The notes under the pieces: model-generated
What the model was told of the DNA's origin: nothing
What the model saw: the letters and a program-made list of their open reading frames with translations, nothing else
Databases searched by the model: none
NCBI GenBank assembly: GCA_963718585.1
Contig: OY970357.1
Coordinates: 960,001-992,000, forward strand
Direction: 5' to 3'
DNA from: Candidatus Saccharimonadota bacterium
GTDB lineage: Bacteria > Patescibacteriota > Patescibacteriia > 2-12-FULL-60-25
DNA: 32,000 bases
Program-made: the position numbers and the translations under genes
Shown here: positions 1 to 32,000 of the stretch, piece after piece
How positions within the stretch are numbered: the first letter of the stretch is position 1
How the letters are laid out: each line of letters opens with the position of its first letter

Positions 1-1123
1 CGAGGACCGCCGTGCCGTAGAGTGCCAACAGGATGAATGGGACTGCGAGGAGCTTGCGCACCCCATTGCCCCAGATCACCGCAGCGAGCGCTCCCAACAG
101 GACCGTCCCACAGATCATGGCCAGCGTCTCAGCGCTCGTCAGTTGATGGATCCAGTTGAGCCCATCATGGAACCCGCCGAGAATGGACAAGGTCCCGAGC
201 TGGAGATCCCTGAAGAGGACATCCACGAACTGCTCCGCGTCCGGAATGAAGATGACGAGCCCGTCGAACCCTAGCAGGACGAAGCACAGGACCTCGAAGT
301 AGGCCGCCGACTTTCGACGGCGCTCCGACGTATCCACGCCTTCGGATTCGAGATTCCCCCACGCCATGGCCGTGACAGCCGCGACGATGAAGGAGAACCC
401 GAGGACCACCGGGTACGGCATGAGGATCCCAAGGGCGATGACCGGATAGAGCGCGCGATTGATCTTGCGCTTCCCGTTCTTGACCCACGGCACCCACCGT
501 TCCTGGTCGGCGATGTTCACGTCGGGGAGGGGCTTCTTGTCCTTGGTGACCCAGTTCATGGCGAACCGGACCACCACGTTCGAGCTCCCCTCAGCCAGGT
601 CGATACCCAGCGCCGCCAAACGAGCCATGACCTCCAATGTCGCGAAAACGATGTCTCGCGCCATGAAGAGGAACAAGGCCCCGATGACAGCATGCGCACG
701 ATTGTGTGCTGCAACGCCTCCGACGAACTCCCACAGTCCGAAAACTGCGAAAGAGAGCACCGGAATCGTCAAAAGGGGCGATAGGCGAAACTCCTCACGA
801 GGCCGCAGACGATTGACGAGGACAGCGATGACCCCGACGACCGCAATGAGCACCGAGACGAGGATGACCCACCACGTGCCACTGACGCAGCTCAGCACGA
901 CTCCGACGGCGAGCAAGAGGGCAACGAGCACGGAGAGTGTCCTGAGAACGGGAACGACCGTCTCGTACCAGACATCCCGCATGATCTCGCTGACATTCTC
1001 TGCAGTCTCTCCGAGCCGGTTACGGATCGCTGTCAGGACCACTCCGAATCCGAAGTGGTTGGCTGCGGCGACGAAAACGACAAACGCGACGATCGCCGCG
1101 ATGCTAACGAGGATCAGATGCAT
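1..1123 (-). CDS. Multi-pass integral membrane protein, unknown function; partial (C-terminal end lies beyond the window start)
   Basis: Absent from the supplied ORF track because it has no in-window stop. My own translation of the minus strand from ATG 1123..1121 reads MHLILVSIAAIVAFVVFVAAANHFGFGVVLTAIRNRLGETAENVSEIMRDVWYETVVPVLRTLSVLVALLLAVGVVLSCVSGTWWVILVSVLIAVVGVIAVLVNRLRP... I checked every in-frame triplet down to nt 2 and found no stop (at least 374 codons). Several 20-40 aa hydrophobic stretches look like TM helices. It starts 3 nt after the stop of the upstream CDS (1127), so it is probably co-transcribed. No family recognised. Confidence 0.7.
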   Translation of the reverse strand, partial: MHLILVSIAAIVAFVVFVAAANHFGFGVVLTAIRNRLGETAENVSEIMRDVWYETVVPVLRTLSVLVALLLAVGVVLSCVSGTWWVILVSVLIAVVGVIAVLVNRLRPREEFRLSPLLTIPVLSFAVFGLWEFVGGVAAHNRAHAVIGALFLFMARDIVFATLEVMARLAALGIDLAEGSSNVVVRFAMNWVTKDKKPLPDVNIADQERWVPWVKNGKRKINRALYPVIALGILMPYPVVLGFSFIVAAVTAMAWGNLESEGVDTSERRRKSAAYFEVLCFVLLGFDGLVIFIPDAEQFVDVLFRDLQLGTLSILGGFHDGLNWIHQLTSAETLAMICGTVLLGALAAVIWGNGVRKLLAVPFILLALYGTAVL

Positions 1124-1126
1124 CTC

Positions 1127-2050
1127 TTACCACCTCTTCTTCTTGTTGAGTTCGATGCGCGCACGGCGCGCTTGACGTCGTTGTTCCGCGGCAGTTGGCG
1201 TGCCGCCCGCCTGTGCAGGTGCACCTTGGGCAGCTTCCGCCGCTTGTTTCATACCTGGATCTATCATCTCGGCGATCGCTTGCGCATTCGCGGCAGGATT
1301 TTCCAAGAAATCCTTGAGGGACTTCTCCGCCTTTGGCACGATCGCATGCGTGATGCGCTTGCCGATGTTGAGGATCGAGCCGAGACTCGCGGGAGCGGTA
1401 GGCGGCTTCCCGTACAGTGCCTCGAGATAGCTGAGGCGCTGATCATTCTCCTGGGCGATGAAGGCCGAGAGGGCGATCATGTCATTGAGCTTCGGCCGGT
1501 AGAAGTCGAACTTCTTCCGGTCGTCTGCGCTCAAGCCACCGAGCCACACCAGCAGACGCTGGCGATCCGTAGCCGCAAGACGCGGAACAAGCTGAGCGAA
1601 CGTGAACTTACTCATCCGAGCCCCGAGATTTCCCTGGACCTGGACGAGGGCTTTATCCACGTCGTTTTCGGTCAACCTGCCACGCTGGACATAGCCCTGG
1701 CGTACACCTTCGATGAGATCGTCGAGCGCCTCATCGATGATGCCGTTGACCTCGGGCGGCAACCCGGCTTGTCGAAGATACTTCTTCAGGACTTCCGGGT
1801 TCTGGATCCAGGCTGCTAGAGCCGGGAATACCATGCCGCTCACCGTTGCTTTGCCGAACGCGGTCTCGAGGAACCCGGTGAGGGTCGAGACCCAGCCGAT
1901 GTCAAAGCCGCGACGACCGATGTCGTTCGAGATCATGCTGACGAAGTTCTTGAACATCCGCCAACTGAACTTACTATCCGACGCGACGTCGATCACTTTG
2001 GGATTGTTTCCCTTCCGCCTGTTACCGTCGGAAGGCGTGGTATCTGCCAT
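1127..2050 (-). CDS. Hypothetical protein, 307 aa, no recognisable family
   Basis: ORF track 1127..2050. The ATG is preceded by GGAGAAGGA (SD-like) 6 nt upstream and by a consensus promoter at 2156..2184. No TM segment. The sequence looks helical, with a basic tail (...AAEQRRQARRARIELNKKKRW). Confidence 0.65.
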   Translation of the reverse strand: MADTTPSDGNRRKGNNPKVIDVASDSKFSWRMFKNFVSMISNDIGRRGFDIGWVSTLTGFLETAFGKATVSGMVFPALAAWIQNPEVLKKYLRQAGLPPEVNGIIDEALDDLIEGVRQGYVQRGRLTENDVDKALVQVQGNLGARMSKFTFAQLVPRLAATDRQRLLVWLGGLSADDRKKFDFYRPKLNDMIALSAFIAQENDQRLSYLEALYGKPPTAPASLGSILNIGKRITHAIVPKAEKSLKDFLENPAANAQAIAEMIDPGMKQAAEAAQGAPAQAGGTPTAAEQRRQARRARIELNKKKRW

Positions 2051-2155
2051 TACGTATCCTTCTCCCCAGATGTGGGGGTTTTGAGTGTTTATAAACTGTC
2101 GAAGGGCTGTTCCCGGGGTTCAGGTCCGTAGATCTGATACGCCAAAGAACGTATG

Positions 2156-2184
2156 AATATAGCACAAATATGCCATTTTGTCAA
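2156..2184 (-). promoter_or_regulatory. Sigma70-type promoter: -35 TTGACA (2184..2179), 17-nt spacer, -10 TATATT (2161..2156)
   Basis: Read directly on the minus strand: TTGACAAAATGGCATATTTGTGCTATATT. It sits 9 nt downstream of the GT2 stop codon and about 100 nt upstream of the 307-aa CDS start. Confidence 0.7.
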
Positions 2185-2193
2185 TGGAGGTAC

Positions 2194-2940
2194 TTACATC
2201 TTTTTCGCTGTATTGAGCCGAAAAAGACGGTACCGTATTTTGGCTAAACCCAGCAGAAAATCCCACCCATCTCGCCAAATGAGCAACGCACTCCGACGGG
2301 CCGGATCCCGATGCTCCACCCATTGGACCGGGATCTCCCGGATGTTCAGCTCTGCGGCATTGGCCAATGCTAAGAGCTCGGTATCGAATAACCACCCATT
2401 CTCCTGGCACGTCGGGAGGAGTTGTGCGGCCGCATGACGTGAAATGGCTTTGAACCCGCATTGAGCATCTTGGACCGGGAGCCGGAGGATGCTCCGTTGA
2501 AGCACCCGGTATAAACGGGACAGAACCTCCCGATGTGCCCTTCGTTTGGTCCGTGCGCCTGACACGAAGCGCGACCCGCAAACGACATCCGCGTCTCCGG
2601 ATCGAATGGGCTCGATCAGGTCCGACAATGCCCCGAGGTCCGCGGCAAGATCCGCGTCCATGAACACAAGAATGTCCGCCCCATCCACATGCGCCATCCA
2701 TGAAGTTCGGATCGCGCGCCCTTTCCCCGCATCAGGGATCTGTCTGAGGTAGAGGTCTGATTCGATCCACTGGAGTGCTTGGACGATATCGGCCGTTCGA
2801 TCTGTGCTGCCATTGTCTACGACCTCGATCCGGACCGCGTCATCAGGAAGGCGTTGGAGGATGGCATCATGCAAGATCTCAAGTGAACGACGGATGATCG
2901 TCGCTTCGTTCCAGACGGGGAGGGTGATGAGGATGCGCAT
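2194..2940 (-). CDS. Family-2 glycosyltransferase (GT-A fold), polyprenol-phosphate sugar synthase-like (DPM1/GtrB-like)
   Basis: ORF track, 248 aa. N-terminus MRILITLPVWNEATIIRRSLEILHDA...VVDNGSTDRTADIV and the FMDADLAADL (DxD) motif are typical of GT2 enzymes. Its start is 3 nt after the stop of the GT-C gene. Confidence 0.8.
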   Translation of the reverse strand: MRILITLPVWNEATIIRRSLEILHDAILQRLPDDAVRIEVVDNGSTDRTADIVQALQWIESDLYLRQIPDAGKGRAIRTSWMAHVDGADILVFMDADLAADLGALSDLIEPIRSGDADVVCGSRFVSGARTKRRAHREVLSRLYRVLQRSILRLPVQDAQCGFKAISRHAAAQLLPTCQENGWLFDTELLALANAAELNIREIPVQWVEHRDPARRSALLIWRDGWDFLLGLAKIRYRLFRLNTAKKM

Positions 2941-2943
2941 GGA

Positions 2944-4530
2944 TCAATTCGGGGGTACATGGTTCGTCGATGACGCAGTGACGAGAAAGGCCGCGCTATC
3001 TGTGGCGTCTGCGATCCGCACATACCGCGGATCTTGGAGGATCCGATCCAAGAAGACCTGATGATGTGCTTTGCTCACAAAGACGAAACGCGCATGCAGT
3101 CCATCATGGATGAGCGCCCAGGTCTGATCTTGGGTCGACGTTGAAAGATCCCATGTCACATCGCGGACCTGATCAGACAACGTCGATGATGCGACAAAGA
3201 GAAACGTCGGGTCCAGTCCGGAAACGTACCGGAGACGATCGTCCGCCGCAAACAGAGGGGGAAATTCATCCCAATCTGTATGGAAGACGCGATCTCCGGG
3301 TCGCGCACGTTCTGAGATGGCGTCCATGCTCACCTGGTAGACCGTGTCCGGGTATCGGATGGGATGAAACGATCGCCAAAGGATCTCCACCTGCCTTCCG
3401 AGGAGCAACAGGACGGCACTGACCACCGCGCTCACCATGAACCAACGAAGGACCGGTTGCATGGAACTGAGCATCTTTTGATAGGAATCCCGAAATCGCT
3501 GCACGTCGACCAATGACCAGATCGCTGCGGTCCAGATGGCCGCGACCGGGATCAAATACTCGATGGATCGTTGGCTTTTCAGGGTCAGGGCGAGAAAGAC
3601 AGCGACGACCCAACCGAATGATGCGACGAACCGCGCGATCTCCGATGCGAATGGCCGACGTGGTGCAAGCGCGATGCCTGCGCATCCAAGGATCAAAAGG
3701 AGGAGCCAAGGGGCGGTCATGACGACGAGCTGACCCGGACCGATCGGCAGCCACTCGGACCCAAGGACCACGTGACCGTACGGCGTCCCAAGGCCGATGG
3801 TCACGATCTGTGTCCATGAGAGTTTGAAGATGTTCAGAGCATTGGGATGCGCAAGAAGACCGACGACTCCGCCGACCAAGACCGACCCGATCTCGCGCCA
3901 ACGCGTTTGGACGACAGCCCGCCTCAATGGAACGTTCTCGACGATCATCTCATACAGAACATCCCCAAAAGTAAGCAGGATGGCGGCTCCGGCGAGAAAC
4001 GGCCAGCCCGCATACGAAAAAGCGAAGGCAGATCCAACGAGACCGGACAAGACCCAACGCCGCTTCCACACGGCGAGGATGCCGAGCAAGAACCAGATGA
4101 GCGCCAGCGGAGTCGCCTTCCCGATGGTGAGACGAAAGAGGAACGGTTCTGAAAAAAGAAGGACCGCGACCCACAACAATGCATATCGAAAACGAAGACG
4201 ACGGACAACAAGATCGAAGACCGTGAGACAGAGCCCGACGAGGACCACTGAGGCGATCCGTGATCCATTGAACAGCCCAAAAACCGCGGTAAACGGTGCG
4301 ACGAAAAGATGGAAACCGAAATGGAGGTCTGCGAAGGTCTGACCAAAAGAGGTCAGATCCAGCCATGGAAAGCTCTTCAGGGGCCCATGCGCCCAGATGA
4401 GCGCCGCCATCTTCGCATGATAGAACGCATCCGGGTCCGCAAAACCCGTCCACGAAATGAAGAGGGACGCCCACGCCGACGCCACTGCCCAGATCCCAAT
4501 GGATCGCTTCCACGTCTTCAACCAGCTCAT
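2944..4530 (-). CDS. GT-C superfamily integral-membrane glycosyltransferase (ArnT/PMT/STT3-like), 528 aa
   Basis: ORF track 2944..4566, whose first codon is GTG. I prefer ATG at 4530 (MSWLKTWKRSIGIWAVASAW...). Roughly 12 hydrophobic segments are followed by a ~130-aa soluble C-terminal domain. An acidic first-loop motif ADPDAFYH lies at 4417..4440, and TDWDEF at 3262..3279. Pairing with a GT2 gene is the classic lipid-carrier glycosylation arrangement. Confidence 0.6.
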   Translation of the reverse strand: MSWLKTWKRSIGIWAVASAWASLFISWTGFADPDAFYHAKMAALIWAHGPLKSFPWLDLTSFGQTFADLHFGFHLFVAPFTAVFGLFNGSRIASVVLVGLCLTVFDLVVRRLRFRYALLWVAVLLFSEPFLFRLTIGKATPLALIWFLLGILAVWKRRWVLSGLVGSAFAFSYAGWPFLAGAAILLTFGDVLYEMIVENVPLRRAVVQTRWREIGSVLVGGVVGLLAHPNALNIFKLSWTQIVTIGLGTPYGHVVLGSEWLPIGPGQLVVMTAPWLLLLILGCAGIALAPRRPFASEIARFVASFGWVVAVFLALTLKSQRSIEYLIPVAAIWTAAIWSLVDVQRFRDSYQKMLSSMQPVLRWFMVSAVVSAVLLLLGRQVEILWRSFHPIRYPDTVYQVSMDAISERARPGDRVFHTDWDEFPPLFAADDRLRYVSGLDPTFLFVASSTLSDQVRDVTWDLSTSTQDQTWALIHDGLHARFVFVSKAHHQVFLDRILQDPRYVRIADATDSAAFLVTASSTNHVPPN

Positions 4531-4569
4531 TCCATCGAGCGTATCACGCGAACCCGGAGATAACACAAT

Positions 4570-4615
4570 CCCCCGGACATGCCGGGGGATCGTCTGTTCG
4601 TTGCGCAGCGAACGG
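4570..4615 (-). terminator. Two stem-loops between the pilin-like array and the GT-C gene; possible terminator or attenuator
   Basis: Minus strand, directly after the TAG stop at 4618: CGTTCG-ctgcgcaa-CGAAC (4596..4613), then CCCCCGG-catgt-CCGGGGG (4570..4588), followed by ATTGTGTTAT. There is no clean U-tract, so this is weak as an intrinsic terminator. Confidence 0.35.
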
Positions 4616-4617
4616 TA

Positions 4618-5004
4618 CTATTGTGTCGCGTTGATGAGGGAACCGAGGACGAAGTTGGAGATGGCGAAAGCCGCGACGATCACGACCAGCCCGATGATGG
4701 ACTGACGAATGATGTTCTGCGCCTTTTCGACATTCCCCTTCTCGCCTTGCGCGGTCATCCAAAGGAACCCGGCATAGATGAGAAGAACCAGGAAAACGAT
4801 GCCGAGGAACCCGAGGAGAACGTTGATGATATTCCCGATGATCGCAGGAAGGCTGGTCTGTGTCCCGACGCCAGCATTCTGCTGGACCGTCTTGATATCG
4901 TTCAGACCGCGCCCGAGTGCGCCACCGGATTGGGCGAATGCCGCGAACGGGGCGAATGCCGCGGCCGCGAGCCCAAGCCAATAGGTTTTCTTCAGGAGCT
5001 TCAT
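4618..5004 (-). CDS. TrbC/VirB2-like (T4SS-pilin-like) small membrane protein, paralogue 1 (128 aa)
   Basis: The ORF track ORF starts at a TTG (5058) that overlaps the upstream gene. ATG at 5004 gives MKLLKKTYWLGLAAAAFAPFAAFA/QS, a classic signal peptide. The C-terminal half, IIGNIINVLLGFLGIVFLVLLIYAGFLWMTAQGEKGNVEKAQNIIRQSIIGLVVIVAAFAISNFV, is two TM helices around a short polar loop. That is the VirB2/TrbC pilin layout. Confidence 0.75.
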   Translation of the reverse strand: MKLLKKTYWLGLAAAAFAPFAAFAQSGGALGRGLNDIKTVQQNAGVGTQTSLPAIIGNIINVLLGFLGIVFLVLLIYAGFLWMTAQGEKGNVEKAQNIIRQSIIGLVVIVAAFAISNFVLGSLINATQ

Positions 5005-5041
5005 AGGAGTGATAAGTGAATCTGCACGAATAGTCTCTGCG

Positions 5042-5461
5042 TTAGGCACCCGGGGCAATAGCGGTACTCAGACGATCGATCACCGTATATGCGATGGCAT
5101 TGGCCGTGACGATGATCACGAGACCGATGACGGCATTACGGATCGTCGCGACTGCTTTATCGACCTTCCCTTTATCACCACCCGCCGTCATCCAGAGGAA
5201 CCCCCCGTACACGAGGTATCCGAGGAGCAGGATGCCGAGGAACGAGATCAGCACATTGAGGATATTCCCAATGATGGCTGGCAGCTGATCTGCCGACGCC
5301 GGTTGAGCTCCGTATCCAGCGGCTGCGGCATTCAAGCCGGATTGGATGCGCGACGTTACGCTCTGTGCCGAAGCCGGGAGCGCAAACACGAGGACCGCAC
5401 TGGCGATGATGCCGGTGCAGACCGTGGCGTGGAAAAAAGAAGTGATACGCGTTGCCTTCAT
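5042..5461 (-). CDS. TrbC/VirB2-like (T4SS-pilin-like) small membrane protein, paralogue 2 (139 aa)
   Basis: ATG start. Signal peptide ...VLVFALPASA/QS. Conserved core IIGNILNVLISFLGILLLGYLVYGGFLWMTAGGDKGKVDKAVATIRNAVIGLVIIVTANAIAY. Confidence 0.8.
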   Translation of the reverse strand: MKATRITSFFHATVCTGIIASAVLVFALPASAQSVTSRIQSGLNAAAAGYGAQPASADQLPAIIGNILNVLISFLGILLLGYLVYGGFLWMTAGGDKGKVDKAVATIRNAVIGLVIIVTANAIAYTVIDRLSTAIAPGA

Positions 5462-5467
5462 ACATGT

Positions 5468-5489
5468 GGGAAGGACCGATGTCCTTCCC
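5468..5489 (-). other. Perfect 9-bp stem-loop (GGGAAGGAC-nnnn-GTCCTTCCC) in the paralogue 3 / paralogue 2 intercistronic gap
   Basis: Read directly. The hairpin ends 6 nt upstream of the ATG of paralogue 2 (5461). No U-tract follows it on the minus strand. Confidence 0.5.
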
Positions 5490-5501
5490 GCGATGGAATG
5501 A

Positions 5502-5894
5502 CTATGACTGGGTGGCAGTAACTAGTCGTGAGATCACGAAGCTCGTGATGGCCCACGCGGAAAGAATGATTGCGAGACCGATGATACCCGAAACAATGAG
5601 TTTGCGAGCTTCGGCTGTCTTGTCTTCGTTCCCACCGGCGATCATATACTTGAATCCGCCGAGAAGCACGATGACGACGGCGATGATCCCGAGGAATCCG
5701 AGAGCGACGTTGATGATCTGCGCGGCTGTCTGGCGGACATCGCCAGACCCGAGCTTGATCGAGGACTGAATGGCTCCGACCCCGAGGTCGTTGGCGTTAA
5801 GTGAATCCGCCTGAGCGTAAACTGGAAGTGCGACAGACAAAGCGAGACCCAAGGTCCCGATCAATCCGACGGCTTTCTTCATGCGTTGCGTCAT
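5502..5894 (-). CDS. TrbC/VirB2-like (T4SS-pilin-like) small membrane protein, paralogue 3 (130 aa)
   Basis: The ORF track start at 5915 is a TTG lying inside the sequence AAAGGAGGTGAGCATGAA. That sequence is itself a strong Shine-Dalgarno (GGAGG at 5909..5905) for ATG 5894 (MTQRMKKAVGLIGTLGLALSVALPVYA/QA). Core: QIINVALGFLGIIAVVIVLLGGFKYMIAGGNEDKTAEARKLIVSGIIGLAIILSAWAITSFV. Confidence 0.8.
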   Translation of the reverse strand: MTQRMKKAVGLIGTLGLALSVALPVYAQADSLNANDLGVGAIQSSIKLGSGDVRQTAAQIINVALGFLGIIAVVIVLLGGFKYMIAGGNEDKTAEARKLIVSGIIGLAIILSAWAITSFVISRLVTATQS

Positions 5895-5983
5895 TTCATG
5901 CTCACCTCCTTTCAATGTGGGTTACACGCGCCTGCGTGATGGGGAAAGGATACCAGACGGCCATGCACGCGTCGAGCGATCTG

Positions 5984-6370
5984 TCACGCAGCAATACCCC
6001 CGAATACACTGATGAGACTCGAGACGATGATGTATGCCCCAAGGACGATCATGATCCCGATGATGGCATTGGTCAGGGTCTTGGTCGCGGCTTTGACCTT
6101 CTGAGAATCGCCCCCGGCCGTGAGATATCGTGCTCCGCCCCAAATGAACATCAGGAGGAACAATGCGCCAATGAGGGGCAGGGCCTGGAGGATGATCCGG
6201 TTGATGAGCTGGGGCACGGACAGACCGCCAAGGGGATCCAATCCCGTGGATTTTCCGAGGGCGGCGAGATCATCCGCCGAAAGTGCCGCATTCGCCGCAG
6301 ACGGCTGGATCGCAGACGCAACAAAAGCCAAGAGGAGACCGAGGAATGTTTGTAGCCGTTGCGATGACAT
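5984..6370 (-). CDS. TrbC/VirB2-like (T4SS-pilin-like) small membrane protein, paralogue 4 (128 aa)
   Basis: ATG start. Signal peptide MSSQRLQTFLGLLLAFVASAIQPSAANA/AL. Core: LINRIILQALPLIGALFLLMFIWGGARYLTAGGDSQKVKAATKTLTNAIIGIMIVLGAYIIVS. Confidence 0.8.
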   Translation of the reverse strand: MSSQRLQTFLGLLLAFVASAIQPSAANAALSADDLAALGKSTGLDPLGGLSVPQLINRIILQALPLIGALFLLMFIWGGARYLTAGGDSQKVKAATKTLTNAIIGIMIVLGAYIIVSSLISVFGGIAA

Positions 6371-6381
6371 GGGAGGGTGGG

Positions 6382-7104
6382 TTACTTTGCTGGAGCCTGT
6401 AGGAGCAGACTGAAGTACACATTCGTGATCGTATATGCGAACAGGATAATGAGGACCCCGAGCGCCGCGTACTTCATGGTGTCCACGGACTTCTTGACGC
6501 GATCACTGCTCCCGGCCGTCATGTACATCACACCAGCGTAGAAAAAGGCGAGAAGCGCGATCGCGCCTACCATGCCGAGGAACGCCAAAATAATACGATT
6601 GATCGCACCAATGATCCCGATCCCATGGAGCGGATCCGTCAGCTTGATGGGTTGGATGGCGACGTTTGAGACATCGCCGGCCTTTGACGTCACACAACAC
6701 AACGGCGTAAGCAGTTGATCCGGACAAGCTCCAGACTGAAACTCGTTACTTTTTGGATCACAGACCGTCTTACATTTTCCGCCACCCTTTTCACATGCCG
6801 TCGCAGAAGCTGCGACGCCAGTCGGATTTCCCGAGGTCTTCGCACTATGTCCGGGTTGGAGCTTCTGTTTCGTACAGCATACTCCTCCGATAGGATGTAG
6901 CGGATATGAAGGTTCACATATCCCGACCTCCTGCTCACCTGCACTTTCATCGCACGAAAAATCACAGCTGCCGGCGTTGAGATTTATGCAATCATCACGC
7001 GTTAATGCGAGTGCGCGATGTACGGGTTGGACGACCCCATACAACCCGACAACGATGCTGACGAAGAGCAATGCGCGTATGGGCCGAATAAGATGACGTG
7101 ACAT
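6382..7104 (-). CDS. TrbC/VirB2-like membrane protein, paralogue 5, with a duplicated 6-Cys N-terminal ectodomain (240 aa)
   Basis: The ORF track ORF extends to 7218, overlapping the upstream gene. ATG 7104 (MSRHLIRPIRALLFVSIVVG...) lies 5 nt after the upstream stop. The mature N-terminus carries two copies of C-x6/7-C-x3-C-x11-C-x8/12-CC (6694..6990). The C-terminus has the family core IIGAINRIILAFLGMVGAIALLAFFYAGVMYMTAGSSDRVKKSVDTMKYAALGVLIILFAYTITN. Confidence 0.75.
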   Translation of the reverse strand: MSRHLIRPIRALLFVSIVVGLYGVVQPVHRALALTRDDCINLNAGSCDFSCDESAGEQEVGICEPSYPLHPIGGVCCTKQKLQPGHSAKTSGNPTGVAASATACEKGGGKCKTVCDPKSNEFQSGACPDQLLTPLCCVTSKAGDVSNVAIQPIKLTDPLHGIGIIGAINRIILAFLGMVGAIALLAFFYAGVMYMTAGSSDRVKKSVDTMKYAALGVLIILFAYTITNVYFSLLLQAPAK

Positions 7105-7109
7105 ACCGT

Positions 7110-7682
7110 TCAAAATAAAAGCGCAGTGACCACGTACCGCACGATGGTCCAGGCCGCGAGCACGATCCCCATGCCGATCATGGCGCCGACCATGGACTTC
7201 GTCCCCTTTTGCACCCAACTGCTCCGTCCAAAGGAGAGGAGATACATGGCCCCGCCATAGATGAACGTGGCAAAGAAGATCGCACCTGAAAGCGTGATCA
7301 GGAGGTTTGCGAACGAGATACCCGTTGCGATGATGTCATCCAGTGAGCAGGTACCGGTTTGGAGACACTTTGCGGGAATGCTGATCGAGAATGGAACGTT
7401 CGTACTCTGCGTCGGCGTGGCTTGCGTCGAAAGAATGACACAACAGACCTGTCCTGCGGCCTGGCACTGCACGGACGCGGAATCGACCGTCGCCGTGTCA
7501 GAACCCGTCGCAGAACACTGGGAAGCGGACGGCACGCATGTCGCGCTCTTGATCGTATATCCGGCAGGCGGCTGTTGGGTCGGCGTGCACGCAGCCGCAA
7601 GCGCGGAAACGGGAAAGAGCAAGGCAGACAAGACCGCTGCGGCGGCCCACGTCTTCCCCGTTGTCCCGAAACGCTTCGTCAT
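7110..7682 (-). CDS. TrbC/VirB2-like membrane protein, paralogue 6, with a Cys-rich, Thr/Ser/Gln-rich ectodomain (190 aa)
   Basis: The ATG lies 2 nt after the stop of the solute-binding protein gene. Signal peptide ...AAAAVLSALLFPVSALA/AA. Ectodomain Cys pattern is C-x16-C-x6-C-x16-C-x6-CC, then C-x5-C (7347..7589). The C-terminal two-TM core (ISFANLLITLSGAIFFATFIYGGAMYLLSFGRSSWVQKGTKSMVGAMIGMGIVLAAWTIV) is more diverged. Confidence 0.7.
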   Translation of the reverse strand: MTKRFGTTGKTWAAAAVLSALLFPVSALAAACTPTQQPPAGYTIKSATCVPSASQCSATGSDTATVDSASVQCQAAGQVCCVILSTQATPTQSTNVPFSISIPAKCLQTGTCSLDDIIATGISFANLLITLSGAIFFATFIYGGAMYLLSFGRSSWVQKGTKSMVGAMIGMGIVLAAWTIVRYVVTALLF

Positions 7683-7684
7683 AC

Positions 7685-9109
7685 TCAGAGTCCGTATGGG
7701 ACCGTCTGCGCGATCACGTCAGATGCAGCCTTGATCACTTTTCCGATATCTTCGGGCGGGACGGTCAATGCCGTGTCGATCATATGCACGAACGCGTCAT
7801 CCGCGGTCTTGGGATCATTCCCGCGATACCAGGACTGCGACGTCAGGACCTGCGATGCGAACACGCCCGCGTCTTCCGAATCAAGCTGGGCTGGCAGCAA
7901 CTGCTTGAGTGCCGCGGCGCGTTGCACATAATCCACATACTTCTTCGCCTCCTCCGGCTGACTGATGAAATTGATGAAATTCCACGCGACGTCCGGGTTC
8001 GCGGTCTTCTTCGAAACGGTCCACGCCCAGTAGTTCGCGAAGTTCACCACCGGATTGCCGGCGATCTGCGGAAGCTTGGCGATCCCAAGGTTCAACTTGG
8101 GCGCCTGTGCGCGTATCACGGGCAGGTCATATCCATACCCGAAGAAGAATGCGACCTTCCCCTCGATGAATGCCTGTAGCGAATTGGGCATGGTGTTGTT
8201 CCAAGTGTATACATCCTTCCCAGGATTCGCGAAATCCGTATAGAACTGTAGCGCCTGGTACGACGGCGGCGTATCACGCTGGCCTGAGAGACTCGCCGGG
8301 ATCGCGGAAAAGGTCGGCGTCCCGTCATCCGCGCTCATCACCGCGCCGTTCTGCATCATCAATGCTGAAATGATGTCCGGCGAACGTTCGATGTTCGCGC
8401 CGGTCCCGAGTGCGGCGCCCGCTTGTTGGATATCTCCATTCGGACCATAGGCGACGAGCTTTTTCACCGCTTCCTGGAAGGTATCCCACGTTTCCGGGAC
8501 CGTCGCGATGCCCGCCGTGTTCAACAGATCCTTATTCACGAACATGCCAAGCGTATCGACCGAGAGCGGGATGGCCATGATCCGCGGCTGGATATCGCGC
8601 TTGCTCGGATCCGTCGAAACATCGATGTTCCGGATCATGTCCTTGATGACCACGTCCGGATACGCATTCTTGAAATCACGCTGTGTGATCGTCGGCTCGA
8701 CGGACAATTGGTAGGAGACGGACTTCTTGAGTGTTCCGGTCACGACCTGCACCGCGACCTTCGTGGATGCCGGCATGGGAAAGATCTTCGGTTCGTACTT
8801 GGTGACCCACGTGTTGTGGATGAGGAAGACATCCGGACCACGGTCCTCTGCAAGCGCATTCACGAGTTCGTTCTCATAATCCTCCAAACGGAAGCGCCGA
8901 TACTGGAGCGTCACGTTCGGATGGAGAAGGTGATAATCCTTCAGGAGCGCGTCATACGCATCCTGATCATCGTTCACGCCCCAGATCGTGAGCGTGACCG
9001 GTTTTGACGCGGCGACAGTGGCCGCATCCGGCCCCTTCGTGCATCCAGCACCGACGACGGCCAGCGCGAGGATCGCGGCGGTCAAACGGACAAAAAGACC
9101 CCGATTCAT
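7685..9109 (-). CDS. Extracellular solute-binding lipoprotein (ABC-transporter SBP family 1-like, sugar-type), 474 aa
   Basis: Signal peptide plus lipobox: MNRGLFVRLTAAILALAVVGAG/CTKG. Length and motifs (TLTIWGVNDD..., ...FFFGYGYDLP...) are typical of family-1 SBPs. No permease or ATPase gene is adjacent in this window. Confidence 0.75.
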   Translation of the reverse strand: MNRGLFVRLTAAILALAVVGAGCTKGPDAATVAASKPVTLTIWGVNDDQDAYDALLKDYHLLHPNVTLQYRRFRLEDYENELVNALAEDRGPDVFLIHNTWVTKYEPKIFPMPASTKVAVQVVTGTLKKSVSYQLSVEPTITQRDFKNAYPDVVIKDMIRNIDVSTDPSKRDIQPRIMAIPLSVDTLGMFVNKDLLNTAGIATVPETWDTFQEAVKKLVAYGPNGDIQQAGAALGTGANIERSPDIISALMMQNGAVMSADDGTPTFSAIPASLSGQRDTPPSYQALQFYTDFANPGKDVYTWNNTMPNSLQAFIEGKVAFFFGYGYDLPVIRAQAPKLNLGIAKLPQIAGNPVVNFANYWAWTVSKKTANPDVAWNFINFISQPEEAKKYVDYVQRAAALKQLLPAQLDSEDAGVFASQVLTSQSWYRGNDPKTADDAFVHMIDTALTVPPEDIGKVIKAASDVIAQTVPYGL

Positions 9110-9131
9110 ATCGGGGCCATTGTACCTCGGA

Positions 9132-10010
9132 TCAACGTCGTTTGGCGAGCCGCCGGACGAGTGAACGTACGCCGGGTGCCATGTCGGGACGCTTCATCGC
9201 GAATTGGATGTTGGCTTCGAGCCAGCCGAGCTTCGAACCCGTGTCATGATATGTTCCGTCGATCTCACAGGCATAGACGGGCCGGCGTTTCATCAACTGA
9301 TGGATCGCATCAAGCGTGACGTATTCCCCTTTATGACCGGGCTTGAGCCGTCGGATCTCATCGAAGATATCCGGCGTGAGGATATATCCGCCGTTCGCCG
9401 CCAAACGTGTCGGTGCCTTTTTCGGTCCCGGTTTCTCGATCACGTTCTTCAACTGATAGACACGCTTTTCGACCTTGGCCGCCGGATCGATGATGCCATA
9501 TCGTTTCGTCCCCTCGGCATCGACCTTGACCACGCCCATCACCGGATCACGATACTTTTCATACACGTCGATCATCTGTCTGAGTCGCGGGACTTTGCAA
9601 TCAAAGACATCATCGCCGAACACGACGGCGAATGGTTCATCGCCGATCAAGTGCGCAGCATTCAAGACCGGTGTCGCGTTGCCGTACGGTCCCTTTTGTC
9701 GGATGTAGACGAAGTTCGCGAGCTGGCTGATCCCTCGGATCCGTTCAAGGAGGTCCTTTTTCTTTTGCTTTTGCAGCCAATCCTCCAATTCCGGATTGAC
9801 GTCGAAGTGATCCTCGACCGGACGCTTCGCATGACTTGTGACGAGGATGATGTCCGTGATGCCGGATGCGACCGCTTCCTCCACCACATACTGGATGATC
9901 GGCGTATCGATGATCGGCAGCATCTCCTTAGGCATCGCCTTGGTCTCCGGGAGAAAACGCGTCCCTAGACCGGCGACCGGGATGACGACTTTGCGAACGG
10001 TTTGTGTCAT
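9132..10010 (-). CDS. galU: UTP--glucose-1-phosphate uridylyltransferase
   Basis: From ATG 10010: MTQTVRKVVIPVAGLGTRFLPETKAMPKEMLPIIDTPIIQYVVEEAVASGI..., the canonical GalU N-terminal signature. The ORF-track start at 10055 adds 15 non-conserved residues. Confidence 0.9.
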   Translation of the reverse strand: MTQTVRKVVIPVAGLGTRFLPETKAMPKEMLPIIDTPIIQYVVEEAVASGITDIILVTSHAKRPVEDHFDVNPELEDWLQKQKKKDLLERIRGISQLANFVYIRQKGPYGNATPVLNAAHLIGDEPFAVVFGDDVFDCKVPRLRQMIDVYEKYRDPVMGVVKVDAEGTKRYGIIDPAAKVEKRVYQLKNVIEKPGPKKAPTRLAANGGYILTPDIFDEIRRLKPGHKGEYVTLDAIHQLMKRRPVYACEIDGTYHDTGSKLGWLEANIQFAMKRPDMAPGVRSLVRRLAKRR

Positions 10011-10019
10011 AGCAGAAGG

Positions 10020-10025
10020 AGTATA
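10020..10025 (-). promoter_or_regulatory. Candidate -10 box TATACT, 9 nt upstream of the galU ATG
   Basis: Minus strand: ...GGTCAATGGGTCTATACTCCTTCTGCTATG. The -35 is weak (TTTCCG). The same hexamer recurs upstream of two other genes (14849, 17434). Confidence 0.35.
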
Positions 10026-10247
10026 GACCCATTGACCAGGAACGGAAACGGACACGCTGTCGTCTTACGCAAAAAACATCCTCTTGATCGCGATGAGATG
10101 CGGCAGATGCCGTATCAGGTGAGACGTACGCGGTTCATTGACCCGATGATATACGACGGGCTGGAACGAACACCACGCAAGACGTACTGGATCGTACGAC
10201 GAAGAGTCAGATCACGAAGTCTAAACAGATCCTAAGACCGTGACCCG

Positions 10248-11339
10248 TTACGCGCCAACGCGGAAGTGGCACGTATCCCCGTCCCGCATCACATACTCCT
10301 TGCCCTCGATACGCGTGAGGCCTTTCTCGCGGCATCCGACCTCGCCGTATTGCGCAAAATCCTTCCAATCCGTGACCTCTGCGCGGATGAACGTCTTTTC
10401 AAAATCACTATGGATGACCCCTGCAGCTTCCGGCGCCTTCGCCCCTTTCACGACCGTCCACGCGCGCGTCTCCTTTTCTCCGCTCGTCAGGAACGTGATG
10501 AGTCCGAGGACGTCATACGCTTCAGTGATCAACCGATCGAGCCCGGAGGACGTCTGTCCGAGTGCGGACAGATACTCCTTTTTCTCTTCCGCATCCATAG
10601 AAGCAAGCTCTGCCTCCATCTTCACGCAGACCGGCACCACGCGCACGCCTGGCTTTTCCAACAAATGAGTCACCCTTGCTTCCCACGTTCCATCCTGCAA
10701 CTGCCCCTCACTCACATTCACGACATACAGCATGGACTTCATCGTCAGGAGCTGTAACTGCGCGAGTTCCTTCTGTTCCTCATCGGTCCAAACAAGGTCA
10801 CGTAGAGCGGTCCCCTGCCCCAACGCGGCTTTCGCGCGCTCGAGCGCGGCCTGTAGGATCTCAAGCTCTTTCGTCTTTCCGGACTTGAGCTGTTTTACGA
10901 CCGACTCCGAGCGTTTCGTGACCGTATCGAGGTCCGCGAGCGCCAACTCGATCCCGATGGTCTCCGCATCACGCTCCGGATCGATCGACGAGTCGACATG
11001 GATGACATTCGGGTCCTCGAAGGCGCGCAGGACCTGCGCGATCGCATCACAGGCACGGATATGGGAAAGGAATTTGTTGCCCAGCCCCTGACCTTCGGAT
11101 GCGCCTTTCACCAAACCGGCGATATCCACGAATTCGATGGTCGTCGGGATGATCTTTTCCGACTTCGAGACCTTTGCGAGCGTCACGAGGCGTTCATCCG
11201 GGACCTCGACCACGCCCACATTTGGATCAATGGTGCAGAATGGGAAATTCGCGCAGTCCACGGCCTTCTTGGTGATCGCCGAAAACAACGTGGACTTTCC
11301 CACGTTCGGCAATCCGACGATCCCGATCTGAAGTGGCAT
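10248..11339 (-). CDS. ychF: Ribosome-binding ATPase YchF (Obg-like GTPase/ATPase family)
   Basis: 363 aa. [24 protein letters not shown]... P-loop, a typical length, and the C-terminal TGS-like ...[23 protein letters not shown]. Confidence 0.92.
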
Positions 11340-11343
11340 GTGA

Positions 11344-11703
11344 TTACAATTCCTTTCCGTGGAATTTCGTGACGTTCAATGTCTCCGGATCAACATCATC
11401 GAGACAGCGGACGTTGATGGAGACGATCGGTTCTCCTTTATCATTCGCGCCTTCGCCGAACGACGCCACGCCGCAAGTGGAACAAAAAAGATGATGGATG
11501 CGTTTTATATTGAACTGATAATCGGTCAGGCTCTCGCGCCCCGACAACAGCGTGAATGAGTCCGCAGGCACGAATGTCAGAAGATATCCCTTCTTCGCGC
11601 AGTGCGAACAATCGCATTCAATGACCCGAGAGAGATCCGTCGTGACCTCATAGCGGACCGCTCCACAGTGACACCCGCCCGTATAGGTTTTGGACTCTGA
11701 CAT
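11344..11703 (-). CDS. GFA / CENP-V family protein (glutathione-dependent formaldehyde-activating enzyme-like, Cys-rich zinc site)
   Basis: 119 aa. Contains GGCHCGAVRYEV...CDCSHCAKKG...HHLFCSTCG, which is the GFA-domain Cys pattern. Its stop is 4 nt before the ychF start. Confidence 0.8.
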   Translation of the reverse strand: MSESKTYTGGCHCGAVRYEVTTDLSRVIECDCSHCAKKGYLLTFVPADSFTLLSGRESLTDYQFNIKRIHHLFCSTCGVASFGEGANDKGEPIVSINVRCLDDVDPETLNVTKFHGKEL

Positions 11704-11760
11704 ATGGTCGTGAGCGTACCCGGAAACCCACTTTTCGACAAGACTTCGCTTATTTCAGCC

Positions 11761-11825
11761 AAAATTGAAAAAAGGAGTGATCATCTCACAGATCGCTAAT
11801 TATGTCAAGTATTATATTTACAAAA
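11761..11825. promoter_or_regulatory. AT-rich divergent promoter patch between the GFA gene (-) and the ABC-F gene (+)
   Basis: Minus strand: TTGACA (11808..11803), 17 nt, GATGAT (11785..11780). There is also a perfect TATAAT (11816..11811). Plus strand: TATATT (11813..11818) and TTGAAA (11765..11770). This is the only strongly AT-rich stretch in the 200-nt divergent spacer. The exact boxes in use are uncertain. Confidence 0.4.
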
Positions 11826-11904
11826 GTGCCCTAAAACGGTCATGGTCCGCGGGTGTCTCGTACGATCCGCGTTCATGGGGTACCTTGCTCTCCACGAATA
11901 CCCT

Positions 11905-13686
11905 ATGGCCACGCTCCTACAGGTCAGTGACCTGGAAAAGACCTATGGACTGCGGCGTCTCTTTGACGGCGCGGGGTTCAGCGTGGCCGAACGCGACCAT
12001 GTCGGCTGCATCGGACGGAACGGCGCGGGTAAATCCACGCTCCTCCGCATCATCGCCGGAACGGAGACCAAAGACGCCGGCGAAGTCGTGCTCATGCCCC
12101 AGACGCGGCTCGGTGTCGTGGAACAGAACGATGACTTCCAGGACGCGGAAACGGTCCTTGCGTATCTCGAACGAAAGAGCGAGAAACCCGAATGGGAATG
12201 CGCGAAACTCGCAGGACGCTTCCAGCTCAAAAAAGACCGACTCACGACACCGGTCCTCGCTCTTTCCGGAGGTCTGCAGATGCGCGTGAAATTGACGGCC
12301 ATGCTTCTACAGGACCCGAACCTCCTCCTACTCGATGAACCGACGAACTTCTTGGACCTGAGCACCCAGCTCCTCCTCGAGGCGTTCCTCAAACACTATC
12401 GCGGCGCCTGGATCATCGTGTCACATGACCGCGAATTTCTTGAACGGACGTGCGATAAGACGCTGAGCGTGGAACGAAGCGCTGTGAAGTTCTACGACGG
12501 CGACGTCGATGCATTCTTGGAAGAAGAGGCCGCGCGGCTCGCCGAAACCAAGCGATACAACAAAAAGGTCGAGACGCAACGCAAACACATGCAGGAGTTC
12601 GTGGATCGGTTCCGCGCCAAAGCCTCTAAGGCCACGCAAGCACAGGAACGACTCAAGCGCATGGCGAAACTGCACAAGATCGACATCGGTACGGCACTCA
12701 AGACGGCGCGGATCCAAATTCCGAAGGTCTCGGACAAACGCGGGACCGTCCTCCGTCTGCAGGACCTTGCCATCGGATATCCGGACAAGCGTGTCGCCGA
12801 CCACATCGAGGCGGAGTTCGAACGCGGCGAATGTGTGGCGATCCTGGGGGAAAACGGACAAGGCAAGACAACCCTCCTGAAGACGCTCTCTGGAGAACTC
12901 ACACCGCTCGCAGGCCACGTCCGCTGGGCACACAACCTGAAGATCGCGAGCTTTGCCCAACTCGTCCACCGTGCGCTGGACCCGACCGAGACCCTTGGAG
13001 GCTACCTGTCACGCATGGGTGGCGGCCTCTTGCAGGAAGACGTCCTCCGCATGGCTGGGAGCTTCCTCTTTTCGATCGATGACCTGACCAAGCCCTGCGG
13101 GATCCTCTCGGGCGGTGAGCAGGCACGGCTTATCCTTGCGGGCATCCTCCTCGGGAAACCCGACGTCCTTCTGCTCGACGAACCTACGAATCACTTGGAC
13201 ATGGAGACGACCGAAGCGCTTGGCACCGCGCTCCGCGAGTGGAATGGGACCGTCTTCTTCGTCTCGCACAGCCGGACATTCGTGAATCTCATCGCGACCT
13301 CGATCGTGGAGATCGCGAACGGCAAAGCAAACCGCTACAACGGAACCTATGAAGAATACGTTTGGACCCTTCGGGAGCAACTCGGCATGCCGGCGACCGC
13401 GGAAGAACAGGATCAACGCGTCGAAGCGGTCCAAGATCCCAAATCCACGCGACGCGACCGATATCAGGAGCTGAAGAAGAAACGATCTCTCTCTTCGAGG
13501 CTTGAGACCCAGATCGAAGAGTACGGAAAAGAAAAACGAAGATTATTGGACGAGATCCTTGCGGATCCAACAAACTTTTCCGCTGAACGGAATCAGCGCA
13601 TCGCCACCCTCGAGACACTCATCCGTCACACAGAAGACGAGTGGCTCAAACTCCAGGACGAGATCTGGAAGATGGAATTGGAATGA
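11905..13686 (+). CDS. ABC-F family ATPase (two tandem ABC domains, no TM domain; Uup/EttA-like translation-associated type)
   Basis: From ATG 11905: MATLLQVSDLEKTYG... Two Walker A sites (GRNGAGKST, GENGQGKTT), two signature motifs (LSGGLQMR, LSGGEQAR), an inter-domain linker and a charged coiled-coil C-terminus. The ORF-track start at 11842 adds 21 residues atypical for the family. Confidence 0.9.
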   Translation: MATLLQVSDLEKTYGLRRLFDGAGFSVAERDHVGCIGRNGAGKSTLLRIIAGTETKDAGEVVLMPQTRLGVVEQNDDFQDAETVLAYLERKSEKPEWECAKLAGRFQLKKDRLTTPVLALSGGLQMRVKLTAMLLQDPNLLLLDEPTNFLDLSTQLLLEAFLKHYRGAWIIVSHDREFLERTCDKTLSVERSAVKFYDGDVDAFLEEEAARLAETKRYNKKVETQRKHMQEFVDRFRAKASKATQAQERLKRMAKLHKIDIGTALKTARIQIPKVSDKRGTVLRLQDLAIGYPDKRVADHIEAEFERGECVAILGENGQGKTTLLKTLSGELTPLAGHVRWAHNLKIASFAQLVHRALDPTETLGGYLSRMGGGLLQEDVLRMAGSFLFSIDDLTKPCGILSGGEQARLILAGILLGKPDVLLLDEPTNHLDMETTEALGTALREWNGTVFFVSHSRTFVNLIATSIVEIANGKANRYNGTYEEYVWTLREQLGMPATAEEQDQRVEAVQDPKSTRRDRYQELKKKRSLSSRLETQIEEYGKEKRRLLDEILADPTNFSAERNQRIATLETLIRHTEDEWLKLQDEIWKMELE

Positions 13687-13693
13687 CGAAAAT

Positions 13694-13717
13694 ACCCGCG
13701 TAATAGCGGGTGTTTTT
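13694..13717 (+). terminator. Rho-independent terminator of the ABC-F gene
   Basis: ACCCGC-gtaata-GCGGGT followed by GTTTTT, beginning 8 nt after the TGA stop. Confidence 0.7.
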
Positions 13718-13718
13718 G

Positions 13719-13737
13719 ATGGTGGACCCTAACGGTC
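13719..13737. repeat. 19-bp direct repeat, copy 1: orphan copy of the tRNA-Ala 3' end (ATGGTGGACCCTAACGGTC)
   Basis: Identical to 13915..13933, which comprises the last 18 nt of the tRNA (T-loop to CCA) plus 1 flanking nt. Confidence 0.85.
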
Positions 13738-13764
13738 ACTCACTCGCTCGCTTCGTTCGCTCTT

Positions 13765-13845
13765 GGGAACCCATCGGTTCCCAACTCCCCCGCCCTTCGC
13801 GAAGGGCGGGGTCACTCCCTCCGCCACGGGAACCTCCCGGTTCCC
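13765..13845. repeat. Three stem-loops: two near-identical GGGAACC-n4-GGTTCCC hairpins flanking a 24-bp perfect palindrome
   Basis: GGGAACCcatcGGTTCCC at 13765..13782. Palindrome CCCCGCCCTTCGCGAAGGGCGGGG at 13788..13811. GGGAACCtcccGGTTCCC at 13828..13845. All read directly. Confidence 0.7.
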
Positions 13846-13880
13846 ATCGCCCTCCCCGTTCGATCCCGTTCAAACCAAAT

Positions 13881-13914
13881 GTCACAACACCCCCGAAATT
13901 GGGGGTGTTGTGAC
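13881..13914 (-). terminator. 14-bp perfect stem-loop immediately 3' of tRNA-Ala; probable tRNA terminator or processing hairpin
   Basis: GTCACAACACCCCC-gaaatt-GGGGGTGTTGTGAC. On the minus strand it starts 1 nt after the tRNA CCA end and is followed by ATTTGGTTTG. Confidence 0.5.
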
Positions 13915-13933
13915 ATGGTGGACCCTAACGGTC
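13915..13933. repeat. 19-bp direct repeat, copy 2 (within and abutting the genuine tRNA-Ala 3' end)
   Basis: Identical to 13719..13737. Confidence 0.85.
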
Positions 13934-13991
13934 TCGAACCGTTGACCTCTTCCATGCCATGGAAGCGCTCTACCAGCTGAGCTAAGGGCCC
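13916..13991 (-). tRNA. tRNA-Ala: tRNA-Ala, anticodon GGC, CCA encoded
   Basis: The reverse complement, GGGCCCTTAGCTCAGCTGGTAGAGCGCTTCCATGGCATGGAAGAGGTCAACGGTTCGAGACCGTTAGGGTCCACCA, folds by hand into a full cloverleaf. Acceptor stem is 7 bp with the G3:U70 Ala identity pair. D stem GCTC/GAGC. Anticodon stem CTTCC/GGAAG with loop AT-GGC-AT. T stem AACGG/CCGTT with loop TTCGAGA. Discriminator A73. Confidence 0.95.
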
Positions 13992-14031
13992 TCAGGATGT
14001 GGCGGCAGGATGCCACAGGCCTCTCGATGCG

Positions 14032-14841
14032 TCAACGGAGCTCTTGCATCGAAACGGCGTACGCCACACGATCGCGCACGACCTTTGCCTCCCGATCTCG
14101 ACGCTTCAATTCCGTGTGCAGGTCGCGCAGATGGCGGACCTGGACCAATGCATCCTCATCCACCGCCTCAGCCGGCATCGCATGCCAGCGCTCTGCTTCC
14201 CGTGTCGCTTCACGGATGGCAGACAAGAGATGTTCGATGTCCACATCAGGGATCGGTTCGATGTCTGGATGATCGAACACGCGTTCGCGAGAAGCGTTCT
14301 GACGAACGACCTCATCTCCCGTGAGCAACATCGCCGGATCAGAGATATCCCTCGAACGGATGACGACCGGCTCCGGCGTGGAAGCCGATACCGGGGGCTG
14401 GATCCCGCGCGTCCGGAGCTCCGACCGAAGGATCTCCGCTCGCACAGATGGATGATCGGCATGGACCGGACCGTCGTCGCTTCGCTCTTCCCACCGACCC
14501 AACTCCCGCGTCAATTCTCCGGCAGTCTTGAATGAGACATCGATCCGGCGGAGGGCGCGGCGCAGCGCATCCTGGGCGTCCCGGATCGCCGCAGCTTCCC
14601 GCGCGACATCGTCCGGTTCCATGTCATGGACGCGCGTCGCGAGATCTCGCAAACGGAGATCATACGCTTCGAATGCCTGCTCGATCTCCTCAGCAAGGGC
14701 CGCCTGATCGGCGGCGAGCATTTGACGCGCTGCATCCGGGTCCGCTTCGCACAACGTCACGAACGCCACGGGATCGAATGCTCGCGGACCGGTCGTGGGT
14801 CGACCGCTGAACCAGCGGCCAAGTCGTTGAAACCAAGACAT
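14032..14841 (-). CDS. Hypothetical acidic, Arg/Glu/Asp/Ala-rich, probably coiled-coil protein (269 aa)
   Basis: Longest ORF in this region (track 14032..14910). I prefer ATG 14841 (MSWFQRLGRWFSGRP...), which sits 7 nt downstream of a TGTTATACT extended -10 box. Overlapping plus-strand ORFs translate to low-quality sequence. No family recognised. The call rests on ORF length and promoter context only. Confidence 0.5.
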   Translation of the reverse strand: MSWFQRLGRWFSGRPTTGPRAFDPVAFVTLCEADPDAARQMLAADQAALAEEIEQAFEAYDLRLRDLATRVHDMEPDDVAREAAAIRDAQDALRRALRRIDVSFKTAGELTRELGRWEERSDDGPVHADHPSVRAEILRSELRTRGIQPPVSASTPEPVVIRSRDISDPAMLLTGDEVVRQNASRERVFDHPDIEPIPDVDIEHLLSAIREATREAERWHAMPAEAVDEDALVQVRHLRDLHTELKRRDREAKVVRDRVAYAVSMQELR

Positions 14842-14848
14842 TGTGGAG

Positions 14849-14857
14849 AGTATAACA
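14849..14857 (-). promoter_or_regulatory. Extended -10 promoter element TGTTATACT, 7 nt upstream of ATG 14841 (implies a leaderless or near-leaderless mRNA)
   Basis: Minus strand: ...GGCGTCAGGATGTTATACTCTCCACAATG. The same 9-mer occurs at 17434..17442. Confidence 0.5.
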
Positions 14858-14879
14858 TCCTGACGCCCATCTGATGATG

Positions 14880-14906
14880 GAAAAGGCTCCACATGGGAGC
14901 CTTTTC
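14880..14906. terminator. Bidirectional-looking rho-independent terminator downstream of the Wzy_C-TPR gene
   Basis: GAAAAGGCTCC-acatg-GGAGCCTTTTC: a GC core stem GGCTCC/GGAGCC flanked by an A-run and a T-run. It lies 21 nt after the TAA at 14927. Confidence 0.7.
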
Positions 14907-14926
14907 TCAAATATCACGATCGGTCC

Positions 14927-17395
14927 TTAGGGCTGTTGAACCTCGTTCAACTGCGGCGGACCGCTGATATTTTCCTTGACCGGCGGCGGGATCGCCGCGG
15001 CGGCGGGTTTCTTTTGCTGGTCACGCTCCTGTTGCAGTTGCGTGAGACGCTGATCGATCGTCTGGTTGTTCGGATTCGTCTCCTTCACCTTTTCGACCTG
15101 CGCAATGGCATCATCATACCGTCCCTGCTCCTCGTACAAGGCGGCTAGGAACCAGCGGGCATTCGCGTAATCCGGCTGAAGCGCCACGATCTGCTCAAAG
15201 AGGTTGAGCGCTTTGTCCTTCTGCCCATCGCGGTAGTACAAGATCCCGAGCTGGAACCCGACCCCGACATCTTTGTTGTTGACCTGCAGGACCTGCTCCA
15301 TCTTGGAGATCGCATCCTTGATCTTGCCCTGCCGTTCGTACAGGATCGCGAGGTTGTAGTGTGCAGGCGCATAGTCACTCTTGAGGGAGATCGCCTGGTT
15401 CAGTGCGGCCGCAGCTTGATCGAGTTCCGCGGTCGAGCTCGCTTGAGCTGCTGCCTTGACCGACGCATCCGTCGAAGTGAGAAGTGTCTGGTACGCATCC
15501 GATCGTAGGATGTGAAGCTTCCCGATCTCGTTGTAGAACGCGGGATTGGTGGGCTCACGCTTGAGCGCCTCTTGATAGTTCGTGATCGCGAACTCATCCG
15601 CCCCACGTGTGAATGACGCGATCGACTGATAGACGACCGCAAGGTTGGACCAGTTATCGACGTTCGCCGGATTGATCTGCGTCGCTTTTTTCCCGGCATC
15701 GACCGCAGCAGCGACGAGAGTGTTCATCTCCTGCGCCGCACTCTGATCTGGATTCGTCTGCAGGATCTGTCCGACGCGGATAAGGTCTGCCTGCGATAGA
15801 TTCCGATAATAGACATCATTCAAGCGGTTCAATGCGACAGCGGAATTCAGCGTATCGATCGACTGCTGGATCGGCTTGCCGGCACGGAACGCCGACACGG
15901 CATTGGAATATTCCGTATCCGCGACCAATCGTTGACCGGCGAGCCAGGCGCCAGCGATCGCAAAGACCGCGATGACGATGAAGACCACAGAAAGGACGGT
16001 CATGCTCCGGCCGTTCTTTTGTCCGTCCCAATGGTAATTCCCGCGCGCGACGAGCGAAGCCAAAAGCGCAAGGAGGAACCAGAAGACGAAGTGATGCGAA
16101 AAGTTGTAGTTATACAGGAAGGCCACGAAGACCACGGTCATCCATCCGGTGAAGACCGTGAGATACGCCTGCCAGAGATCATCATTCCGTTCCTTCACGA
16201 GATGGACGGCACTCTTCACGATCCCGGAGAGGAGCAGGAGGATCCATAATGCGGTCCCGACGAGACCGACCATGGCGAGGAGCGAGAAGAAGGTCGAAAG
16301 ACCCCGCTCGAACCGGATCTGCCAGAACGGCGAAAGATTCACGACCGCAGAACGGTACTGCGAGTAATCATAGATCCATGTCCCCGGTCCGGAACCGAAC
16401 AACGGATGGTCTTGCAGGACCTGCTGGGCGATGCGCCATGAATGACTCGCGGATGGCGAGACTTCTGCCGGCAGATTGAGGTTGATCGGCGTCTTCCAGA
16501 TCAGAAGGGCGATGGAAAGCAGACACAGGAGACCGGGAATGATGATCTTGGTCGGGTGCGCGATCTTCCGTGAACGGAGGATGGTCAGACCCACGAGAAG
16601 GAGCATGCCGAAAAGCACCGCTGCCCACGTGACCCAAAAATCAACGACGAGCAAGAGCAGAGCCGAGATGATCAGCGTGGCCCATACCAAGACCTTCGCC
16701 GCCACGCTCCCCTTGCTCTTGCGCCCAAGGATGCATTTCTCATCCTTGCACCCCAAGACCATGAGCGACGCGGAAAGCACGAGCGGAATGGTCATGAACA
16801 CCGCAAGGGAATTGATCGTCCCCACAGAATTGAACGCTTTGGACGCACTGACGGACGTCATCCATCCAAGGGCGTACACGCCATTCATCTGGAGAAGACC
16901 GTACAAGCCGGCAACGACGCTTGAACCCAGGAACGCGAGAATCAGGTGGTAAAGTCGCGTCGTGTCACGGACGGCATTCGTCAGGATCAGATAGAAGACG
17001 ACGAATGCTGCGATGGATGCGAAGGCCCACTGCATCTGCCCGAAATTCCCGACCATCGACAGATACCGATCGACCGAGAAGAGGCTCGTCACCAGCCAAC
17101 CCAGACCAAAGAGCACGACGGCCAAGTGGAGCCAGGACCGCGAGAGGGAGAACGATCGTTCGACAAGGGCTTTCCCGAGCCACGCGATGAGCGCCACCAT
17201 GGTCACGATGACGAGGAGTGTCTGCTTATTGAGCTCTAGGACGTCGAGGGTCCAGGGCAACATCCACAACGGGATCAAAACGACCGTCAGGTAAAGACAG
17301 ACAGTCACGATGCGCCCAAGAAAACGGGAGAATCCGGTCTCTTTGTGCATCGGCCGTAGGGAGGACATGGCCTCTGAGATGGTTTGCGTATCCAT
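14927..17395 (-). CDS. Wzy_C (O-antigen ligase/polymerase-like) polytopic membrane protein with C-terminal TPR repeats, 822 aa
   Basis: About 12 TM segments. A post-loop motif, SHSWRIAQQVLQDHPLFGSGPGTW, is typical of the WaaL/Wzy/PglL family. The C-terminal ~330 aa contain clear TPR units (e.g. APAHYNLAILYERQGKIKDAISKMEQVLQVNNKD, GVGFQLGILYYRDGQKDKALNLFEQIVALQPDY, ANARWFLAALYEEQGRYDDAIAQVEKVKETNPNN). Confidence 0.75.
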   Translation of the reverse strand: MDTQTISEAMSSLRPMHKETGFSRFLGRIVTVCLYLTVVLIPLWMLPWTLDVLELNKQTLLVIVTMVALIAWLGKALVERSFSLSRSWLHLAVVLFGLGWLVTSLFSVDRYLSMVGNFGQMQWAFASIAAFVVFYLILTNAVRDTTRLYHLILAFLGSSVVAGLYGLLQMNGVYALGWMTSVSASKAFNSVGTINSLAVFMTIPLVLSASLMVLGCKDEKCILGRKSKGSVAAKVLVWATLIISALLLLVVDFWVTWAAVLFGMLLLVGLTILRSRKIAHPTKIIIPGLLCLLSIALLIWKTPINLNLPAEVSPSASHSWRIAQQVLQDHPLFGSGPGTWIYDYSQYRSAVVNLSPFWQIRFERGLSTFFSLLAMVGLVGTALWILLLLSGIVKSAVHLVKERNDDLWQAYLTVFTGWMTVVFVAFLYNYNFSHHFVFWFLLALLASLVARGNYHWDGQKNGRSMTVLSVVFIVIAVFAIAGAWLAGQRLVADTEYSNAVSAFRAGKPIQQSIDTLNSAVALNRLNDVYYRNLSQADLIRVGQILQTNPDQSAAQEMNTLVAAAVDAGKKATQINPANVDNWSNLAVVYQSIASFTRGADEFAITNYQEALKREPTNPAFYNEIGKLHILRSDAYQTLLTSTDASVKAAAQASSTAELDQAAAALNQAISLKSDYAPAHYNLAILYERQGKIKDAISKMEQVLQVNNKDVGVGFQLGILYYRDGQKDKALNLFEQIVALQPDYANARWFLAALYEEQGRYDDAIAQVEKVKETNPNNQTIDQRLTQLQQERDQQKKPAAAAIPPPVKENISGPPQLNEVQQP

Positions 17396-17433
17396 AAAAA
17401 GGTCTCGCGGGTGAGAAAATAGCTATGAAGCGG

Positions 17434-17442
17434 AGTATAACA
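17434..17442 (-). promoter_or_regulatory. Extended -10 promoter element TGTTATACT upstream of the Wzy_C-TPR gene
   Basis: Minus strand: ...GGGCGTTTGTGTTATACTCCGCTTCATAGC..., 38 nt upstream of ATG 17395, within the 92-nt gap after the giant gene. Confidence 0.5.
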
Positions 17443-17487
17443 CAAACGCCCTGCTGAGCAGAGCGTACGTGCAGATCCGCTCGGATC

Positions 17488-20400
17488 TTATGGCGTGGTC
17501 GAAGTCGTGCTTGTCGTTGAACCCGTCGAGCCGGAAGACGTGGTCGTGGAGGACCCAGGCGGCGGAGGTGCGACCGGATCGCCTGAAGTCGGGTCGATCT
17601 CCGTATAGGTATTGTCGGAATTGGTGAGGACCGTCCCGCTCGGCGTGGCCTCTGCCGTCCAGCTGAAGAGGACGTCGTGATTTTCCGCCGCAGCCAAGTT
17701 GATCGTGAATCCACTATCCGTCTGGTTCGAGATCCACCAGTCTCCGGCCTGACCGACCGGCGTCGCGAGGATCATCGGATAGGCTTGGATCGTATCGAAG
17801 CTGACCGTCACTTCCTGTGACCCTGCGAAGATCTTCGCAAATCCCTTCCGGATCACGGTCGAACCCGTCGAACCGGAGCCACTCGATGCGCCGGAAGCGG
17901 ATGCACCGTTCCATTCCACATGGACGTACGCGATGACTGATGTCACGGCCGTCCCCTGCATATCCTGCATCGCCACACCCACGACCGGACCCGGGCCTGT
18001 CGCCTTCATTGCAATGCCAGGTTGAGAGGACGGGGTCAGCATATCGCCCGCATGCACCGGCCCGTTCTCGTCAGACACCTTGGTCGGGACACGTCCCGAA
18101 AGGGCGATCGGATACGAGCTTGTCGCATTGTTGCCGGCGAGAAAGCCCGGGCGCGTCGAGACGATCCCCAAGATGTTCTGTTCATATGCGGAAGTCGATT
18201 TCTTTACGCCTTGCGGGAGGGTCGGATCCAACACGACGATGTCCCCTGGTTCCAATGTTTCACTCGACGGGAACATTTCCGCGAAGTCATAGGAGCCCGT
18301 GCCCCACCCGGCCGCGTTCGTTCGCATATAGTCTCCGAACAATCCGGAACTTCCATCGTAGAAGATATATTTATTGTATTGCAGATTCCCGCGATCGGAC
18401 GGGTAGAGCTTACCGCTGATTGCCAGGTCGCCGAGCGGCGAGACGGTCAGGATGTTCGTGTCCGTCGCATTGCTCGTCATGGCAAAGTAGGACGTCGTCG
18501 CAGACTGCATGTCCGCATACAGGTTGAACTGGCTTGTGATGACGCTCGAGGACGCACTGTCCCACGCGGATCCGCGGAAGCTGAAGAGCGGCGAGTCCAC
18601 GGTCGTGACCGTCGAGGTCGCGACGGTCGTCGACGCATTCGTGAGGTCGCCGATGAGGAGCGAACCCGTCTCATTCGAGATGAAGAGGTCGCCAGCCCAC
18701 CAATGCGGACTCACATAGACCATCATGGTGCCGGTCCCGGAAGAGAGCGGCTCCATGGCCATGCCGAGCACCATGCCCGGGCCTTTGGCCTTCACGGCCG
18801 ACCCATCCGTCCCCATCATCAGCTCATCGCCGATGCTGATCGAAGATGTCGTCGCATCCACCTTGGTCTCAAGTTGGCCCAAGAGACCGACGAGCGTCGC
18901 AGATGCATCATTCTCCAATTGACCCATACCCGTGACGACCGGACGCGCAGAGATGACGCCAAGCGTATATTTCCGCAGACTCTCATCGCCCAACGTCGCA
19001 GATGTCGCGCTCGTCGGATCGAGAGCCATGACATTCCCCGCACCATATGCCCCCTGATCTGACGTGAAATATTCCGCGTAGTCACCACCTGACCCGATCG
19101 TCCCGTTGTCGGCGTACAACTGCCCGTTACACCGGATCGAGACCGCGTCATCAAGATTTACAGTCGACGTCGCGAAGCCTGCGATCCTTCTATTCACGGA
19201 CGAGGTACCACCACAATTAGAGACCACGCGAAGGGCGCCGTAGGAAGAACTCGCATTCCCATAGATCGCGACCTCGTCATTGAACATTGCTCCCTGGGCG
19301 GTCAGCGATCCGATCGTCGAAATATCCCCGAAGCTCGTGATGTCCCCGCGGACGCTGAATGCACCCGTGTCAAGAGAGGAGAACTGCCCCGCACTTGCCT
19401 CGATGCCGCCCATCTCATAAATGGACAGGCTCGGATCCGATGAGTTCGCACTGATGCCGACGTAGACATACCGTCCGTCAACGTCGACGTCTGTAAGTGA
19501 TGAAATGCCACCATACGTCTCATCCGTCGTCTTGATCAATTTCGGATCCAGCGGCTGTGTGATGTCGTAGATCTTCATCACATTCGTATTGGTCCCGACG
19601 AAGAGGAGGTTCCCATGAGGGACCGCCGCATAGATGTTCGGGATGCCCACCGCCGTCGCAAAATGCGGACTTTGGGAGTTTGATATGTCAACGATAACAA
19701 GCTCGTTGTGGGAATTGTTGACCATATATGCATACCGTCCCTGGACATGATCAACCAATGCATTGGAAGGGAAGATAAGAAATTGGGTACCTACGATCTT
19801 CAAATTTTCTGGATCTGAGATATCAACGATATCAAGGACTCCGGTCCCGTTAGACACATAGGCATATCTCCCCTGGACATCCATTGAAGACCAGGTTCCG
19901 GAGCTTGGGGAGAGACCCGTATATGCCATGGGATGCTTCGGATCGGAGATATTGATCGGATAGATCTTATTGACATTCGTATTGATACCGATGAGCATCC
20001 GCCCATGGAACTGCATATAGCTCAGGGCACCTGTCCCATTCGCCGTCGAACTCAGGAGCTCCGGATTCGACGGATCAGAAATGTCATAGATATTGATGTA
20101 ATGATTGCAATCCGCCGCGACAAGCGTCCCTTGGACGGCCAAAGACGTCGGACTCACTCCACACGCCGTACTTGAAATGACCACGGGGTTGGTAGGATCG
20201 TGGACGTCGGCGATCTTGAGGACACCGTCTGACTGGGTTAGATAAACGAGATATCGTCCTGAGACCTTCAAACCTCGCACGAGCTGACCTGGTGATGAGA
20301 AAGCATTCCCATCATAGACGGTCGAGGCGTAGACATGCGTGAAGGTGTCATTGATCTTGATCTTCGATGCACCGATCCCTCCAGTAGCCTGGATCGATCC

Positions 20401-23400
20401 GCCGACATTCAATGCACCGTTCACGGCCAGATCGTTTTGGATATATCCATCGCCGTCGACTTGAAGCTGCCCGAGATCAGCGGAATGTGCGATAAGGCCA
20501 TTGACTTCTTCGCCATGGATATCATAGATCTCGAATCGAGGTTCTGCATTACCGACATACAGGTCGCGACCCTTTACGAAGATCGATTGAGGGGTGGCGC
20601 CAACCGTTTGGTTCCGACTGATCAAAATCGGATTTGATGGATCTTGGACGTCGATGACATCTACTTCTTTCACACCGGACCCATGGACCGTGACGTACGC
20701 ATATCGACCCGCCAAACTGATTCCCGCGGGATCAGCGGCAAATGTTATGAGTCCTGTCGTGGATGTAGTCGGGTTCGTCGGATCAGTGATGTCATACGAG
20801 ACAAATCGATGCGTACCGGACTCAATAACGTAAATGTGAGAACCTTCGACAGCTAAACCCTCCGCTCCAGACGTTCCATACAAGGCTTTCGTTGAAACCA
20901 ACGTCGGTCGTTCTGGATCTGAGATATCCACGACCAACAACTGTCCGTAGAAATTATCTCCGACGTAGAGATAGTTCCCCTGCGTGGTCATGTCCTTAAA
21001 TCGCACGGACGAACTGAAATTCGTAGACGTGACGAAGCTAGGCAACGCAGGATCGGTAACATCGAAAACGTACAGACTTCCTATACTTTGCCCCACATAC
21101 GCATAATGCCCCTTGATCTCGACGGAATCCGCTCCAGAGACCGAGGTGGTCGCAACCGTTTGAGGAGCATAGGGGTCACGAATATCAATGATGCGCAGAT
21201 CCCCTTCCGAAACGTCAGCGATATAGGCATACCCCGCGCTGATCCGCATCTTCTGCGGTGAGATGCCGGCATTCACCGATGTCACATACGTTGGATTTGC
21301 AGGGTCTCTGACATTGAAAATATCCAATTCATGGTTGCCGTTGCTCAGCGCGTAGGCGAAGTCACCGACCACCCGCACCGTGCGATAGTCATATCCTGTG
21401 TCCAAACCGGTCGTCCAGTTCCCAAGGCGAGTAAGTGTCGAACTCGTCTGGAGGATGTTGGAGATATCCCCCGCGACCGTCAGACTCTTTCCGATCCCGA
21501 CGGAGCCGAGCGTGGAGATCCCCCCACCGACGGAGATCCCGCCATTCACAGAAATGCCGTTTTGGAACGTTGCTTGGCCATCTACTTGCAACGTGCCGAC
21601 CTCCGCGGAATGCGCGGTGAGACTACTCACTTCCGTTCCTCCGATGGTGAAGATATCGATGCGTGCGACGGTCGCCGTCTCATCGGTACCGATGTAGAGA
21701 CGCCGCCCACTGACGGCCACAGACTGTGCACCGTTCCCCGCATACGTCGAGACGGTCGTGATCAACGTTGGCGAGGTATCCGAGTTGAGATCGACCACAT
21801 CGACTTCTTTCGCTCCTGACTGGTTGATACTGACGTATGCATACCGTCCTGAGACCGTGACATCGGTCGGAGCGCCATTGAGGGATGCGGTCCCCTTCAA
21901 AGAAGGCAATGCAGGATTGGAGATGCTGTAGACCGCGAGGGAGTTAGAGCTCGTCTCGGCGACATACACCCGTGAGCCGGCGATACTGATCGCCTTCCCC
22001 CCCGACGAACCTCCGAGAGCCGTCGTATGCGCAAGGGTGGGATTCTTCGGATCTCGGATATCGATCGTATCCAGATTTCCATTGAAATCATCGCTGACGT
22101 AGAGATACCCGCCTTGGACGACCATGTCCGTATAATGAATAGACGATAATACCGTTGATGTCGTGACGAGCAAAGGCCCGCTCGGTGAAGAGATGTCGAA
22201 GACATACAGCCCGTTCAAACTGGTGCCGACAAATGCGTATTTACCTTGCACGGCGACAGATAGGGCGCCTGTGACGCTCGACGTGGAGACCGTGACGGGC
22301 GCATACGGATTTTGCAGATCGACTACCCTGAGATCAGCCGCAGCGAACTCTGCGATATAAGCGAGTCCACCCTGGACCGTCATATGTGTCGGTTGAGACC
22401 CAAGGCTCAACGAGTTGACCAACGCGGGTGATGAGGCATTCTTTACATCAAAGATCTGAAGCTGGGCTGTTCCGTAGTTCATCGCATAGAGATAGTCCCC
22501 CGCCGCGGTCATATCCCGGAAATCATCCCCAGCGAACGCGCCTCGCGTATATCCGCCCAAATGAGTGCCTGTCGAGTCGGACTGTAGGATGTTCTGGAAA
22601 TTTCCGTCGACACCCACAGTCGATCCCCGGAGGTTCGAGAGTGAATCGTTATATGGATTGTAAAACCAATTGGGGTCAGAGCTCGAACAGTTCGTCCCGT
22701 CCTCGAGACAGGCTCGTTTCCCATCGATCGTGAAATCTTTCGTGAACTGCGCGTTTCCGGTCACATTCAACTTCCCGATCTGAGCCGATTGAGCATTGAG
22801 TCCGTTGGTATCGACACCATTGACATCTACGACAACCAGGCTGTTCGTTCCGTCATTCTTACAACCGGTCCCGGTATCAGATAAACCAACGTATGCATAT
22901 CTCCCGTTAACATCTACATCGATGACCCGATAATCACTGGAGTCAAAGACAGCGTCTTTCCCGCCCGGATAATCATGAAGAACCTCGAACGGATTCGTCG
23001 AGCTTGCCACATCATACACATGCAACGCACCACGCGGTCCAGAGCCATTGCAATATGCACTATCTCCCGTATACAGATACCGGCCGGCAATGGACCCGCG
23101 GACATATGTCGACTGATAGCCCGTTCCCGCACTCCCTAATGCGACGATATTCGTTGAGCTGGCGACATTCAAAATATAGTATGCTCCCGCTCCTTGTCCC
23201 GGCAATATATATGCCAAGTCGTCTTGGATCTGCACATCAAACCCGCGTTCAGAATCCGGAGCCGACCATGTTCCTGCGAGGATTGGGTTCGTGGGATCGC
23301 TGATATCCACGATCTGGAGGGTCGTACTGAACCCCGTGACATATGCACGATCCCCGGAGATGGTCACATCCCCATTGGTATCAAGACCGGTCAGATGACC

Positions 23401-26400
23401 GACAAGACTGAATGTAGACGTTGAGACATCGAAGATGGATAAGGCACTGGAGCCGAGCACGTAGACATAATGACCTTGCGCCGCGACGTATCGCGCGCTG
23501 ATCGAATTATCAGTCGTATCACCGACGACCGTGCTCGTCGTTGGATGATAGGGATCAGTGATATCCACCCCCATCACAGCACGACGGTCTCCGTAGGTGA
23601 AATAGGCGTGGTTTCCAAGCACCGCCATGTCGCCGAGCCCCTTGGACGTGGATGTCACCACCGTGTCCGACGTTGAGCTGACGGTCCCGTCGAGATCTGC
23701 ATGGAAGATCTGGAGCGTATTGCTCGCCGTCAGGACATACACATAACTGTTCTGGTATTGAACTTTGACCGGGGAACCATCTATGGTCGTTGACACGTTT
23801 GAGAACGTATCATTGGAGATGAGCGTGTTATTGATATCGCCCCCGAACTTCACGTCCACCGTACTCGTCACGGTCTCAAGCGTGCTAGATGCTCCATTAT
23901 AGGTCCAATACAACGCGCGCGGCGGACAATTCGTCTCATCTTTCAGACAGACGCTGACGCCACCGACCGTGAGGCCGAGACTATATTCTCCACGCGTCGC
24001 GGATGTCGCTCCGAGGAAGGTTGAAGTGCCGGATCCGTTCACGGTCAGGAGCTTGGTCGTTTTTATGTCATTCAGGAAGGTTGACGTCACGCTGGAGCCA
24101 GCCGTGAATGCGCCATCCGTATACAATCCGCCGCGACCGATCGTCGCACTCCCCCGGACCACGATATCCCCTCCGACATTCGCATCCCCATTGACGCCGA
24201 GCTGACCGATCTGCGCATTATGTGCGATGAGTCCGTTCGTCTCGATCCCCGTACCTAGGTCAATGACGTCGAAAGGAGTGGATCCATAGTTGATAGCATA
24301 GAGATACCGGCCATTCGCCGTGACCGTATAATACCCGTATGGGTTCGAAAAGGAATTTGCGATGACCGGTCGTGTCGAAGACGAGACATCAATGATGTCG
24401 ATCCCATGTCCGGACAGATTCCCATACAATGCCGCGTAGACATACCGTCCACTCGCATAGATATCGTCAGGAAATACTTGAGACGTCGTCACCTGACCGA
24501 CCACGCTCGGTGAAGATGTTGAGGAGATATCGATGACCGCGATCGTCCCAGACGTATAGTTGTCAACATATGCGAAATGTCCTTGGAGGGCCATGCTCCA
24601 AGCGCCAGGAGCGTCGCCGGTGTACTGATCCGTGTGGACCGAGGAGACCCACCGCATGTTGTTCGGATTCGAGACATCGAAGGTCTCCATCACATCCGAC
24701 CCCTGCGAGATCACATAGGCAAGACCGTTCCGGACGCGGATATCACGCGGCGTAGAGCTGACCGCGGTAGATGAAACGACCTGCATGCTTGCCGGATTGC
24801 TGATATCGACCGAATACAGCTTGTTCGTCGAATTATTGACGATGTAGGCATACCGACCCTCAACATCGATCGCCTGCAATCCGCCGGCAATACTGAGATC
24901 TCCGACCCGATAAGGGTTCGTTGGATCTGATACATCGATGGCTTGGAACATGGTCGCGCCAGCATTATTATCCTGGACGATGTACACATAGTTTCCATCG
25001 ACCTTGAACATATGCGGAACACAGGTACTACATCCGCCAAAGAAAGTATTAGAGATGACGGACGTCGACGATGGCTTTGAAATGTCGTAGATGATCAAGC
25101 GACCAGCGCCGGCGGTGAAGGCGAGATCCCCCTGGATCTGGATGCCGCGCTGAGTGCCATTCGAGGTGGAAACACTCCGCACGGTCGTAAAGGCCGTCGT
25201 ACTTGTCGGCAGGGCGTCTAAATGCCCTGTGACATCGATCGTTTGTCCCGATAAGGTCGGTGACAAGGTTCCATCCGCATTCGTCGTCCATAGGCATCCC
25301 GTGCCGTCAGCGGTACACACCCGCTGTCCGCGCACGGTCAGGTCATTCCCGATGGCGACATTTCCTCCGACCATGAGTCTATTCCCGATGGTCAGATCGC
25401 GATTGATATTCTGATCATCGACGCTCAGGTTCCCGATGTTCGCGGTCGAGATCTTCGCACCCTGCAGATCGATGACATAGAGACCGCTCGAGCCTGTACC
25501 GACGTAGGCATACTTTCCGGACACAGTGATATCCATCGGCGTCGTGCCCCCGGTCGATGTCGTTGTAAGCAGCGTCGGATTCGTCCGATCCGAAACATCC
25601 ACGATGGCGATCTTCCCGTTCCCTACGATGTACGCATAGTCGCCGGACACGACGATGTCTTTCCGTTGACCACTCCCTCCGGTGATCCCCGTCTTTGAGA
25701 CGACGAGCGTCGGGACCGTCGAGCTGGAGATATCAAAGATGTTCAACTGATCCGACCAATTCTCGACATACGCATATCGTCCATCGACATACACATGATT
25801 GGTGTCCACGGAGCTGAAGGTCGGTGTGCTCACGATCGTCGGGTTGAGCGGATCCGAGATGTCGACGACCTCAAAGTGCTTCCCACCGACCCCAAGGGCG
25901 AGATAGGCGTAGTCTCCCCGGATATCAAGACCATAGGCGTAGCTCCCCGAGAGCGTCGCGACGACCGTCGGACTTGCCGGGTCCGAGATGTCGATGACCT
26001 TCATGCCGTCTAAATAATTTGCAACATACGCATATGTGCCCTTGATCCGGATCTGATCGACTTGACGGCTCAGACCGACCGAGCCCATATTCACCGGATG
26101 CGCAGGATCCGAGATGTCGATGACTTTAAATCCATACGAGCTGGAGTGCTCACCTACATAGGCATAATTCCCCGCGACGGCGATCTGCTCAATATCCGTA
26201 AAGCCCGTGGACGTCCCGACAACCACGGGAAGAGCCGGGTTCGAAATGTCGATCGCATAGAAGTTCGTTCCTCCTGCGGCGTACAGGTATTTATTCTGGA
26301 CCGCCGTTCCATAGACCGACCCTGTCCCGTTCGGAATAAGATTAGCCACACCGAGTGGGTTGCTGGGACTATTGACGCTCAATGAACCACCAAGCAACAC

Positions 26401-29400
26401 GTTCTGAGTACTGGTTCCGGTCGTCAGATAATCGCCCGCGCCGTTGTACGTCCAGTCAGGCGACGCACTTGAACAATTCGTCCCGTCCTGGAGACAAACG
26501 GCCTGACCCTTCACCGTCAACCCACCGGCGAACGATGAGGTCACGGATCCGAGGGAGGCGAGCGACGGGACAGAGAAGGTCGAGGGAGTGAATGTGAAAG
26601 CCGTTCCGCCAAACTTTACGTTATCGAGGAAACCAGCATTGAGGCCTGAGGAAGCGCTCGGATCCTTCGCATACATCCATCGGAACGTATGTGCGCCGGG
26701 TCCGACAGAGCCGGTCACGGTCGTCCAGCTCACGAGGCCGCTGATCCGTGACGTATACCCGGCCGTGCGTGTGCAGGCGTCATTATCAAGGCAGAAAAGG
26801 AGATAATCGAAACCTGATTCTGAGCTGACCTGCCAATCGAAACTGTACGTCGTTGTCGCAGAAAACGCTTGCTGGGTTTCTAAGTATGAAGATTGGTTAT
26901 CCGTGATGGGCCCGCTCGTCGCGGACGCGAAACCATCGGTCGACGTGGTCGTGATCCGTCCCCAAGGGAGATTGCCACCCGTCGTCCACCCGCTCGGTGG
27001 GAACGTCGATCCTTCAAAACTCTCCTTTGACTGAGTCGTGACATATCCGTCGCCATAATGCGTGGGACCAGACCCGACCACGAGCTCCCCATTTGTATAC
27101 ACGCTGGATGCAGAACCGATGTTCCCTCCCACGAAGAGGTCATTCCCATTCAGACTGAACGCCGAATCCATGAATGAGGCAGATGAGGACGTCCCACCGA
27201 TCACCACGTTCGTGTTCGTACTGTAGCCGAAGTAGACATTGGATGTTCCGACGGTTCCGCCGGAAAGGTCGAAGTACGCGGCCGCTCCCGCGGTCGAGGT
27301 ATTCGCCGCACCGAGCACGAGGTCGGTCGTCGCGGTCGCGTTATGGACAAAATTACCCGTGGGACTGAAGGTCCAGTTGAGATCCGCCGTGCTGGTGCCT
27401 GAGGAACCGGATACGGTCTGACAATTCGTCCCGTCCGAAAGACACACATTCACATCTTTCACCGTCAGATCCCCCTCGAAATTCCACAAGGTCGTTGAAC
27501 TTGAGATGAAGGAAAATTTATCTTCTGACGTATTGAATGACACGTTATCGACATTCCCTGCGTTTCGGAACAATAAGTTGCTACTATCCGTCGAAAACAG
27601 CCACCGGAACGTATGTGTCCCAGCGGCGACCGTCCCGCTTACGCTCGCCCACTGTGTTTGACCGCTGATCCGATAGGTATACCCCGATGCACTTGTACAC
27701 GCATCGTTATCCAGACAAAAACTCAAGTAATCAAAGTTGGTCTCAGAACTGACTTCCCAGTCGAAACTGTATGTCGACGTCGCGGGGAAGGTCTTCTGAA
27801 CTTCCAAGTAGGTCGATTGATTGTTGTTGATGAAACTACTTGAGGCAGAGGCGATCCCATCTGTCGATGTCGCCGTCGTCCGTGCCCAGACCGCGTCGCC
27901 GCCCGTCGTCCAGTCGGAGCTCGGCGGGAACGTCGACCCTTCGAAACTCTCCGAGATCGTCACCGGGACCAAATGGGCTTCAGCGCTGGAAATATATCCA
28001 TTCCCGTAATGGGTCGATCCATTCCCAGCCACGAACTCTCCATTCGTATAGACACTGCTCGCAGATCCAATGTTCCCACCGACAAAGAGGTCATTCCCAT
28101 TTAAGGAGAATGCCGGATTCATAAAGCCGACGGTCGTGGATGATCCACCGATCACGACATTCGTATTCGTGCTGTAGCCGAAATACACGGTAGACGTTCC
28201 CGCCGTACCTCCGGAAAGGTCGAAGTAACCCGCCGCACCAGCCGTCGACGTGTTCGCGGCGCCAAGGACAATGTCCGTCGTCGCCGTCGCGTTGGAAACG
28301 TAATCACCTGTTCCGTTGTAGGTCCAGTTCAGGTCCGTCGTGCTTCCGCCTCCTCCGCCGGTACAGTTCGTCCCGTCCGCAAGACAGACGAGCTTCCCTC
28401 CGACGGTGAGCCGATTTGAGACTTCCGCATTCGTGGTCGACACGGCAAAGGCGAATGTCGATGTTGCCGTTCGTGATCCAGCGGTGATCGCCCCATCGGT
28501 ATAGATCCCTCCGATACCGGCACTTAGTGCACCGTTGACGGAGAAGTTTCCTGAGACCCACCCACTCCCATCAACGCGAAGCGATCCAAGCTCAGCATTT
28601 GCCGCAACGAGTCCGGACGTTTCCGTTCCGAGAATATCAACGATGGAAAGGCTGTTGGCCGCAGTATTCGAGATATACGCATACCGACCGGAGATGACGA
28701 TCCCCTTCGGGGTTGATGCGGTCGTTGTAGCCGCCAAATGGACCGGACTTCCCGGAACCGAGACATCAAGGACGTCCAATCCGCCATTCGACTGGGTGAT
28801 ATAAACATATCTTCCAGACACCGCGATCCCTTCCGGATAATCCGTATAATAGGTGCTTGAAGCGATGGTCGGTGAAGTGGGATCCGTGACTTTGATGATG
28901 TCGACATCATTATTCAAGAATCCCGCAACATAGGCATAAGCCCCTTGGACCGCGATCCCCTGCGGATTGGTCGTTGGGAGCAATACCGAACCAACGATGG
29001 ACGGAGACAGTGGATCGCTGATATCGATCACAGTGACATACGAAGTCCCTGAATTGATCGCGTAAAGATACTTCCCCTGGACCGCAAGTCCGATCGCTCC
29101 GCTCAACGTGACAGATGTTGCAACGGTTGGATTCAACGGATCCTTAATGTCAAAGATCTCGATCCTATTATTACCAGCGGCAAATGCGTAATTCCCCTGG
29201 ACCGTCAGATCTCCCGTCGCCGTGATGGTCGTAGAGGCAACATCTACGAGTGACGAGGGATTCGAGATGTCATACACGATCAGATGTGTCCCGCAGGTAC
29301 CTAGATTCGTCAGATACGCATACTTCCCGCGCACCGCAATGGATTTGGCATTACAATACGTATTCGCGGTAAGGATATTGATCGGTGTTATGGGATCCGT

Positions 29401-31977
29401 TGCATTGAAGACCTCCAGACCGCCGGAATTCGCGTCGATCGGCACGTAGACATACCGTCCGTCGACCGCGGCTCGTTGCGGTGTATTGATGAGGCCTGTC
29501 GTTGAGATCACACGCATGACCGTATCCGTCGCCATCGTATTGTCGATATCCGAATGAACGCGAACGGAAGCGGTGCTCGTCACGGGGGACAACGTATTCG
29601 TCGTTCCGTTGTATGACCAATTCGGTGTCGTAGATCCGCAGTTCGTCCCATCTGCAAGACACACGGATTGTCCACCGACGGTGGTGTTCGATGAGAGCGT
29701 CGCAGCGCTGGATACGACGAGATTGGTGGATGAGGCCGTACCGACGACCGTCAGATCTCCGCCGGTCGAGATCGAACCGACCGCATATATCCGATCTCCG
29801 GACGTGATCCCGTTACGGACGTAGAGATGCTGCGCGATATCCGCATCACCCAAGACACTCAACGAACCGAGATTCGCCGAATGGGCGATGAGTCCGTTGG
29901 TCTCGATCCCGGAGATGTCGATCACCGAGACGGTGTCGTCCCCCGTGTTCGCGACATAGAGATACCGTCCTTGGATGGTGATGCCATCGGGAGAAGTTCC
30001 GACCGTGATCGTGCTTACGACGACGGGATTCGTCGGATCCGCGAGATCGACCACAGAAACCGTTCCATCCCCCGAATTCGTGATATATGCATACCGTCCG
30101 CTCAAGGCGACTCGGGACGGGGTTGAACCAACAGCTACCGTCGCCGTCAGGACCGGATCCGTCGAGCTCGCGATATCGACCACGGCCAAAGTGCTGGAAC
30201 CGCTGTTGACGACATAGGCGTACTCACCGGAGTACGCGACATCCGTCGGAGCCGCGCCGCTCCCGAGGGACAACGTGCCAAGAACGGATGCATCCGTGGG
30301 ATCAGAACTCAGAATCATGAATGAATCGGATCCGTAACCCGTGACCAGGAGCTCGGGACCGTCTGCCGCAACCCCACGGGGGATCGTCCCACCACTGAAC
30401 GTCGTCGATGACGCGATGAAGGGTGCGCTTGGTTTGGAAATATCGACGACGTTGAGTTTATCACCATCAAGAGTGATATACGCGTACTGCCCCTGGATCG
30501 CGACACGTCGAGGATCCGTCATCCCAATGCCCGTAAGCACCGTCGGCGTCGAGGGGTCTGCAAGATCCATCGTTGCGATCGTTACGGCATTTTGGGCGGT
30601 GATGACCGCAACGCGCTCCGTGACGGCGATATCCGTGGTGCCGATCGACGAGTAGGTGAATGCCCCGAGCGCCTCCGGCTTCGACGGGTCGGTGATGTCG
30701 TAGGTCTGGATCGTATTTGTCGCGGCCAAGTAACCGAACGTTCCTTTCGGGACGAACTTCACTGGAAATGTCGCGGCCGCTGTGGTCGTCACGGTCGTGA
30801 ACGATTGTCCCGTCTCCAAGATGTTCTGGACGTTTCCGACGACAGTCAGTTTTGCGGCTGACGACGTCGCTGTGCCGATCACGACACGCGTGTCCGTGTT
30901 GTACCCAAAATAAGCGGTCGAGACACCCGTTGTGCCGCCGGACAGGTCGAAGTAGATCGGCGCGCCTGCCGTCGAGGTATCCGCCGCGCCAAGGACGACA
31001 TCCGTGGTCGCCGTCGCATTGTGCACGAAGTCCCCGGACGCATCATATGTCCAATTGAGGTCGAATCCCCCACTTGAGGCCGTGCAGTTCGTCCCGTCCG
31101 CAAGACAGACGAGCTGACCTTGGACCGTCAACGATGAACCCGATGCAGAAGTGAAGGCGAGTGTCGTCGCCGTCGCCTCGGTCGCGGTGAGGAAACTCGA
31201 TGTCAGATTGGTCACGACCCCATTCGTCGCGAACAGGTTCGTCGTTGTTGCAGATGTACCGGTTGCAAAGGTATAGGTCAAAGTCTGAAGATCTGCCGTT
31301 CCGGTCGATGTCAACCGGCTTCCCACAAGGACCCCCCCATATGCGTAGATCAGATCCGTCGTATTGTCTCCATTGTCTGTGATCGTTTGGAGTGTCGCGG
31401 TCGTCGCCGGCGCGCCGCCTGTGATCGCCGTCCCGTTGACGTAGAGATTCGTCGTCGAGACCGTGGTCGCCCCCAACCAACTCGATGTTGCGTTCGTAAA
31501 CACCGCGTTGGTCGATGAGACGGTCGTCGCAATGACGTTCGTCGACGTCACCGTCCCGACATTGAGCCCAAGCCATCGCAAGCTGGCCGAACCGAGCGAA
31601 TAGGTCAGATCCGCCACTGGCAAGACATCCGTGTTGATGTGCCCATTCAGCGCGATCAGATCAGACGCACCGGAACCCAAGGTCGTACTCCCCTGGATAT
31701 CGAGATTTCCGGTAGACGTGACGCTGCCATTCCGGGAAATACTGAACACATTGGTCGCCCCAGCGAATCCTTGAACGAGGAAGTCATTACTGTCCGACGT
31801 CCCATCCGTCTGTACGACGAGCGCGGTCCGGGTCGCGGCCGCGGCATCGGCGGTCGTTTGATGGACCGCAAAGAGGGATCCACCCGCGGACGTGATCGAA
31901 GATGACGCGTATTGGCCCTGCAACTGTTCTGCGTTGAATGCATTTGGGACGGACGAAAGACGCTTTCGGGGCGTCAT
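17488..31977 (-). CDS. Giant LVIVD-repeat surface/fibre protein, at least 4,829 aa (frame remains open upstream to the window edge at 32000)
   Basis: Single uninterrupted ORF in the track. Its parts are: a tail-fibre-like N-terminus; 8 blocks of 7 LVIVD-like blades; 8 VCLADGTNC loops; 2 beta-sandwich modules; 2 DYAEYF/YDFAEMF-type C-terminal modules; and an S/T-rich tail. Codons upstream of ATG 31977 (..TVGSDSE-M) contain no stop before nt 32000, so the true start may lie outside the window. Confidence 0.9.
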   Translation of the reverse strand: MTPRKRLSSVPNAFNAEQLQGQYASSSITSAGGSLFAVHQTTADAAAATRTALVVQTDGTSDSNDFLVQGFAGATNVFSISRNGSVTSTGNLDIQGSTTLGSGASDLIALNGHINTDVLPVADLTYSLGSASLRWLGLNVGTVTSTNVIATTVSSTNAVFTNATSSWLGATTVSTTNLYVNGTAITGGAPATTATLQTITDNGDNTTDLIYAYGGVLVGSRLTSTGTADLQTLTYTFATGTSATTTNLFATNGVVTNLTSSFLTATEATATTLAFTSASGSSLTVQGQLVCLADGTNCTASSGGFDLNWTYDASGDFVHNATATTDVVLGAADTSTAGAPIYFDLSGGTTGVSTAYFGYNTDTRVVIGTATSSAAKLTVVGNVQNILETGQSFTTVTTTAAATFPVKFVPKGTFGYLAATNTIQTYDITDPSKPEALGAFTYSSIGTTDIAVTERVAVITAQNAVTIATMDLADPSTPTVLTGIGMTDPRRVAIQGQYAYITLDGDKLNVVDISKPSAPFIASSTTFSGGTIPRGVAADGPELLVTGYGSDSFMILSSDPTDASVLGTLSLGSGAAPTDVAYSGEYAYVVNSGSSTLAVVDIASSTDPVLTATVAVGSTPSRVALSGRYAYITNSGDGTVSVVDLADPTNPVVVSTITVGTSPDGITIQGRYLYVANTGDDTVSVIDISGIETNGLIAHSANLGSLSVLGDADIAQHLYVRNGITSGDRIYAVGSISTGGDLTVVGTASSTNLVVSSAATLSSNTTVGGQSVCLADGTNCGSTTPNWSYNGTTNTLSPVTSTASVRVHSDIDNTMATDTVMRVISTTGLINTPQRAAVDGRYVYVPIDANSGGLEVFNATDPITPINILTANTYCNAKSIAVRGKYAYLTNLGTCGTHLIVYDISNPSSLVDVASTTITATGDLTVQGNYAFAAGNNRIEIFDIKDPLNPTVATSVTLSGAIGLAVQGKYLYAINSGTSYVTVIDISDPLSPSIVGSVLLPTTNPQGIAVQGAYAYVAGFLNNDVDIIKVTDPTSPTIASSTYYTDYPEGIAVSGRYVYITQSNGGLDVLDVSVPGSPVHLAATTTASTPKGIVISGRYAYISNTAANSLSIVDILGTETSGLVAANAELGSLRVDGSGWVSGNFSVNGALSAGIGGIYTDGAITAGSRTATSTFAFAVSTTNAEVSNRLTVGGKLVCLADGTNCTGGGGGSTTDLNWTYNGTGDYVSNATATTDIVLGAANTSTAGAAGYFDLSGGTAGTSTVYFGYSTNTNVVIGGSSTTVGFMNPAFSLNGNDLFVGGNIGSASSVYTNGEFVAGNGSTHYGNGYISSAEAHLVPVTISESFEGSTFPPSSDWTTGGDAVWARTTATSTDGIASASSSFINNNQSTYLEVQKTFPATSTYSFDWEVSSETNFDYLSFCLDNDACTSASGYTYRISGQTQWASVSGTVAAGTHTFRWLFSTDSSNLLFRNAGNVDNVSFNTSEDKFSFISSSTTLWNFEGDLTVKDVNVCLSDGTNCQTVSGSSGTSTADLNWTFSPTGNFVHNATATTDLVLGAANTSTAGAAAYFDLSGGTVGTSNVYFGYSTNTNVVIGGTSSSASFMDSAFSLNGNDLFVGGNIGSASSVYTNGELVVGSGPTHYGDGYVTTQSKESFEGSTFPPSGWTTGGNLPWGRITTTSTDGFASATSGPITDNQSSYLETQQAFSATTTYSFDWQVSSESGFDYLLFCLDNDACTRTAGYTSRISGLVSWTTVTGSVGPGAHTFRWMYAKDPSASSGLNAGFLDNVKFGGTAFTFTPSTFSVPSLASLGSVTSSFAGGLTVKGQAVCLQDGTNCSSASPDWTYNGAGDYLTTGTSTQNVLLGGSLSVNSPSNPLGVANLIPNGTGSVYGTAVQNKYLYAAGGTNFYAIDISNPALPVVVGTSTGFTDIEQIAVAGNYAYVGEHSSSYGFKVIDISDPAHPVNMGSVGLSRQVDQIRIKGTYAYVANYLDGMKVIDISDPASPTVVATLSGSYAYGLDIRGDYAYLALGVGGKHFEVVDISDPLNPTIVSTPTFSSVDTNHVYVDGRYAYVENWSDQLNIFDISSSTVPTLVVSKTGITGGSGQRKDIVVSGDYAYIVGNGKIAIVDVSDRTNPTLLTTTSTGGTTPMDITVSGKYAYVGTGSSGLYVIDLQGAKISTANIGNLSVDDQNINRDLTIGNRLMVGGNVAIGNDLTVRGQRVCTADGTGCLWTTNADGTLSPTLSGQTIDVTGHLDALPTSTTAFTTVRSVSTSNGTQRGIQIQGDLAFTAGAGRLIIYDISKPSSTSVISNTFFGGCSTCVPHMFKVDGNYVYIVQDNNAGATMFQAIDVSDPTNPYRVGDLSIAGGLQAIDVEGRYAYIVNNSTNKLYSVDISNPASMQVVSSTAVSSTPRDIRVRNGLAYVISQGSDVMETFDVSNPNNMRWVSSVHTDQYTGDAPGAWSMALQGHFAYVDNYTSGTIAVIDISSTSSPSVVGQVTTSQVFPDDIYASGRYVYAALYGNLSGHGIDIIDVSSSTRPVIANSFSNPYGYYTVTANGRYLYAINYGSTPFDVIDLGTGIETNGLIAHNAQIGQLGVNGDANVGGDIVVRGSATIGRGGLYTDGAFTAGSSVTSTFLNDIKTTKLLTVNGSGTSTFLGATSATRGEYSLGLTVGGVSVCLKDETNCPPRALYWTYNGASSTLETVTSTVDVKFGGDINNTLISNDTFSNVSTTIDGSPVKVQYQNSYVYVLTASNTLQIFHADLDGTVSSTSDTVVTSTSKGLGDMAVLGNHAYFTYGDRRAVMGVDITDPYHPTTSTVVGDTTDNSISARYVAAQGHYVYVLGSSALSIFDVSTSTFSLVGHLTGLDTNGDVTISGDRAYVTGFSTTLQIVDISDPTNPILAGTWSAPDSERGFDVQIQDDLAYILPGQGAGAYYILNVASSTNIVALGSAGTGYQSTYVRGSIAGRYLYTGDSAYCNGSGPRGALHVYDVASSTNPFEVLHDYPGGKDAVFDSSDYRVIDVDVNGRYAYVGLSDTGTGCKNDGTNSLVVVDVNGVDTNGLNAQSAQIGKLNVTGNAQFTKDFTIDGKRACLEDGTNCSSSDPNWFYNPYNDSLSNLRGSTVGVDGNFQNILQSDSTGTHLGGYTRGAFAGDDFRDMTAAGDYLYAMNYGTAQLQIFDVKNASSPALVNSLSLGSQPTHMTVQGGLAYIAEFAAADLRVVDLQNPYAPVTVSTSSVTGALSVAVQGKYAFVGTSLNGLYVFDISSPSGPLLVTTSTVLSSIHYTDMVVQGGYLYVSDDFNGNLDTIDIRDPKNPTLAHTTALGGSSGGKAISIAGSRVYVAETSSNSLAVYSISNPALPSLKGTASLNGAPTDVTVSGRYAYVSINQSGAKEVDVVDLNSDTSPTLITTVSTYAGNGAQSVAVSGRRLYIGTDETATVARIDIFTIGGTEVSSLTAHSAEVGTLQVDGQATFQNGISVNGGISVGGGISTLGSVGIGKSLTVAGDISNILQTSSTLTRLGNWTTGLDTGYDYRTVRVVGDFAYALSNGNHELDIFNVRDPANPTYVTSVNAGISPQKMRISAGYAYIADVSEGDLRIIDIRDPYAPQTVATTSVSGADSVEIKGHYAYVGQSIGSLYVFDVTDPALPSFVTSTNFSSSVRFKDMTTQGNYLYVGDNFYGQLLVVDISDPERPTLVSTKALYGTSGAEGLAVEGSHIYVIESGTHRFVSYDITDPTNPTTSTTGLITFAADPAGISLAGRYAYVTVHGSGVKEVDVIDVQDPSNPILISRNQTVGATPQSIFVKGRDLYVGNAEPRFEIYDIHGEEVNGLIAHSADLGQLQVDGDGYIQNDLAVNGALNVGGSIQATGGIGASKIKINDTFTHVYASTVYDGNAFSSPGQLVRGLKVSGRYLVYLTQSDGVLKIADVHDPTNPVVISSTACGVSPTSLAVQGTLVAADCNHYINIYDISDPSNPELLSSTANGTGALSYMQFHGRMLIGINTNVNKIYPINISDPKHPMAYTGLSPSSGTWSSMDVQGRYAYVSNGTGVLDIVDISDPENLKIVGTQFLIFPSNALVDHVQGRYAYMVNNSHNELVIVDISNSQSPHFATAVGIPNIYAAVPHGNLLFVGTNTNVMKIYDITQPLDPKLIKTTDETYGGISSLTDVDVDGRYVYVGISANSSDPSLSIYEMGGIEASAGQFSSLDTGAFSVRGDITSFGDISTIGSLTAQGAMFNDEVAIYGNASSSYGALRVVSNCGGTSSVNRRIAGFATSTVNLDDAVSIRCNGQLYADNGTIGSGGDYAEYFTSDQGAYGAGNVMALDPTSATSATLGDESLRKYTLGVISARPVVTGMGQLENDASATLVGLLGQLETKVDATTSSISIGDELMMGTDGSAVKAKGPGMVLGMAMEPLSSGTGTMMVYVSPHWWAGDLFISNETGSLLIGDLTNASTTVATSTVTTVDSPLFSFRGSAWDSASSSVITSQFNLYADMQSATTSYFAMTSNATDTNILTVSPLGDLAISGKLYPSDRGNLQYNKYIFYDGSSGLFGDYMRTNAAGWGTGSYDFAEMFPSSETLEPGDIVVLDPTLPQGVKKSTSAYEQNILGIVSTRPGFLAGNNATSSYPIALSGRVPTKVSDENGPVHAGDMLTPSSQPGIAMKATGPGPVVGVAMQDMQGTAVTSVIAYVHVEWNGASASGASSGSGSTGSTVIRKGFAKIFAGSQEVTVSFDTIQAYPMILATPVGQAGDWWISNQTDSGFTINLAAAENHDVLFSWTAEATPSGTVLTNSDNTYTEIDPTSGDPVAPPPPGSSTTTSSGSTGSTTSTTSTTP
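17650..17855 (-). other. Terminal small beta-sandwich-like domain, followed by an S/T/P-rich low-complexity tail (17491..17649)
   Basis: VIRKGFAKIFAGSQEVTVSFDTIQAYPMILATPVGQAGDWWISNQTDSGFTINLAAAENHDVLFSWTAEA, then ...PPPPGSSTTTSSGSTGSTTSTTSTTP. Any resemblance to H-type-lectin-like fibre tips is from memory only. Confidence 0.35.
17910..18297 (-). other. C-terminal module 2, a paralogue of module 1 (Peptidase_G2/IMC-like)
   Basis: GSYDFAEMFPSSETLEPGDIVVLDPTLPQGVKKSTSAYEQNILGIVSTRPGFLAGN...GDMLTPSSQPGIAMKATGPGPVVGVAMQDM...VIAYVHVEW. It is colinear with module 1. Confidence 0.5.
18690..19089 (-). other. C-terminal module 1 resembling the phage Peptidase_G2 / intramolecular-chaperone autoproteolytic domain
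   Basis: GGDYAEYFTSDQGAYGAGNVMALDP...LRKYTLGVISARPVVTG...GDELMMGTDGSAVKAKGPGMVLGMAMEP...MVYVSPHWW. As I recall the family pattern, it is (ADYAE[YM]FEW..., G.FV.L.G.KI..A, ILGVVSA.P...G). Not verified by search. Confidence 0.5.
19405..20340 (-). repeat. LVIVD-type beta-propeller module 8 of 8 (7 blades)
   Basis: Blade ends: ADVHDPTNP, YDISDPSNP, INISDPKHP, VDISDPENL, VDISNSQSP, YDITQPLDP, and exit YEMGGIEASAGQFSSLDTGAFSV. Confidence 0.65.
20515..21430 (-). repeat. LVIVD-type beta-propeller module 7 of 8 (7 blades)
   Basis: Blade ends: FNVRDPANP, IDIRDPYAP, FDVTDPALP, VDISDPERP, YDITDPTNP, IDVQDPSNP, and exit YDIHGEEVNGLIAHSADLGQLQV. Confidence 0.65.
21640..22560 (-). repeat. LVIVD-type beta-propeller module 6 of 8 (7 blades); colinear paralogue of module 7
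   Basis: Blade ends: FDVKNASSP, VDLQNPYAP, FDISSPSGP, IDIRDPKNP, YSISNPALP, VDLNSDTSP, and exit IDIFTIGGTEVSSLTAHSAEVGTLQV. Confidence 0.65.
22825..23790 (-). repeat. LVIVD-type beta-propeller module 5 of 8 (7 blades, most degenerate); boundaries approximate
   Basis: Blade ends: IFHADLDGT, VDITDPYHP, FDVSTSTFS, VDISDPTNP, LNVASSTNI, YDVASSTNP, and exit VDVNGVDTNGLNAQSAQIGKLNV. Confidence 0.55.
24255..25190 (-). repeat. LVIVD-type beta-propeller module 4 of 8 (7 blades); boundaries approximate
   Basis: Blade ends: YDISKPSST, IDVSDPTNP, VDISNPASM, FDVSNPNNM, IDISSTSSP, IDVSSSTRP, and exit IDLGTGIETNGLIAHNAQIGQLGV. Confidence 0.65.
25465..26360 (-). repeat. LVIVD-type beta-propeller module 3 of 8 (7 blades); boundaries approximate
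   Basis: Blade ends: IDISNPALP, IDISDPAHP, IDISDPASP, VDISDPLNP, FDISSSTVP, VDVSDRTNP, and exit IDLQGAKISTANIGNLSV. Confidence 0.65.
26500..28389 (-). repeat. In-frame tandem duplication inside the giant gene: two ~315-aa units (27448..28389 and 26500..27447)
   Basis: Each unit has the same parts in the same order: VCL(A/S)DGTNC; DLNWT(Y/F)...HNATATTD(I/L)VLGAANTSTAGAA.YFDLSGGT.GTS.VYFGYSTNTNVVIGG; an identical run FSLNGNDLFVGGNIGSASSVYTNGE; and ESFEGSTFPPS..WTTGG...FDY L.FCLDNDACT...HTFRW...DNV.F. The protein copies are highly similar, while the DNA copies have diverged. Confidence 0.85.
28635..29500 (-). repeat. LVIVD-type beta-propeller module 2 of 8 (7 blades); boundaries approximate
   Basis: Blade ends: FNATDPITP, YDISNPSSL, FDIKDPLNP, IDISDPLSP, IKVTDPTSP, LDVSVPGSP, and exit VDILGTETSGLVAANAELGSLRV (28561..28660). 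Confidence 0.65.
29911..30800 (-). repeat. LVIVD-type beta-propeller module 1 of 8 (7 blades); boundaries approximate
   Basis: Blade ends: YDITDPSKP, MDLADPSTP, VDISKPSAP, ILSSDPTDA, VDIASSTDP, VDLADPTNP, and exit IDISGIETNGLIAH (29881..29940). Confidence 0.65.
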
Positions 31978-32000
31978 TTCCGAATCCGAGCCGACGGTCA

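What the first reader, a model, noticed from the sequence alone, without database searches (positions are those of the whole stretch)
2194..31977. Locus-level hypothesis: a surface-appendage and glycosylation island (giant propeller fibre + Wzy_C-TPR + pilin-like array + SBP + GalU/GT2/GT-C)
Seen: apart from ychF, the GFA gene, the ABC-F gene and the tRNA, every gene between 2.2 and 32 kb encodes a secreted, membrane or envelope-sugar function, and all are on the same strand. The components are:
- a fibre of at least 4,829 aa with phage-fibre-like termini
- a Wzy_C-TPR enzyme immediately downstream of it
- six VirB2-like proteins, two of them with displayed Cys-knots
- an orphan SBP
- a UDP-glucose to polyprenol-P-sugar to GT-C transfer route

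Established: each component class is individually known.

Inference: together they could form an undescribed system in which a glycosylated, self-processing giant fibre and a pilin-like membrane platform mediate contact with, or uptake from, a host cell. That would fit the episymbiotic lifestyle proposed for CPR bacteria. This is the speculative synthesis of the separate findings above.
Basis: inference. Interest (0 to 1): 0.7.

Follow-up and report, generated by a model that had tools for sequence, protein, structure and literature searches.

The report
Two envelope gene modules, not one island
The genes are real, but comparison with about 160 related loci splits the supposed island into two separately conserved cell-surface gene modules of a Candidatus Uhrbacteria-like (CPR) genome that lie side by side only in some relatives.

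Summary
The gene inventory is largely right. It holds a giant LVIVD beta-propeller fibre of at least 4,829 aa (its 5' end is cut by the window), an 822-aa membrane-TPR protein and six VirB2-like PF18895 genes. It also holds a sugar-type SBP lipoprotein, GalU, a DPM1-like GT2 and a 528-aa membrane protein.

Two labels lacked HMM support, and I tested them by structure prediction:
- The 822-aa protein has no Wzy_C Pfam hit. Its only significant Foldseek match is the WaaL O-antigen ligase.
- The 528-aa protein has no Pfam hit. It is a confident GT-C fold, closest to STT3, AglB and PglB.

Synteny in 80 genome loci and 80 metagenome loci shows two independent modules:
- Module A is fibre, WaaL-fold-TPR and a cytoplasmic ~270-aa partner. 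A fibre homologue occurs in 52/80 loci anchored on the TPR protein and in 1/80 control loci.
- Module B is (GalU), SBP, the VirB2-like array, GT-C and GT2. A pilin-like gene follows the SBP in 57/61 loci. No T4SS gene was seen in the subset of neighbouring genes I annotated.

A and B are adjacent in only 10/27 close relatives and 0/12 distant ones. Of loci anchored on the SBP, 2/26 have the TPR protein nearby. Same-strand orientation fits replication bias. The single-system reading is therefore only partly supported. The two conserved associations appear undescribed in the literature I could search.

The parts
17488..31977 (-). Module A: giant secreted fibre of at least 4,829 aa. The ORF is open to the window end at 32000, and the true start lies roughly 130-215 codons upstream. 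It has a T/S/G-rich N-terminal stalk, about 8 LVIVD beta-propellers, 8 Cys-pair linkers (7 of the form 'CLxDGTNC', one 'CTADGTGC') and two repeats of about 310 aa of an unannotated domain.
   Evidence: LVIVD 7e-183 with 22 stretches, plus Beta_propel and Lactonase hits. ORF open at the 5' end. Linker motifs and propeller clusters. Homologue N-termini carry a hydrophobic anchor followed by an 'INYQG(R/K)L' domain. Weak tblastn similarity to cyanophage tail-fibre proteins.
17488..19410 (-). C-terminal cassette of the fibre. It has two Peptidase_G2-like units with D-x-A-E motifs (GGDYAEYF at residue 4299, SYDFAEMF at residue 4564) and a Ser/Thr/Pro-rich tail.
   Evidence: PF11962 at 2.1e-7, 31 bits against a cut-off of 25, two stretches. 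Five homologues of this cassette carry precomputed PF11962 and two carry PF13884. The Glu is invariant and the Asp nearly invariant in the family alignment. Weak tblastn hits to structural proteins of PA5oct-like jumbo phages.
17446..17466 (-). Terminator-like hairpin between the fibre gene and the WaaL-fold-TPR gene.
   Evidence: Stem of 9 pairs (6 G-C) followed by a T-rich tail. This is a consensus match only.
14927..17395 (-). Module A: 822-aa membrane protein. The N-terminal part (about 13 TM helices) has a WaaL (O-antigen ligase)-like fold. The C-terminal TPR domain (residues ~640-800) is probably extracytoplasmic.
   Evidence: TPR families at 1e-21. No Wzy_C HMM hit. AF2 pLDDT 81.8, pTM 0.87. 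Foldseek: 7tpg_B WaaL at E 1.2e-4, TM 0.50/0.60, the only hit at E<=1e-3. At least 174 relatives found in the species-representative genome collection.
14032..14841 (-). Module A: conserved cytoplasmic helical protein of about 270 aa. The start is uncertain (14910, 14841 or 14769) and the function is unknown.
   Evidence: No TM segment. No Pfam or PDB match. Adjacent to the TPR gene in 43/46 close relatives and 1/21 distant ones. Invariant 'ADHP..R.E...SE' core within a 'GPxHADHPxVRAEIxRSE' consensus motif.
13879..13991 (-). tRNA-Ala(GGC) at 13916-13991, followed by a 16-bp terminator-like hairpin at 13916-13879. This is the probable end of the module A transcription unit.
   Evidence: ARAGORN and the terminator scan.
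10248..13686 (.). Bystander genes between the modules: ABC-F (11842-13686, + strand), GFA (11344-11703, -) and YchF (10248-11339, -). YchF is the conserved downstream neighbour of the TPR gene in distant lineages. ABC-F and GFA are rarely found here in relatives.
   Evidence: Pfam and NCBIfam. YchF downstream in 12/12 distant and 12/27 close loci; ABC-F in 1/27; GFA in 0/27.
9132..10055 (-). Module B (facultative member): GalU, UTP-glucose-1-phosphate uridylyltransferase.
   Evidence: TIGR01099 at 4.6e-94. Adjacent upstream of the SBP in 24/59 SBP-anchored loci.
7685..9109 (-). Module B: carbohydrate-type solute-binding lipoprotein. No permease or ATPase genes lie nearby.
   Evidence: SBP_bac_1 at 2.8e-31. 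Lipobox 'VGAGC' in the sequence. A profile search hits sugar, maltose and trehalose SBP structures. A pilin-like gene lies within 1.5 kb downstream in 57/61 loci.
4618..7682 (-). Module B: array of six VirB2-like (PF18895) genes: pil6 7110-7682, pil5 6382-7104, pil4 5984-6370, pil3 5502-5894, pil2 5042-5461 and pil1 4618-5004. Each has a signal peptide, a variable ectodomain and a two-helix hydrophobic hairpin. The two genes nearest the SBP carry Cys-rich ectodomains.
   Evidence: Pfam. NF045849 pilin-like hit for pil5. Hydropathy. Gene starts taken from calls on the same genome. Pairwise identity of the C-terminal hairpins is 26-55%, and Cys-rich ectodomains occur in 63/76 large versus 6/185 small array members across loci.
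2944..4530 (-). Module B: 528-aa GT-C-fold glycosyltransferase, an unannotated family. It has an invariant D-P-D..Y-H after TM1 and a conserved 'WDEFP' in the C-terminal soluble domain.
   Evidence: No Pfam or NCBIfam hit on it or on any of the 120 listed homologues. AF2 pLDDT 94, pTM 0.92. Foldseek hits STT3/OST-A at 5e-9, then AglB, PglB, DPY19, ALG9/12 and AftA/D; 18 hits at E<=1e-3. Invariant residues.
2194..2940 (-). Module B: DPM1/AglJ/PpgS-like GT2, a probable polyprenol-phosphate hexose synthase.
   Evidence: PF00535 at 2.8e-21. Weak NCBIfam hits to PpgS, AglJ and dolichyl-phosphate hexose transferase, all below the equivalog cut-offs. Best PDB match is dolichol monophosphate mannose synthase 5mlz at 2.9e-8. 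It directly follows the GT-C gene in L165, L166 and L167.
1..2050 (-). Downstream genes of uncertain membership: a 307-aa protein with no TM segment and no family (1127-2050), and the start of a 478-aa 8-TM protein (runs off at position 1). A promoter-like site at 2184-2156 suggests a separate transcription unit.
   Evidence: Genes of similar sizes follow in the same order in L167.

Best explanation
The 30-kb region is not one system. It is two independently conserved envelope modules of a Patescibacteria genome (closest relatives annotated Candidatus Uhrbacteria), placed near each other in this lineage and separated by variable and housekeeping genes.

Module A:
- Shown: a giant fibre of about 5,000 aa lies next to a conserved 13-TM WaaL-fold membrane protein with a TPR domain and a cytoplasmic helical partner.
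- Shown: the fibre carries a C-terminal Peptidase_G2-like cassette, and homologues of it have an N-terminal hydrophobic anchor.
- Inferred: the fibre is exported and anchored at its N-terminus.
- Inferred: the G2-like cassette acts as an intramolecular chaperone that helps fold or oligomerise the fibre and is then cut off at a D-x-A-E site.
- Inferred: the WaaL-fold enzyme uses its TPR domain to hold the fibre. It then transfers a lipid-linked glycan onto the Ser/Thr-rich stalk or tail, as PglL/PilO/WsaB-type O-oligosaccharyltransferases do. Alternatively it ligates the fibre or a glycan to the wall.

Module B:
- Shown: a sugar-type solute-binding lipoprotein is followed by an array of VirB2-like two-helix proteins. 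The large members with Cys-rich ectodomains come first and the small members last.
- Shown: a DPM1-like GT2 and an STT3-like GT-C are linked to this array, often with GalU.
- Inferred: GalU makes UDP-glucose. The GT2 loads hexose onto polyprenol phosphate. After flipping, the GT-C transfers it to an extracytoplasmic acceptor, either the array proteins, the SBP or a wall polymer.
- Inferred: the VirB2-like proteins form a membrane or filament assembly that works with the SBP. No T4SS genes were found next to it.
For: Domain content and folds:
- Domain content of all genes.
- WaaL fold for the 822-aa protein: the only Foldseek hit at E<=1e-3, TM 0.50/0.60 over 463 columns.
- GT-C fold for the 528-aa protein: pLDDT 94, with STT3, AglB and PglB as top hits, and an invariant DPD in the first loop.
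- GT2 closest to DPM synthase. SBP closest to sugar binders.

Module A linkage:
- A fibre homologue is present in 52/80 TPR-anchored loci and 1/80 control loci, p = 5e-20.
- A fibre lies on either side in 20/20 close relatives and 8/12 distant ones.
- The fibre sits upstream in most loci but downstream of the partner gene in about 10, so the link survives rearrangement.
- In L055 the neighbouring 2,772-aa protein ends in Peptidase_S74, a different auto-chaperone.
- The partner gene is adjacent in 43/46 close relatives.

Module B linkage:
- A pilin-like gene lies within 1.5 kb of the SBP in 57/61 loci, while the upstream neighbours vary: YchF, GalU, LeuRS, SMC and ComM.
- Loci anchored on GT-C homologues of 36-43% identity again show SBP, then 5-8 PF18895 genes, then GT-C, with GT2 next in two of the three lineages.
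- In another lineage, GT2 plus a membrane protein of about 535 aa sit inverted inside the array.

Separation of A and B: counts, and housekeeping genes after YchF in distant loci.

Against: - All functions are inferred from folds and gene order. No expression, glycan or imaging data exist.
- The WaaL-fold protein fails the Wzy_C HMM, and its catalytic residues were not mapped.
- It is conserved at 50-74% identity and sits next to YchF, or next to a class A PBP in some loci. It may therefore serve a core wall function rather than fibre glycosylation, with large surface-protein genes simply accumulating beside it.
- CPR genomes keep long-range synteny, and housekeeping genes are interspersed in module B in some lineages. 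Part of the conservation may be inherited order.
- Module B does lie downstream of module A in 10/27 close relatives, so a lineage-specific functional link cannot be excluded.
- No N-X-S/T enrichment was found in the fibre or the pilin-like proteins, so an STT3-like N-glycosylation of these proteins has no sequence support.
- The ~535-aa GT2 partner in the distant lineage is not significantly related to the window's GT-C (hhalign E = 0.065).
- Only 10-kb flanks were examined. T4SS genes elsewhere in these genomes could still serve the array.
Confidence: 0.6

Rival explanations
1. All components (fibre, WaaL-TPR, VirB2-like array, SBP, GalU/GT2/GT-C) form one integrated surface apparatus for host contact or uptake.
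For: - The genes are adjacent and co-oriented in this genome.
- The same overall order (fibre, TPR, partner, YchF, GalU, SBP, array, GT-C) recurs in about 10 Uhrbacteria genomes, including L003, L007, L015, L019, L029, L037 and L041.
- A glycosylation route and a Ser/Thr-rich fibre occur in the same neighbourhood.
Against: - The two blocks are separate in 17/27 close and 12/12 distant TPR-anchored loci, and in 24/26 SBP-anchored loci.
- YchF, GFA, a tRNA and an opposite-strand ABC-F lie between them, along with terminator-like hairpins.
- Co-orientation fits replication bias.
Confidence: 0.12
2. The associations carry no functional meaning. The region is ordinary conserved core-genome synteny of small CPR genomes that happens to be rich in envelope genes.
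For: - Housekeeping genes sit inside or beside both blocks: YchF, SMC, ComM, LeuRS, a RodZ-like protein, GyrA, S6, SSB and EF-P.
- The TPR gene is highly conserved and always lies near YchF in distant lineages.
Against: - The SBP-to-pilin adjacency (57/61) persists while the upstream neighbours change completely.
- The fibre stays linked to the TPR gene although it switches sides and its sequence diverges to 30-45% identity.
- GT2 and GT-C stay with the array even when inverted.
- Fibre homologues are nearly absent from 0.88 Mb of control CPR DNA.
Confidence: 0.13
3. The VirB2-like array is the pilin set of a type IV secretion system encoded elsewhere in the genome, as described for Saccharibacteria. 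The SBP, GT2 and GT-C are unrelated neighbours.
For: - PF18895/TrbC hits.
- Published surveys report 441 VirB2 arrays of 2-11 genes in CPR. They report an essential pilin series inside the T4SS cluster of Ca. Southlakia epibionticum (PMC12102498, PMC10633639).
- In 813 of the 1,948 VirB4-containing assemblies that have VirB2-like genes, the pilin gene is not near virB4 (1,135 of 1,948 are near).
Against: - No VirB4, VirB6 or VirD4-like domain was seen in the window, in its left extension, or in the annotated neighbours of the SBP- and GT-C-anchored loci.
- Only a subset of those neighbouring genes was annotated, and only 10-kb flanks were seen.
- The SBP adjacency is nearly universal, which an unrelated neighbour would not show.
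Confidence: 0.15

Closest known systems
O-oligosaccharyltransferases of the O-antigen-ligase superfamily (WaaL; PglL/PilO; S-layer O-OTases WsaB/WsfB), often encoded beside their target surface protein. The family properties listed here are from my own knowledge.
   Same: - The membrane domain of the 822-aa protein has a WaaL-like fold.
- It is conserved next to a large Ser/Thr-rich secreted protein with a low-complexity S/T/P tail.
- It has a large loop between TM9 and TM10 that I infer to be extracytoplasmic, containing invariant Arg, Glu and Gly-x-Gly-Pro-Gly-Thr-Trp residues.
   Different: - No Wzy_C HMM match.
- An extra thirteenth TM helix and a C-terminal TPR domain.
- A cytoplasmic partner protein of unknown family.
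- Catalytic residues were not mapped and the glycan donor is unknown.
- The organism has no LPS.
Three-component extracytoplasmic glycosylation systems: a polyprenol-phosphate sugar synthase GT2 with a GT-C transferase. Examples are GtrB/GtrV, CsbB/YfhO, Ppm1/PMT, and archaeal AglJ with AglB. This description is from my own knowledge.
   Same: - A DPM1/AglJ-like GT2 lies directly beside a GT-C-fold enzyme with an acidic first-loop motif.
- GalU nearby could supply UDP-glucose.
   Different: - The GT-C belongs to an unannotated family with no Pfam hit on any listed homologue.
- No flippase gene was recognised.
- The strict WWDYG motif of STT3, AglB and PglB is absent ('WDEFP' instead).
- The acceptor is unknown.
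- The pair is embedded in an SBP plus VirB2-like array context, which I have not seen described.
VirB2-like pilin arrays of Patescibacteria (Microb Genom 2025, PMC12102498; Cell 2023, PMC10633639)
   Same: - Tandem arrays of 2-11 divergent PF18895/TrbC-like genes.
- The published average identity within arrays is about 25%. Here the hairpin domains are 26-55% identical.
   Different: - The published essential series lies inside a T4SS cluster. Here no T4SS gene was seen nearby.
- Here the array is instead coupled to a solute-binding lipoprotein and a GT2/GT-C pair.
- 'Solute' and 'substrate-binding' do not occur in the main texts of the papers where I searched for them.
Phage tail fibres and tailspikes with C-terminal intramolecular chaperone or autoproteolysis domains (phi29 gp12 Peptidase_G2; endosialidase Peptidase_S74)
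   Same: - A Peptidase_G2 HMM match and a conserved D-x-A-E motif.
- Weak similarity of both termini to phage fibre, baseplate or virion proteins.
- A relative's fibre uses Peptidase_S74 instead.
   Different: - It is chromosomal and conserved at one locus, with no other phage genes nearby.
- It is about 5,000 aa long, with about 8 LVIVD propellers and an N-terminal membrane anchor or signal.
- It carries two tandem G2-like units.

Membership tests
O-antigen ligase / Wzy_C (PF04932; WaaL, PglL) | Match to the Wzy_C profile HMM | tested here: not met
   No hit at E<=10 on the N-terminal 482 aa. None at E<=0.1 in NCBIfam. None of the 120 listed homologues carries a precomputed PF04932.
O-antigen ligase / Wzy_C (PF04932; WaaL, PglL) | WaaL-type polytopic membrane fold | tested here: met
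   AF2 model with pLDDT 81.8 and pTM 0.87. Foldseek against PDB: 7tpg_B WaaL at E 1.2e-4, probability 1.00, TM 0.50/0.60 over 463 columns. It is the only hit at E<=1e-3; the next hits are the SEDS protein FtsW.
O-antigen ligase / Wzy_C (PF04932; WaaL, PglL) | Catalytic His/Arg constellation at the periplasmic face | tested here: inconclusive
   Invariant R348, R364, E311 and H434, and nearly invariant H398, exist. They were not mapped onto WaaL residues.
GT-C glycosyltransferases (STT3/AglB/PglB-like) | GT-C membrane fold | tested here: met
   AF2 pLDDT 94, pTM 0.92. Foldseek gives 18 hits at E<=1e-3, all GT-C enzymes: STT3 at 5e-9, then AglB, PglB, DPY19, ALG9/12 and AftA/D.
GT-C glycosyltransferases (STT3/AglB/PglB-like) | Acidic D-x-D/E motif in the first extracytoplasmic loop | tested here: met
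   Invariant D32-P33-D34 with F36, Y37 and H38 directly after TM1 in 38 homologues.
GT-C glycosyltransferases (STT3/AglB/PglB-like) | WWDYG motif of oligosaccharyltransferase catalytic subunits, and STT3 profile-HMM membership | tested here: not met
   The consensus is 'WDEFP' (W420 and F423 nearly invariant, P424 invariant). No Pfam STT3 or PMT hit. No profile hit to any PDB sequence. I therefore file it as GT-C fold only, not as an STT3-family member.
T4SS pilin (PF18895 T4SS_pilin / PF04956 TrbC-VirB2) | Profile match, plus a signal peptide and two hydrophobic helices | tested here: met
   Six genes with E from 1e-5 to 1.5e-11. Five are above the 26.6-bit cut-off and pil5 scores 25.6. Hydropathy shows an N-terminal hydrophobic segment in five of the six ORFs and a C-terminal two-helix hairpin in all six.
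T4SS pilin (PF18895 T4SS_pilin / PF04956 TrbC-VirB2) | Genomic association with T4SS machinery (VirB4, VirB6, VirB3/8) | tested here: not met
   None was found in the window, in its 4-kb left extension, or in the annotated neighbours of the SBP- and GT-C-anchored loci. Whole genomes were not scanned.
Peptidase_G2 intramolecular-chaperone/autoproteolysis domain (PF11962) | Profile match and a conserved acidic D-x-x-E site | tested here: met
   31 bits against a cut-off of 25, in two stretches. PF11962 is precomputed on 5 homologues. In DFAE the Glu is invariant and the Asp nearly invariant. The catalytic role of the motif is from my memory of phi29 gp12.
Peptidase_G2 intramolecular-chaperone/autoproteolysis domain (PF11962) | Actual self-cleavage and release of the C-terminal part | not testable with these tools
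   This needs expression of the C-terminal ~640 aa and mass spectrometry.
ABC-importer solute-binding protein (SBP_bac_1, carbohydrate cluster) | SBP fold and profile | tested here: met
   PF01547 at 2.8e-31. A profile search hits sugar, maltose and trehalose SBP structures down to 2e-17.
ABC-importer solute-binding protein (SBP_bac_1, carbohydrate cluster) | Cognate permease and ATPase genes in the same operon | tested here: not met
   None in the window. None was seen in the annotated related loci, where the SBP is followed by pilin-like genes instead.
Polyprenol-phosphate hexose synthase (DPM1/GtrB/AglJ/PpgS-like GT2) | GT2 catalytic domain closest to this subfamily | tested here: inconclusive
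   PF00535 at 2.8e-21. The best NCBIfam hits are PpgS, AglJ and dolichyl-phosphate hexose transferase, but all fall far below the equivalog cut-offs. The best PDB match is DPM synthase 5mlz at 2.9e-8.
Horizontally acquired genomic island | Deviant composition, integrase or flanking repeats, patchy presence against a conserved backbone | tested here: not met
   GC is 0.52-0.61 with no sharp boundary. No integrase domain was found. The blocks sit in conserved positions next to core genes across many genomes. Flanking repeats were not searched.

The most novel reading that the evidence does not exclude
Module B (sugar-binding lipoprotein, ordered array of VirB2-like proteins with Cys-rich 'head' members, and a dedicated GT2/GT-C glycosylation pair) is a previously undescribed surface assembly. 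It would be widespread in Patescibacteria and would work without a type IV secretion machine. It could be a glycosylated filament or membrane platform that captures host-derived sugars or attaches to hosts. In parallel, the WaaL-fold-TPR enzyme would be a dedicated O-glycosylase or anchor for giant auto-chaperoned propeller fibres.
Probability: 0.25. Interest if true: 0.8.

Novelty: new variant of a known kind. Interest (0 to 1): 0.5.

Why it matters
How ultrasmall CPR/Patescibacteria cells attach to hosts and take resources from them is an open question. Published work points to type IV pili, a T4SS with VirB2-like pilin arrays, and adhesins.

This analysis gives two concrete, testable gene sets that recur across many uncultured lineages:
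- A giant self-chaperoned propeller fibre tied to a WaaL-fold-TPR enzyme.
- A VirB2-like array tied to a sugar-binding lipoprotein and a GT2/GT-C pair, with no T4SS genes seen in the flanks examined.

If the second set works without a T4SS, the many 'T4SS pilin' annotations in CPR genomes would need reinterpreting. The analysis also assigns folds to two large unannotated membrane-protein families (234 and 199 homologues detected). Finally, it warns against reading co-oriented envelope genes in small genomes as one island.

Tried and rejected
- Pfam and NCBIfam scans of the 822-aa N-terminal domain, the 540-aa ORF, the 292-aa ORF and the 307-aa ORF gave no informative family.
- Profile searches of the WaaL-fold domain, the GT-C family and the 292-aa family against PDB sequences gave nothing significant.
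I re-aligned with database homologues instead.
- An N-glycosylation reading of the STT3-like GT-C was tested by counting N-X-S/T sequons. The fibre has 61 observed against 62 expected (z = -0.15). The six pilin-like proteins have 0-1 each. I rejected it as unsupported.
- Homology between the window's GT-C and the ~535-aa GT2 partner of a distant lineage gave hhalign E = 0.065 with very low probability. This is not significant, although both share a DPD motif after TM1.
- A self-BLAST of the giant protein to define repeats returned only the identity hit. I used motif searches instead.
- The third homology search, with the fibre's C-terminal cassette, did not return the full-length source protein. 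The exact length of the fibre is therefore still unknown.
- A prophage or tailocin origin of the fibre was considered. I rejected it because no other phage genes are present and the locus is conserved.
- Literature searches for LVIVD in Patescibacteria and for O-antigen ligase with TPR in CPR found nothing.
Full report
WHAT IS IN THE WINDOW

ORF listing, tRNA scan and Pfam/NCBIfam scans give this map. All genes are on the minus strand unless noted.

| Coordinates | Gene |
|---|---|
| 17488-31977 | giant ORF of 4,829 codons |
| 14927-17395 | 822-aa membrane protein with C-terminal TPR repeats |
| 14032-14910 | unannotated ORF of about 270 aa |
| 13916-13991 | tRNA-Ala(GGC) |
| 11842-13686 (+) | ABC-F |
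| 11344-11703 | GFA |
| 10248-11339 | YchF |
| 9132-10055 | GalU |
| 7685-9109 | SBP_bac_1 lipoprotein |
| 4618-7682 | six PF18895 'T4SS_pilin' genes |
| 2944-4530 | 528-aa polytopic membrane protein |
| 2194-2940 | GT2 |
| 1127-2050 | unannotated 307-aa protein |
| 1-1123 | start of a 478-aa 8-TM protein |

- The window comes from a 1.08-Mb contig. The closest relatives of its proteins are annotated Candidatus Uhrbacteria or Patescibacteria.
- The giant ORF has no in-frame stop before the window end.
- Homologues align to its first residues only after about 130-215 N-terminal residues of their own. Those residues contain a hydrophobic anchor and an 'INYQG(R/K)L' domain. The real protein is therefore about 5,000 aa and is exported.

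CHECKING THE COMPONENT LABELS

*The fibre.*
- LVIVD repeats score E = 7e-183. Blade motifs cluster into about eight propellers.
- Eight Cys-pair linkers ('VCLxDGTNC'-like) separate the modules.
- The C-terminal ~640 aa match Peptidase_G2 at 31 bits in two stretches. They contain GGDYAEYF and SYDFAEMF.
- In homologues of this cassette the D-x-A-E site is conserved. Several carry a precomputed PF11962 and two carry Peptidase_S74.
- Both termini show weak tblastn similarity to phage fibre, baseplate or virion proteins.
- 'Phage-fibre-like termini' and 'self-processing' are thus reasonable. Cleavage itself is untested.

*The 'Wzy_C-TPR' enzyme.*
- No Wzy_C HMM hit exists for this protein or for any of its 120 listed homologues.
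- I predicted the N-terminal 500 residues from an alignment of 32 sequences (pLDDT 81.8, pTM 0.87).
- Foldseek against the PDB returned the WaaL O-antigen ligase 7tpg_B as the only hit at E<=1e-3 (E 1.2e-4, TM 0.50/0.60, 463 columns). SEDS proteins came next.
- The model has about 13 TM helices, one more than WaaL. With a positively charged N-terminus, this places the TPR domain outside the cell (inference).
- The label is therefore right at fold level but not at family-HMM level.

*The 'GT-C'.*
- The 528-aa protein and all of its listed homologues lack any Pfam domain.
- Its AF2 model is very confident (pLDDT 94).
- It hits only GT-C enzymes: STT3/OST-A at 5e-9, then AglB, PglB, DPY19, ALG9/12 and AftA/D.
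- An invariant D-P-D..Y-H follows TM1.
- The strict WWDYG motif is replaced by 'WDEFP', so I file it as GT-C fold and not as an STT3-family member.

*The other components.*
- The adjacent GT2 is closest to polyprenol-phosphate sugar synthases. These include PpgS, AglJ and dolichyl-phosphate hexose transferase (weak hits) and DPM synthase 5mlz.
- The SBP profile matches sugar-binding SBPs.
- The six pilin-like proteins each have the two-helix hairpin, and five of the six ORFs show an N-terminal hydrophobic segment.
- The two genes nearest the SBP carry 6-Cys modules ending in CC.

THE LOCUS-LEVEL TEST

*Set 1: loci anchored on the membrane-TPR protein.* I collected 80 species-level genome loci with 10-kb flanks. 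I searched them with all window proteins by tblastn and jackhmmer.

| Feature | Close relatives (anchor >=44% identity) | Distant relatives (30-44% identity) |
|---|---|---|
| Fibre homologue on either side (both flanks >=5 kb) | 20/20 | 8/12 |
| ~270-aa partner adjacent | 43/46 | 1/21 |
| YchF within 10 kb downstream | 12/27 | 12/12 |
| GalU downstream | 10/27 | 0/12 |
| SBP downstream | 11/27 | 0/12 |
| Pilin-like genes downstream | 10/27 | 0/12 |

- The fibre is usually directly upstream. In about ten loci it lies downstream of the partner gene.
- In distant loci YchF is followed by ribosomal protein S6, SSB, a class II aminoacyl-tRNA synthetase and EF-P.
- In some loci the gene upstream of the TPR gene is a class A PBP or an fn3-rich surface protein.
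- In L055 the upstream gene is a 2,772-aa protein ending in Peptidase_S74.
- As a background, fibre homologues occur in only 1 of the 80 loci of set 2 (0.88 Mb), against 52 of 80 here (Fisher p = 5e-20).

*Set 2: loci anchored on the SBP.* I collected 80 metagenome loci with SBP identity of 43-66%.
- A pilin-like gene lies within 1.5 kb downstream in 57/61 loci that have enough sequence.
- GalU is adjacent upstream in 24/59.
- A GT2 homologue lies within 10 kb downstream in 10/24.
- The TPR gene is upstream in only 2/26 and a fibre in 1/26.
- The upstream neighbours change completely between lineages: YchF, GalU, LeuRS, SMC plus ComM.
- In one lineage, GT2 plus a membrane protein of about 535 aa (and in L147 a weak PMT_2 protein) sit inverted between the first pilin-like gene and the rest of the array.

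*Set 3: loci anchored on GT-C homologues.* Look-ups of three homologues of 36-43% identity on long contigs again show SBP, then 5-8 PF18895 genes, then GT-C. GT2 follows directly in two of the three lineages. Canonical Wzy_C, GT4 and Polysacc_synt genes lie nearby.

No VirB4, VirB6 or VirD4 domain appeared in any neighbour that I annotated.

INTERPRETATION

There are two modules, not one.
- Module A is the fibre, the WaaL-fold-TPR protein and the cytoplasmic partner.
- Module B is (GalU), the SBP, the VirB2-like array, GT-C and GT2.

Each association survives rearrangement and changes of neighbours. This argues for functional coupling within each module. Their adjacency to each other is confined to a subset of Uhrbacteria.

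Several features of the window fit separate transcription units.
- ABC-F lies on the opposite strand.
- A tRNA sits between the modules.
- Terminator-like hairpins follow the fibre gene and the tRNA.
- Promoter-like sites lie before GFA and before the 307-aa gene. These are weak evidence.

The shared strand is explained by a monotonic cumulative GC skew. There is no compositional sign of a transferred island.

MOST LIKELY MECHANISM (INFERRED)

*Module A.*
- The fibre is exported and anchored at its N-terminus.
- Its G2-like C-terminal cassette acts as an intramolecular chaperone and is cut at D-x-A-E. This is by analogy with phi29 gp12, which I cite from memory.
- The WaaL-fold enzyme, holding the fibre through its external TPR domain, transfers a lipid-linked glycan to the Ser/Thr-rich stalk or S/T/P tail. 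PglL/PilO/WsaB-type O-oligosaccharyltransferases encoded beside their targets work this way.
- A core wall-biogenesis role for this enzyme is the main alternative. Its high conservation and its PBP and YchF neighbours point that way.

*Module B.*
- GalU supplies UDP-glucose.
- The GT2 makes polyprenol-phosphate-hexose.
- The GT-C transfers the hexose outside the membrane.
- The conserved neighbours (array proteins, SBP) are the best acceptor candidates. A wall polymer, as in CsbB/YfhO-type systems, is equally possible.
- N-glycosylation of the fibre or array proteins is not supported by sequon counts.
- The array probably encodes a heteromeric VirB2-like assembly. Large Cys-rich members come first and small members last, an order that recurs across loci.

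COMPARISON WITH THE LITERATURE

- VirB2-like arrays of 2-11 genes are already reported in CPR. An essential pilin series lies inside the T4SS cluster of a cultivated Saccharibacterium (PMC12102498, PMC10633639).
- The terms 'solute' and 'substrate-binding' do not occur in the main texts of the papers where I searched for them.
- Searches for LVIVD in Patescibacteria, and for O-antigen ligase with TPR in CPR, returned nothing.
- The component classes are therefore known. The two conserved associations appear undescribed, within the limits of the library I could search.

VERDICT

- The single-system interpretation is partly supported. Fibre and WaaL-TPR are linked, and so are SBP, array and GT-C/GT2. 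All of them together are not.
- Novelty: new variants of known kinds.
- Interest is moderate at 0.5. It is higher if module B proves to be independent of a T4SS.

Noticed in passing
window 31978-32000 and L016:14042-14500, L026:15058-15560: The giant ORF is cut by the window end. Homologues have about 130-215 extra N-terminal residues, with a hydrophobic anchor and an 'INYQG(R/K)L...LWS' domain.
   Followed up: partly
window 22700-31100 (giant residues ~291-3097): The giant protein has eight copies of a Cys-pair linker motif (seven 'CLxDGTNC', one 'CTADGTGC', most followed by NW[TS]Y). It also has two repeats of about 310 aa of an unannotated 'SFEGSTFPPSxWTTGG' domain with no Pfam hit.
   Followed up: partly
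window 6382-7682 and pilin-like ORFs of L003-L167: Large array members next to the SBP carry 6-Cys modules ending in CC. Across loci, 63/76 large pilin-like ORFs have at least 4 ectodomain Cys, against 6/185 small ones. The large-first, small-last order recurs.
   Followed up: partly
window 1-2050; L002:5506-9975; L167:12388-16797: Downstream of the GT2 lie a 307-aa protein of no known family, a 478-aa 8-TM protein and three small lipoprotein-like proteins. Genes of similar sizes follow in the same order in a genome whose GT-C is only 43% identical. They may extend module B.
   Followed up: partly
L163:11915-13111, L165:12933-15894, L167:18066-20710: Canonical Wzy_C (PF04932, about 400 aa), GT4 and Polysacc_synt (flippase-like) genes lie a few kb from the GT-C/GT2 pair in other lineages.
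   Followed up: no
L016:6983-9838, L028:6777-9635 (and L013, L020, L030, L069): In one subgroup the gene directly upstream of the WaaL-fold-TPR gene is a protein of about 951 aa. In L016, the only one I scanned, it is a class A penicillin-binding protein (Transgly + Transpeptidase). The fibre then lies downstream.
   Followed up: partly
L055:2-8320: A 2,772-aa protein upstream of the TPR gene in Parcubacteria SG8_24 ends in Peptidase_S74 (endosialidase chaperone) plus an extensin-like tail. A different auto-chaperone occupies the same genomic position.
   Followed up: partly
window 13879-13991: tRNA-Ala(GGC) is immediately followed by a perfect 16-bp hairpin with a T-rich tail. This is the strongest terminator-like site in the region.
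   Followed up: no
window 14032-14841 and A8: The ~270-aa partner protein is helical and cytoplasmic, with a conserved 'GPxHADHPxVRAEIxRSE' motif. Only sub-threshold hits to FlgN and chaperone-like families were found (E about 0.03).
   Followed up: partly
L003, L011, L015, L019 and other loci: Many MAG records carrying this Patescibacteria-type locus are titled 'uncultured Gammaproteobacteria' (one 'Methylomirabilis', one 'Vicinamibacterales'). These are probably mislabelled or mis-binned records.
   Followed up: no
L112:6887-8497 and 12 relatives (A6): A family of about 535-aa membrane proteins is paired with the GT2 in a distant lineage. It shares a 'DPD..WH' motif after TM1 and a C-terminal 'F(I)DGR' motif with the window's GT-C, but the profile comparison is not significant (E = 0.065).
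   Followed up: partly

Follow-up and report, generated by a model that had tools for sequence, protein, structure and literature searches.

Six diverged VirB2-like pilin paralogues and their predicted coupling to a sugar-binding lipoprotein gene in a Patescibacteria genome

Background

Six consecutive genes in the 32-kb stretch of DNA analysed here (the window) are, judging from their sequences, anciently diverged and non-redundant VirB2-like paralogues belonging to the PF18895 family of Patescibacteria. They lie in what looks like an operon with the gene of a solute-binding lipoprotein (SBP), and this context, which recurs in relatives, appears to be a new aspect of such arrays. With a little more belief than doubt, we read the array as a set of diverged pilins that would build a heteromeric structure of T4SS (type IV secretion system) type, coupled to the SBP and assembled by a VirB4-type machine.

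Results

The pilin array and its family

ORF calling in the window placed six ORFs in tandem on the minus strand, from 7682 to 4618, where the first-pass annotation had put six consecutive genes of 128-240 aa with gaps of 5-89 nt. From the first gene to the last the intergenic gaps are 5, 11, 89, 40 and 37 nt, and independent calling on a Logan contig yielded the identical six products, here named pilins A to F:

7110..7682, minus strand: pilin A, 190 aa, ATG start; PF18895 E 1.5e-6, 28.6 bits
6382..7104, minus strand: pilin B, 240 aa, ATG start; PF18895 E 1.3e-5, 25.6 bits (cutoff 26.6)
5984..6370, minus strand: pilin C, 128 aa, ATG start; PF18895 E 1.5e-11, 44.6 bits
5502..5894, minus strand: pilin D, 130 aa, ATG start; PF18895 E 1.2e-10; candidate major subunit
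5042..5461, minus strand: pilin E, 139 aa, ATG start; PF18895 E 2.1e-10
4618..5004, minus strand: pilin F, 128 aa, ATG start; PF18895 E 1.2e-8; last gene of the array

All six match the Pfam family PF18895, T4SS_pilin (E 1.3e-5 to 1.5e-11), as had been proposed, and five exceed its gathering score of 26.6 bits; the sixth, pilin B, had its 25.6 bits scored as an over-long ORF, and scores 1e-22 with a custom family HMM. Six family matches that are consecutive and on the same strand are no chance pattern. Hydropathy analysis found two C-terminal hydrophobic helices in every member and an N-terminal hydrophobic segment in 5/6, and hence the topology ascribed earlier to all six stands for the helices, while the N-terminal segment of pilin F falls below the threshold used; the N-terminus of this protein is alanine-rich and signal-like, and ends AFA-Q. 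The N-terminal sequences are consistent with signal peptide cleavage. The alignment agrees with the core motif described earlier and shows the motif GGF.WMTAGG to be conserved in and around the loop, beyond the helices themselves, and AlphaFold2 folds pilin E into a helix-loop-helix hairpin (H59-92 and H97-135).

The relation to canonical VirB2/TrbC pilins, the other half of the earlier proposal, came out only in part by direct search: none of the six has an above-threshold Pfam match to TrbC/VirB2 (PF04956), and pilin E reaches a sub-threshold 18.7 bits. Profile-profile comparison did find it, since hhalign aligned the pilin-family profile to a genuine MPF_T VirB2/TrbC profile (probability 77%, E 2e-5) in register and across both helices and the loop, a result to be read with the caveat that hairpins of two hydrophobic helices can align to unrelated proteins through composition only. 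In addition, three pilins come near the threshold (29-36 bits vs a cutoff of 40) of NF045849, a Mycoplasma ICE pilin-like conjugal transfer family. A profile search of PDB sequences with the pilins gave no match, and a fold search with the pilin model gave no significant one. To our knowledge, no pilus has so far been seen for the PF18895 family.

Coupling to a solute-binding lipoprotein gene

The earlier description of the flanks was correct: a solute-binding lipoprotein gene lies on one side of the array and glycosyltransferase genes on the other. The lipoprotein gene is:

7685..9109, minus strand: sugar-type SBP_bac_1 lipoprotein; Pfam SBP_bac_1 2.8e-31

The SBP stop codon is separated from the ATG of pilin A by 2 nt, the N-terminus of the protein reads ...LAVVGAGC, and among solved structures it is closest to binding proteins for oligosaccharides and maltose. 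The SBP orthologue has a pilin gene immediately 3' of it in 66 of the 71 loci from related species, which belong to Uhrbacteria, Falkowbacteria and further ABY1 lineages; the median gap is 7 nt. The array would thus be co-transcribed, and probably translationally coupled, with the lipid-anchored sugar-binding protein. No ABC permease or ATPase gene adjoins the SBP gene here, and none recurs as a neighbour across 80 loci. Because of the co-transcription, and because the SBP lacks dedicated transporter genes, the SBP and the pilins would be expected to cooperate at the cell surface, which gives the SBP a putative role alongside the pilins there.

Glycosylation-type neighbours

Further genes on both sides of the SBP-pilin unit, together with a hairpin at its 3' end, are as follows:

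9132..10055, minus strand: GalU-like UTP-glucose-1-phosphate uridylyltransferase, directly 5' of the SBP gene; Pfam NTP_transferase 6.8e-29
4567..4591, minus strand: GC-rich 10-bp hairpin inside the 87-nt spacer 3' of pilin F
2944..4530, minus strand: 528-aa polytopic membrane protein; GT-C fold predicted (AlphaFold2 and Foldseek)
2194..2940, minus strand: GT2 of the polyprenyl-phosphate-sugar synthase type, 3 nt 3' of the GT-C gene; Glycos_transf_2 2.8e-21
1127..2050, minus strand: conserved soluble protein of 307 aa; close relatives also have it 3' of GT-C and GT2

The GalU-like protein matches TIGR01099 (galU, NCBIfam) at E 4.6e-94 (314.8 bits, cutoff 326.8), and 22 related loci likewise have its gene directly 5' of the SBP orthologue. 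The 528-aa protein had no match in Pfam or NCBIfam and belongs to a family without a model, of which 3174 cluster representatives were found at E<=1e-3. Its AlphaFold2 model (pLDDT 93.4, pTM 0.92) found human STT3A as the best Foldseek match in the PDB (6s7o_A, E 9.4e-9, TM-score 0.65), followed by yeast Stt3, AglB, DPY19, PglB and ALG9/12, and a GT-C fold like that of STT3, AglB, PglB and DPY19 is therefore predicted; D32-P-D34, Y37 and H38 are invariant. The GT2 has its best NCBIfam matches, all under cutoff, in PpgS, AglJ, PgfS, Dol-P-hexose transferase and ArnC, and its best PDB match in the Pyrococcus dolichol-phosphate mannose synthase 5mlz (E 2.9e-8). The 307-aa protein, which has no Pfam or NCBIfam match and no hydrophobic segment, is syntenic in loci L002, L007-L010, L014 and L017 and is a possible member of the glycosylation module.

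In the pathway that these genes suggest, GalU would provide UDP-glucose and the GT2 a polyprenyl-phosphate-hexose; sugar transfer, outside the membrane, would fall to the STT3-like GT-C. It is possible, and we propose it tentatively, that the pathway has the pilins or the lipoprotein as its putative acceptor, glycosylating their exposed parts. The alternative, to which we give considerable weight if somewhat less than an even chance, is that the three enzymes serve general envelope glycopolymer synthesis, that their adjacency comes only from the conserved gene order of the lineage, and that the pilins are not their substrate. This would account for the lack of an acceptor motif, C-terminal N-x-S/T sequons being not enriched (36 observed, 33.7 expected), and for the hairpin between the array and the GT-C gene. 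The RNA fold of 4620-4567 has an energy of -23.5 kcal/mol (z-score -3.0); its T-run is weak and a consensus terminator scan made no call. The hairpin may be an end or attenuation point of the pilin transcript, which suggests that the GT-C and GT2 genes form a separate transcription unit. It also agrees with general synthesis that 11/32 array-bearing loci have no GT-C gene within 10 kb, that the array at L098 has neither an SBP nor a GT-C gene, and that the large GT-C-like family possibly outnumbers such arrays. However, the GT-C gene tracks arrays and not single SBP-pilin pairs, lying near the pilin genes in 21/32 array-bearing loci vs 1/13 single-pilin loci (Fisher p 6e-4; like the other synteny statistics here, uncorrected for common ancestry of the loci). 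The pairing also survives inversions and insertions (L028/L029-type loci, L046, L060, L070 and L084), holds with a very distant GT-C homologue (hhalign 91.6%), and is found again by searches begun from distant homologues; in one case, L099, an unrelated DUF2079 membrane protein and GT2 genes take the place of the GT-C by the array.

Secretion machinery

As stated earlier, no VirB4, VirB6, VirD4 or relaxase gene is detectable in the window, nor is one in the 3.8 kb past its left end. Furthermore, in about 80 species the locus has no VirB4 or VirD4 gene within 10 kb, and no T4SS ATPase gene was found in seven further contexts either; physical linkage to a T4SS is therefore absent throughout the lineage. 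One could suppose, in line with the first-pass annotation, that the hairpin proteins and the orphan SBP form a surface or membrane complex without a T4SS, either a device for sugar capture or uptake or a self-assembling filament. We consider this unlikely, although the conserved SBP-pilin operon with no VirB4 or VirD4 gene within 10 kb, the SBP without a permease or ATPase partner nearby, and a location among housekeeping genes such as SMC, RecA, GroEL, YchF and dnaA all speak for it. Against it, the family is homologous to T4SS pilins, a homologous array lies inside a T4SS cluster in Southlakia, and array size, which ranges from 1 to 15 genes across related loci, is ill-suited to a transporter of fixed stoichiometry. 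VirB4 is moreover present in 2417/3035 (80%) of Patescibacteria assemblies, and in 8/9 among the ABY1 rows listed. We know of no membrane extraction and polymerisation of VirB2-type pilins other than through VirB4-containing machines. Assembly of a T4SS-type structure would thus most likely depend on a predicted VirB4-type machine elsewhere in the 1.08 Mb genome.

Identity of the paralogues

Core identity between the six pilins is 27-60%, and every one finds its reciprocal-best partner at an equivalent rank in the arrays of ~12 species: orthologues of pilin A are at rank 1 in 12/12 related arrays, those of pilin B at rank 2 in most, and those of pilin F at the last rank in 12/12. This rank-for-rank orthology means that the copies are ancient and that each has been maintained individually. 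Pilin D is the most conserved, with 69-85% identity to its positional orthologues vs 33-65% for the other five, and it alone is preceded by a canonical Shine-Dalgarno site:

5902..5912, minus strand: Shine-Dalgarno site AAAGGAGGTGA; end of the GGAGG core 10 nt 5' of the ATG of pilin D

Orthologues of pilin D have a GGAGG-type site between -18 and -7 in 12/12 cases, vs 1/53 for the other five positions. This site and the high conservation together indicate that pilin D, the fourth gene, is probably the major subunit. Pilin A carries one 6-Cys module ending CC and a conserved C-x5-C loop immediately ahead of the first helix, and the N-terminal ectodomain of pilin B has two 6-Cys modules, each ending CC. 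The C-terminal tail of pilin F reads ...LINATQ, and an N-[AV]-[TS] tail is kept in 11/12 orthologues.

Discussion

Taken together, these features suggest how the array might work. Each pilin would be exported by Sec and come to rest as a helical hairpin in the membrane, its short basic loop on the cytoplasmic side and its two ends, the variable N-terminal part and C-terminal tail, outside. Pilin D (5894-5502) would be the highly translated major subunit, and pilins A, B, C, E and F low-abundance accessory subunits, the disulphide-rich modules of A and B decorating the surface of the structure; the six would thereby form a heteromeric assembly of T4SS type, either a surface filament or a membrane stalk.

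That the six genes are instead interchangeable variants of one major pilin, serving antigenic or host-range variation, is a reading offered in the literature for Patescibacteria arrays, and the VirB2 paralogues of Bartonella and Anaplasma have reportedly been proposed to have such a role. The strong divergence of the six and the wide variation in the number of Cys-rich modules among orthologues of the first two pilins would suit it, but the orthologue kept at each rank in ~12 species and the Shine-Dalgarno site at one position only make it improbable. It is scarcely credible that the six are non-pilin membrane proteins with two helices (holin-like or transporter accessory subunits) matched to Pfam through hydrophobic composition, since, despite weak Pfam matches of some members to unrelated hydrophobic families (DctQ, FixQ and cytochrome bd subunit II) and an uninformative fold search, five exceed the curated threshold, conservation extends beyond the helices, an independent NCBIfam model also matches, and the profile alignment with VirB2 is in register.

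The first-pass annotation had regarded both six diverged copies in a row and their remoteness from secretion genes as unusual, and neither view holds. Tandem arrays of diverged VirB2-like pilins have already been described in Patescibacteria, 441 arrays of 2-11 genes in 383 assemblies (PMC12102498), and Southlakia has an essential array of six; a pilin gene lies near virB4 in just 1135/1948 assemblies. The suggested lack of a link to conjugation fits current thinking, in which most Patescibacteria T4SSs have no relaxase, and this is a different claim from an absence of secretion machinery. Three features set the array apart, none of them noted in the first-pass annotation: the conserved SBP operon, orthology by position, and a Shine-Dalgarno site in one member only. 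In Southlakia, the homologous pilin series lies inside an essential T4SS cluster, whereas here no VirB4 or VirD4 gene lies within 10 kb, and the array stands in an operon with the gene of a sugar-binding lipoprotein, beside glycosylation genes.

Genes of the locus and membership in the T4SS pilin family

The window lies on a contig of 1,084,458 bp, and the closest orthologues of its genes are found in Candidatus Uhrbacteria (68% for the solute-binding protein), followed by Falkowbacteria, Magasanikbacteria and Kerfeldbacteria, all of which are assigned to the class ABY1 of the Patescibacteria (PMC12102498, Table S1). From 11703 down to 1127 all genes are on the minus strand, in the order GFA, YchF, GalU-like nucleotidyltransferase, SBP_bac_1 lipoprotein (SBP), six pilins (A to F), a 528-aa GT-C protein, GT2 and a soluble 307-aa protein.

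Genes around the pilin array, in window coordinates (pilins read from ATG)
10055-9132, minus strand: GalU-like nucleotidyltransferase
9109-7685, minus strand: SBP_bac_1 lipoprotein (Pfam SBP_bac_1, 2.8e-31)
7682-7110, minus strand: pilin A, 190 aa
7104-6382, minus strand: pilin B, 240 aa
6370-5984, minus strand: pilin C, 128 aa
5894-5502, minus strand: pilin D, 130 aa
5461-5042, minus strand: pilin E, 139 aa
5004-4618, minus strand: pilin F, 128 aa
4530-2944, minus strand: polytopic membrane protein (GT-C), 528 aa
2940-2194, minus strand: GT2

The array (4618-7682) consists of six minus-strand genes in succession, separated by gaps of 5, 11, 89, 40 and 37 nt, and the sizes and gaps given in the first-pass annotation were reproduced exactly. 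The identical six products were also called independently on an 11.3 kb Logan metagenome contig, for which the precomputed PF18895 calls agree with ours. Each of the six has a match to the Pfam family PF18895 (T4SS_pilin), the E values ranging between 1.5e-11 and 1.3e-5. Five of them score 28.6-44.6 bits, above the gathering score of 26.6 bits; pilin B, scored as a 278-aa ORF, reaches 25.6 bits, one bit under it, and matches a family HMM made in this analysis at E 1e-22. The observation of six pilin genes is confirmed, far beyond chance.

Hydropathy places two strongly hydrophobic helices with a short basic loop between them at the C-terminus of each pilin, and alignments reveal a conserved core of the form ..GFLG......GGF.WMTAGG...K........IGL.I, of which GGF.WMTAGG..K is the loop part. 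The AlphaFold2 model of pilin E is a hairpin (H59-92/H97-135). An N-terminal hydrophobic segment is found in five pilins, and pilin F has an alanine-rich, signal-like N-terminus. The signal-like N-termini, the hairpin and the core motif described at first pass have been recovered in this way, while cleavage of the signal peptides, claimed along with them, is something we infer. Core identities among the six range from 27 to 60%, and homologues of pilin E, where named at source, are called "pilin [Patescibacteria group bacterium]".

Relationship to VirB2/TrbC pilins

The proteins had also been described as TrbC/VirB2-like. Against the VirB2/TrbC family model itself (PF04956, gathering score 27.9 bits) none reaches the threshold, the best scores being 18.7 bits for pilin E and 11.5 bits for pilin C, and the Pfam scan gave no PF04956 match for pilins A, B, D and F. 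Pilins B, D and E match NF045849 (the Mbov_0395 family, a Mycoplasma ICE pilin-like conjugal transfer protein) at 29-36 bits, over 68-72 of the 80 model positions and with E values of 6.5e-7 to 4.7e-9, below the equivalog cutoff of 40. A profile of 50 PF18895-family pilin sequences was compared by hhalign with one made from seven bona fide VirB2/TrbC proteins of MPF_T plasmids. The alignment (probability 77%, E 2e-5) spans 59 columns and keeps helix 1, loop and helix 2 in register, a supportive result for proteins that, as hydrophobic hairpins, can also align by composition. A search of PDB sequences with the pilin profile returned 0 matches even at E 10, and Foldseek with the model of pilin E, a simple hairpin with the signal peptide included, returned nothing under E 1. 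From the NF045849 scores, the hhalign result, PF04956 and the PDB and fold searches taken together, the designation VirB2-like appears well supported at the level of the family and is unproven for structure or function.

The pilins also have weak Pfam matches to DctQ, which belongs to an SBP-dependent transporter as one of its subunits. A connection with the SBP on this basis was weighed and discarded: the matches are below threshold, the proteins are hydrophobic in composition, and TRAP systems use a different SBP family.

T4SS genes and pilin arrays in the Patescibacteria

In agreement with the earlier statement that VirB4, VirB6, VirD4 and relaxase genes are missing from the 32 kb, a family scan detected no T4SS family in any ORF of the window, nor in 3.8 kb past its left end. 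Furthermore, no VirB4 or VirD4 was found within 10 kb of the locus in about 80 related species. As this absence extends across about 80 related loci, the separation from T4SS ATPase genes characterises the lineage as a whole and does not stem from the limited length of the window. The recurrent neighbours of the related loci are housekeeping genes (SMC, ComM, RecA, GroEL, YraN and an HTH_25 protein), with no T4SS component among the recurrent neighbour clusters. Large unclassified ORFs with a Walker A motif at these loci were identified in Pfam as FtsK, IF-2, a helicase, DnaA and a Big_13 (Ig-like domain) protein, and one of 634 aa had no Pfam match. A phmmer search with the Sinorhizobium VirB4 against all ORFs in 1.36 Mb of related loci found none, this being a weak test for a divergent monoderm-type VirB4.

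Some pilin loci lie 5-25 kb from dnaA/dnaN or from the start of a contig of roughly 1 Mb, as in three of the related loci: L098 (array 8722-11159, dnaN 14260-15396, dnaA 15609-17036), L051 (dnaA 18906-20279) and L086. These positions echo a published remark that T4SS genes of Patescibacteria are often near the origin.

Both the six diverged copies in a row and the absence of machinery in sight had been regarded as unusual. They are in fact ordinary for the phylum. A survey of Patescibacteria (PMC12102498) lists 441 arrays with 2-11 VirB2-like pilin genes each, from 383 assemblies; identities average 25% and are at most 54%. In the same survey 1948 assemblies have both virB4 and a pilin gene, and the two are close to each other in only 1135. 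Candidatus Southlakia epibionticum ML1 likewise carries six sequence-divergent pilins, in its case within a T4SS cluster. VirB4 has been found in 2417 of 3035 Patescibacteria assemblies, and the arrays are most abundant in Microgenomatia and Saccharimonadia (PMC12102498). A "Sec secreted array" in TM7x is another array of VirB2-like pilins. Patescibacteria depend on host cells, and in Southlakia, the one species tested, the T4SS with its pilin series is essential. As a pilin array, the locus is a further example of a catalogued type, and in itself the array would come as no surprise to a specialist.

A conserved pair of lipoprotein and pilin genes

The stop codon of the SBP gene and the start codon of pilin A are separated by 2 nt. 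Among PDB sequences the SBP matches sugar-binding proteins (E 1.8e-13 and weaker), and cognate ABC permease or ATPase genes were found neither in the window nor among the recurrent neighbour clusters of 78 loci. We have examined the conservation of this arrangement in loci around the SBP orthologue from 80 species-level genomes, scanned with an HMM of the window pilins and their homologues. In 71 loci the sequence continues for 600 nt or more past the SBP gene, and in 66 of these a pilin is the very next gene on the same strand (median gap 7 nt); in the five exceptions the pilin gene is genuinely absent there. Array size was determined at 48 loci, those extending 8 kb or more downstream: 32 have at least three pilin genes (31 of these at least five, up to 15), 13 have a single pilin and three have none. 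What is conserved at the core of the locus is the pair of SBP and pilin genes.

In the dozen closest species the complete order YchF, GalU, SBP, 5-8 pilins, GT-C, (GT2) and the 307-aa protein is retained. In the Falkowbacteria-type order, the SBP is followed by a pilin, then by a few genes, among them a GT2 in inverted orientation and one for a 537-aa membrane protein, and finally by six pilins. Between the SBP-pilin pair and the six-pilin array of this type lies a conserved 127-aa protein (12946-13329 in locus L038, and 22 other loci), which adjoins an HTH_25 protein and a methyltransferase and has no Pfam match. Far bigger arrays are found in other ABY1 lineages, at L060 (11350-18881, 15 pilin genes), L071 (3550-9461, 11) and L084 (11370-16113, 10); at L084 seven pilin genes run opposite to the SBP gene, and two copies of the GT-C gene stand in tandem.

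Non-equivalence of the six paralogues

Each window pilin has its reciprocal-best match at equal rank in the arrays of about 12 species. Pilin D is 69-85% identical to its orthologues over the whole mature protein, compared with 33-65% for the other five. In addition, pilin D alone among the six has a canonical Shine-Dalgarno sequence in front of it (5912-5902 on the minus strand, AAAGGAGGTGA), and such a site is present in 12/12 orthologues of pilin D vs 1/53 orthologues of the other five positions. Because of this highest conservation and the lone Shine-Dalgarno site, we read pilin D as the putative abundant major subunit and the other five as minor ones.

The first two pilins carry modules of six cysteines ending in CC, two in pilin B and one in pilin A, with a pattern of roughly C-x(4-8)-C-x3-C-x(8-14)-C-x(6-14)-CC and a copy number from 0 to six among orthologues of these two positions. 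Altogether 82 copies were counted among 317 pilins, 45 of which have the module, and it can lie at either extracellular end, N- or C-terminal; the bearers include those at 6382-7104 and 7110-7682 in the window and others at the related loci L003, L014-L017, L020, L050 and L057. The module has no Pfam match. A C-x5-C loop just ahead of helix 1 is kept in first-position pilins.

Six diverged copies in a row could also be interchangeable antigenic variants, that is, swappable versions of one pilin. Bartonella and Anaplasma likewise have several diverged VirB2 genes in tandem (cited in PMC12102498), and their copies have been proposed to serve antigenic or host-interaction variation; the copies of the window, in contrast, are stable in rank and only one has a strong ribosome-binding site. 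These two features point to fixed, different roles rather than interchangeable variants.

The GT-C protein and its neighbours

The 528-aa protein downstream of pilin F has no match in Pfam (including STT3), NCBIfam or PDB sequences. Its AlphaFold2 model (pLDDT 93.4, pTM 0.92) gave 17 Foldseek matches at E<=1e-3, all of them GT-C enzymes, with STT3A the best (E 9.4e-9, TM-score 0.65); the fold neighbours comprise STT3A/B, yeast Stt3, AglB, DPY19, PglB, ALG9/12 and AftD, and the STT3/AglB/PglB/DPY19 group is matched at E 9.4e-9 to 1e-5 with TM-scores of 0.50-0.65. Because the best fold matches are STT3, AglB, DPY19 and PglB, the protein is, by its predicted fold, a GT-C enzyme of the protein-glycosylating type. 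As a search of PDB sequences with the GT-C profile also found none, this assignment comes solely from the predicted structure.

Near the N-terminus of this family D32-P-D34 and Y37-H38 are conserved, as is a C-terminal WDEFP. D32-P-D34 is invariant in 47 sequences, is present as well in distant Falkowbacteria-type homologues, and is a candidate counterpart of the catalytic DxD of STT3; the WWDYG motif of STT3 is absent, with WDEFP there instead. The family (window 2944-4530, P0078-P0332) has at least 3174 cluster representatives at E<=1e-3, its members being "hypothetical" in their sources apart from one JGI "Stt3" label, and eight further members still had no Pfam match. The 537-aa protein of the Falkowbacteria-type loci is a very distant homologue (hhalign 91.6%, E 8e-7, with a 12-member profile; probability below 1% when its single sequence was aligned with the GT-C profile).

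The GT2 best resembles polyprenyl-phosphate-sugar synthases, namely PpgS, AglJ, PgfS, Dol-P-hexose transferase, ArnC and the Pyrococcus DPMS structure, and the nucleotidyltransferase at 10055-9132 is GalU-like by NCBIfam comparison. GalU-like enzyme, GT2 and GT-C protein would plausibly act in three successive steps, starting with glucose-1-phosphate and ending with the transfer of a sugar on the outside of the membrane.

Possible glycosylation of the pilins or the lipoprotein

Of the 32 loci with an array, 21 have a GT-C gene no more than 10 kb away, vs 1 of the 13 with a single pilin (Fisher p 6e-4, uncorrected for phylogeny). The pairing of GT-C gene and array outlasts inversion and insertion (L028/L029-type loci, L046, L060, L070 and L084), and a search begun from GT-C homologues of only 32-36% identity again led to SBP-pilin arrays. 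At L099, another related locus, an unrelated DUF2079 membrane protein and two GT2 genes occupy the equivalent place; this protein was considered as a GT-C relative and set aside as an independent family, having no homology to the GT-C profile.

Other observations count against a direct link between pilins and GT-C. The 87-nt spacer between pilin F and the GT-C gene contains a GC-rich hairpin with a 10-bp stem (4567-4591, minus strand) and a weak T tail; the fold of 4620-4567 has an energy of -23.5 kcal/mol (z -3.0), which suggests a separate transcript for the GT-C gene. N-glycosylation sequons are not enriched, and they were rejected as a general argument: N-x-S/T occurs 36 times in the last 14 residues of 301 pilins, with 33.7 expected. 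Finally, some arrays have no GT-C neighbour. A scan of 1000-11800 for promoter and terminator consensus sequences gave counts not clearly over those of shuffles. In 11 of 12 species (L002-L020) the last-position pilin (F, 4618-5004) has N-[AV]-[TS] 2-4 residues from its C-terminus, which may be a sequon beside an STT3-like gene or may be plain sequence conservation. Weighing both sides, we put forward glycosylation of the pilins or the lipoprotein as a tentative proposal, somewhat more probably wrong than right.

Other genes of the window

Upstream of the locus, further features were identified.

Further features, in window coordinates
11344-11703, minus strand: GFA-family protein
11842-13686, plus strand: ABC-F type ATPase with two ABC domains and no membrane domain
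13916-13991, minus strand: tRNA-Ala(GGC)
14927-17395, minus strand: 822-aa protein
17488-31977, minus strand: 4829-aa ORF

The GFA, ABC-F and tRNA-Ala(GGC) genes appear to be common housekeeping genes. In the 822-aa protein about 11 hydrophobic segments lie within residues 1-490, and TPR repeats span 646-800, an architecture reminiscent of membrane glycosyltransferase-TPR fusions, and its gene is conserved upstream of YchF in the close relatives L008-L010. The 4829-aa product, with at least 14 LVIVD repeats (LVIVD E 7e-183) and several beta-propeller matches, is probably a giant surface protein; the contig index holds no record of the exact product. The G+C content of the window is 52-61%, high for Patescibacteria.

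Proposed mechanism and significance

The model outlined here goes beyond the family membership, gene order, conservation, asymmetry of translational signals and predicted GT-C fold shown for this locus. The six pilins would be exported by Sec as hairpins, with the loop cytoplasmic according to the positive-inside rule and both ends outside. Pilin D would polymerise into the body of a T4SS-type filament or stalk, in which A, B, C, E and F would be incorporated in small numbers, A and B displaying disulphide-rich modules. For assembly, a VirB4-type machine with its genes elsewhere in the genome would be used. The lipoprotein would be translated from the same message, act with this structure at the surface and perhaps bind a host-derived sugar. 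As a precedent, pCF10 has in PrgZ a binding protein that works for a system of conjugation type; PrgZ belongs to a different SBP family.

A bolder version, which we consider improbable, would have the VirB2-like pilins of ABY1 uncoupled from a secretion locus and forming, together with an orphan SBP and a dedicated STT3-like enzyme, a glycosylated filament or stalk with one major and several decorated minor subunits, which would capture or channel host sugars or mediate sugar-dependent attachment, possibly without VirB4.

The conserved partners of the array provide testable hypotheses on the structure that the pilins would form. Pilin D, as the predicted major subunit, is a possible antibody or cryo-electron tomography target in a large uncultivated class; the sugar-binding fold of the partner lipoprotein hints at what the structure senses or collects; and the locus offers a candidate modification pathway centred on a GT-C family that numbers at least 3000 cluster representatives and has no Pfam or NCBIfam match. 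We know of no earlier case of a glycosylated VirB2-type pilin, so that glycosylation, if it holds, would be the first as far as known. If the pilins are independent of VirB4, the reading of PF18895 genes in genome surveys would change; if neither holds, the locus is one more array of the catalogued kind. A literature search for a link between SBP and VirB2, or between pilin and oligosaccharyltransferase, in Patescibacteria found none, and the SBP-pilin operon, the positional orthology, the lone Shine-Dalgarno-bearing member and the recurrent GT-C/GT2 neighbourhood were not found reported in the searchable literature.

Comparison with known systems

The canonical VirB2/TrbC pilins (the Agrobacterium T-pilin and those of MPF_T plasmids) have in common with the window pilins a signal peptide, two hydrophobic helices and a short loop. 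In the window pilins, however, the loop is about 7 residues longer (hhalign) and the ectodomains are long and variable, with Cys-rich modules; virB3 adjoins every plasmid VirB2/TrbC copy examined, whereas neither virB3 nor virB4 adjoins the window array, and the host of the array has a single membrane. The Mycoplasma protein of the Mbov_0395 family is, like them, a two-helix protein of a monoderm, and is T4SS-associated; it is carried on a mobile element, whereas the window array is chromosomal, lies among housekeeping genes and is conserved across species.

The 528-aa protein resembles STT3, AglB, PglB and DPY19 in its predicted fold, its invariant D-P-D..YH motif and a small C-terminal alpha/beta domain, but is much shorter and has no sequence-level match in Pfam (STT3 included), NCBIfam or the PDB. 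The adjacent GT2 would imply a monophosphate-linked single-sugar donor rather than a diphosphate-linked oligosaccharide.

Genes for the glycosylation of pilins or adhesins are found beside their substrates in several systems, e.g. TfpW, PilO and PglL for type IV pilins, Pgf in Streptococcus mutans and the actinobacterial Ppm1/Pmt. The likeness, which serves as a lead, is that a GT2 of the polyprenyl-phosphate-sugar synthase type and a GT-C enzyme stand beside surface filament genes, with PgfS among the best NCBIfam matches of the window GT2. Unlike in those systems, the window pilins are VirB2-like and not type IV, the GT-C family has no Pfam model, and an acceptor motif was looked for and not found.

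The arrays of Southlakia, TM7x and the PMC12102498 survey, like the window array, consist of tandem PF18895 paralogues that are divergent in sequence and similar in structure. The Southlakia array lies inside a T4SS cluster with VirB4, VirB6 and VirB3-like genes, while the window array is outside any such cluster and so is without one defining feature of a Southlakia-type array. It belongs to an ABY1 (Uhrbacteria-like) lineage, whereas arrays are reported to be most abundant in Microgenomatia and Saccharimonadia, and it differs from the catalogued arrays in sharing an operon with an SBP lipoprotein gene, near GalU, GT-C and GT2 genes.

Follow-up and report, generated by a model that had tools for sequence, protein, structure and literature searches.

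A gene of 14.9 kb, most of which lies in the 32,000-nucleotide stretch of DNA analysed here (the window), encodes a protein of 4,967 residues that, on balance, we take to be a Sec-exported surface fibre of Candidatus Uhrbacteria, a modular and probably trimeric adhesin with the architecture of a phage tail fibre. The in-window part (17488..32000, minus strand; residues 132-4967) is one open reading frame with its stop at 17488-17490 and none up to base 32000, a run of at least 4,836 codons that confirms the uninterrupted frame of at least 4,829 codons reported in a preliminary description; computed from composition, the chance of such a run at 57% GC is about e^-179. The first in-window ATG is at 31977, where the sequence reads ACC GTC GGC TCG GAT TCG GAA ATG (TVGSDSE-M). 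The automatic call of this ORF as complete and ATG-started is misleading, as the frame stays open past 31977 to the window edge. Residues 139-4967 of a protein in NCBI and ENA (P0362; 4,967 aa, on a contig of 1,084,458 bp) are identical to the window ORF. The signal peptide (...LLCLLSLVLITATPASA|ANG in P0362, with equivalents in homologs) falls within the first 131 codons, which lie beyond base 32000. Hydrophobic stretches in P0362 are confined to residues 18-40. Because there is a signal peptide and no further hydrophobic segment, the protein is predicted to be Sec-exported and extracellular, which fits the location proposed earlier. A terminator-like hairpin, from a consensus scan only, was found at 17446..17466 (minus strand), 22 nt past the stop codon.

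The protein contains eight LVIVD beta-propellers of seven blades each, or 56 blades. Pfam PF08309 (LVIVD) matched the ORF with E=7e-183 and 22 individually significant stretches, bearing out the repeat family named in the preliminary description. A blade HMM built from the ORF itself recovered 54 blades in eight groups (6, 7, 7, 7, 6, 7, 7 and 7) and missed two divergent blades at window-ORF residues ~524-574 and 2903-2962; these counts, and the end-to-end alignment of propellers 1 and 5 with 7-blade propellers, give 8 x 7, with all eight blocks in full register. The eight blocks of seven reported earlier were thus recovered, as was the total of 56 blades, but not the claim that all 56 carry the blade-end motif, since the literal regular expression matched only 23 times. 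The strict expression could never give 56, because by that description's own account the eight seventh blades lack the motif.

In order along the protein, and all on the minus strand with window-ORF residues in brackets, the propellers lie at 29911..30771 (propeller 1, 403-689; six HMM blades and one divergent), 28633..29484 (propeller 2, 832-1115), 25465..26322 (propeller 3, 1886-2171), 24256..25149 (propeller 4, 2277-2574), 22822..23775 (propeller 5, 2735-3052; six HMM blades and one divergent), 21652..22527 (propeller 6, 3151-3442), 20518..21393 (propeller 7, 3529-3820; seven blades) and 19423..20277 (propeller 8, 3901-4185). The blade HMM called seven blades in propellers 2, 3, 4, 6, 7 and 8. 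Propeller 5 is the most divergent of the eight, and propellers 6 and 7 share 43% identity. Structure prediction covered one of the eight, propeller 7, for which the AlphaFold2 monomer model was a closed 7-bladed propeller of 27-28 strands with core pLDDT>90. Its top PDB matches were 7-bladed WD40 domains, the best in Foldseek being that of beta-TrCP (E=3e-14, rmsd 2.7 A), so that the closed 7-bladed fold anticipated earlier is supported for this block. We know of no ligand for LVIVD propellers.

A gene this long, internally repetitive and metagenome-derived might be suspected of being a repeat-driven chimera or collapse. Mis-assembly is unlikely, however, because DNA repeats inside the gene are at most 75-80% identical, the propeller blocks share 24-43% protein identity among themselves, and window positions 13947-23121 (9.2 kb) are matched at 100% identity by an independent Logan contig. 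The reading frame is also unbroken over 14.5 kb, the identical protein P0362 sits on a 1.08-Mb contig, and other genomes have homologous multi-propeller genes, which together make an artefact scarcely credible.

Each of the eight propellers is followed by an exit connector, with the consensus G-x-[ED]-x-[NS]-[GS]-L-x-A-x-x-A-x-x-G-x-L-x-V matched by six and recognisable variants after propellers 3 and 8 (QGAKISTANIGNLSV and GGIEASAGQFSSLDTGAFSV). The connector after propeller 1 (GIETNGLIAHSANLGSLSV), a consensus match, lies at 29842..29910, and its equivalents at 28561-28629, 25408-25464, 24181-24249, 22750-22818, 21571-21639, 20446-20514 and 19342-19410, all on the minus strand. It was found in LVIVD-bearing relatives and in 0 of 120 generic LVIVD proteins, and is thus specific to the fibre family, in agreement with the dedicated connector after each seventh blade noticed previously. 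The linker segments are rich in Gly, Ser, Thr and Asn and mutually homologous; the one after propeller 7 was modelled by AlphaFold2, as a monomer and with low confidence, with short strands at 6-residue intervals. Neither a phage homolog nor a Pfam match was detected for these stalk linkers.

The propellers are not all consecutive, as had been supposed, since propellers 2 and 3 are separated by two blade-free super-repeats (26497..28389, minus strand; window-ORF residues 1197-1510 and 1511-1827). Each is 315 aa long and 62% identical to the other, and contains a CX6C knot, a stalk segment and an unannotated domain of ~150 aa (modA, nt 27508-27960, and modB, nt 26578-27027, minus strand). A profile of this domain matched 8,926 representative proteins, and searches of Pfam, NCBIfam and the PDB gave no sequence match. 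At the two ends of the protein, some 400 N-terminal and 640 C-terminal residues are likewise non-propeller sequence.

The conserved C-terminal module (17491..19341, minus strand; 33-58% identity to 122 homologs) comprises a short periodic-strand stalk, G2-like domain a, a beta domain, G2-like domain b, a terminal beta-sandwich and a Ser/Thr/Pro tail. Its AlphaFold2 model (pLDDT 80) has four confident domains, and pre-mature phi29 gp12 (3suc) was the best fold match and the sole PDB match below 1e-3. There were 78 viral fold matches, including preneck appendage, tail-fibre and intramolecular-chaperone proteins, and tblastn also matched jumbo-phage virion proteins. The Peptidase_G2-like domains a (18685..19110, minus strand; D-Y-A-E-Y-F at nt 19066-19083) and b (17905..18315, minus strand; D-F-A-E-M-F at nt 18271-18288) are 31% identical (E=4e-15), and their alignments start at the D-x-A-E motif in both. 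Pfam PF11962 (Peptidase_G2) reported two stretches, with domain b at 31 bits, above the gathering score of 25, and hhalign placed YDFAEMFPS on gp12 residues 691-699 (SDFAEYFES) with 77% probability over 51 columns. Mature phi29 gp12 ends at residue 691 (PMC6542822), and the C-domain of gp12 acts as an auto-chaperone, removed by cleavage once the trimer has folded (PMC3357383, PMC4690869).

HMM, fold and profile-profile matches thus agree on gp12, the phi29 pre-neck appendage or tailspike (PF11962; PDB 3SUC, 3GQ7), whose C-terminal beta-stranded domain likewise starts with a D-F-A-E-type motif, drives folding of the trimer and is afterwards cleaved at residue 691/692. By computation, the C-terminal module of the fibre protein holds two tandem intramolecular-chaperone domains of this type, each starting at a D-x-A-E motif aligned to the gp12 maturation site, and the trimeric connectors suggested in the preliminary description would fit such phage-type domains. 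The differences from gp12 are that the predicted domain is duplicated in tandem with further domains after it, that the Ser preceding the motif is replaced by Tyr or Gly, that the fibre protein is six times longer, cellular and equipped with a signal peptide, and that it carries propellers where gp12 has a pectate-lyase-like beta-helix. The arrangement of tandem G2-like domains, beta-sandwich and Ser/Thr/Pro tail is unlike any characterised auto-chaperone. Alternatively, the C-terminus could be a permanent basal or wall-embedded anchor.

An anchor of that kind would suit a surface protein that remains a monomer, with its propellers as the beads on a string pictured in the preliminary description; in this reading the G2-like domains are degenerate, non-cleaving and reused as wall-binding or basal domains and the linkers are flexible spacers. 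Consistent with this are the propeller that folds alone in the monomer model (propeller 7), the lack of conservation of the cleavage-site Ser of gp12, the linkers' lack of phage or Pfam matches, and the extra domains and Ser/Thr/Pro-rich tail after the G2-like domains, which recall the wall-spanning tails of Gram-positive surface proteins. However, each D-x-A-E column is either invariant or conserved to 90% or more across 53 homologs, with the motif retained in both copies, phage-fibre similarity occurs at both termini, and between species the linkers have diverged less than the propellers, which would be unexpected for passive spacers. A monomer is possible, but we consider it rather unlikely.

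The in-window part of the conserved N-terminal module (31108..31977, minus strand) starts at an E-M-T-P-R-K-R..VP.AFNAEQLQG motif, which in the homolog alignment is preceded by the signal peptide and an 'INYQGKL' domain. The module is 41-53% identical to those of other Uhrbacteria, and one stretch matched the tail fibre of cyanophage P-HM2 (42% over 71 aa, E=2e-4, tblastn). Tail-fibre similarity at both ends, together with the Peptidase_G2/gp12-like domains, might indicate that the gene is a virion component, a phage or prophage tail-fibre gene in the chromosome. We regard this as very improbable, as no phage genes were found in 17 kb of flank, dozens of Uhrbacteria species share the locus and gene order, the product carries a Sec signal peptide, and a PHROGs search yielded no structural-fibre family. 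The neighbours in the 17-kb flank are YchF, a GalU-type NTP transferase, ABC-F, a solute-binding protein and T4SS pilins.

Close relatives of the fibre protein all belong to Candidatus Uhrbacteria or Patescibacteria, which, with the 1.08-Mb contig and six T4SS_pilin genes nearby, supports the earlier view of a reduced CPR-type genome. Directly downstream of the fibre gene is a partner gene (14927..17395, minus strand) for an 822-aa protein with ~13 TM segments and a C-terminal TPR domain, which judging by hydropathy is probably outside the cell; Pfam and NCBIfam recognise the TPR repeats only, and nothing in the membrane domain. Of 78 Uhrbacteria loci, 58 have the partner gene next to the fibre gene on the same strand, and 8 more have it within 6.6 kb. 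The termini, the two extra non-propeller modules and this partner gene, missed in the preliminary description, hold most of the mechanistic information.

Across Uhrbacteria, the termini and stalk of the locus are conserved, and the heads differ in type and number (0 to 8 propellers), with Kelch, FG-GAP, DUF5011 or YadA-type heads as alternatives in other members. The 8 x 7 architecture, for which the preliminary description knew of no described counterpart, is not unique but the largest member seen in a series of n x 7 proteins; other Uhrbacteria have 1, 2, 4, 5 and at least 6 propellers. Identity to the closest full homolog is 41-66% in the C-module domains, 45% in the N-module, 39-52% in the stalk and 30-36% in the propellers, which show no 1:1 orthology. 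Among unannotated homologs at the same locus is an ORF of ~3.8 kaa on MGEH01000030.1 (Candidatus Uhrbacteria RIFCSPHIGHO2_12_FULL_60_25; locus L002), which has the N-module, stalk linkers, exit connector, C-module and downstream TPR membrane gene in common with the gene described here, and likewise strings 7-bladed LVIVD propellers along the chain, but has five propellers rather than eight and lacks the modA/modB domains. No name or description of these homologs was found in the literature searched.

The locus is mostly single-copy per genome, near YchF and beside housekeeping genes, and its product is secreted, Ser/Thr-rich and highly variable across species, as S-layer proteins often are. 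LVIVD repeats were also first described in archaeal cell-surface proteins (PMC2447325). The protein might therefore be a structural envelope or S-layer-type coat rather than a host-specific adhesin, assembled or anchored by the TPR membrane protein. Against this, Pfam and NCBIfam found neither an SLH domain nor any other domain known to anchor S-layers, family lengths of 0.6 to 5 kaa and interchangeable heads are hard to square with a lattice unit, and fibre-type termini favour an elongated appendage; a coat protein thus seems unlikely.

Generic LVIVD (PF08309) proteins belong to the same repeat family, share the 7-blade unit and are 27-33% identical, but are ~700-aa, 14-blade double propellers with T9SS or FlgD-Ig tails (KSB1, Krumholzibacteria, Chloroflexi, WOR-3), in which two propellers abut directly, without stalk, exit connector or phage-type termini, and the sorting signal is another. 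Peptidase_S74-type chaperones (K1F endosialidase, T5 pb1) and trimeric autotransporter adhesins are similar in principle, being long trimeric beta fibres with folding nucleated C-terminally, as we infer for the trimer here, although the S74-type chaperone fold differs; Pfam domain searches found neither a YadA-type membrane anchor nor an S74 domain in the fibre protein. Giant RCC1 multi-propeller proteins of Oscillospiraceae and giant surface proteins of the CPR predator Vampirococcus are also very large and extracellular, with repeated 7-bladed propellers or interaction domains, and have been proposed to bind host or prey surfaces (bioRxiv 10.1101/2023.11.21.568195; PMC8080830). Their propellers are RCC1 or WD40 rather than LVIVD, and phage-fibre termini and a conserved partner gene were not reported; the likeness is one of analogy, not homology.

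In the trimeric fibre that we favour, the C-terminal chaperone domains would zip three chains together after export, as in phi29 gp12, K1F endosialidase and T5 pb1, and the linkers would then form a three-stranded beta stalk displaying propellers at each node (three of them in a trimer). Self-cleavage at D-x-A-E may release the chaperone domains. The conserved N-module would tether the fibre to the cell, and the extracytoplasmic TPR domain of the partner may serve as its attachment point; alternatively, the partner could glycosylate the fibre, which is rich in Ser and Thr. Binding to surface structures on a host or partner cell would fall to the fast-evolving propellers and extra modules. The fibre is probably a species-specific device for gripping a partner cell, and the host attachment proposed earlier is an inference; if its propellers and extra modules do bind host or partner surfaces, this locus would be a determinant of host range in Candidatus Uhrbacteria.

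The giant minus-strand ORF had been listed as running from an ATG at 31977 to 17488 (4,829 aa), but a complete ORF with this start was rejected, as the frame stays open through window positions 31977-32000 to the edge (..ACC GTC GGC TCG GAT TCG GAA ATG). The methionine encoded at 31977 is an internal, conserved residue of an E-M-T-P-R-K-R motif, and the same 'GVTVGSDSEMTPRKR' string is found in homologs about 140-195 residues into the protein, after a signal peptide. From the open frame and the internal position of 'GVTVGSDSEMTPRKR' in homologs we conclude that the true gene start lies beyond base 32000. A profile search with the modA-type domain, one of two ~150-aa domain copies in this protein, recovered P0362, a 4,967-aa protein entered without a name at NCBI and ENA and encoded on a 1,084,458-bp contig. 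Residues 139-4967 of P0362 are identical to the window ORF, and the N-terminus beyond base 32000 was taken from this entry. Its first 138 residues include a signal peptide of the classic type (MKNTLPTSQVLRNLKHRLGYGLLCLLSLVLITATPASA, followed by ANG), which is the sole hydrophobic stretch in the whole protein; threonine, serine and glycine together make up 34% of the residues. The length of P0362 implies a gene of 14.9 kb, or about 1.4% of the 1.08-Mb contig. Mis-assembly was rejected as an explanation for this length, given the low identity of the internal DNA repeats, the unbroken reading frame, the identical copy on the 1.08-Mb contig, and an independent Logan contig that is 100% identical across 9.2 kb.

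The preliminary description read this gene as eight consecutive seven-bladed LVIVD propellers, counted from 56 occurrences of a strict blade-end motif. Pfam LVIVD (PF08309) matched at E=7e-183, with 592 bits against a gathering cut-off of 20.2 and 22 individually significant stretches, confirming the family assignment. The literal motif, however, occurs only 23 times in the whole ORF. A blade HMM, seeded with these 23 and run iteratively against the protein itself, found 54 blades that fall into eight groups (6, 7, 7, 7, 6, 7, 7 and 7); divergent blades fill the two gaps in the groups of six, adding 2 to the 54. The eight blocks can be aligned end to end in full register, with identities of 24-43%. 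An AlphaFold2 model of window-ORF residues 3440-3905, a stretch that includes propeller 7, was built from the eight blocks aligned with 50 external homologs; it has a core pLDDT above 90 and 27-28 strands, and its top PDB matches are seven-bladed WD40 propellers (beta-TrCP, E=3e-14, rmsd 2.7 Å over ~312 columns). The LVIVD repeats are thus predicted to fold as closed beta-propellers, directly for propeller 7 and through alignment with it for the other seven. The eight-by-seven organization stands on this evidence, though not on the motif count from which it was first drawn. The proposal of a dedicated exit connector also held up: all of the seventh blades lead into G-x-E-x-N-G-L-x-A-x-x-A-x-x-G-x-L-x-V, or a variant of it, in place of D-P-x-x-P. 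We know of no function or ligand for LVIVD propellers.

The propellers proved not to be strictly consecutive. Mutually homologous linkers of 80-170 aa separate them, each composed of the connector, a Gly/Asn/Ser/Thr-rich segment, usually a V-C-L-x-D-G-T-N-C knot with its cysteines paired as CX6C, and an entry segment. Cysteines in the giant ORF are almost confined to these pairs, which recur at the same spot in successive linkers (for example 31087-31113, 29641-29667 and 28363-28389). If the fibre is trimeric, the pairs would form rings of six cysteines, recalling the annulus of cysteines in the P22 tailspike (PMC3357383). Two bladeless super-repeats of 315 aa, 62% identical, also lie between propellers 2 and 3, and each includes one ~150-aa domain, modA (27508-27960, minus strand) or modB (26578-27027, minus strand), with the pattern ESFEGSTFPP..W.TGG...FDW.VSSE..FDYL.FCLDNDAC...H.FRW. 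Sequence searches with modA and modB gave no match in Pfam, NCBIfam or the PDB. The modA-type profile found 8,926 representative proteins in a library of 1.84 billion, 4,047 of them at E<=1e-10, often with many tandem copies per protein (up to 30), and in six of the 8,926 that were checked no Pfam model covered the region. It looks like a widespread repeat domain that has escaped annotation; modA may resemble MAM or choice-of-anchor-J domains.

Both conserved terminal regions of the protein point to phage fibres. Within the N-module, one stretch (..SISRNGSVTSTGNLDIQG...DLTYSLGSASLRWLGLNVG) matches cyanomyophage tail-fibre proteins and a Pelagibacter-phage baseplate protein with 42-48% identity over 50-71 aa (E about 1e-4). 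The N-module, the linkers and modA/modB returned no matches from Pfam, NCBIfam, PHROGs or PDB sequence searches, and a stalk linker had no phage match. At the other end, the last 647 residues match Pfam Peptidase_G2 (PF11962) in 2 stretches (E=2.2e-7, 31 bits against a gathering cut-off of 25). In the phi29 pre-neck appendage, Peptidase_G2 is the 'IMC autoproteolytic cleavage domain'; the model is among the precomputed annotations of many homologs too. The C-module was modelled with AlphaFold2 from an alignment with 52 homologs, giving four confident domains. A fold search of the PDB placed 3suc, the pre-mature form of the phi29 appendage protein gp12, first and as the sole match below 1e-3 (E=8.7e-5), with a global TM-score that is low because the query is multi-domain. 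Among predicted viral structures there were 78 matches to the C-module, under names that include pre-neck appendage, tail fibre and intramolecular chaperone; models called 'preneck appendage protein' reached TM 0.68. By tblastn, the G2-like domain is related to virion proteins of PA5oct-like jumbo phages. Taken together, the N-module matches and the G2 evidence indicate phage-fibre affinity at both ends of the scaffold. An H-type lectin reading of the last beta-sandwich was dropped, the match to 2ccv (E=0.3) being too weak. We also rejected the possibility that this is a phage virion part or prophage gene, as its neighbors are cellular, other species have it at the same chromosomal locus, and a signal peptide was found in its product.

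The self-cleavage site of gp12 lies between S691 and D692 in the series S691-D692-F-A-E695. In virions, mature gp12 stops at residue 691 (PMC6542822), and the C-domain is an auto-chaperone required for trimer folding and then removed (PMC3357383, PMC4690869). Profile-profile alignment placed 'YDFAEMFPS...GIVSTRPGFLAG' from the second G2-like domain (copy b) on gp12 residues 691-743, 'SDFAEYFES...GVISETAGFVLG'. The D, A and E of the motif align to gp12, in columns that are invariant or at least 90% conserved among 53 family members, and copies a and b, which are 31% identical, both start their alignment exactly at D-[YF]-A-E, the motif aspartates being D4437 and D4702 in full-length numbering. 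Self-cleavage at D-x-A-E is possible. The protein may instead be a monomeric beads-on-a-string molecule with a non-cleaving C-terminus, since the residue matching gp12 Ser691 is not conserved (Tyr in copy b, Gly in copy a) and, in contrast to gp12, there are two G2 domains in tandem with further domains after them. Because of this duplication and the domains behind it, the C-terminus might be a permanent base instead of a cleaved chaperone.

The C-module defines a family. A search with it returned 122 proteins, almost all of Candidatus Uhrbacteria or Patescibacteria origin, and 157 sites in species-representative genomes, in ORFs of 0.6 to 3.8 kaa, some of which have no LVIVD blades. Protein searches of this kind seem to reach only about 1.75 times the query length, with longest matches of 1127 aa for a 648-aa query and 814 aa for a 466-aa query, and giant relatives were therefore traced through genome loci and the representative library. 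Precomputed Pfam annotations on other members include Kelch, DUF5011, YadA-head or S74 domains, and one protein is labelled an FG-GAP repeat protein by its source. Relatives that carry LVIVD blades do so in units of seven: at least 6 units at L004, a homologous locus that ends at a contig edge, 5 in RIFCSPHIGHO2_12_FULL_60_25, and 4, 2 or 1 in others. The exit connector is present in these relatives, and none of the 120 generic LVIVD proteins examined in other phyla has it. The typical generic protein is about 700 aa long, a double propeller of 14 blades with a T9SS tail, and identity to the propellers here is 27-33%. Compared with the closest full homolog, identity is 41-66% for the C-module domains, 45% for the N-module and 39-52% for the stalk, versus 30-36% for the propellers, several of which share one best-matching foreign propeller.

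The locus is conserved as well. The partner gene (14927-17395, minus strand) has a homolog immediately after the fibre gene, in the same orientation, at 58 of 78 loci and within 6.6 kb at 8 more, and YchF often comes next. The partner is an 822-aa protein with ~13 predicted transmembrane segments and a C-terminal TPR domain at about residues 490-822, which should face outwards given the basic N-terminus inside. Only the TPR repeats are recognized by Pfam and NCBIfam, and neither gives a family for the membrane domain. A 68-aa loop with 'HPLFGSGPGTW' may correspond to the 'hPLFGSGPGTW' loop motif of O-antigen-ligase-type proteins; a Wzy_C-like identity is not supported by Pfam or NCBIfam, which give TPR only. 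In the 92-nt gap ahead of this gene, 22 nt past the giant-gene stop, is a terminator-like hairpin (17446-17466, minus strand; 9 pairs, 6 of them G-C, with a weak T-tract) that may modulate read-through from the giant gene into its partner. We defined the fibre family by a signal peptide, the E-M-T-P-R-K-R N-module, a C-module with two D-x-A-E domains and a downstream 13-TM/TPR gene, all of which are found for the giant gene. Dozens of TPA MAG records titled 'uncultured Gammaproteobacteria bacterium' (L005, L009, L013, L016, L021 and others) also carry an Uhrbacteria-type fibre, TPR-membrane and YchF locus, and these titles are probably taxonomically wrong.

Several other genes were noted in the window, all on the minus strand. 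Six tandem genes at 4618-7682 (ORFs 4618-5058, 5042-5461, 5502-5915, 5984-6370, 6382-7218 and 7110-7682) each end in a T4SS_pilin domain (PF18895), and in the two largest the N-terminus is extended by a Cys-rich segment. Pilin arrays of this kind are characteristic of Patescibacteria, and a recent study (PMC12102498) compares the type IV secretion system of this group with the conjugation machinery of monoderms. A 540-aa polytopic membrane protein that had no family match is encoded at 2944-4566, and a gene for a GT2 glycosyltransferase (2194-2940) follows 3 nt downstream; the pair could be a lipid-linked-sugar synthase and a membrane glycosyltransferase, and may bear on any glycosylation of the Ser/Thr-rich fibre. 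ORFs of 307 aa (1127-2050) and 292 aa (14032-14910) had no Pfam or NCBIfam match, the Logan annotation giving a 245-aa product for the latter. ARAGORN and Rfam found a tRNA-Ala (anticodon GGC; 13916-13991) as the sole RNA gene in the window.

These observations fit a surface fibre that is secreted and combines a conserved chassis of phage-fibre-like type with binding heads that change rapidly, its gene keeping the same place in the chromosome across species. If it works like gp12, the K1F endosialidase and T5 pb1, such a fibre would assemble as a trimer nucleated at its C-terminal chaperone domains; the linkers would form a stalk displaying propellers at eight nodes, the N-module and the TPR partner would hold it on the cell, and the heads would bind a host cell. 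An envelope-coat role is another reading that may apply; no known anchoring or lattice domain of S-layer proteins, such as SLH, was found with Pfam or NCBIfam, and S-layer domains peculiar to CPR bacteria might escape these models. The same databases gave no YadA-type beta-barrel anchor of the trimeric autotransporter class, either in the whole protein or in the C-terminal 647 aa. Returning to the surface fibre, a bolder and rather doubtful extension is that in Uhrbacteria, and perhaps in further CPR lineages, the scaffold of a phage tail fibre became a host-recognition organelle: a self-assembling, self-cleaving trimer, encoded at a single conserved locus, with swapped and multiplied heads and a dedicated 13-TM/TPR partner that would anchor or glycosylate it. 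Eight trimeric nodes would then present 24 LVIVD propellers, and heads would be swapped between species like phage host-range cassettes.

The components are of known kinds. LVIVD propellers (PMC2447325), giant CPR surface proteins (PMC8080830), multi-propeller giant proteins (bioRxiv 10.1101/2023.11.21.568195) and phage-type intramolecular chaperones have all been described, and the sequence itself is public but unnamed. The literature we searched gave no description of this combination of parts, of a gp12-type scaffold bearing propellers in an n x 7 series, or of an Uhrbacteria fibre-plus-TPR-membrane locus. The locus gives LVIVD propellers a defined structural context, exposes a widespread ~150-aa repeat domain that lacks annotation, and offers experimental handles in a predicted self-cleavage motif, a candidate membrane partner, and separable propeller heads that could serve as host-ligand probes. 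To our knowledge, it is not known how CPR bacteria outside the cultured Saccharibacteria recognize and hold their hosts. A gene that accounts for about 1.4% of the 1.08-Mb genome, at a locus fixed in position and hypervariable in its heads, has the pattern expected of a host-range determinant, and if the organelle reading is true, the locus could be read as a predictor of the hosts to which an uncultured CPR bacterium can attach.

Follow-up and report, generated by a model that had tools for sequence, protein, structure and literature searches.

The window analysed here, a 32,000-nucleotide stretch of DNA, contains a giant open reading frame on the minus strand (17488..31977) that encodes the last 4,829 of the 4,967 residues of one protein and runs open to the window edge. 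The edge cuts off the first 138 residues, comprising a signal peptide and most of a MAT_N-like domain, but the full-length protein of 4,967 residues is present in the database as P0087, which is identical across all 4,829 window-encoded residues. Residues are numbered here according to the window ORF, and adding 138 gives the position in the full protein. The adjoining genes are cellular and encode YchF, an ABC-F protein, a solute-binding protein, a GT2 glycosyltransferase and a nucleotidyl transferase. The Sec signal peptide of P0087 is the sole hydrophobic segment of the full protein; it is followed by a MAT-like N-terminal domain, by about 4,100 residues of LVIVD beta-propellers with connecting segments (28 LVIVD repeats, together with beta-propeller matches, lie in the giant ORF), and by a C-terminal cassette. 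The cassette consists, in order, of module A, a spacer, module B, a tip with a predicted lectin-like fold and a disordered Ser/Thr-rich tail, all of them encoded on the minus strand.

Module A (18685..19128, aa 4284-4431), a compact gp12-type auto-chaperone domain resembling Peptidase_G2, and module B (17899..18333, aa 4549-4693), a second domain of auto-chaperone type, score 113 and 205 bits respectively with the module HMM, which finds exactly these two copies in the whole giant protein. They share 31% identity across 130 residues (BLASTP E=1e-15), far beyond chance, and this similarity indicates that they are homologous to each other. Their GGDYAEYF and GSYDFAEMF segments start at 19089 and 18297, exactly where the earlier note had put them, and the strands that it described are found as the pairs GNVMALDP/GDIVVLDP, TLGVISARP/ILGIVSTRP and GDELMMG.../GDMLTPS.... 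The modules are longer than the ~130 residues it had proposed, at about 145 residues, and both are internal, with further domains downstream, 398 residues following module A and 136 following module B.

The two modules are separated by a conserved, well-folded, all-beta spacer domain of 117 residues (18334..18684, aa 4432-4548; pLDDT ~85-90) that did not figure in the earlier description. Conservation of the spacer extends to 75 relatives, in which its most frequent lengths are 122-128 residues, and a conserved LYPSDRG..Q..KYI.YDG stretch at its end runs into module B; a 75-member HMM of the spacer found no relatives among phage proteins and no repeats in the remainder of the giant. Beyond module B lie a Ser/Gly-rich linker, ASGASSGSGSTG (17863..17898; pLDDT <50 at model residues 410-420), and the tip domain (17587..17862, aa 4706-4797; pLDDT >90), an eight-stranded beta-sandwich in the model whose length, first given as ~70 residues, is about 92. 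Among the families that the earlier note proposed for comparison, the H-type lectins resemble the tip in predicted fold but not in sequence. A Foldseek search with the whole cassette matched the tip to 2ccv (prob 1.00, TMt 0.51, E 0.26), 3wmp and 4q56, and Helix pomatia agglutinin (2CCV) and SLL-2 (3WMP) have a similar small beta-sandwich (prob 0.98-1.00, TMt ~0.5), whereas there was no sequence-profile match: at E<=10 Pfam yielded neither H_lectin (PF09458) nor any other meaningful family, whether with the tip itself or with 14 of its orthologues, and a 14-member tip profile retrieved nothing relevant from the PDB sequences. As modelled, the tip is H-type-lectin-like by fold only. A 32-residue Pro/Ser/Thr low-complexity tail (17491..17586), which includes the GSSTTTSSGSTGSTTSTTSTTP sequence already recognised in the earlier note, completes the protein before the stop codon at 17488-17490.

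The earlier note's assignment of the modules to the Peptidase_G2 lineage is supported by a Pfam score, a profile search of the PDB, hhalign and fold matches, and the view that they represent a compact form of the auto-chaperone of phi29 gp12 (Pfam Peptidase_G2, PF11962) is largely right. PF11962 scores 30.0-30.4 bits on the region holding both modules, against a gathering cut-off of 25; the single modules score 20.7 (A) and 16.6 bits (B), both below 25, and only profile positions 45-101 of 228 are covered. A profile of 25 modules compared with the whole PDB retrieved only gp12 (1.3e-5), the Dpo31 chaperone domain D4 (1.4e-5) and the phi29 gp8.5 base (1.6e-5), and hhalign against gp12 gave 93.6% probability (E=2e-7) over an alignment spanning the cleavage site, the sequence similarity being limited to the first ~55 residues past that site. 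The top PDB fold match of the AlphaFold model of the cassette (pLDDT 88) is 3SUC; a model of module A only matched 3gqh_A (TMq 0.56, TMt 0.55) and 3suc (TMq 0.57), and a BFVD fold search returned 80 matches, among them a 'Preneck appendage protein' (TMt 0.68). The window protein has no Pfam match to Peptidase_S74 (PF13884), the endosialidase-type chaperone family with an S-D-x-x-x-K catalytic motif, or to Phage_cement_2 (PF09956), no NCBIfam model covers the cassette, and a PHROGs scan gave only weak and mixed matches ('head scaffolding', head fibre, tail fibre). A literature search on Peptidase_G2 and its Ser691/Asp692 site found nothing relevant.

The modules have in common with gp12 and Dpo31 D4 (28nb) a D-x-A-E motif at the N-terminal boundary, the subsequent G(D/E)hVhh strand, hGhhS..PGF segment and hhGLhGQh/ALAGRVP strand, a beta fold (TM 0.55-0.57) and a location downstream of a fibre or spike. 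They differ from the 163-residue gp12 domain in their smaller size and in lacking its ~50-residue insertion (SSFEWQ...RSQRRE). Whereas the gp12 domain (PDB 3SUC, 3GQH, 3GQK) is viral, single, located at the extreme C-terminus and discarded, the modules here are two internal copies with domains after them, encoded within a secreted cellular protein. In every relative whose structure has been solved, the gp12-type fold forms a trimer; Dpo31 D4 trimerises by itself and is lost when the protein matures (PMC13317679), and three identical chains make up the phi29 gp8.5 base (PMC6542822). By homology, the modules would be expected to trimerise as well.

The D-Y-A-E motif of module A lies at 19072..19083 and the D-F-A-E motif of module B at 18277..18288, with predicted self-cleavage bonds at G4298/D4299 and Y4563/D4564. 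We took the roles of the gp12 residues from the ends of the PDB chains and from the E695Q precursor entry: mature gp12 chains end in ...NTWS and the released domain begins DFAEYF, as the 3GQH sequence does, so that the cleavage site is S691/D692, and the entry for the uncleaved precursor, 3SUC, bears E695Q. The ADYAE-type motif given in the earlier note is essentially this genuine site, WS/DFAEYFES, and alignment with gp12 brings D692...E695, the Asp at the cut and the Glu that lies three positions after it, into register with D-x-A-E in both modules. Across 106 modules the D is present in 102/105, the A in 104/106 and the E in 104/106; the corresponding counts for D and E are 27/27 and 28/28 in A-modules and 34/36 and 35/36 in B-modules, where the MRTNA.GW.TGSY stretch just before the motif is also invariant or near-invariant. 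D-x-A-E was found in all 70 of 70 A-modules from independent genomes; the locus scan used a module-B-only alignment, the 25-module alignment being too divergent, which biases the genome-level count of the B motif. Conservation of the motif, taken together with homology, suggests that the modules cleave themselves.

At least 570 loci of this kind occur in Patescibacteria-type genomes, and the protein family comprises more than 20,000 sequence clusters, with proteins of up to 6,800 aa. Two modules in tandem, which the earlier note had expected to be unusual, are indeed unlike the arrangement in viruses but are the rule within this family: they occur in 74 of 82 genomic ORFs and in 149 of the best 150 cluster representatives, whereas in 86/86 viral-contig ORFs the module is single and strictly C-terminal, 0-1 residues before the stop. 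The doubled and embedded layout is typical of Patescibacteria-type bacteria and is not seen in viruses. Viral copies are found at 76 viral-contig loci (IMG/VR), and relatives are also present in Pseudomonas phage PA5oct (gp359), Agrobacterium phage Atu_ph07 (gp176) and Campylobacter CP220-type phages. Like the bacterial modules, those in phage fibre or structural proteins are compact, lack the gp12 insertion (77-85 bits with the module HMM) and retain D-x-A-E, but the two groups are only 27-44% identical. When module A was used as the only tblastn query, 50,697 phage genomes gave no match at E<=0.01, whereas the family consensus recovered the phage relatives; Pfam misses the compact module in Atu_ph07 gp176 and PA5oct gp359 as well.

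The only characterised cellular analogue of these giants, to which the cassette ties them, is the set of mosaic adhesive trimer (MAT) fibres of Bdellovibrio bacteriovorus, which are trimeric and end in a self-cleaving S74 chaperone in 13 of 21 cases (Caulton et al. 2024, PMC10769870). The NF053851 model (Bdello_MAT_N) matches the N-terminal domain of P0087 with 25.2 bits (E=1.2e-5), far under its curated cut-off of 60, and matches seven of eight relatives at 1.3e-9 to 1e-2. These weak but repeated matches suggest that the N-terminal domain is a distant relative of the domain that lies nearest the cell in MAT fibres. Both systems are cellular and combine a signal peptide, a conserved N-terminal domain (beta-rich and of ~130 residues, and probably shared, to judge by the weak matches), a long fibre and a mosaic C-terminus bearing a phage-type chaperone (self-cleaving in MAT fibres and predicted to be so here), and both have many paralogues with swapped ends. 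The MAT chaperone, however, is of S74 type, single and terminal, whereas that of the giant is of G2 type, doubled and internal; the body of the giant, at about five times the MAT length, is built from LVIVD beta-propellers, and the giant belongs to a Patescibacterium rather than a deltaproteobacterial predator. Literature searches on LVIVD proteins in Patescibacteria and on intramolecular chaperones in CPR found nothing relevant.

We consider it reasonably probable that this region serves as the C-terminal assembly cassette of a giant surface protein that is secreted, resembles a phage fibre and belongs to an Uhrbacteria/Patescibacteria-type bacterium, and that its modules trimerise and cleave themselves. 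After export, the modules would act as nuclei at which three chains, starting at their C-terminal ends, come into register and trimerise, and once a correct trimer had formed each module would cut its own N-terminal boundary at D-x-A-E. The precursor would thereby split into the mature fibre, a piece comprising module A and the spacer, and a piece comprising module B, the tip and the tail. Because the modules are internal, simple removal of a C-terminal chaperone, as phi29 practises it, cannot be the complete explanation. There is, in addition, no ATP available outside the cell. The extracellular setting implies that the ATP-dependent release of the cleaved domain reported for gp12 (Xiang 2009, as relayed in PMC13317679) cannot apply. 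A cut at module A would also part the fibre from its lectin-like tip, an odd outcome if the tip were the adhesin. This detachment, the internal position of the modules and the ATP requirement reported for gp12 count against the assembly-cassette reading, as do the single-module Pfam scores below 25 bits, the short stretch of sequence similarity to gp12 and the low MAT_N score.

The modules could instead be permanent, non-cleaving trimer clamps, similar to cement or decoration proteins, that bind three chains to one another, display the lectin-like tip and keep D-x-A-E for structural reasons, a reading that we regard as possible but rather unlikely. Phage cement and decoration trimers (PF09956; the gp8.5 N-base, 6QYY; BB1, Pam3, HFTV1, TW1) have the same fold as the modules and share with them, in the C-terminal half, the GD.L....G.A....G..hG.A motif. 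By E-value, the capsid trimers of BB1, Pam3, HFTV1, TW1 and phi29 gp8.5 match the fold as well as gp12 does or better, matches between the gp8.5 base and the C-terminal half of the module score 22-28 bits, and Phage_cement_2 is matched in 6 of 55 relatives; the internal position of the modules, with a folded tip downstream, also speaks for this reading. Sequence and fold together show that the gp12 chaperone domain grades into the capsid cement and head-fibre base proteins. Unlike the modules, however, cement and decoration trimers bind capsids, are not part of a fibre and lack D-x-A-E, and the motif is missing from the non-cleaving relative gp8.5, whereas it is near-invariant at both positions in more than 170 modules and aligns with the gp12 cleavage site, at which the uncleaved-precursor entry 3SUC bears E695Q. 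A self-cleaving Peptidase_S74 chaperone, moreover, stands exactly at module A's place in four paralogues, which suggests that the two are functionally equivalent. That the fold matches non-cleaving capsid proteins as well as gp12 nonetheless counts against self-cleaving modules.

The eukaryotic protein MyRF has an internal S74 domain that is self-cleaving. The cassette could be a release or maturation switch of this kind, in which cleavage deliberately separates functional pieces, for instance with the fibre shed from a cell-bound C-terminal piece or a soluble trimeric unit of module B and lectin set free, but we think this improbable. In its favour are the internal position, with ~266 residues past the second predicted site kept in the same 74 of 82 genomic ORFs, the near-equal sizes of the two predicted products (265 and 266 aa), and the precedent of MyRF for an internal self-cleaving chaperone domain, as it is referred to in PMC10769870 (its reference 15). 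However, no relative has a C-terminal membrane anchor or sorting motif, the tails of all relatives being S/T/P/E-rich without hydrophobic or sorting motifs, and the MAT_N-like domain points to the N-terminus as the end nearest the cell.

That the gene belongs to a phage or prophage and encodes a tail fibre, as the phage and viral-contig relatives of the module might suggest, is so improbable that we rejected the prophage reading, given the cellular neighbours and the Sec signal peptide, the length of 4,967 aa with LVIVD propellers, the abundance of loci in Patescibacteria-type genomes, and the limited identity (27-43%) and different architecture of the viral copies.

The means by which ultra-small Patescibacteria fasten onto their hosts are, to our knowledge, poorly understood, and the cassette marks a very large and easily recognised family of secreted, phage-fibre-like giants in these bacteria. 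It also widens the range of the gp12-type auto-chaperone, which has so far been a viral module, terminal and disposable, to a setting that is internal, duplicated and extracellular. A more ambitious proposal, which we offer as speculation and think doubtful, is that in Patescibacteria a phage fibre auto-chaperone has become a two-step internal self-processing device ending MAT-like trimeric surface fibres. The precursor would be cut at the two conserved D-x-A-E sites into three trimeric pieces, module B and the lectin-like tip would form a host-binding unit that could detach or act on its own, and the family would be a main host-attachment apparatus of the episymbionts, matured without ATP outside the cell. 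The predictions drawn from the cassette are directly testable, through the two cleavage sites, two E-to-Q mutants and the lectin-like tip. Within the family, paralogues swap their ends, with S74 in exchange for module A and with two kinds of tip.

The minus-strand ORF at 17488..31977 encodes 4,829 residues within the window and is incomplete there, its frame staying open through base 32000 (minus strand 31978-32000 and beyond). The full-length database protein P0087 (4,967 aa) is identical to it over all 4,829 residues and has 138 extra N-terminal residues, starting with a typical Sec signal peptide that is the sole hydrophobic segment of the giant protein. The strings from which the earlier note recognized two tandem phage-appendage-like modules near the C-terminus, GGDYAEYF at 19089 and GSYDFAEMF at 18297, are in place, as are the downstream motifs and the S/T-rich tail, and the modules are mutually related (31% identity across 130 residues, BLASTP E=1e-15). 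An HMM made from 106 modules of the family matches the giant protein exactly twice, at aa 4284-4431 and 4549-4693. The observed layout thus stands, with domain sizes corrected and an omitted spacer domain restored: module A leads into an all-beta spacer of 117 aa and then module B, after which come a Ser/Gly linker (12 aa), the tip (92 aa) and a Pro/Ser/Thr tail (32 aa).

Sequence profiles and structure both place the modules with phi29 gp12. The C-terminal region scores 30.0-30.4 bits against Peptidase_G2 (PF11962; cut-off 25), the family proposed in the earlier note, although the modules taken singly fall below this cut-off (20.7 and 16.6 bits, spanning profile positions 45-101 of 228). When a 25-module profile was compared with all PDB sequences, only six matched, from three proteins: phi29 gp12 (best 1.3e-5), tail-spike Dpo31 through its chaperone domain D4 (1.4e-5) and phi29 head fibre gp8.5 through its N-terminal base (1.6e-5). 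With hhalign, the module profile aligns to gp12 680-854 at 93.6% probability (E=2e-7), over 52 columns spanning the cleavage site. Confident AlphaFold2 models had a mean pLDDT of 88.2 for this cassette of modules, spacer, tip and tail and 82.6 for module A alone. Foldseek puts 3SUC, pre-mature gp12, in first place for the cassette; module A by itself gave its highest TM-scores with 3suc (TMq 0.57), 3gqh_A (0.56/0.55) and the decoration protein of HFTV1 (0.55/0.67), ahead of many capsid cement/decoration trimers. Among predicted viral structures (BFVD), 80 match the cassette model at E<=1e-3, including 'Preneck appendage protein' entries (TMt 0.68) and uncultured-phage proteins (rmsd 2.0-2.2 A, 25-29% identity). 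In A0A2L0UZK3, A0A6J5T4G1 and A0A6J5T215 the cassette is aligned across 330-542 columns, well past one module, yet in Atu_ph07 gp176 the HMM detects one terminal module only.

The N-terminal half of the module resembles gp12, and the C-terminal half (GD.L....G.A.KA..G..hG.A; window ~17930-18060 and ~18720-18840, minus strand) resembles the gp8.5 base and Pfam Phage_cement_2. At the sequence level, this division suggests a common origin for the gp12 chaperone domain and the capsid cement or head-fibre base trimers. That all solved relatives of the module are trimers is established by homology; the gp8.5 base forms homotrimers (PMC6542822), and Dpo31 D4, which forms trimers when on its own, is absent from the mature protein (PMC13317679). 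The gp12 D4 domain is described as an auto-chaperone that helps trimers to form (PMC13317679).

The gp12 processing site was deduced from PDB chain sequences: mature fragments (3GQ7 and others) end in ...GGNTWS, the released domain (3GQH/3GQK) starts with DFAEYFES, and the uncleaved-precursor entry 3SUC reads DFAQYFES, corresponding to E695Q. Aligned to gp12, GG/DYAEYF of module A and SY/DFAEMF of module B (slash at the boundary) are in register with this site. The motif is nearly invariant in 106 modules from 87 proteins (D 102/105, A 104/106, E 104/106), both in A-modules (D 27/27, E 28/28) and in B-modules (D 34/36, E 35/36), while any of G, A, S, F or Y may precede its Asp. In the 70 species-representative genomes that have a complete pair, 70/70 A-modules and 70/70 B-modules carry D-x-A-E, but the B-module count is biased, since DFAEMFPS was part of the scan pattern. 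The motif is absent from gp8.5, a non-cleaving relative in fold.

A family consensus search also matched 76 IMG/VR loci and phage structural proteins, from jumbo phages and others, among them PA5oct gp359 (present in virions by MS, per its database record), Atu_ph07 gp176 and those of CP220-type phages. The likeness to viral proteins sets in around query residues 16-18, level with or slightly ahead of the motif Asp (residue 18). All 86 viral ORFs keep D-x-A-E and carry a single module ending 0-1 residues before the stop codon, whereas the bacterial modules are duplicated and internal. The tandem is therefore unusual, as the earlier note had it, when set against viruses, but within its own family it is the rule. 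It occurs in 74/82 module-bearing ORF segments (80 genome loci), and all tandem segments except one, which reaches its locus end, continue for 216 residues or more after module B. Of the 150 best cluster representatives, 149 show two or three matched stretches, and 40 of 87 first-round homologues have two modules, many of the others being truncated contigs. Clustered at 50% identity, the family comprises 20,495 clusters for E<=1e-3 or 9,354 for E<=1e-10, and its longest protein has 6,814 aa. In four paralogues (P0028, P0045, P0048, P0051) a Peptidase_S74 chaperone domain replaces module A ahead of the same spacer, module B and tip; thus, two unrelated self-cleaving chaperone types are interchangeable at this site.

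The tip, modelled at pLDDT >90, resembles H-type lectins in fold (Foldseek with the whole cassette as query: 2ccv, probability 1.00, TMt 0.51; 3wmp; 4q56), but neither H_lectin nor any other lectin was found by sequence with the single sequence or a 14-member profile. The earlier interpretation is thus supported in part, in its family assignment and, by fold only, in its lectin-like tip. All relatives have S/T/P/E-rich low-complexity C-terminal tails, in which no hydrophobic or sorting motifs were found. At the other end, the N-terminal domain of P0087 (aa 33-113, outside the window) weakly matches NCBIfam NF053851 'Bdello_MAT_N' at E=1.2e-5 (25 bits; cut-off 60), as do 7/8 other family members (1.3e-9 to 1e-2). 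Bdellovibrio MAT fibres are secreted, trimeric surface fibres with swappable C-terminal tips and, behind the signal peptide, a conserved domain of ~130 aa that is presumed to be cell-adjacent; a self-cleaving S74 chaperone terminates 13/21 of them, and S782A blocks its cleavage (PMC10769870). The giant protein looks like a distant and much larger counterpart, with a gp12-type chaperone in place of S74. Here, then, a gp12-type auto-chaperone is both doubled and internal within a secreted, MAT-like giant fibre of Patescibacteria.

We suggest that, after Sec export, both modules would register and trimerise three chains, starting at the C-terminal end, and that each would then cut at its own D-x-A-E boundary. 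We hold this combination of assembly and cleavage to be reasonably probable. The strongest arguments for retained catalysis are that D and E hardly vary at either position in hundreds of independent sequences and that a chaperone of a proven self-cleaving type can take the place of module A. Difficulties are that the modules are internal, that a cut at module A would detach the lectin-like tip, and that ATP-dependent release, as reported for gp12 (PMC13317679), cannot work outside the cell. A further difficulty, that non-cleaving cement proteins are just as close in fold and in half of the sequence, would fit modules that act as a permanent clamp without cleavage, an explanation that we consider possible but rather unlikely against the conservation of D and E. 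That the modules are a deliberate release switch seems to us improbable.

Species-representative genomes contain at least 570 loci, of which the best 80 come from Uhrbacteria, Patescibacteria or Parcubacteria records, plus 'bacterium'-only or 'uncultured Gammaproteobacteria' MAGs. Many cassette-bearing 'uncultured Gammaproteobacteria bacterium' records (within loci L004-L083) have chromosomes of ~0.9-1.0 Mb, for example L010 (OZ246416.1, 886 kb) and L011 (OZ246408.1, 1.0 Mb); this taxon name is probably generic or incorrect. Two cassette genes (L024, L072) lie on contig JACPHX010000016.1.

The remainder of the giant protein contains eight C-x-x-[DE]-[GE]-T-[NG]-C loops, mostly CLADGTNC, on the minus strand (31084-31107, 29638-29661, 28363-28386, 27421-27444, 26473-26496, 25294-25317, 23926-23949 and 22687-22710). 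Spaced by 300-480 residues, these two-cysteine loops appear to mark propeller-block boundaries. The giant protein also contains two copies of a ~138-aa domain (ESFEGSTFPPS...FDYL.FCLDNDAC...; minus strand, 27538-27951 and 26608-27024), which has no Pfam match and differs from the LVIVD propellers. Genes neighbouring the giant ORF encode YchF, an ABC-F ATPase, a solute-binding protein, a nucleotidyl transferase and a GT2 glycosyltransferase, and these ordinary cellular genes rule out a prophage. A 278-aa ORF at 6382-7218 (minus strand) gives a borderline T4SS_pilin match (25.6 bits, below the 26.6 cut-off). Downstream of the giant ORF, after a gap of 92 nt, a further minus-strand gene (14927-17395) encodes ~13 hydrophobic segments, in a membrane part without a Pfam match, and then C-terminal TPR repeats. 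This layout, beside a giant protein with 23% Ser+Thr, is reminiscent of membrane glycosyltransferases or ligases.
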